From an uncultured delta proteobacterium (lineage in GTDB: Bacteria > Desulfobacterota > RBG-13-43-22): a stretch of 25,952 nt of DNA. This document shows positions 1 through 25,952 of this stretch, one piece after another (position 1 is the stretch's first letter; each line of letters begins with the position of its first letter). Under the pieces are notes generated by a model, which saw only the letters and a program-made list of their open reading frames with translations, was not told where the DNA came from and ran no database searches. A program made the position numbers and the translations under genes. Location: positions 1 through 25,952 of the forward strand of contig CAWDKY010000043.1 in NCBI GenBank assembly GCA_963802945.1, written 5' to 3'.

Positions 1-206
1 CAAAACCATGACGATTGACAATCCAAGGCGCTTTTTGAGCGGCCTTTCAAGACATACCGTTTTAAAGCATTGGGTTAACAATTGTTGTGGATTTCTAAGT
101 GAGGAATTTATGGTAACACCTTAGTAAATATGCTACGTCTTCCTTTTGAATTTTACTGTTCAATGAAATAGGGATAAATAGTCAGATCAAAGAAGAGGCA
201 CATCCT

Positions 207-515
207 ATGAGGAAATGTAAGATTACGGTATTGGAAACCCAATTTAACGAAAAGCTTGCCAAAGAGTATGGCGTCGAAAATATTGGCCCATGCCCATTCC
301 ATAAAGTTGGGCAGATTTTTGAGGCGGGTTATGCAAAACCCGAGGGCTTTTGCGACGAAGCCTGGAAAGCGGTATCGCATTACGTATTCGCCCTGGTGCA
401 TGGCGCTCAGGGTACATTCTACGGCAATCGTTGGGTGCGGCAGGAAGGCGTCTCCATCAATAGTTGTAATGACGGGCTCCGCCCCGTTATTTTCAAACTC
501 GAGCGGGCCGATTAA
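207..515 (+). CDS. TIGR04076-family small Cys-containing protein
   Basis: GAGG RBS upstream; motif pattern GPCP..G..F / PEGFC..AW / SCNDGLRPVIFKLER recognised as typical of this family. Confidence 0.8.
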   Translation: MRKCKITVLETQFNEKLAKEYGVENIGPCPFHKVGQIFEAGYAKPEGFCDEAWKAVSHYVFALVHGAQGTFYGNRWVRQEGVSINSCNDGLRPVIFKLERAD

Positions 516-853
516 GAAAAAGGATATTAACAGGTGCTGAAAAAAGACTCATCGATGGATTCCAAAAATGGAGATTGATAATAAAATATTTTAAAGGAAA
601 GAGGAAAAGAGAATGAGCTCAATTAAATCCAATGGCGAAGAGTTCCGCGAACCAGACTTTGTTTAATAATTTCGCATTTGCGGGGAACCCGCTGCCCGCA
701 GGAAGAAAAATATCCCCAAGTGGTTATGACGATAAGCTTTATACCCACCCCACACCCCGTGTCGTAAAAGACTGATTGATTTAATTATTTTCCCCATGAT
801 ATAATCCATACAATTTAGTCTTGGTAAGATAAAAGAGACTACTGGAATGCACT

Positions 854-2866
854 ATGAAAATTTTCAGTGGATTGACGAATAAATTATTTAAATTAAATTT
901 GCAAAACCGTATCGTCGTGGGATCCATGATCGCCACGCTGCTGACCGGTTTCGTGGCCACCTTCATAGGGATATGGACGATCAACAAAAGTACCATAGAC
1001 GAGGTAAAAAACAGGGTCCGGCAGGACATCAATACGGCAAAATTGATCTATAACCAGACTCTGGATAAGATCGCCACCCGTATTCTCTTCACAGCCGAAA
1101 GTTCGGATCTTCAGGCGATCATGGTCAACCACGAATACTCCAAGATGGCATTTTTGCGAGGCTTAATCCGGAATGAACAGAAGACTCCGATTCAAGGCGA
1201 TGAAATATTCCTGGATATGGTCACGGTGATCAATGGGCGCGGGAACGTCCTCTATCGGGCGGCAAACGCGGGGATCAGGGGAGACAATATGCTCTGGCTG
1301 CCGGTGGCAAAAAAATGTCTGGAAAACAAATCACCGCAATTATCCACCGAACTCCTGCCTATTAACAAGATCCTCAGGGAGAATCCGAGTCTCATTGATC
1401 GAGCCACCATGGAAATCATCAAAATACCACTCTCTTATGACACCCAAGAGAAACAATTGTCCGACGGTATGGTGATGATGGCGGCCTATCCCCTCTTTGA
1501 TAAGGATAATAAATTGATGGGGGCCATCATGGGGGGGGTTCTCCTGAATAAAGACAATACTATCGTGGACAAAGTCAAAGAAACCGTATATCAGGGGGAA
1601 AAATACAAAGGCCGAGATATGGGTGTGGCCACGATATTTCAGGGTGGTGTTAGAATATCGACCAACGTCATGACCAAAGAAAACAAGAGGGCTATCGGCA
1701 CGACCTTGTCCAAGGAGGTCTATGACCGGGTCATCGTACAGGGCCGAGATTGGGTGGGCAGGGCCTTTGTGGTCGATGACTGGTATATCACCACTTACAC
1801 TCCGATTTACGATATGAATAAGAATCTCATTGGGGTCCTCTATGTCGGTCTGTTGGAGTCCAAATACAGGGATATCCGCTGGAATATGATATGGATCAAC
1901 ACCAGTATCACCGGTCTGGCCGTGGTGATTGCCTTTATCATTTCTGTTTTCCTGACTAATACGATCGTCAAAAGGATACGTATATTGAAGGAAGCCGCAG
2001 AAGCTATCGCTGCCGGTAATTTAGACTATCGACTGCCTCCCGATAAAATCTCCGGATTCGACATGCTGGATGAGGCCTTCAATTTTATGTCCAAGTCCTT
2101 GAAAGACCAGAATGAAAAGCTGCACAAGGCCTACCTTCAACTGGCCGGAACAGAAAAATTGACCGCCCTGGGTGAAATGGCCTCGGGGGTCGCCCATGAA
2201 GTCAACAACCCCCTCGGGGGGATCCTCCTTTACAGCAATCTCGTTCTCGAAGATATTCCGGAGGATTCCCCGGCCCGGGAAAACATGCAGAAAATCATCT
2301 ACCAGACCAACCGTTGCAAAGAAATCGTTCAGAGCCTCCTTGACTTTGCCAGGACACCTACAGGCGATATGGTGCCTCTCAAGATCAATAATGTCGTCAA
2401 TACTTCTCTTAATCTTATCAAGCAGCAGGCCATGTTCCACGGCATTGAAATTAAGACCAGTCTGTCAGAGAATCTTCCGGAAATCATCGGGGACAGGGCC
2501 AGGTTGGAGGAGGTTTTTCTAAATCTTTTCATCAATGCCGCCGATGCCATGAACGGCAAAGGGTTGCTGACCATAAAGACAACACTTACCTCCAATAATT
2601 CAATAAAAGTTTTGGTAACGGATACCGGTGAAGGGATAGACAAGGAACACCTTCAGCATATATTCGAACCTTTCTTTACGACCAAAGATCCCGGTAAGGG
2701 AACGGGCCTGGGACTTTCCATCGTCTACGGCATCATCAAAAAGCATAACGGTCTCATCGAAGCGGAGAGCGAACCCGGAAAGGGCACGACCTTTATCATT
2801 TCCCTTCCCTCCTATATCAGCAAACTCACCGGGCTGGATGGGGATTTTTTTAGTCGATTTTTTTAA
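854..2866 (+). CDS. Membrane sensor histidine kinase (TM-Cache-TM-HAMP-HisKA-HATPase)
   Basis: Two hydrophobic helices flank a Cache-like region (ATIFQGGVRISTNV...RAIGT); H-box SGVAHEVNNPL, N-box NLFINAADAM, DTGEGI, FEPFFTTK, GTGLGL. Confidence 0.93.
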   Translation: MKIFSGLTNKLFKLNLQNRIVVGSMIATLLTGFVATFIGIWTINKSTIDEVKNRVRQDINTAKLIYNQTLDKIATRILFTAESSDLQAIMVNHEYSKMAFLRGLIRNEQKTPIQGDEIFLDMVTVINGRGNVLYRAANAGIRGDNMLWLPVAKKCLENKSPQLSTELLPINKILRENPSLIDRATMEIIKIPLSYDTQEKQLSDGMVMMAAYPLFDKDNKLMGAIMGGVLLNKDNTIVDKVKETVYQGEKYKGRDMGVATIFQGGVRISTNVMTKENKRAIGTTLSKEVYDRVIVQGRDWVGRAFVVDDWYITTYTPIYDMNKNLIGVLYVGLLESKYRDIRWNMIWINTSITGLAVVIAFIISVFLTNTIVKRIRILKEAAEAIAAGNLDYRLPPDKISGFDMLDEAFNFMSKSLKDQNEKLHKAYLQLAGTEKLTALGEMASGVAHEVNNPLGGILLYSNLVLEDIPEDSPARENMQKIIYQTNRCKEIVQSLLDFARTPTGDMVPLKINNVVNTSLNLIKQQAMFHGIEIKTSLSENLPEIIGDRARLEEVFLNLFINAADAMNGKGLLTIKTTLTSNNSIKVLVTDTGEGIDKEHLQHIFEPFFTTKDPGKGTGLGLSIVYGIIKKHNGLIEAESEPGKGTTFIISLPSYISKLTGLDGDFFSRFF

Positions 2867-2869
2867 TTT

Positions 2870-4231
2870 ATGAAAAAAGAAGAAAAGCAAATCCCGAAAA
2901 AGAAAATCCTCATCATCGATGATGAAGAATCCATACGCGACGGATGCACGCAGGTCTTATCGCGGAAAGGCTTCCAGGTTGAAAGTACCGGCGATGCCCT
3001 TTTGGGGCAGGAGATGGCCCTCAAGAATATTTATGATGTCATCCTGCTGGACATCCGGATGCCCAAAATGGATGGTTTGGAAATTCTCAAGAAGCTCAAA
3101 GTCGAAAAAAACATCTCGGCCAAAGTCATCATCATTACCGGTTATGGCAGCATACCGATGGCGGTCGAGGCGATGAGACAAGGCGCCTTCAATTTTCTCA
3201 GCAAGCCTTACTCGGCAGCGGCACTGAGAGAGGCGGTTGAAGAGGCCTTGAGGCAGTTTGATGGGGGCGGAGTAGAAAAAGGACTTTCCGTATTGATCGG
3301 CAGCAGCGACTATATGAAAGAGCTCAAAGAATCCATTGGTAGAATTGCCCATACCGACAGCACCGTTCTCATTACCGGAGAGAGCGGGACAGGCAAGGAA
3401 CTGGTTGCTCGCACCATCCACAACCTCAGCAAAAGGGGTGATCAGCCGTTTATTCCCGTTGACTGTTCTTCGCTGGTGGAGACCCTCATGGAAAGTGAAC
3501 TTTTCGGACACGTCAGGGGGGCCTACAGCGGGGCCACCGAATCACGGGAGGGCCGCTTTCAGATGGCCGACAAGGGTACCTTGTTTCTAGATGAGATTTC
3601 CAACATCAACCTCAACATACAGGCCAAACTACTTAGGGTTATTCAGGAGCAGGAAGTGCCCAAGGTTGGCCGATCGTCGCCCGAGAAAATCGATGTTAGG
3701 CTGATCACCGCCACCAATAAAGACATCAGATCGGAAATTGATTCCGGCAGGTTCAGGGAGGATCTGTTTTACAGGATTTCCGTTGTGCCGCTCCATATCA
3801 AGCCCTTGTGTGAACATAAAGCCGATATTCTGCCCATTGCCCAGCATTACCTGGAGATATTCATTGCCAAGTACGAAAGCCGGGTCAGAGGCTTCTCGGA
3901 AGAAGCCAAAAAATCCCTGGTCGCTTATCGATGGCCGGGCAATGTCCGGGAGCTGAAGAATACTATAGAACGCCTCTGTGTACTCTGCGACCATGAGGTT
4001 GTCGACCTTTCCGATATCTTCTATTACGGTCAAAACGACCATAGCCGGGCCTCTGTTTTGGATTCTATGACCGGCAGGATGACCCTGATCGATGTGGAAA
4101 AAGAACATATCGTCAAAGCCCTGCGCCACTTTCACTACCAAATCAACAAGACGGCTCAATTCCTGGGCATCGACAGGAAGACCCTTCGGATAAAGATGCG
4201 TAATTATGGCATCAATATTGAAGAACCGTAA
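2870..4231 (+). CDS. Sigma54-dependent response regulator (REC-AAA+-Fis HTH, NtrC family)
   Basis: IIDDE...LLDIRMP receiver; Walker A GESGTGKE; ESELFGH; GAYSGA (GAFTGA variant); FLDEI; WPGNVREL; C-terminal HTH LGIDRKTL. Confidence 0.95.
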   Translation: MKKEEKQIPKKKILIIDDEESIRDGCTQVLSRKGFQVESTGDALLGQEMALKNIYDVILLDIRMPKMDGLEILKKLKVEKNISAKVIIITGYGSIPMAVEAMRQGAFNFLSKPYSAAALREAVEEALRQFDGGGVEKGLSVLIGSSDYMKELKESIGRIAHTDSTVLITGESGTGKELVARTIHNLSKRGDQPFIPVDCSSLVETLMESELFGHVRGAYSGATESREGRFQMADKGTLFLDEISNINLNIQAKLLRVIQEQEVPKVGRSSPEKIDVRLITATNKDIRSEIDSGRFREDLFYRISVVPLHIKPLCEHKADILPIAQHYLEIFIAKYESRVRGFSEEAKKSLVAYRWPGNVRELKNTIERLCVLCDHEVVDLSDIFYYGQNDHSRASVLDSMTGRMTLIDVEKEHIVKALRHFHYQINKTAQFLGIDRKTLRIKMRNYGINIEEP

Positions 4232-4436
4232 AACCGCCAATCCCTATGGCAGCATCATTGTATTGATCTACTGCAGCATTAACTGCCTTTAAATCAAAAA
4301 GGAAATTTTTTATCCCATCCGGCCAGAAAAGTTTTTGATTCGAGGCAGGCCGGGATGCCCTCCGGTCCCCTAAGCCGATTTCGGGCATGGGTGTCGGCTT
4401 GCTTTTGATATAAAATTCACGTTCGGACCCGGCAAA

Positions 4437-4455
4437 GTCCCGCCTCTGGCGGGAT
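4437..4455. repeat. Short GC-rich REP-like palindrome GTCCCGCC-TCT-GGCGGGAT
   Basis: Perfect 7-bp stem TCCCGCC/GGCGGGA with 3-nt loop in intergenic DNA. Confidence 0.5.
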
Positions 4456-4539
4456 TGGCTTATGGTTGGACAACTTAAAAAAACAAGACCCCCCGATTAC
4501 CCTGACCTGGGGTGTTAGAATTAAATTTTCAGATTAGAG

Positions 4540-4611
4540 AGGGTAAAAACCCAACAAACCGATATTTTGATTCAGGGGGCTATCCGCCTCACCAACGGGG
4601 ATTTTTACCCC
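4540..4611. promoter_or_regulatory. Candidate bEBP enhancer boxes (AGGGTAAAAACCCAA at 4540-4554; GGGGATTTTTACCCC at 4597-4611)
   Basis: Two near-palindromic boxes that resemble each other in inverted orientation, ~65-135 bp upstream of a sigma54 promoter and just downstream of a bEBP gene. Confidence 0.55.
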
Positions 4612-4673
4612 TTTTAAATGTTTTTTTTGCCTTATCTATAAAAATCTTATTAAAATATCATTAGGTTACAATC

Positions 4674-4689
4674 TGGCATTATCATTGCT
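4674..4689 (+). promoter_or_regulatory. Sigma54 -24/-12 promoter TGGCATTATCATTGCT
   Basis: GG-N10-GC with TGGCA and TTGC consensus; GGAGGT RBS and ORF 4723 follow. Confidence 0.85.
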
Positions 4690-4722
4690 TATATATATTA
4701 TTAAATAAAAAAATGGAGGTGA

Positions 4723-5121
4723 ATGACCATGGCAGCAAAGAAAAAAATTCTCTTAATCGACGATGACAAAGATTTTCTTTTTGCCACCAAGCTAATCCTT
4801 GAAAAAGGTGGGTATGAGGTGTTTATGGCCGAAGACGGGAAAACGGGCGTGGAGATGTGGAAATCCGTATCTCCGGACCTGGCCATCATTGATATGATGA
4901 TGGAGACCTGGGGCGAAGGATTCTCAGTACTGAATAAAATTCGGGCCACCGATACGGGAAAGAATACACCGCTATTTATGTTGAGTGCCGTTGACCTCCA
5001 GGGCCCCTATCAGTCCTTTGAAGCGCCCGAGAACTTCCCCAAGGTAAACAAGGTGCTGCATAAACCCGTGAAGGCGGAAGACCTTCTACGGTTCATTGCC
5101 CATGAACTGGGTGCCCAGTGA
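4723..5121 (+). CDS. Single-domain response regulator (REC)
   Basis: LIDDD acidic pocket, IIDMMM phospho-Asp, LSAV, HKPV; GGAGGT RBS. Confidence 0.9.
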   Translation: MTMAAKKKILLIDDDKDFLFATKLILEKGGYEVFMAEDGKTGVEMWKSVSPDLAIIDMMMETWGEGFSVLNKIRATDTGKNTPLFMLSAVDLQGPYQSFEAPENFPKVNKVLHKPVKAEDLLRFIAHELGAQ

Positions 5122-5125
5122 TGCG

Positions 5126-6253
5126 ATGAAAAATGAAAAGCCGCTGATTTTAATAATTGATGATGAGGAATCCTTACGGGACGGGTGCAGACAGTCGCTG
5201 GAAAAATCCGGATATTCCGTTATAACCACCGGGGAGGGAGTTGAAGGTATCAAGATCGCCCGTGAGAATAAACCGGAAATCGCCTTTGTGGATCTCAAGA
5301 TGCCGGGTATCTCGGGGATGGAAATCATTGATATCCTGTCTAAAGAGATCCCCGACATAGTACTGGTTATGATCACCGGATATGCGACGATTTTATCCGC
5401 GGTGGAAGCCATCCAGAAAGGGGCCTACGATTACCTTCCTAAACCCTTCAACCCGGATCAATTAAGGAGCGTCGCCAGGCGAGGCCTCGATCATCGCACA
5501 CTCAAGATGGAAACCAGAAGACTAAGGGAAGAAAAGGAGCAGATGGAGAAAATCTTTATCACCTTTGTCAGCCACGAAATGCGTTCCCCCCTCGTCGTCA
5601 TTCGACAATATATCGAATCCCTGAAAGCCATTGCCGGTGATCGCTTTGATAAAGATGTCACCGAGATCATTGAAAGGTGCAGCATACGCATCCAAGGTCT
5701 TGAAGAACTCATTGAACATTGGCTGGATATTAGCCGGATAGAAGCCGGTACCTTTGTTCAAAAAAAGGAGACCTTAAGCTTGTCTCACATTCTGGCCAGG
5801 ATTGAAGAAGAAATGAACCCCGTTTGTAAGGCGAAAGGCATTGGTCTGGAAATAAATGTGCCGGATAAGCTGCTTGATATCATCGGGGACGAGGAAAGCC
5901 TGGTGCGAGTGTTCGCCAATATCATAGGCAATGCAACCAAATACACTCCCCAGGGCGGAAAAATAACCCTATCGGCTCAGAGAGAAGACTATTTTGTCAT
6001 GGTTAGTATAGCCGACTCTGGGAGCGGCATTCCCCAGGATAAGCTCCCCTTTATCTTCGAACCTTTTTACAGGGTGAAGGGTAAGGATGAACGCCAGGTA
6101 GGCTCCGGTCTCGGCCTTACCTTCTGTAAAAAAATTATGGAATCTCATGGAGGGGAAATCTCGGCCGCCTCAAAGGAAGGAGAAGGCACAACATTCCTGC
6201 TGAAGATCCCCGCTCGTTTGTCCGCAACGGGAGTTTCTCAAACGTCTTCTTAA
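5126..6253 (+). CDS. Cytoplasmic hybrid REC-histidine kinase
   Basis: N-terminal REC (IIDDE, VDLKMP, LPKPF); H-box FVSHEMRSPL; NIIGNATKY; DSGSGI; GSGLGL. Start placed at ATG 5126, just after the upstream stop. Confidence 0.92.
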   Translation: MKNEKPLILIIDDEESLRDGCRQSLEKSGYSVITTGEGVEGIKIARENKPEIAFVDLKMPGISGMEIIDILSKEIPDIVLVMITGYATILSAVEAIQKGAYDYLPKPFNPDQLRSVARRGLDHRTLKMETRRLREEKEQMEKIFITFVSHEMRSPLVVIRQYIESLKAIAGDRFDKDVTEIIERCSIRIQGLEELIEHWLDISRIEAGTFVQKKETLSLSHILARIEEEMNPVCKAKGIGLEINVPDKLLDIIGDEESLVRVFANIIGNATKYTPQGGKITLSAQREDYFVMVSIADSGSGIPQDKLPFIFEPFYRVKGKDERQVGSGLGLTFCKKIMESHGGEISAASKEGEGTTFLLKIPARLSATGVSQTSS

Positions 6254-6382
6254 GCCAAAAACTGTGCCTAGATACTTAAATGGCCATCATGATGATATTT
6301 CCTGGTGTCATGGGGGTGAGCCGAAGCCTTGATCACTGTGAAGGGGAAGCCAAACATTAGGGTTCTCTTTTCGAGGGAATGA

Positions 6383-6391
6383 TGTTATAAT
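6383..6391 (+). promoter_or_regulatory. Sigma70 extended -10 (TGTTATAAT)
   Basis: Perfect TGnTATAAT ~65 bp upstream of ORF 6455. Confidence 0.5.
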
Positions 6392-6454
6392 TATATAACT
6401 CGCCTGCCCTGAAGGGCATGGTGATTAATAATAAAATTTAGACGATATTAAACT

Positions 6455-6661
6455 ATGCAGTACGATGATGAAAATTCTTACAGGTTTCACGAGAAAGACG
6501 CACCTGACCGGTGTTTTGTTTGTAAGGAAATGATTCCGGAACTTATGGTCTTTCGCCACATCGAAAGCATGATGCTGGTTCACATCTGCCGGGAATGCAT
6601 CTATGAAAATATCGCCGACTATCTCTTGGATAATACCAGGCCCTGGACCGGCGATAAGTAG
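6455..6661 (+). CDS. Small putative zinc-finger protein (CxxC...CxxC)
   Basis: CFVC and HICREC pairs in 68 aa; extended -10 promoter upstream. Confidence 0.65.
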   Translation: MQYDDENSYRFHEKDAPDRCFVCKEMIPELMVFRHIESMMLVHICRECIYENIADYLLDNTRPWTGDK

Positions 6662-7031
6662 AAATTCTGGTAATTACGCTTGATCCAAGAATGAAAAATT
6701 TCAAGATTCTCCCCCTGGTTTAAAATTATACGATTTTTAGGGTAGCTCTTCTCTCAGTTTCCCGCCGACCCCAATTGTCGGCCTATAACCGAGGATCAGA
6801 TAAAAGAAGTCAACGAATTGCTGAAACAGATGAACAGGCAATAAGTATTTTCATGTTTTATCCCCCACTCTCTTAAAGCTTCGATAGGTAGATCATGGTG
6901 ATCCTACCCCAGAAAAATGGACAGTAATCAACATCAAGGCGGCGGGAAATTTTAACATCGGCTTATAAGACCGATTCTCTATAGCTCGAACACCGCGTCT
7001 TCTGTAACTCATATCGGGAATTTCAAACCGC

Positions 7032-7078
7032 AAGATTTTGTCTTGTGAAACAAAACAATATTCCAGTTAAGTAAGATT
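7032..7078. promoter_or_regulatory. Regulon enhancer copy 1 (AAGATT-T-TGTCTT-N7-AAAACA-A-TATTCC-N8-AAGATT)
   Basis: Same box array as at 9289, 12939, 18739 and 21807; ends ~100 bp before a sigma54 GG. Confidence 0.6.
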
Positions 7079-7176
7079 TCTATAAAATCATGAAGAATTG
7101 CACGTTTATGCAAGTTTTCTGGCAACATACCGTAATAACGTGACAGTTACGATTATTACTGGTGTGTATTCGCCAA

Positions 7177-7192
7177 TGGCACAGAACTTGTA
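7177..7192 (+). promoter_or_regulatory. Sigma54 promoter TGGCACAGAACTTGTA
   Basis: TGGCAC-N5-TTGTA (GT variant at -12). Confidence 0.75.
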
Positions 7193-7310
7193 TTTTAATA
7201 AGTTTGAATCACGGATTCCTCATCTCAAAACATGAGATCGGCAGTGTCGTTGAAACAGGACTAAAAAATTGTGGGGGCTGCACCAGATAAAACCAAGAAA
7301 GGAGAGCATC

Positions 7311-7656
7311 ATGAAAAAGTTGGAAGTAAAAAGCTTCAGTAATTCGGATGAAGTAAGAAAGTTTGACAAAGGGAAGATAGAACTGATCAAGGTTGGCGGT
7401 GCAATGCGGCTGGAAGTGGTCAGAATCGGTCAAGCCCATAGCAAAGACCGAAAGCTGTCAGGCCCCTCATTTTCAGTATCAGGTCTCTGATACTCTTCGG
7501 GTCAGGATGGATGACGGTACGGAGGGAGAGATCAAAGCTGGTGAGGTCGAATTGATTCCACCGGGACATGACGGCTGGGTCGTTGGGAATGAGCCGGTCG
7601 TCGCAATCGACTTCCAAGGTATGGCCGACTACACCAAGGAAAGCGCAAAAAAATAG
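7311..7656 (+). pseudogene. Cupin-domain protein, frameshifted by an internal deletion
   Basis: AAGGAG RBS; MKKLEVKSFSNSDEVRKFDKGKIELIKVGGAM in one frame continues as GWKWSESVKPIAKTESCQAPHFQY...IPPGHDGWVVGNEPVVAIDFQG in another frame; junction at ~7407. Confidence 0.8.
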
Positions 7657-7778
7657 GAACATCTTAGACGAGGCAGCCTTTTCGGGCAATTTTTTTCCAT
7701 AACAGCCTCTCAATCTTAAAAAGTGGCTGAGTCGATTATCAAATAAGGTCACGATCAACTAACCCATGGAGGTGTCAC

Positions 7779-8078
7779 ATGCGTACGATGATGAAAGTGT
7801 CCATTCCGGTCGAGGCCGGCAACAGAGGGGTGAAAGAAGGCATTCTTCCCAAAACAGTCATGGAATTCGTGGAACAGATGAAGCCGGAGGCCTGCTACTT
7901 CACTACCGAAGGTGGGAAACGAACGGCGTTCTTCTTTTTCGATCTTGCCGATCCAACAATGATGCCGATAGCAGCAGAACCCTTCTTCATGAACCTGAAT
8001 GCGGGTATTGAGGTGTCACCAGCCATGAATCTTGACGACATGAGGGCTGGGGTCGAGAAGGCGATGAAGGGAACCTGA
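7779..8078 (+). CDS. Conserved small hypothetical protein (DUF3303-like alpha/beta protein)
   Basis: GGAGGT RBS; motif KPEACYF...GKRTAFFFFD....M....EPFF..LNA.IE..PAMN.DD recognised. Confidence 0.75.
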   Translation: MRTMMKVSIPVEAGNRGVKEGILPKTVMEFVEQMKPEACYFTTEGGKRTAFFFFDLADPTMMPIAAEPFFMNLNAGIEVSPAMNLDDMRAGVEKAMKGT

Positions 8079-8089
8079 AGCGAGGAAAC

Positions 8090-8116
8090 TTGAGGGGTTC
8101 TTCCTGAAGTCCTCAA
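8090..8116 (+). terminator. Hairpin after ORF 7779 (possible terminator)
   Basis: TTGAGGGGTTC / GAAGTCCTCAA stem with one mismatch and one G-U pair; weak T tail. Confidence 0.45.
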
Positions 8117-8340
8117 ACTTCCATTTTGAATAAAACACAAGAATTTAAACGGTAATAGAGATAAATTACTTTTTCTCTTTTTGTCCTATTATAATTCAAA
8201 ACAAAAATCTTATCAAATAAAAGGAGTGATAGGGTAAGGCGAATGGGAATTGAAAATACCCTATGTTTTTTTATTAGCTCTTTTTTAATACCTGGGAATA
8301 AATGATCCTATAATACAATTACAAGAAGGAGGTTGAGAAC

Positions 8341-8988
8341 ATGCTAGTCCGCGACATTATGACGAACAATGTTATTAGTATCCCCAGTGATACCCTGATG
8401 TTTGAAGCTGAGAAGATTATGGAGTTTCACAAAATCGAACGCCTTCCCGTCGTCGATAAGGGTAAACTGGTGGGGTTGGTGACCAAGGATATCCTTTTGA
8501 AGGCCGGCCCTTCGAAAGCTACCAGCTTTAGCCGCGGGGAAATCTACTATCTCCTGTCTAAGCTGATGGTCAAGGAAATCATGGTAACGGATGTGGTGAC
8601 AGTCTCTCCTGATACTACCGTTGAACAGGCTGCAACCAAGGCTCAGGAAAACAAAGTGGGTTGTCTGCCGGTCGTGGAGGACAATAAGGTTGTTGGGATA
8701 GTAACTACCAATGACTTCTTTTATAAGATACTGAATCCGCTTTTAGGAATTGGTGAGGGGGGCAAGCGGATAATCGTCCAAGGAGTTGGTGATCCAGAGG
8801 GGATGCAAAAGGTGCTCGAAACCGTGCGGAAAGGTGACATTGAGATAAAGAACTTCTGTTCCCTTTCGTCAAGCGGAGCTGGGAAAAATGATTTTGTTCT
8901 TCATCTGAACACCAATGATGTTGCCACCGTACTTAAACAACTTAAGGAGATGGGATTCAAGGCAGAAGAAAGGCCACATACGATCTAA
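8341..8988 (+). CDS. CBS-pair + ACT-like domain protein (AcuB-like)
   Basis: AAGGAGG RBS; two CBS repeats (VRDIMT..V, LPVVD.GKLVGLVT; VKEIM..DV, LPVVE..KVVGIVTTND) plus a C-terminal ACT-like region. Confidence 0.88.
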   Translation: MLVRDIMTNNVISIPSDTLMFEAEKIMEFHKIERLPVVDKGKLVGLVTKDILLKAGPSKATSFSRGEIYYLLSKLMVKEIMVTDVVTVSPDTTVEQAATKAQENKVGCLPVVEDNKVVGIVTTNDFFYKILNPLLGIGEGGKRIIVQGVGDPEGMQKVLETVRKGDIEIKNFCSLSSSGAGKNDFVLHLNTNDVATVLKQLKEMGFKAEERPHTI

Positions 8989-9288
8989 GTTTCGGTTACA
9001 GGCGAGGAAAGGGGTCAGATCTCCACTTGAATTATTGTCAAGGCTTTCCTTAAGATCGTATATCGCTCTTGCAGCCAACGATTAAATGGTTTGATACAAT
9101 GGTTTCTATAGTCTCCCGAGGACTTCGTCAAAAAAAAATAAGGATGCCCTGATTCCCTTTCCATGTAGCAGCTTAGAGTGGCTCCCATTCAAAAAGGCTT
9201 TGGGATGGAAAGGCCGCCCAGTTTCACTAACCTAAAAAATGGCTGAATAAATAATCAGTTGGTGCCCTCAATTACCATTGGTATCTAT

Positions 9289-9334
9289 AAGATTTTATCT
9301 TTTGAAATAATACAATGTCTTGCCGAAAGAGAAA
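9289..9334. promoter_or_regulatory. Regulon enhancer copy 2 (AAGATT-T-TATCTT-N7-AATACA-A-TGTCTT-N7-GAGAAA)
   Basis: 20-bp phased boxes ending 99 bp before the sigma54 GG at 9433. Confidence 0.75.
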
Positions 9335-9431
9335 ATAACCTTCATCTTTGTTTTTAATCGATTCCCTTTATTCTTCTATAACAAATTTTAATCATTAAAG
9401 ATTTCATTTTTTCACTCCCAAGATAAGGCAT

Positions 9432-9447
9432 TGGTCCTATTTTTGCT
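9432..9447 (+). promoter_or_regulatory. Sigma54 promoter TGGTCCTATTTTTGCT
   Basis: GG-N10-GC with TTGCT; upstream of the cytochrome c RBS. Confidence 0.75.
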
Positions 9448-9488
9448 AAATGTTTTTCATATATCCTAATAAAAAGGAGGACAAAACT

Positions 9489-9908
9489 ATGCATAAGAGC
9501 TGGCAGGTCATTCTAGGTTTAATGATTCTGGCTTTTGGGGTGGTAACGGCCTTGGCCTATACCACCGAGCAGGCATTAAATGGAAAGGCGCTTTATGGGA
9601 AATATTGTGCCGTCTGCCATGGGGCCAATGGCGAGGGTGGCACGGTTCCCACAAAATTCGGCAAATATGCTGGGATAAAGGCCTCTCCGGTAGCCGGCTC
9701 TGGATATCTGCCGAAAATGAAGACAGCCGGTCAGGCCTATGATTTTGCAAAGAAAAATATGCCCATGGATAAACCCGATAGTTTAAAGGCCAAGGAATAT
9801 CTGGATATAATCTCCTTTGCCCTACAGGCTAATAACGTTAAGGCTGACGGCAAGTCCCTTTCTCCGGCTTCGGCTAAGAAGATAAAACTGGCCGATGGGG
9901 AATCGTAA
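9489..9908 (+). CDS. Periplasmic monoheme class I cytochrome c
   Basis: AAGGAGG RBS before ATG 9489; Sec signal peptide; G.ALY..YCAVCHG heme motif; NMP distal Met. Confidence 0.92.
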   Translation: MHKSWQVILGLMILAFGVVTALAYTTEQALNGKALYGKYCAVCHGANGEGGTVPTKFGKYAGIKASPVAGSGYLPKMKTAGQAYDFAKKNMPMDKPDSLKAKEYLDIISFALQANNVKADGKSLSPASAKKIKLADGES

Positions 9909-10118
9909 TCCCCTGTAATTGGTATGATCAAGGAGTTCATTCAAGTTGGGGCGGAATACTCTCTCTGCTCGGAGGTAGTTCTTCAGTTTGGTAAGTCATA
10001 AAAAGATGCACTACCATAGGAGAACCCCTATTCTGTGAGAAATGGGATTCTCTGAAACACACCAAGGATTCTTTTGAAAAAAAATAACTCTGATGGTGGA
10101 GGATACGTGGAGGATACA

Positions 10119-10292
10119 ATGATAATAATTATTTTAAATATTATTCTGGTTCTATTCGGAATAACCGCATTGGTAAGTACGTTATCAGTGGAACCGATGA
10201 AGGGCAAAATGAGGGGTAAAATATTAGGCACCAAGTTTGTATTTGATTTAAAAATAGCCGAAAGGAAGACCTGGGAAGACCCTATTTCCTAA
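10119..10292 (+). CDS. Small single-TM hypothetical protein
   Basis: Duplicated GTGGAGGATAC RBS directly before ATG 10119; hydrophobic N-terminal helix. Confidence 0.45.
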   Translation: MIIIILNIILVLFGITALVSTLSVEPMKGKMRGKILGTKFVFDLKIAERKTWEDPIS

Positions 10293-10376
10293 CTTCCGAA
10301 ATTAAATTATTAGTGCCCTGGCGAAACTTTTTGCGATCGTTACAATATTCATCATTTTTAAGGAAAGGAGAGGCCC

Positions 10377-11429
10377 ATGAAAATATTTCAAGGAAAGAAA
10401 CATGGCAGGGTCTATCTAAAAAATTTAGTTTTTTTCGTACTAGAAATTTTCGCCGTTTATCTGTTTCTCATGCGGGTAGCGGCAATGAGTCAGGCCCAGA
10501 CAGTGCAATCGGGGCCTCCGCCAATAGAGCCCACAATTGTCCGTGAGGGTGATTTTGCAGTCCGGCTGTTGTTTGAATTGGGATTGGGAACAGCCCAAGA
10601 GGAGATAGAGGCCGAGACGCAATTAGGTAAAATCGGCATTGTGCCGCGAAATGGCTGGATTGCCGATTACCCTGTAACTCCGGACATCTTCGCTGAAATA
10701 CAAAAAGCCGTCGGTGATGCGGCGAATTCTCAAAAATTATCTATGGGCCGGGAAGAGGCCTTAAGGCGATTGAATAACGCCAACATTGAGCTCGGCCTAT
10801 CCGTAACACCCTATACCGCCCAAAAAGATTATCAAGCCGGATCGTCGGATTCAGGCAGTTACCTCAAGCCCACAGAGATAAACAACTATTATTACACCCA
10901 AGGTCCCCCGGTAGTGACCTACTATAGCCCACCGCCGGATTATTATTACCTATATGCCTGGGTGCCATTTCCTTTCTGGTATTCAAGTTTCTGGTTCCCA
11001 GGATTCTTCGTCCTCCATGATTTCCATAAAACCGTATTCATCCACAACAGAGTGGGATTTATCTCCAATCATTTCAATGACGTTAATTTCCATCGGGTCT
11101 TCCGGATCGATCCATTAACCAGGTTTTCGGGAAGAACCTTTGCCGGCATAGGAGCACCCCGGTCAGGGAATTTTATGTCCACCGGTGTCCCGAGAAGTGA
11201 AATGAGGATATTTCATGGACCACGTGAACATTGGGTCCCAGGCAGCGGAATGATCAGCCCGCCCAATCGTCCCAGGGGAATGATAAGGCCACCTTCCCAA
11301 GGGAACCTCACCGGCCCGCCATCCCGACCCGGAAGACCGGCAGGCCCATCGGCTACCCACTCTGGTGGAAGAGGTGGACCACCTTCCGGCGGGAGGCAAA
11401 ATTTTCCCGGGAGGGACCGGGGAAGATAA
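10377..11429 (+). CDS. Exported or membrane-anchored hypothetical protein with an aromatic-rich core and Pro/Gly/Arg-rich tail
   Basis: AAGGAGAG RBS; N-terminal hydrophobic segment; NGWIADYPVTPDI; YYSPPPDYYYLYAWVPFPFW; low-complexity C-terminus. Confidence 0.8.
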   Translation: MKIFQGKKHGRVYLKNLVFFVLEIFAVYLFLMRVAAMSQAQTVQSGPPPIEPTIVREGDFAVRLLFELGLGTAQEEIEAETQLGKIGIVPRNGWIADYPVTPDIFAEIQKAVGDAANSQKLSMGREEALRRLNNANIELGLSVTPYTAQKDYQAGSSDSGSYLKPTEINNYYYTQGPPVVTYYSPPPDYYYLYAWVPFPFWYSSFWFPGFFVLHDFHKTVFIHNRVGFISNHFNDVNFHRVFRIDPLTRFSGRTFAGIGAPRSGNFMSTGVPRSEMRIFHGPREHWVPGSGMISPPNRPRGMIRPPSQGNLTGPPSRPGRPAGPSATHSGGRGGPPSGGRQNFPGRDRGR

Positions 11430-11643
11430 AGAACGATTCGGATCAAAGTTCAACATTGGCCCGGAAAAGAAGTGGTCTCCAAAAATTGGCCAATGAGATA
11501 ATCTCTAAGTTAGTCCAGAGAAAGGAGGGGGCTATGGCCAAAAAAGAAGTGAAGATAACTTAAGTTAAAGGCCGGGGCAGTCTAATGCGGTGTTTTGCTC
11601 CAGTTGAGTAAAACTGTAATTTGATTCGACCCAAGGAGGGACT

Positions 11644-12804
11644 ATGAAGATCGATAGAAGAGATTTTTTAAAACTTATGGGTTTTGGCGGAGTTGTATTT
11701 GCTTCCGGTCTGGGCAGTTTAAGCAATCAGGCACAGGCAGTATCCGGGGAGAGAGATTTCTTCTTTGTCCAATTATCCGATACCCACTGGGGCTTCAAGA
11801 ATCCGGCCATTAACCCGTATGCGGCCGATACTTTGAAAAAGACTATTGCCATAATCAATGAATTGAATCCGCAGCCGGATTTCATCGTATTTACCGGCGA
11901 TTTGACCCAGACCACGGATGACGTCCAAGAAAGAAGAAAAAGGTTGACGGAATTTCGTGATCTGCCCCGTGGCTTCAAAACAAAAAATATCAAATTCCTG
12001 CCGGGAGAACACGATGCCGCCCTCGATAACGGTGCGGCCTTTCAAGAGGTTTTTGGGAAAAGCTATTATTCCTTCGAGCATAAAGGCATTCATTTCATCG
12101 CCATCGATAATGTTTCGGATCCAACTTCCAGCATCGGTGAAAAGCAGCTGCAGTGGCTCGAAAAGGAATTGCAGCAACTGGGTAAAGAAGAGAGAATCGT
12201 GGTTCTGACGCACCGGCCGTTTTTCTCCTTATATCCGCAATGGGATTGGTGGACACGGGACGGGGACAAGGCTTTGGATTTGCTTAAGCCTTATAAAAAT
12301 ATGATGATCTTATACGGCCATATTCATCAGGAAAATCATCATAAGGACGGGCAGATTGCCGAGCATGCGGCCATGGGCATGATGTATCCGTTGCCTGCTC
12401 CCGGTTCGGTGCCGAAGAAAGAACCATTAGCCTGGGATCCGGCTGTACCTTACAAAGGCCTGGGATATCGTTTGGTGGCGGTCAAGAAAACCGGATACAC
12501 CTTGACCGAATATCCGGTGAATCTCAAGGAACAGGTCATTACCATTATGGCTAAAAAATTCGAATATTCACCGGCGGAAATCAGGATCAAAAAAGGCGTT
12601 CCGGTCATCCTGGAACTGACTTCGCTGGATAGGTTGCACGGATTCAATTGCCCGGAGTTAGGCCTGCGCACAGATATCTATCCCGGCAAAATATCCAGGC
12701 TGGAAATTCTGGCCCAAAAAACAGGGACCTTCGAATTCTTTTGTGATGTTTTCTGCGGAGAAGGTCATGAGACGATGACCGGAAAAATTATTATGGAGGA
12801 TTGA
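11644..12804 (+). CDS. Tat-exported calcineurin-like metallophosphoesterase fused to a CuA cupredoxin (COX II/NosZ-like) domain
   Basis: DRRDFLK Tat motif; DTH, GDL, GEHD, THRP, GHIH; C-terminal HGF...CDVFCGEGHETM. Confidence 0.9.
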   Translation: MKIDRRDFLKLMGFGGVVFASGLGSLSNQAQAVSGERDFFFVQLSDTHWGFKNPAINPYAADTLKKTIAIINELNPQPDFIVFTGDLTQTTDDVQERRKRLTEFRDLPRGFKTKNIKFLPGEHDAALDNGAAFQEVFGKSYYSFEHKGIHFIAIDNVSDPTSSIGEKQLQWLEKELQQLGKEERIVVLTHRPFFSLYPQWDWWTRDGDKALDLLKPYKNMMILYGHIHQENHHKDGQIAEHAAMGMMYPLPAPGSVPKKEPLAWDPAVPYKGLGYRLVAVKKTGYTLTEYPVNLKEQVITIMAKKFEYSPAEIRIKKGVPVILELTSLDRLHGFNCPELGLRTDIYPGKISRLEILAQKTGTFEFFCDVFCGEGHETMTGKIIMED

Positions 12805-12938
12805 CCTATTGGAAAGCAATGATAAAGAAACAGGCTTTAGCATTTTGGTTATTATAACAAAAATCATTGATAAGTGAAACTGTTCTCCCCTTTTCACTAT
12901 TCAGGCTCCTTATCTTTCAAGGCCCTAATAATTAAAAT

Positions 12939-12997
12939 TGTTCCCTTTCAAAAGACAATGTCTTAATAAATAAGACAATGTCTTGTTTAAAAAGACA
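12939..12997. promoter_or_regulatory. Regulon enhancer copy 3 (best consensus): TGTTCC-N7-AAGACA-A-TGTCTT-N7-AAGACA-A-TGTCTT-N7-AAGACA
   Basis: Three boxes at an exact 20-bp period, two of them with perfect inverted half-sites. Confidence 0.85.
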
Positions 12998-13079
12998 TAT
13001 TACATTCCCAGGATTGCCTGTTTTATCTTCAATTAATTAGATTTGTTGCAAGTTTTTATTTTTCGCCCCATTTAAGCTT

Positions 13080-13095
13080 TGGCAAGCTTCTTGTA
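13080..13095 (+). promoter_or_regulatory. Sigma54 promoter TGGCAAGCTTCTTGTA
   Basis: TGGCA...TTGTA with GG-N10-GT spacing. Confidence 0.7.
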
Positions 13096-13213
13096 AGGTT
13101 TTCAAACAAAGGTCCAAATACTTTCCTGATTATTACCTTATTTAGGCATGGGGGGAAGGGCATCAAAATGGGGCATCAGCAAAAAGATGTCGGCTGAATA
13201 GGAAGGAGTACCC

Positions 13214-13534
13214 ATGAATGGAAATAATAATTTTATAGATAAATGGCTCTCTGCGAATATTAAAGAAATCATCGATTGTCCCCACCAGCCTGGGAACTTG
13301 AAGATCTCCAAACAAGCCTGTCTAAAGCGCCTTCAGGCCTCCGATGTAGTGAGGTTTGAAAAAAAGGCTCAAGATGATCTTTTCATATTTGGCGTTAAGC
13401 AGGGGCTTTTAAAATGTAAAGACTGTTCAGTGGTAAACAAGTCCCTGAAACAGTCTTTGGAAGCCACGTTCGAGCCATTAGGCAATAGTGAGGTCCGAAT
13501 GAGTTTCATAAGACTAAAAACGAATTCTTATTAA
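13214..13534 (+). CDS. Hypothetical 4-Cys protein (CPH...C...CKDC), possibly metal or Fe-S binding
   Basis: AAGGAG RBS; four Cys; sits between a sigma54 promoter and a ferredoxin gene. Confidence 0.7.
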   Translation: MNGNNNFIDKWLSANIKEIIDCPHQPGNLKISKQACLKRLQASDVVRFEKKAQDDLFIFGVKQGLLKCKDCSVVNKSLKQSLEATFEPLGNSEVRMSFIRLKTNSY

Positions 13535-13558
13535 TGATCCGAAGATAAGGAGTTTCTG

Positions 13559-13747
13559 ATGAAGGTGGTAATTAATGAAGAGGAATGTATCGGCTGCGGA
13601 TCTTGTTCTGAAGTCTGTCCTGAAGTATTTCAAATGAATCAGGAGAAAGAAAAATCCGAGGTAATTCTCGCTGAAGGGGGACCGACGGATTGTATCAATG
13701 AAGCCATAGAGACCTGCCCGGTGTCCTGTATCCAATGGGAGGAATAA
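13559..13747 (+). CDS. fdx: Monocluster [4Fe-4S]/[3Fe-4S] ferredoxin
   Basis: CIGCGSCSEVCP...AIETCPVSCI; 62 aa, acidic; AAGGAG RBS. Confidence 0.95.
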   Translation: MKVVINEEECIGCGSCSEVCPEVFQMNQEKEKSEVILAEGGPTDCINEAIETCPVSCIQWEE

Positions 13748-13838
13748 ACATGGGGAGAGGTCAACATCCATAATCATCTTAAAAATCTTTTCTTTTAGTT
13801 AGTTATTTCTTTAATTTTAAAAATACATCATCCGTTGC

Positions 13839-13867
13839 TTTACAATTTTTAGGGTCTATTATAAAAT
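13839..13867 (+). promoter_or_regulatory. Sigma70-type promoter TTTACA-17-TAAAAT for the hybrid kinase and bEBP operon
   Basis: Near-consensus hexamers with a 17-bp spacer. Confidence 0.5.
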
Positions 13868-13888
13868 ACTTACCAAAAGAAAGAACCT

Positions 13889-16800
13889 TTGCCGATGACC
13901 TCAAAACACGCAGGAAAGACCAAAGCAAAATCAGGTAGCACCATGAAAAAAGCCAAGCCCCATGTCAAACCTGAAGTTGTAAAGAAGAAGTTACAGGCGC
14001 ACATTGGGGAGGCCGAGGAGAATCTTCGGCCGGTTCACAAAAATGAAATCACTGCCCGGATTGAAAAAAGATCCCAAGGAAAACGAGTTTTCACCCTTGA
14101 GAGCACCGAGCATCCCTACCGCGTCTTTTGCGAGACCATAAAAGAATGTACGGCGATCATTACCAAGGACGGAACGATCCTCCACTGCAACAGGCGTCTG
14201 GCCGAATTGCTCTCCACATCCATCGACAAAATCATAAAGACATCCTTCTATAATCTCATCGTGCCTGAGGACAGACCGACGTTTAAAACTAAAATCCAGG
14301 AAACCGCCTCCAAGGGGTTCCAGGGAGAATTCCTTCTCAAAACATCGGGAAAAAGAACCATCCCTGTCCTACTCTCGACCAGTCCTGTTATTATCGACAT
14401 GGATAATTTTTGTGTAGTGATCACCGACTTAAGTGAGCAAAAACGGGTCCAAAAGGCGTTGGAAGCCGAGATCCTCGTCCGCAAGGAGACGGAAAAAGCA
14501 CTGGGACGATTCAATGGGGCCTTAGAACAGCGCGTGAAAGAACGAACGGCTGAGCTGCAGAGCCTGAACAAACAGTTGCAGGTTGAACTAGTCGAACGCA
14601 AGCGGGTGGAAGAGGAAACCCAGGGACTATTGAGGGTTATTCAACAGGAGAAAGACAGACTGTCGGTATTAGTAAACAGCATGAACGATGAGGTCTGGTT
14701 TGCCGACACACAGAAGAGATTCACGCTGGCAAACCCATCGGCACTCAAGGAGTTCGGCCTTGGCGCTGTTGATAGGATAGATGTGGAAAAATTGGCCGAG
14801 AGCCTGGATGTATACCTCTCTGACGGCAGCCCCCGCCCGGTCGAGGAAGCCCCGCCATTGCGGGCGCTTAAAGGGGAAGTAGTGATGGGCCAGGAAGAAA
14901 TAGTCCGAACCCCCAAAACCGGAGAGTTGCGCTACCGCGAAGTTAGTGCCTCCCCGGTGAGGGATGCCGGTGGTGCCATCATTGGGTCAGTATCGGTCGT
15001 GCGTGACATCACCGAACGCAAGCAAATGGAGGAAAGGTTGGCCCGTCTGGCTTCTTTCCCCGAGCTCAACCCGAATCCCATCGTTGAGTCCGACCTAAGC
15101 GGCCATATTCAATATCTCAATCCGTCGGCTCAGGATCTTTTCCCTGATCTGCAGACCGTGGGATCGTTGCATCCCTGGTTATCCGACGTGGAATCTTTGG
15201 TGGATAGGTGCTTGAAGGGAGGGAACCCTCTTCATCGGGAGGTGAAAATCGGGGAATCCTGGTATCAACAAACCATCAATTATGCTAAAAAATACCAACG
15301 GCTTCGTTTTTATGGAACCGATATCACTGAACGTAAACAGGCTGAAGAGAGGCTTCTACAGGCCTACAAAGGACTTGAACAACGGATAGAGGAGCGGACG
15401 GTCGAGCTTAAGGAACAGGCCGATCTACTGGATCTGGCCCACGACGCCATTATTGTCAGAGACCTCAACGGGAAGATCAATTTCTGGAATTTCGGCGCCG
15501 AAGCCACATACGGGTGGAAGCGTGAGGAGGCCATTGGTAAAATTATGCACAAACTCCTCCACACAAGGTTCTCTATACCGCTCGACATAATCGTAGATAT
15601 CGCCTCCCATGAAGGCTTCTGGGAAGGTGACCTAATTCATACCTGCAAAAATGGTAAACAGATCGTTGTGCATAGCCGCTGGGCAATGCGGCTAGGGAAA
15701 ACCACTGAATCCCAAGAAATATTGGAGATCACCCACGATATAACCTCTCGTAAACAGGCGGAGGAATCCCTCCGCCAAGCCGGGGCCTACAACAGAAGTC
15801 TCATAGAAGCCAGTCTCGATCCCTTGGTGACCATCGATCCCGAGGGCATGATCAGTGATGTAAATACGGCTACAGAACTCGTCACCGGCTACTCCCGAGA
15901 GCACCTTTTCGGGACAGACTTTTCGAATTATTTTTCCGACCCCCAAAAAGCAAGGGCCGGCTATAAACAGGTATTTAAAAAAGGGTTTGTTCGCGATTAT
16001 GCCCTCGAAATCCGACATAAGGACGGTCACCTCACTCCGGTCTTATACAATGCTTCGGTCTTTAAAGATGAAACAGGGAAAGTCATCGGTGTTTTCGCCG
16101 CAGCCAGGGATATCGCAGAAAAAAATAAGCTGGAGAAACAGCTACGCCATTCTCAGACGATGGAGATTATCGGCACCTTAGCCGGTGGAATTGCCCACGA
16201 CTTCAACAATATCATAGCCGGGATCATCGGGTTGGGCGAAATGGTCATCGAAGATCTTCCCAAGGGGGACCCCAACTACCGGAAACTGGAACTGATCCTT
16301 AAAGGGGCCTTCCGGGGCCGGGATGTCATCAAGCAGATTCTCGCTTTTAGCCGCCAGAGCGAGCAAGAGAAAAAGCCCATTTCGATGGGCCTTATTTTAA
16401 GTGAAGCCATGCCGTTTATCAGGGCTTCAATACCTTCCACCATTGAAATCCGCCAAAATATTTTCACCAAATCAGACCTTATTCAGGGCGATAAGACACA
16501 AATTCATCAGATTATCCTAAATCTCTGTACCAATGCAGCTCATGCCATGCGGGATCAAGGCGGGATTTTAGAAATAAGTCTCAAAGATGCCCACTTTGAG
16601 GCCAAAGATCCTGATTTACCCCTTGAGCTAAAACCCGGATCTTATTTGAGCCTGACCGTAAGCGACACGGGTTGCGGAATCGAACCGGAAATCATAGAAA
16701 GGATCTTCGATCCCTTCTATACCACCAAGTTGACGGGGGAAGGAACCGGCCTGGGGCTTTCCGTGGTGCACGGTATTGTCAAGAGCCATAATGGCACCAT

Positions 16801-17306
16801 TAAAGTTTACAGCCAACCCGGGCAGGGCTCCGCCTTTCATATCTTCATTCCCAAGATGGCGTCCGAGTCTTCTGAGGAAGCAGAAGAGATTTCCGATTCT
16901 CCAGGGGGGCATGAGCATATCCTCGTTGTGGATGATGAAGAAATTCTGGTTGAAATGAGCACGCAACGATTAGAGCGTCTGGGTTATAGGGCGACAGGCA
17001 AACTCAGCAGCCATGAGGCCCTGGAGGCCTTTCGAAACGGAACCCGATAAATTTAATCTTGTGGTGACTGATTATACCATGCCCAATATGACCGGGCTTG
17101 AGCTGGCCAGAGAAATGCTCCGGATAAGGCCTGACCTCCCTATCGTCATATGTTCCGGATTAAACGAGCCGGTCCCCATGGAAAAGGTTAAAGCGGTCGG
17201 CGTGAAAGAGTTTTATGTCAAACCTATTGATAAAGATGATTTTGCCGTCCTTATCCGCCGGGTGTTGGATCGAGCCAAAGACCAAAATCAAAAGGAGAGC
17301 CGATGA
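13889..17306 (+). CDS. Cytoplasmic multi-PAS hybrid histidine kinase (5 PAS-HisKA-HATPase-REC); REC split by a 1-nt frameshift at ~17035
   Basis: Repeated PAS/PAC ends (TDLSEQK, RDITERK, TDITERK, HDITSRK, RDIAEK); LAGGIAHDFNN; NLCTNAAHAM; GTGLGL; REC starts at ILVVDDE and continues in another frame as TEPDKFNLVVTDYTMP...VKP. Exact start uncertain. Confidence 0.9.
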
Positions 17307-18706
17307 TGGCCCAAGTTCTTATCATTGACGACGATGAGATTTTCTCCGAGATGCTTTCCAATATGGTAGAACGGCTGGGTCATAAGGCCGCCAGGGTGTT
17401 TAACCTTAAAGACGGTTTGGAAACGACCTCATCCGGGGCGTTCGATGTGGTCTTCCTGGATATAAAGCTGCCTGATGGAAACGGCCTGGACATCTTACCC
17501 AAGATTCGGGAATCGGCCTCCTCGCCGGAAATAATCATCATCACCGGATTTGGGAATTTAGATGGGGCTGAACTGGCGATTAAAAACGGCGCCTGGGATT
17601 ACATTCAAAAAGCTTCTTCATTAAAAGAAATGCAGCTTCCCTTGCTTCGAGCGCTGGAGTACAGGGCAGAGAAAACCTCCAAGCAATCCCAGGTAAATTT
17701 AGCGCTGGAAGGGATAATAGGAAACAGCCCACAGATGAGAGCCAGTCAAAACCTTATCGCCCAGGCGGCCCATAACGAAAGCAATGTCCTTATCAGCGGT
17801 GAAACCGGTACGGGTAAGGAGCTTTTTGCCTTGGCCATTCACAACAACAGCCGGCGGTCCGATAAAAGTTTTGTCGTCGTGGACTGCGCTTCCCTGCCCC
17901 AGACCCTGGTCGAGAGCATACTCTTCGGCCATGAAAAAGGGGCCTTTACCGGAGCCGATAAACCAAGAGAGGGTCTTATCAAACAGGCCAATGGGGGCGC
18001 CCTTTTTTTGGACGAGGTGGGGGAGCTTCCTATGGCTCTCCAGAAAAATTTCCTTCGGGTCTTGCAGGAACATCGTTTTCGTCCGGTAGGCGGTGAACGG
18101 GAGATCGAAAGCGACTTCAGGTTGATATCAGCCACCAATAAGGACCTTAACCGAATGGTGGAACACGGGCAATTTCGCGAGGACCTCTTGTTTCGTATCT
18201 GCACCTTGACCATAGATTTGCCCCCTTTGAGGGAGCGTACCGAAGATATTATGGAATTATTGAGTTACTATATGACCAAGCTCTGTGAACGGTATGGTAT
18301 TGGAATAAAAGGATACTCCAAGGAATACCAGGAAGCCTTCATGTCCTATCCCTGGCCCGGGAACGTTAGAGAACTGGTTAACGCCATAGAAAGATCCATT
18401 TCGGCGGCCATTGATCAACCAACCCTTTTCCCCAAACATCTCCCGTCTGAAATACGTATTCGGCTGAAGAAATTGGAAATGAATCAGAAATCAGAACCGC
18501 AGCCGATCAAGAAGGAAATCCCATCAAAGCCTTTATCCCTGGGGACACTCAAAGATTTCAGAGAAACCGCTGTTGCCGAAGCGGAAAAGCAGTACCTTAA
18601 AAACTTAATCGATATGACCAATCACAATATTAAAGAAGCCTGCCAGATATCCGGCCTTTCACGCCCCAGGTTATATGCCCTTTTAAAAAAGTTCTCTTTA
18701 ACCTAA
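17303..18706 (+). CDS. Sigma54-dependent response regulator (REC-AAA+-HTH, NtrC family)
   Basis: IIDDD, FLDIKLP; GETGTGKE; intact GAFTGA; FLDEVGE; WPGNVREL; HTH ACQISGLSRPRLYALLKK; ATGA overlap with the kinase REC frame. Confidence 0.95.
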   Translation: MMAQVLIIDDDEIFSEMLSNMVERLGHKAARVFNLKDGLETTSSGAFDVVFLDIKLPDGNGLDILPKIRESASSPEIIIITGFGNLDGAELAIKNGAWDYIQKASSLKEMQLPLLRALEYRAEKTSKQSQVNLALEGIIGNSPQMRASQNLIAQAAHNESNVLISGETGTGKELFALAIHNNSRRSDKSFVVVDCASLPQTLVESILFGHEKGAFTGADKPREGLIKQANGGALFLDEVGELPMALQKNFLRVLQEHRFRPVGGEREIESDFRLISATNKDLNRMVEHGQFREDLLFRICTLTIDLPPLRERTEDIMELLSYYMTKLCERYGIGIKGYSKEYQEAFMSYPWPGNVRELVNAIERSISAAIDQPTLFPKHLPSEIRIRLKKLEMNQKSEPQPIKKEIPSKPLSLGTLKDFRETAVAEAEKQYLKNLIDMTNHNIKEACQISGLSRPRLYALLKKFSLT

Positions 18707-18738
18707 GAACGATTAGAAACTGCCTTCTGCCGGTTTTT

Positions 18739-18799
18739 CGTATTATCCAACAAGACATCATCTTTTCCAATGATATGTTTTGTCTTGCGGAAAGAGAAA
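18739..18799. promoter_or_regulatory. Regulon enhancer copy 4 (CGTATT-N7-AAGACA-T-CATCTT-N7-GATATG-TTT-TGTCTT-N7-GAGAAA)
   Basis: Homologous to copies 2 and 5; ends 98 bp before the GG at 18897. Confidence 0.75.
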
Positions 18800-18895
18800 A
18801 AATTGCTCCTTTCCTGCTTTATCCGATTTTTTTGTTTCCCTATAACAACTTTTAATCATTGGTGATTTAAGTTATATTTTCCCCAAATAGATTAT

Positions 18896-18911
18896 TGGCA
18901 TCCTTCTTGTA
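18896..18911 (+). promoter_or_regulatory. Sigma54 promoter TGGCATCCTTCTTGTA
   Basis: TGGCA...TTGTA with correct spacing. Confidence 0.75.
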
Positions 18912-18999
18912 TTATCTTTCAGTAAACGCAGTCAACAGCAGTAAATATTAATTGCCCGCATTTTGAGAAGCGGAGTTCAGTGTAGAAGGGAGGTGAAAG

Positions 19000-19392
19000 A
19001 TGATGAATAAAACCAAAAAGTATTTTTTTATCCTGGGCCTTTTGGTGCTTCTATTGGTACCTGCTTTGGTAGCCAATGCGGAGACCATAACCGGCAAGTT
19101 GGAAGGACTTACTTGCCTTATTCAGGGTTATATTTGCCCGATCGACAAAGCTGATCCCATGATTAATTTGGAAAAAGATTTCGTGGTGGTAACGGCGAGT
19201 GGCAATTATTATTTCCTGACGAATATCGGTTTAGGCCTCAAAGCCAGACATGCCCTGGAGGTGGTGGAAGTGACTGGGGATGTAAATCCTAAGTACAAAA
19301 CCGTCATGGTCAAAACGTTGAAGGTCGGCGGAAAAGTCGTTTGGGATCAAGAGATGGAAAATTCAATGATGCAAGAAATGCGTATTAAGTAA
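19000..19392 (+). CDS. Exported hypothetical protein with a C-x6-CP motif
   Basis: GGAGGTG RBS; signal peptide ending ANA|E; CLIQGYICP; beta-rich. Confidence 0.8.
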   Translation: MMNKTKKYFFILGLLVLLLVPALVANAETITGKLEGLTCLIQGYICPIDKADPMINLEKDFVVVTASGNYYFLTNIGLGLKARHALEVVEVTGDVNPKYKTVMVKTLKVGGKVVWDQEMENSMMQEMRIK

Positions 19393-19422
19393 AGAAATAA
19401 GCTCAGCATTAACAACCTAGAA

Positions 19423-19458
19423 GATAAGAGGCGGCCGTTTTCCCCGTCGCCTCTTATC
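19423..19458 (+). terminator. Strong hairpin between ORF 19000 and apbE
   Basis: GATAAGAGGCG / CGCCTCTTATC perfect 11-bp stem; T-rich stretch shortly after. Confidence 0.65.
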
Positions 19459-19553
19459 GCTTATAATCTTTTTGTTGATCAGTGCATGTTTTAAGTAACA
19501 CCCCGTCTTTATCTTATTGGTACTCCATTTCACCCTTCGCCAGGAGATCAAAT

Positions 19554-20597
19554 ATGATATTCTTGATGAATAGACGCACCTTTATTCAAAGTCTGTGTAT
19601 GTTAAGTGCCGGCTGGACGGTCAAAGGCTGGGCAAATCCTCTGGGGCACACTCGCTTTTCTTCGACCCTGAATAAGGTCTCCGAGACAAGAAATCTTATG
19701 GGTACCTTTGTCACCATTACCCTTTTTCATCCTTCTCGTGAACAGGCCCAGGCTGTCCTCGGACAGGCCTTTGATCGGATGGAAAACCTGATTCAGATCT
19801 TCAATCGCCATGAGGATAGCTCGCCGGTGAGTTACTTAAACGAACGAGGCTTCATCAATGATCCTCCACCAGAACTGATTAAAGTACTTCGGCGATCGAT
19901 GATGATCCACTTCCGGACCCACGGTGCCTTTGACATTACCATTAAACCCGTTTTGGACCTTTATGAGGCTGAAGTTGAAAAGGAATCGGGCCGGCTTCCA
20001 TCAACCGCATCCATCCAGGCTGCCTTGGGACGGGTAGGTGCCGCAAAAGTGGAGATTGGTCCCCAAAAAATTACCTTTGGTAAAGAGGGTATGGGGATTA
20101 CTCTTGATGGAATAGCCAAAGGTACTATTGTGGATGAGACCATTGCCTTTCTCCAAAGAAATGGAATTCAGCACGCCCTGGTAGTTGCCGGTGGTGACCT
20201 GAGGGTGATAGGGGGACATTCTGCAGGTTTGCCCTGGAGGATTGCCGTTTATGACCCTACCAAGGGAACAAAATCTCAGGAAATAATTTCCTTAGTGGAA
20301 GGTGCGGTGGCCACTTCCGGAAACTATATGGTTTATTTTGACCAGGAAAAAATCCATCATCACATCCTTGCCCCTGAAAGCGGGGTATCGTCTCCTTGGT
20401 TGGTTAGTGCTACGGTTATAGCCCCCTCAGCTGAAGAAGCCGATGCCCTATCCACCTCGCTTATGGTGTTGAATCCCGAAGATGGCGGGGCTCTTGTCAA
20501 CCGGGATGAGCGTCTTGCCTCCAGGCTCATAACCCGTGAAAGCAGGAAAGTCCATTCGTTGAAGTGGCCGAAAACTTCTCAGACGACGGAAGGATAA
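19554..20597 (+). CDS. apbE: FAD:protein FMN transferase (ApbE family), Tat-exported
   Basis: AGGAGA RBS; NRRTFI Tat motif; MGTFV; GAFDITI.P; LDGIAKG; AGGD; AVATSGNY; SATVIAP...ADALST. Confidence 0.93.
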   Translation: MIFLMNRRTFIQSLCMLSAGWTVKGWANPLGHTRFSSTLNKVSETRNLMGTFVTITLFHPSREQAQAVLGQAFDRMENLIQIFNRHEDSSPVSYLNERGFINDPPPELIKVLRRSMMIHFRTHGAFDITIKPVLDLYEAEVEKESGRLPSTASIQAALGRVGAAKVEIGPQKITFGKEGMGITLDGIAKGTIVDETIAFLQRNGIQHALVVAGGDLRVIGGHSAGLPWRIAVYDPTKGTKSQEIISLVEGAVATSGNYMVYFDQEKIHHHILAPESGVSSPWLVSATVIAPSAEEADALSTSLMVLNPEDGGALVNRDERLASRLITRESRKVHSLKWPKTSQTTEG

Positions 20598-20604
20598 AAC
20601 GATC

Positions 20605-21729
20605 ATGCTTAAGAGATCATCCTTTATTCCAATACTGTTAGGATTGGGAATGGCCATAGGGGTTTTCGGGTTGATAACCGAATCCTATGCTCAAGAAAAC
20701 CATTTGATAAAAGAAGGGGAGCTATTTCCAGGGGTTGTCTTGAAAACCCCTGGCGACTTTAAGGACAGGGTCTATCTTGAGATGTTGGGCAAAGAGAGTT
20801 TTGCTATTAAAGAAATAAAGGCCAAAGTTATTTTAGTGGAAATTATGAATGTTTACTGTGCCAGCTGCCAGAACCTGGTCCCGATATACAATAAACTGTT
20901 TGCCCTGATTCAATCAACCCCTGAGACCAAGAAAGGGATTAAAATGATCGGGATTGCTGCGGGAAATAATGATCAAGAAGTTAAAATTTTTCGGGATCAT
21001 TTCCAGGTGCCTTATCCAATCATTCCAGATCCTAAATATGTCATGCATGAGGCTATTGGAGGAAGCCCAACCCCTTTCTCTATTTTCGTCAGACGGGAAG
21101 CAAAAAGAAAAGATGTTCTGGTAGCCGGGACCCACTTGGGTTTTGACGAACATTATAAAGAATTGTTTCAGCAACTGAAAAGATTGATGAGGGTTGATCT
21201 GACAACCATTCGTAAAAAAGGGGAAAAAATCGAGAGTAAGGTTTTAACGATCAAATCCCCTTACAGTGAAGAAGAACTTCAGACCAAGATCAAAGAAGCT
21301 TTTACCAAGGCAGATGGGCGGTTAACCGGCTTCGGTAAAATTCTAATTAGTGGAGGTAGGGGAATATATGTCGGAATGGTTGGAAAGGAGGGACAGGCAG
21401 AAACCCAACTTTTTGCCGAGGTGGTCAGCCAACATCCCACCTGTGATGTCTGCCATGATATCCATTTTATTTATACCTTCGAAGCCTCCGGAAAGATCCT
21501 TGATTTTATACCTCTTCAATTATCAAAATATGGCAATATCCCCTGGGATGAAGCCGATATCGCCAAGATGCGCCGCAGAATTATCAACAGATATATTTAT
21601 CGCCCCTTCTCTTTTGATGCCCAAGTCGACGCCGTTACCTCGGCGACTATTACTTCGGCTGCAATTTTTAAAGGCCTTGATAAAGGACAGGTCCTCTTTG
21701 AAGAACTTAAAAAAAAGGGGTTGATTTAG
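20605..21729 (+). CDS. Exported TlpA/thioredoxin-like (CxxC) domain fused to a CxxCH-containing FMN-binding-like domain
   Basis: Signal peptide (SYA|Q); VILVEIMNVYCASCQ and TPF thioredoxin fold; CDVCH; C-terminal VDAVTSATITS flavinylation-type motif; 7 bp after apbE. Confidence 0.82.
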   Translation: MLKRSSFIPILLGLGMAIGVFGLITESYAQENHLIKEGELFPGVVLKTPGDFKDRVYLEMLGKESFAIKEIKAKVILVEIMNVYCASCQNLVPIYNKLFALIQSTPETKKGIKMIGIAAGNNDQEVKIFRDHFQVPYPIIPDPKYVMHEAIGGSPTPFSIFVRREAKRKDVLVAGTHLGFDEHYKELFQQLKRLMRVDLTTIRKKGEKIESKVLTIKSPYSEEELQTKIKEAFTKADGRLTGFGKILISGGRGIYVGMVGKEGQAETQLFAEVVSQHPTCDVCHDIHFIYTFEASGKILDFIPLQLSKYGNIPWDEADIAKMRRRIINRYIYRPFSFDAQVDAVTSATITSAAIFKGLDKGQVLFEELKKKGLI

Positions 21730-21806
21730 GTCCTATCCCAGTCCTTCAGTAGATATAATATAGAGACAACTGTGAGGCCCTTAATTTTTGCCTGATAGTA
21801 TTCTAC

Positions 21807-21852
21807 AAGACTTTTTCTTTTTAAATGATACGATTTCTTATTGAAAGAGAAA
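21807..21852. promoter_or_regulatory. Regulon enhancer copy 5 (AAGACT-T-TTTCTT-N7-GATACG-A-TTTCTT-N7-GAGAAA)
   Basis: 20-bp phased boxes ending 99 bp before the GG at 21951. Confidence 0.72.
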
Positions 21853-21949
21853 ATAGACGTCATTCGTGTTCTAATCAACCTCCCCTATTTTATTTCTAAC
21901 TTATAATAATTATTAAAGATATCTAAATTTTTTCCCCAAGACCACATCT

Positions 21950-21965
21950 TGGTATCTATCTTGCT
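21950..21965 (+). promoter_or_regulatory. Sigma54 promoter TGGTATCTATCTTGCT
   Basis: GG-N10-GC with TTGCT; overlaps the ORF-track TTG start, so the true start lies downstream. Confidence 0.75.
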
Positions 21966-21999
21966 TTTCCATTTAATAGACATTATGGAAACTACAGAT

Positions 22000-22401
22000 A
22001 TGATCAAAAAAGAAGGAAAGGGATTACGACCAATAACAAATATCCTTTTCTATTCTCCCCAAGTCGACAAACCAGAGAATGAGTTAATTAAATCATTGGA
22101 AGGTTTGATCCCGGGGAAAAAAGTCAAAATTTATAGGACCAAGGAAAGCCTTTTAGCAAGACTCCAAAAACCACTGGCTCAAAAGCCGGTTTTGGTCCTT
22201 TTTATTTATAGCCGGGAGGATCTTGATACCTTCATAGCGTATAAGCCTCTATTAAATGACATCCCCATAATACTCATTCTTCCGGAAAGAGAAAGCTATA
22301 TGATTGCCAGGGGCCATAGCCTGCGACCCCGTTTCTTAAGTTTTAATGACAACGGTTTAAACGAGGTTAAAGGGGTATTAAAAAAGATGTTATGTGCTTA
22401 A
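22000..22401 (+). CDS. Degenerate receiver-like (pseudo-REC) hypothetical protein
   Basis: Alternating beta/alpha pattern (NILFYS, VLVLF, IPIILILP, L.PRFL) without the acidic pocket or phospho-Asp; start could be 21985 or 22000. Confidence 0.7.
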   Translation: MIKKEGKGLRPITNILFYSPQVDKPENELIKSLEGLIPGKKVKIYRTKESLLARLQKPLAQKPVLVLFIYSREDLDTFIAYKPLLNDIPIILILPERESYMIARGHSLRPRFLSFNDNGLNEVKGVLKKMLCA

Positions 22402-22431
22402 CCGTTTAAATTGGAAAGGAGGCCTAACCTA

Positions 22432-22626
22432 ATGGATGAATTAAAAAATTATAACCTGTTACCCACGGATTTATTAAGCCAGGAGGAAATCAATTTTATT
22501 TTAATGGATTCTTCAAATGACATTCACTCTTCAAAAATAAAGGACAGCATCAGGGCCGAAGCCATGGATATTTTAAAAAAAGACGTTAGCGGAACCTTAT
22601 TGCTGCCTTTTATGAAAACCGATTAA
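22432..22626 (+). CDS. Small hypothetical protein
   Basis: AAGGAGG RBS 9 nt before ATG 22432; operonic position. Confidence 0.55.
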   Translation: MDELKNYNLLPTDLLSQEEINFILMDSSNDIHSSKIKDSIRAEAMDILKKDVSGTLLLPFMKTD

Positions 22627-22671
22627 AGAGAAGAAAGCCATGATTCAGATAAATTTTAAAGGAGATCCAAA

Positions 22672-23118
22672 ATGTTTTCACCCAAAAGTATTCTGGTTCC
22701 AACCGATTTTTCCGAGTTTTCGGATAAGGCGTTGCAACAGGCGATAGATATCGCCAAACAATTCAAAAGCAAGATCTATCTATTGCATATCGTCGGAATA
22801 GTCATTCAATGTGCCGTCGACTATTGTCTGGATTTGCAAACGGTAAATGAAGTGGAACAAAAAAGTATCGACAGTGCTAAAAAGATGGCTGAAGAACAAC
22901 TGGCTAAATTTCCGGATTCTAAATCGGTTGATATCTCCGTTGATATCCGGAAAGGGACCCCCTATGAAGAAATCTTAAAAGATCAACAGGAAAAAAAGAT
23001 CGACCTGATCGTGATTGCCTCGCATGGGAAAACAGGCTTGAGGCACTATCTTATCGGAAGCGTGGCCGAAAAGGTGGTACAAGTTGCCAAATGCCCGGTT
23101 CTTCTGGTGAGGGGTTGA
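22672..23118 (+). CDS. Universal stress protein (UspA family)
   Basis: ILVPTDFS; G.PYEEIL; DLIVIASHGKTG...LIGSVAEKVV..AKCPVLLVR. Confidence 0.95.
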   Translation: MFSPKSILVPTDFSEFSDKALQQAIDIAKQFKSKIYLLHIVGIVIQCAVDYCLDLQTVNEVEQKSIDSAKKMAEEQLAKFPDSKSVDISVDIRKGTPYEEILKDQQEKKIDLIVIASHGKTGLRHYLIGSVAEKVVQVAKCPVLLVRG

Positions 23119-23169
23119 AGTTAAAGAGAAAAGGAAAACATAAAAGTAAAGGTCGAATAAGCATCTTGG

Positions 23170-23209
23170 CATCTCGTCCCTCGGACTTTCCGTCCCAAGG
23201 GACAAGATG
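23170..23209. other. Long imperfect intergenic hairpin between usp and the SOR-like gene
   Basis: CATCTCGTCCCTCGGAC / GTCCCAAGGGACAAGATG arms; no U-tail. Confidence 0.5.
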
Positions 23210-23226
23210 ATGACGGGAGAAAAGCT

Positions 23227-23622
23227 ATGAATAAAATTGGAAAATTAGTTCAATCGGACGATTGGAAAAAAGAAAAGCATGTCCCGGTCATTGAGTGTGC
23301 AGACCCGATTAAAGGCGGAGAAAAACTTGAGATCAAGGTCTGTGTGGGAAAAGAAATAGCTCACCCGAACACGACCGAACACCACATCCGCTGGATCCAG
23401 GTTTTCTTTAAACCGGATAACGAAAAGTTCAGTTACCAACTTGCCCAATGTGAATTTTCCGCCCATGGAGAGTCCGTTGAAGGCCCCAATCAGGGATGTC
23501 TTTACACCGATCACTCAGTCACGGTATGTGCGGTACTCAAGAAATCAGGGACGATTTTTGCCCTAAGTTTTTGCAATATTAACGGATTTTGGGAGAATAA
23601 CAAAACGATCAAGGTAAATTGA
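23227..23622 (+). CDS. Neelaredoxin / class II superoxide reductase-like protein; last Fe-ligand His replaced by Asn
   Basis: EKHVP, HPNTTEHHIRWI and AHGES motifs; CNING where CNIHG is expected. Confidence 0.9.
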   Translation: MNKIGKLVQSDDWKKEKHVPVIECADPIKGGEKLEIKVCVGKEIAHPNTTEHHIRWIQVFFKPDNEKFSYQLAQCEFSAHGESVEGPNQGCLYTDHSVTVCAVLKKSGTIFALSFCNINGFWENNKTIKVN

Positions 23623-23697
23623 CTTGTCTTAAAAGAGAGGTCAACAAGTTAACCGCAACGATATGAGCAGAAGGATTGTCATGATTACGGAGGACCA

Positions 23698-23919
23698 ATG
23701 AAGAGAGCCGTCAAAATCATGCATATCAATAGTCATTACGAAGTTATCTATATCATCATCAATGATGGGACCTTGATAAAATCTACCGTTCCTCTGGAAA
23801 CCGCCATATCTATGTTGAAAAACAATACCTTTGATCTCATTCTTGCCGAACCCCAAAATATGGCCATCCTGACCCCTCAAACGGCCAGGGATGATTTTGC
23901 CCTATCCCAAAGGGTATGA
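23698..23919 (+). CDS. Small hypothetical protein (partial receiver-like pattern)
   Basis: GGAGGA RBS; ETAISMLKNNTFDLILAE resembles REC alpha2-beta3. Confidence 0.6.
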   Translation: MKRAVKIMHINSHYEVIYIIINDGTLIKSTVPLETAISMLKNNTFDLILAEPQNMAILTPQTARDDFALSQRV

Positions 23920-24215
23920 AGTGTACCATATTGACCTTAACCCTCACCATATTGTCTTTCTTGGCGTTAGAAGGAATTTATTTTTTTAGGAGGATATAAT
24001 GGCCATAAAGAAAAACAGTTTTTTTATGTCAAAACCCCCTGAATGCCCCGTACGGATACACGGGAAACTTTACTTGTTGAAACGACTGCTAGTCGTGTTT
24101 AAGGAATTTGGCCGATGAGGTGAGAGCTACCTGACGTGCCTGGTAAAAACAACCCATTCAGCAAACCGCAGGTCGGCAGCGGGCTCGAGTGAATAAATCA
24201 ATAAGGAGATGTATA

Positions 24216-24755
24216 ATGGCCAAAGAAGAGAAACAGGAAGGTAAAGTTGACAGGCAGAGGATGATGGAAGTGTATCAAAAGCTGGGAATTCCGGGCGCCC
24301 CTCACAAGCTTCTGGCGAGCATGGCGGGAAGTTGGAACACCCAACTCAAGTCGTGGACGGAACCCAACAAGCCTCCTATGGAATCTACAGGTACTTCCGA
24401 ACAGAAAATGCTCCTTGGGGGGCGCTTCTTGCAGCAGAAATTTACCAGTGACATGATGAGGAGTCCGTTCACCGGCATCGGCTTCACCGGGTATGATAAC
24501 CATACCAAGAAATACGTTTCGACCTGGATGGATTCAACGGGTACCGGCATTTTATTTTTTGAGGGGACTGCCAGTGCAGATGGCAAGACCATTACCCAAG
24601 AATACTATCATGACAACCCCGTCAGAGGACCCATGAAGTGGCGTTCGGTGACCAGGATCGTAGATAACAATACCTGGATGTTTGAAATGTATGGTACCGA
24701 CAAGAATGGAAAAGAAGAGAAAGGGATGGAGATTACCTACACTCGGAAGCGTTGA
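24216..24755 (+). CDS. DUF1579-family protein
   Basis: AAGGAG RBS; PGAPHKLLA.MAGSW; LGGRFLQQ; GYDNHTKKYVSTWMDS. Confidence 0.88.
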   Translation: MAKEEKQEGKVDRQRMMEVYQKLGIPGAPHKLLASMAGSWNTQLKSWTEPNKPPMESTGTSEQKMLLGGRFLQQKFTSDMMRSPFTGIGFTGYDNHTKKYVSTWMDSTGTGILFFEGTASADGKTITQEYYHDNPVRGPMKWRSVTRIVDNNTWMFEMYGTDKNGKEEKGMEITYTRKR

Positions 24756-25186
24756 TGAGCGAAGGCGGCCATCAAGGCTGAAAACAATCAGGAGAACTTC
24801 GATATTCTCAATAAGTTCAGGCGATGATACCTCGTGTAAGACAGGCCTTCGCCTTCTCGCCAGCCTTCAATGTAGTGCTGAACCGTGCGGGTGTATTTAT
24901 CGGCCAGATTCCTGGCACGTGTGGCGGTTTAAATTCCGACAAAAGCCCCAACCAAAATACAACCTACCAACAGGGCCTGAAAAATCGATTTATTTATTTT
25001 CTTCATGCTTAAGTGATCTCTTGATCAATTACAGCTTGGTGAAAAAGATCCATCTAAAGCTTAGCCTGTCTTCAACGCCCTTGGCCTATTAGTTAATCAT
25101 AATAAAAACAAGGCCCCTTTCTGACCGGATAAAAAGTTAGGGGTGAGTTTTCAGATTTAAGCTGTAAGAATCAAAGGGATAATTAC

Positions 25187-25215
25187 TTGCCCCTATTGGA
25201 GAGATGTGCTACTAT
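25187..25215 (+). promoter_or_regulatory. Sigma70 promoter for ssb (TTGCCC-17-TACTAT, with extended TG)
   Basis: Hexamers with a 17-bp spacer upstream of ssb. Confidence 0.5.
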
Positions 25216-25258
25216 TCCCAAAAAGATTATTATGGCAGAAATTTTAAAGGGGGAAATC

Positions 25259-25687
25259 ATGGCTTCGGTAAATAAGGTTATTTTGATCGGAAACCTCGGG
25301 GCTGATCCGGAACTGCGTTATACGGCCACAGGAACGGCAGTAGCCAATTTTAACCTGGCCACCCGGGATAACTGGACCAGCAAAGACGGGAACAAGGAAG
25401 AACGTACCGAATGGCATCGGATCGTAGCCTGGGGACGTTTAGGGGAAATCTGCGGTGAGTATCTGGTCAAAGGCAAGCAGGTTTATATCGAAGGCAAGCT
25501 GCGCACCCGAAGCTGGGAAGACCGGGACGGGAATAAACGCTATACCACCGAAGTCCTGGCCCAGACCATGCAGATGTTGGGACCGGCCGGAGAACGGGTT
25601 TCTTCTGAAAAGGAAGTAGGAAACAAAGATTTCGGCAGCGAACCGCAGGGTGGAGGGCCCTTTCCCGAAGAAGACATTCCTTTTTAA
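25259..25687 (+). CDS. ssb: Single-stranded DNA-binding protein
   Basis: [22 protein letters not shown]...[11 protein letters not shown]...[16 protein letters not shown]; C-terminal acidic EEDIPF. Confidence 0.98.
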
Positions 25688-25750
25688 TACCAAAACAGCT
25701 CAATGCTGAAAGATCAAAGCAGGAAATATAAAGTTCAGGGAATCCTTTTT

Positions 25751-25930
25751 TCATGATTCGTGGCCTCCTGCCCCAAGCGGGGCATGAAGGTTGAGTTCGA
25801 AAATACGAATAATGAATTTCGAACACCGAATTTCGAAATCATGAACGGATTGGTTTCTTTCTGTCTTCGATTCAATATTCGTAATTCGATATTCGACGTT
25901 TTCCTGCTTCGTGGCGCTCCCCGGGGCATG
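25751..25930. repeat. Composite REP-like element: two TTCGTGGC...CGGGGCATG units flanking inverted heptamer (NCGAAT) arrays
   Basis: Direct repeats at 25751-25786 and 25902-25930; arms 25797-25838 and 25866-25896 are approximately reverse-complementary with 7-bp periodicity. Confidence 0.65.
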
Positions 25931-25952
25931 TTTTATGAGTCTTCCCGTCCTG

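Follow-up and report, generated by a model that had tools for sequence, protein, structure and literature searches.

A phased array of short half-sites lies 99-145 bp upstream of five -24/-12-type promoter elements (P1 to P5) in a 25,952-nucleotide stretch of DNA, hereafter the window. We propose, with moderate confidence, that these are five sigma-54 promoters of an NtrC-type enhancer regulon, served by distal arrays and activated by bEBP2 together with a multi-PAS kinase. An earlier note on this DNA had read the locus as such a co-activated set, and our analysis supports this in part: what is observed is how the arrays are built, that they are non-random, and which domains the proteins contain, while the choice of regulator and a redox input are predicted from sequence.

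Arrays and -24/-12 elements at P1 to P5

The positions that the earlier note gave for the five arrays and the five -24/-12 elements (Table 1) proved exact, the arrays on direct reading, and coordinate arithmetic returned the claimed distances from array end to GG (100, 99, 84, 98 and 99 bp for P1 to P5). In all five arrays, AAGAC and GTCTT half-sites alternate, 3 or 7 bp apart, and the pattern repeats every 20 bp. The common box proposed earlier, TGTCTT-N7-AAGACA, is one of two possible registers for these arrays; it is perfect, twice, at P3 but carries 1-3 mismatches of 12 elsewhere, and the element exactly common to all five regions is AAGA-N5-TCTT. Five perfect half-sites at P3 make up two perfect TGTCTT-N7-AAGACA boxes and two perfect copies of AAGACAATGTCTT. 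The 2-nt insertion at P4 lengthens an N3 gap while both N7 gaps stay unbroken, which fits the N7 dyad as the constrained unit. Relative to the predicted starts, the arrays reach from about -171 to -125 (-167 to -109 at P3), with the P3 array offset from the other four by ~15 bp (~5 bp in the other register). The main AAGAY-N3-RTCTT copies lie 108-145 bp upstream, which is an enhancer distance and not an operator distance, and an extra perfect dyad, AAGACCACATCTT, at 21938-21950 ends the P5 spacer and abuts the -24 element.

Table 1. Features of the five promoter regions and their genes
Feature	Position	Strand	Description
P1 upstream array	7032..7078	.	AAGAT-ttt-GTCTT, then gtgaaac, then AAAAC; third unit degenerate
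P1 -24/-12 element	7177..7191	+	TGGCACAGAACTTGT; predicted start near 7203
Cupin gene, broken (P1, first gene)	7311..7656	+	N-terminal 32 codons in one frame, remainder in another
96-aa protein, no family	7788..8078	+	After cupin gene
P2 upstream array	9289..9334	.	Cassette class
P2 AT-rich spacer	9335..9431	+	Homologous to P4 and P5 spacers; contains TCTATAACAAATTTTAATCATT and TTTTCACTCCCAAGA
P2 -24/-12 element	9432..9446	+	TGGTCCTATTTTTGC; predicted start near 9458
Membrane-anchored monoheme cytochrome c (P2)	9489..9908	+	True start after RBS at 9472-9480
Two genes after cytochrome c	10377..12804	+	350-aa protein, no family; Tat-signal metallophosphoesterase fused to CuA-type cupredoxin
P3 upstream array	12939..12997	.	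Best copy among the five
P3 -24/-12 element	13080..13094	+	TGGCAAGCTTCTTGT; predicted start near 13106
Two genes at P3	13214..13747	+	106-aa protein, four Cys, no family; then 62-aa 4Fe-4S ferredoxin
Sigma-70-like site	13839..13867	+	TTTACA-17-TAAAAT, before kinase gene; consensus match only
Multi-PAS hybrid histidine kinase	13889..17306	+	Pfam: four PAS domains, HisKA, HATPase_c
bEBP2, NtrC-type activator	17303..18706	+	REC, AAA+ (GAFTGA present), HTH_8; complete
P4 upstream array	18739..18799	.	Cassette class; 2-nt insertion between boxes
P4 spacer	18800..18895	+	Homologous to P2 spacer
P4 -24/-12 element	18896..18910	+	TGGCATCCTTCTTGT; predicted start near 18922
Three genes at P4	19000..21729	+	Exported 130-aa protein; ApbE flavin transferase; exported thioredoxin-like protein
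P5 upstream array	21807..21852	.	Cassette class
P5 spacer	21853..21949	+	Homologous to P2 spacer
P5 -24/-12 element	21950..21964	+	TGGTATCTATCTTGC; predicted start near 21976
Four genes at P5	21985..23622	+	138-aa protein (no family), small ORF, universal stress protein, superoxide reductase

The arrays exceed chance expectation by several measures. With shuffling confined to intergenic DNA, there were 7 matches to AAGA-N5-TCTT versus 0.29 expected and 8 matches to TGTCTT-N7-AAGACA with at most 2 mismatches versus 0.32 expected (0/500 shuffles in each case). With up to 3 mismatches the latter box has 25 matches in the window, nine of them inside the five arrays, versus 10.6 expected (0/100 shuffles reach 25). 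When all inverted dyads in the window were scanned without bias, AAGA-N5-TCTT ranked as the top non-homopolymer dyad, with seven of its 8 matches in the five regions and the eighth in coding DNA at 17965 (0.88 expected in whole-window shuffles; 0/500 reach 8), and the array made up the largest families, D1-D3, in an unbiased direct-repeat search. AAGAY-N3-RTCTT matches 6 times in the window versus twice in 80 control loci (1,205,020 bp), which contain no real arrays. Using an nhmmer profile trained on P2, P4 and P5, with P3 excluded, we recovered P3 at E=2.5e-4. P1 was marginal in this profile (E=0.14), and its membership is rescued by the distance from first dyad to TGG, which is 145 bp at P1 versus 143, 144 and 143 bp at P2, P4 and P5.

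All five -24/-12 elements are of the form GG-N10-G(C/T), match TGG-N8-TTG(C/T) and face genes. The P2 -24 reads TGGTCC, and in 3 of the 5 elements the -12 is TTGT rather than TTGC, a variant that, by eye, we counted at this position in 7 of the 87 Desulfovibrio promoters listed in PMC4641369 supplement 5. The loose TGG-N8-TTG(C/T) pattern shows no overall enrichment in the window (12 versus 7.1 expected; 17/300 shuffles reach 12), but nine of these 12 matches are intergenic, where intergenic DNA is 25% of the window (binomial p=3e-4), and all nine lie on the coding strand. Between array and gene, no correctly oriented sigma-70-like site was found by consensus match at P1-P4, and no good one at any of the five. 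IHF-like sites gave 43 matches versus 35.8 expected, with only one within a spacer, and the window contains no rpoN gene. We infer that the five elements are sigma-54-dependent promoters.

Candidate activators and alternative readings

Two bEBPs are the only proteins in the window with a recognized DNA-binding domain. bEBP2, whose Sigma54_activat match scores 223 bits, is encoded directly after the PAS histidine kinase; P3 precedes this operon and P4 follows it directly. The kinase had been described as a five-PAS protein; Pfam recognizes four PAS domains, the fifth corresponds only to a PAS-sized blank segment, and a frameshift near 17040 interrupts its C-terminal REC domain. The sigma-70-like site ahead of the kinase gene could support its basal expression. 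The closest relatives of bEBP2 among 185,579 species genomes (53, 50 and 48% identity) occur without the motif or the gene context.

Since position alone ties the motif to bEBP2, the same architecture might be bound by another bEBP, either bEBP1 (2870-4231) or one whose gene lies beyond the window, which we consider rather unlikely. Desulfobacteria can carry 52-69 EBP genes per genome (PMC12316311), which leaves room for a cognate activator gene at another locus, and P1 and P2 are situated between the two bEBP genes, closer to the window's center. However, the bEBP2 operon has P3 on one side and P4 on the other, and EBP genes are described as mostly co-localized with their targets (PMC8359166, citing Kazakov 2015). 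As for bEBP1, it has GAYSGA where bEBP2 has GAFTGA, and its own sigma-54 element, at 4674 after the gene, is a better one that is accompanied by a different pair of dyads and not by the array. Because the two DNA-binding domains do not align and the promoter of bEBP1 is motif-free, bEBP2 is favored, not proven, as the activator. We give still less weight to the reading in which the 13-bp dyad AAGAY-N3-RTCTT serves as operator for a dimeric regulator other than a bEBP, such as a repressor or co-regulator, acting alongside or instead of a bEBP. This reading would account for the exact conservation of AAGA-N5-TCTT, for half-sites just 8 bp apart center to center, a spacing that is short for a Fis-type HTH dimer, and for the extra dyad at P5, whose position would suit blocking of the holoenzyme. 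The enhancer distance of the main copies, the location of the P4 insertion and the lack of a further protein with a recognized DNA-binding domain in the window argue against it.

P2, P4 and P5 are paralogous cassettes that align over ~170 bp with a mean column identity of 67%, and their spacers are significantly similar (P2 spacer: z=6.0 versus P4, z=7.4 versus P5). Count-based statistics thus overstate independence, and the five promoters amount to about three independent cases. This paralogy is what would favor a relic of promoter-region duplication, or chance, without shared regulation, yet we regard that explanation as highly improbable. The P1 and P3 spacers are unrelated to the cassette class (z of 2.9 or less, mostly below 2), but both promoters have the same half-site series at enhancer distance, so the array is not merely a duplication relic; in addition, P3 was found by a profile built without it, and conservation within the cassettes is highest in the array and the -24/-12 elements.

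Downstream genes and proposed mechanism

Of the gene labels in the earlier note, cytochrome c, ferredoxin, ApbE, Usp and the superoxide reductase-like protein were confirmed, the last as a one-iron, neelaredoxin-type enzyme. The cupin at P1 is recognizable by its homologues only, and the gene is broken, with ~8 codons present in homologues missing. Weak matches to an FMN_bind-like C-terminal end, every Pfam and NCBIfam match falling under the curated cut-off, leave the thioredoxin-FMN label weak, and neither Pfam nor PDB sequences nor a BLAST comparison with a REC domain supported a pseudo-REC label. The gene for the 96-aa protein is probably co-transcribed from P1, and the two genes after cytochrome c may be part of the P2 unit.

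In the mechanism that we infer, which takes in sigma-54 dependence, the array-binding protein, its binding register, autoregulation and the signal, each promoter would be served by a distal three-unit enhancer of 20-bp period. Dimers of an NtrC-type response regulator would bind adjacent dyads on one helix face and nucleate an AAA+ hexamer, which, by looping of the AT-rich spacer, would remodel the closed sigma-54 holoenzyme complex. The regulator would most likely be bEBP2, and the multi-PAS kinase, whose gene comes immediately before, would phosphorylate it. The strongest array is that of P3, which stands ahead of the operon with the kinase and bEBP2 genes at its end, so positive autoregulation would be expected in addition to basal expression from a sigma-70-like promoter. 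The regulon output would be periplasmic and cytoplasmic redox and stress proteins, which makes an oxygen or redox signal the likeliest input. Several observations weigh against this model: the paralogy of the cassettes, the TTGT and TGGTCC variants, the loose promoter pattern at near-chance frequency, the marginal array and broken first gene of P1, the frameshift in the kinase, the offset of the P3 array, the lack of IHF-like sites in the spacers apart from one match, the lack of rpoN in the window, the relatives of bEBP2 without the motif, and the large number of EBP genes that Desulfobacteria may have.

Comparison with known enhancer systems

GlrR (QseF/YfhA) of Enterobacteriaceae, which acts at glmY and glmZ, has three TGTCN10GACA sites located over 100 bp upstream (PMC3045617), and here too three TGTC...GACA inverted repeats precede a predicted sigma-54 promoter by this distance. 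GlrR is likewise a REC-AAA+-HTH response regulator with an adjacent kinase gene, although binding is only proposed here, and its outermost site is also the least conserved (PMC3045617). In contrast, the spacing here is TGTC-N11-GACA, the GlrR targets described are two sRNA genes rather than five protein operons, and IHF sites are documented for GlrR whereas our search for IHF-like sites found none to set beside them. An NCBIfam GlrR score of 295 versus a cut-off of 763 rules out bEBP2 as a GlrR orthologue. At norVW of E. coli, three enhancer sites between -137 and -84 are all required for the stress-responsive bEBP NorR, and the three adjacent dyads template its active oligomer (PMC2831303); however, the NorR core is GT-N7-AC, unlike the array here, sensing is via a GAF domain and not REC plus kinase, and one promoter is served rather than five.

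For D. vulgaris Hildenborough, a study that resembles this one in approach and type of result (Kazakov et al. 2015; PMC4641369) also describes EBP genes beside sigma-54 promoters and multi-promoter regulons, as proposed here. Desulfovibrio EBP regulons have tandem palindromes of 16-18 bp located 19-23 bp apart, such as the DVU0621 sites at -322/-302 and the DVU0539/0946 sites at -195/-172/-153 (PMC4641369 supplement 3). TGTCTT-N7-AAGACA is not among the D. vulgaris motifs listed in all 5 supplementary files of that paper, where its hexamers occur only inside unrelated sites; the nearest listed motifs are those of DVU3023 (TGTCC-N8-GGACA) and DVU0619 (AAGAAC-N5-GTTCTT). Neither a superoxide reductase nor a flavinylation module is among the functions seen in its supplement 5. 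OrpR of D. vulgaris and PexR of Myxococcus xanthus are bEBPs through which sigma-54 transcription responds to redox or peroxide state. OrpR has its two target operons on either side and works with IHF (PMC8359166), but it is a one-component PAS/Fe-S sensor that recognizes a 17-bp GC-rich palindrome at only two targets, whereas here the motif is AT-rich and sensing would fall to a separate multi-PAS kinase.

The circuit is of an ordinary bacterial kind, and the designs closest to it are the three-site enhancers of GlrR and NorR and the EBP regulons of Desulfovibrio. Because the same array precedes all five promoters, one nearby sensor-activator pair probably switches five gene groups on together.

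Alternating half-site arrays in front of five putative promoters

The earlier note placed five arrays in the window, each followed by a -24/-12-like element; these positions are all correct, and the array-to-GG distances that it gave (100, 99, 84, 98 and 99 bp) are exact. We refer to the five putative promoters with their arrays as P1 to P5. The arrays were described as sharing TGTCTT-N7-AAGACA. The shared array holds, but the consensus as written does not, as it is perfect only twice, both times at P3. With up to 3 mismatches this pattern has 25 matches against 10.6 expected, a count reached in 0 of 100 shuffles, and the arrays contain 9 of the 25; with up to 2 mismatches, shuffling of intergenic segments gave 0.32 expected against 8 observed. 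A motif-free scan of every inverted dyad with half-sites of 4-6 nt and gaps of 0-12 returned AAGA-N5-TCTT as the top non-homopolymer dyad, with seven of its 8 matches in the five regions and one in coding DNA. Dinucleotide-preserving shuffles of the whole window gave 0.88 expected and reached 8 in 0 of 500 trials. Over shuffled intergenic DNA, the background against which the earlier note wanted its motif judged, the dyad is likewise in excess (7 versus 0.29; 0/500). The control pattern TCTT-N7-AAGA was observed 2 times against 0.28 expected, and 13 of 500 shuffles reached 2. The three largest families returned by a generic repeat finder all correspond to the array.

Counted from the first AAGAY, all five regions contain alternating half-sites separated by gaps of 3 and 7 bp, which we scored as matches out of 5 to the consensus. 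The units recur every 20 bp, except for one interval of 22 bp in P4, at 83-145 bp before the TGG, and a weaker third unit is GAAAGAGAAAA in P2, P4 and P5. This is the layout of a bEBP enhancer (UAS), with at least two phased inverted repeats ~80-200 bp upstream of the -24 element.

Matches (out of 5) of each array half-site to its consensus, by position from the first AAGAY
Position	Half-site	P1	P2	P3	P4	P5
0	AAGAC	4	4	5	5	5
8	GTCTT	5	4	5	4	4
20	AAGAC	4	4	5	2	3
28	GTCTT	1	5	5	shifted by 2	4

The array is described equally well in an AAGAC-N3-GTCTT or a GTCTT-N7-AAGAC register. The N3 register is the sole form with an exact match in 5/5 regions, and it is favored by the leftmost AAGAY, which lacks a conserved partner 12 bp before it. 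The N7 register is favored by P4, where a 2-nt insertion falls inside an N3 gap and both N7 gaps are intact. It also agrees better with a Fis-type HTH dimer, to which half-site centers 12-13 bp apart are better suited than centers 8 bp apart. We lean toward the N7 register, as in the earlier note, as the candidate dimer site; if the regulon is confirmed, the P4 insertion would serve as a natural test of enhancer grammar.

The array design matches known enhancers. NorR has three required enhancer sites (PMC2831303) and Desulfovibrio EBP regulons have tandem palindromes 19-23 bp apart (PMC4641369 supplement 3), both alike in design to the arrays of the window. GlrR has three TGTC-N10-GACA sites (PMC3045617), whereas the window arrays read TGTC-N11-GACA; with this spacing, and with bEBP2 (the proposed array binder) under the GlrR model cut-off, these are not GlrR-type sites. 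The window motif is absent from the motifs listed for Desulfovibrio in the PMC4641369 supplements, and the titles and abstracts of the literature searched describe neither such an enhancer nor a sigma-54-driven superoxide reductase regulon.

Promoter elements, paralogous cassettes and their independence

From their sequence, P1 to P5 are likely sigma-54 promoters. Compared with the consensus TGGCAC-N5-TTGC, in which GG and GC are exactly ten bases apart, 5/5 elements have GG-N10-G, and the -12 dinucleotide is GC in 2/5 (P2 and P5) and GT in 3/5. As TTGT occurs at -12 in 7 of 87 Desulfovibrio vulgaris promoter rows, counted by eye (PMC4641369 supplement 5), this variant is a tolerated minority form. 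On both strands TGG-N8-TTG(C/T) has 12 matches against 7.1 expected, a count that is weak alone because 17 of 300 shuffles reach 12. Nine of the 12 lie in the intergenic 25% of the window (p = 3e-4), all on the gene strand; these gene-facing matches are P1-P5 and those at 71, 4247, 4388 and 4674. The five elements combine an intergenic position, a gene-facing orientation and a leader distance, with 134, 57, 134, 104 and 35 bp from TGG to start codon for P1-P5. Between array and gene at P1-P4 we found no correctly oriented sigma-70-like site; such sites overlap the P5 leader and precede the CBS gene and the kinase gene (one each).

Features of the window, with gene order taken from domain scans
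Feature	Position	Strand	Remarks
Cache/HAMP histidine kinase	854-2866	+
bEBP1	2870-4231	+	REC, AAA+, HTH_8
Sigma-54-like element	4674
REC protein	4723-5121	+
REC-kinase	5096-6253	+
P1	array 7032-7078; element 7177		broken cupin gene 7311-7656, then 96-aa protein
CBS protein	8341-8988		after P1 genes; own sigma-70-like site
P2	array 9289-9334; element 9432		monohaem cytochrome c, 350-aa no-family protein, Tat-signal metallophosphoesterase-cupredoxin fusion
P3	array 12939-12997; element 13080		106-aa four-Cys protein, ferredoxin, multi-PAS kinase (13889-17050), bEBP2 (17303-18706)
P4	array 18739-18799; element 18896		exported 130-aa protein, ApbE, thioredoxin-like protein with FMN_bind-like end
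P5	array 21807-21852; element 21950		138-aa protein, small ORF, Usp, one-iron superoxide reductase
DUF1579 protein and SSB	after 24189

P2, P4 and P5 (INDEPENDENCE) form a cassette class of paralogous array, spacer (the DNA between array and -24) and -24/-12 element, alignable over ~170 bp with a mean column identity of 67%. Their spacers, compared without array and core promoter, gave z = 6.0 for P2-P4 and z = 7.4 for P2-P5 (0/300 shuffles each), and z = 2.9 for P4-P5 (9/300 shuffles). Neither the P1 nor the P3 spacer is related to the cassette spacers, nor are the two related to each other, with z mostly below 2 (P3-P5: z = 2.9, 3/300 shuffles). As P2, P4 and P5 are similar and the P1 and P3 spacers unrelated, the five regions amount to about three independent cases, and the counts overstate the evidence. 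The array motif nonetheless recurs before promoters that otherwise share nothing. With a profile trained on P2, P4 and P5 alone, P3 was the best outside match (E = 2.5e-4), followed by a coding match at 22267-22294 (E = 0.007) and then P1 (E = 0.14). By sequence the P1 array is marginal; its dyad starts 145 bp before the TGG, compared with 143, 144 and 143 bp in the cassettes, a position that chance would rarely produce. The copy at 22267-22294 (ATAATACTCATTCTTCCGGAAAGAGAAA), which looks like a proximal unit, was set aside, as it falls within the coding sequence of the first gene after P5 and has no promoter-like element downstream.

The spacers contain several further features. An AT-rich block, TCTATAACAAnTTTTAATCATT, is common to the P2 and P4 spacers (~9380-9400 and ~18846-18866) and partly to that of P5 (~21895-21915), and does not match the IHF consensus. 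The IHF site WATCAANNNNTTR, with up to 1 mismatch, has 43 matches against 35.8 expected, and one alone (9396-9408) lies in a spacer; we rejected an IHF-assisted sigma-54 promoter, which has an IHF consensus between enhancer and promoter, as these sites are not enriched. Phasing of spacer A-tracts was also rejected, as AA/TT periodicity was inconsistent and without a common period. At 21938-21950 an extra perfect AAGACCACATCTT dyad, also flagged as a small hairpin by the terminator scan, abuts the P5 -24 element, and the corresponding position in P2 reads CCAAGAT; the dyad could be a proximal half-site or an operator, or could have arisen by chance. An imperfect inverted repeat (GTAATAACGT...ACGATTATTAC) at 7131-7158, between the P1 array and -24, might be a site for another regulator.

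The candidate array binder and its relatives

In the domain scan, recognized DNA-binding domains of the window belong to the two bEBPs only. bEBP2 is of the NtrC type, with REC, AAA+ with GAFTGA and a C-terminal Fis-type HTH (Pfam: Response_reg 78.6 bits, Sigma54_activat 223.1 bits, HTH_8 23.7 bits at a cut-off of 22), and its translation contains GAFTGA and the usual context of the REC acceptor Asp. The two bEBPs share 39% identity across REC and AAA+; their C-terminal domains are unalignable. EBP genes usually lie beside their targets (PMC8359166, citing Kazakov 2015); the strongest array, that of P3, lies upstream of the operon whose last genes are the multi-PAS kinase and bEBP2, and P4 directly follows bEBP2. 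The 52-69 EBP genes possible in Desulfobacteria (PMC12316311) count against bEBP2 as the binder. Weighing these, we consider bEBP2 a reasonably probable candidate for the protein that binds the arrays.

bEBP1 has GAYSGA where the sigma-54 contact loop is normally GAFTGA. Sigma-54-like elements follow its gene at 4247-4261 (TGGCAGCATCATTGT) and 4674-4688 (TGGCATTATCATTGC); the latter is a good sigma-54 match, 35 bp before the REC gene, and has no array. A different dyad, GGGTAAAAAYCCC, accompanies this element in two copies on opposite strands (4541 and 4598) and is a candidate enhancer for bEBP1.

A genome scan for bEBP2 relatives matched 602 stretches, and we retained 80 of them. Among these 80, three loci from Desulfobacterales MAGs (L001-L003) have relatives at 48-53% identity, and the others reach at most 44%. 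We found the array in none of the 80 loci: AAGAY-N3-RTCTT has 6 matches in the window versus 2 in these loci (1,205,020 bp), where each pattern forms a single pair spaced 19-22 bp apart, attributed to chance. L001-L003 have neither the array motif nor synteny, and the downstream genes of L003 are unrelated. The TGTC-like repeat of L001 proved to be another dyad, and a palindrome after the bEBP2 relative in L002 (3070-3110) is a long near-perfect hairpin with a T-run, which we read as a terminator. After this hairpin L002 has a canonical TGGCAC-N5-TTGC at 3176, without an AAGAC/GTCTT array.

Genes of the putative regulon and its meaning

The window has a G+C content of ~45%, with all sizeable genes on the + strand. 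The domain scan found no rpoN gene and the tRNA scan no tRNA genes, and the three Rfam matches (E up to 1) are all far under family gathering scores. The 96-, 106-, 130-, 138- and 350-aa proteins match nothing in Pfam (E up to 5), NCBIfam or PDB sequences.

The gene labels of the earlier note fared unevenly. The fragments of its cupin match no Pfam model or PDB sequence, and the gene is broken, but the label is supported by homologues: an 89-aa piece has 4315, the best 85% identical, which are 122-aa proteins, several with PF07883 and one, from a Thermodesulfobacteriota MAG, named cupin domain-containing protein. Cupin homologues at 70-85% identity occur on contigs as long as 2 Mb. Alignment with one homologue (P0001) reveals a loss of ~8 codons from between GGAM and GWKWS, with a change of frame at that point, reflecting either a pseudogene or an assembly error. 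For the Trx-FMN label matches exist below curated cut-offs, and the pairing of ApbE with an FMN-binding-domain neighbor is consistent with extracytosolic flavinylation systems (PMC8238504). A pseudo-REC label found no support in Pfam, PDB sequences or BLAST against a REC domain. The multi-PAS kinase is a hybrid whose C-terminal REC (16974-17306) is interrupted near 17040 by a frameshift: the upstream part terminates with a stop at 17050, and what remains is encoded in a different frame that runs to the start of bEBP2.

Two further genes are tentatively assigned to P2. The product of 11644-12804 is an unusual fusion of a Tat-signal metallophosphoesterase to a cupredoxin, with COX2, CoxB and NosZ C-terminal matches, and its C-terminal C-x3-C-x3-H-x2-M has the form of a CuA site. 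The 350-aa protein (10377-11429) has an N-terminal membrane segment and a Pro/Gly/Arg-rich tail and belongs to no Pfam or NCBIfam family.

Jointly, these data could be read as a sulfate-reducer-like anaerobe's oxygen/redox defense organized as a compact, autoregulated sigma-54 island grown by cassette copying, a reading that we regard as tentative and rather unlikely. One multi-PAS kinase and bEBP pair would autoregulate and drive at least five promoters, with six alternating enhancer half-sites providing one for each DNA-binding domain of a hexamer. The defense genes would comprise superoxide reductase, Usp, a flavinylated periplasmic thiol oxidoreductase, cytochrome c and the CuA protein, and the regulon would have grown as the ~170-bp cassette (enhancer, spacer, -24/-12) was copied before new genes.

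We conclude that the regulon prediction, with its motif description amended, is sound, and that, apart from the following points, it is as routine as the many such predictions made for Desulfovibrio. The three paralogous cassettes would offer an example of regulon growth by promoter-cassette duplication. In the literature searched, the sigma-54 role in oxygen/redox responses is given to one-component regulators, among them OrpR and PexR, not to a kinase-bEBP pair. If confirmed, the system would be compact and easily testable, and a Desulfobacteria-type anaerobe would couple a PAS sensor kinase to oxygen/redox defense via sigma-54.
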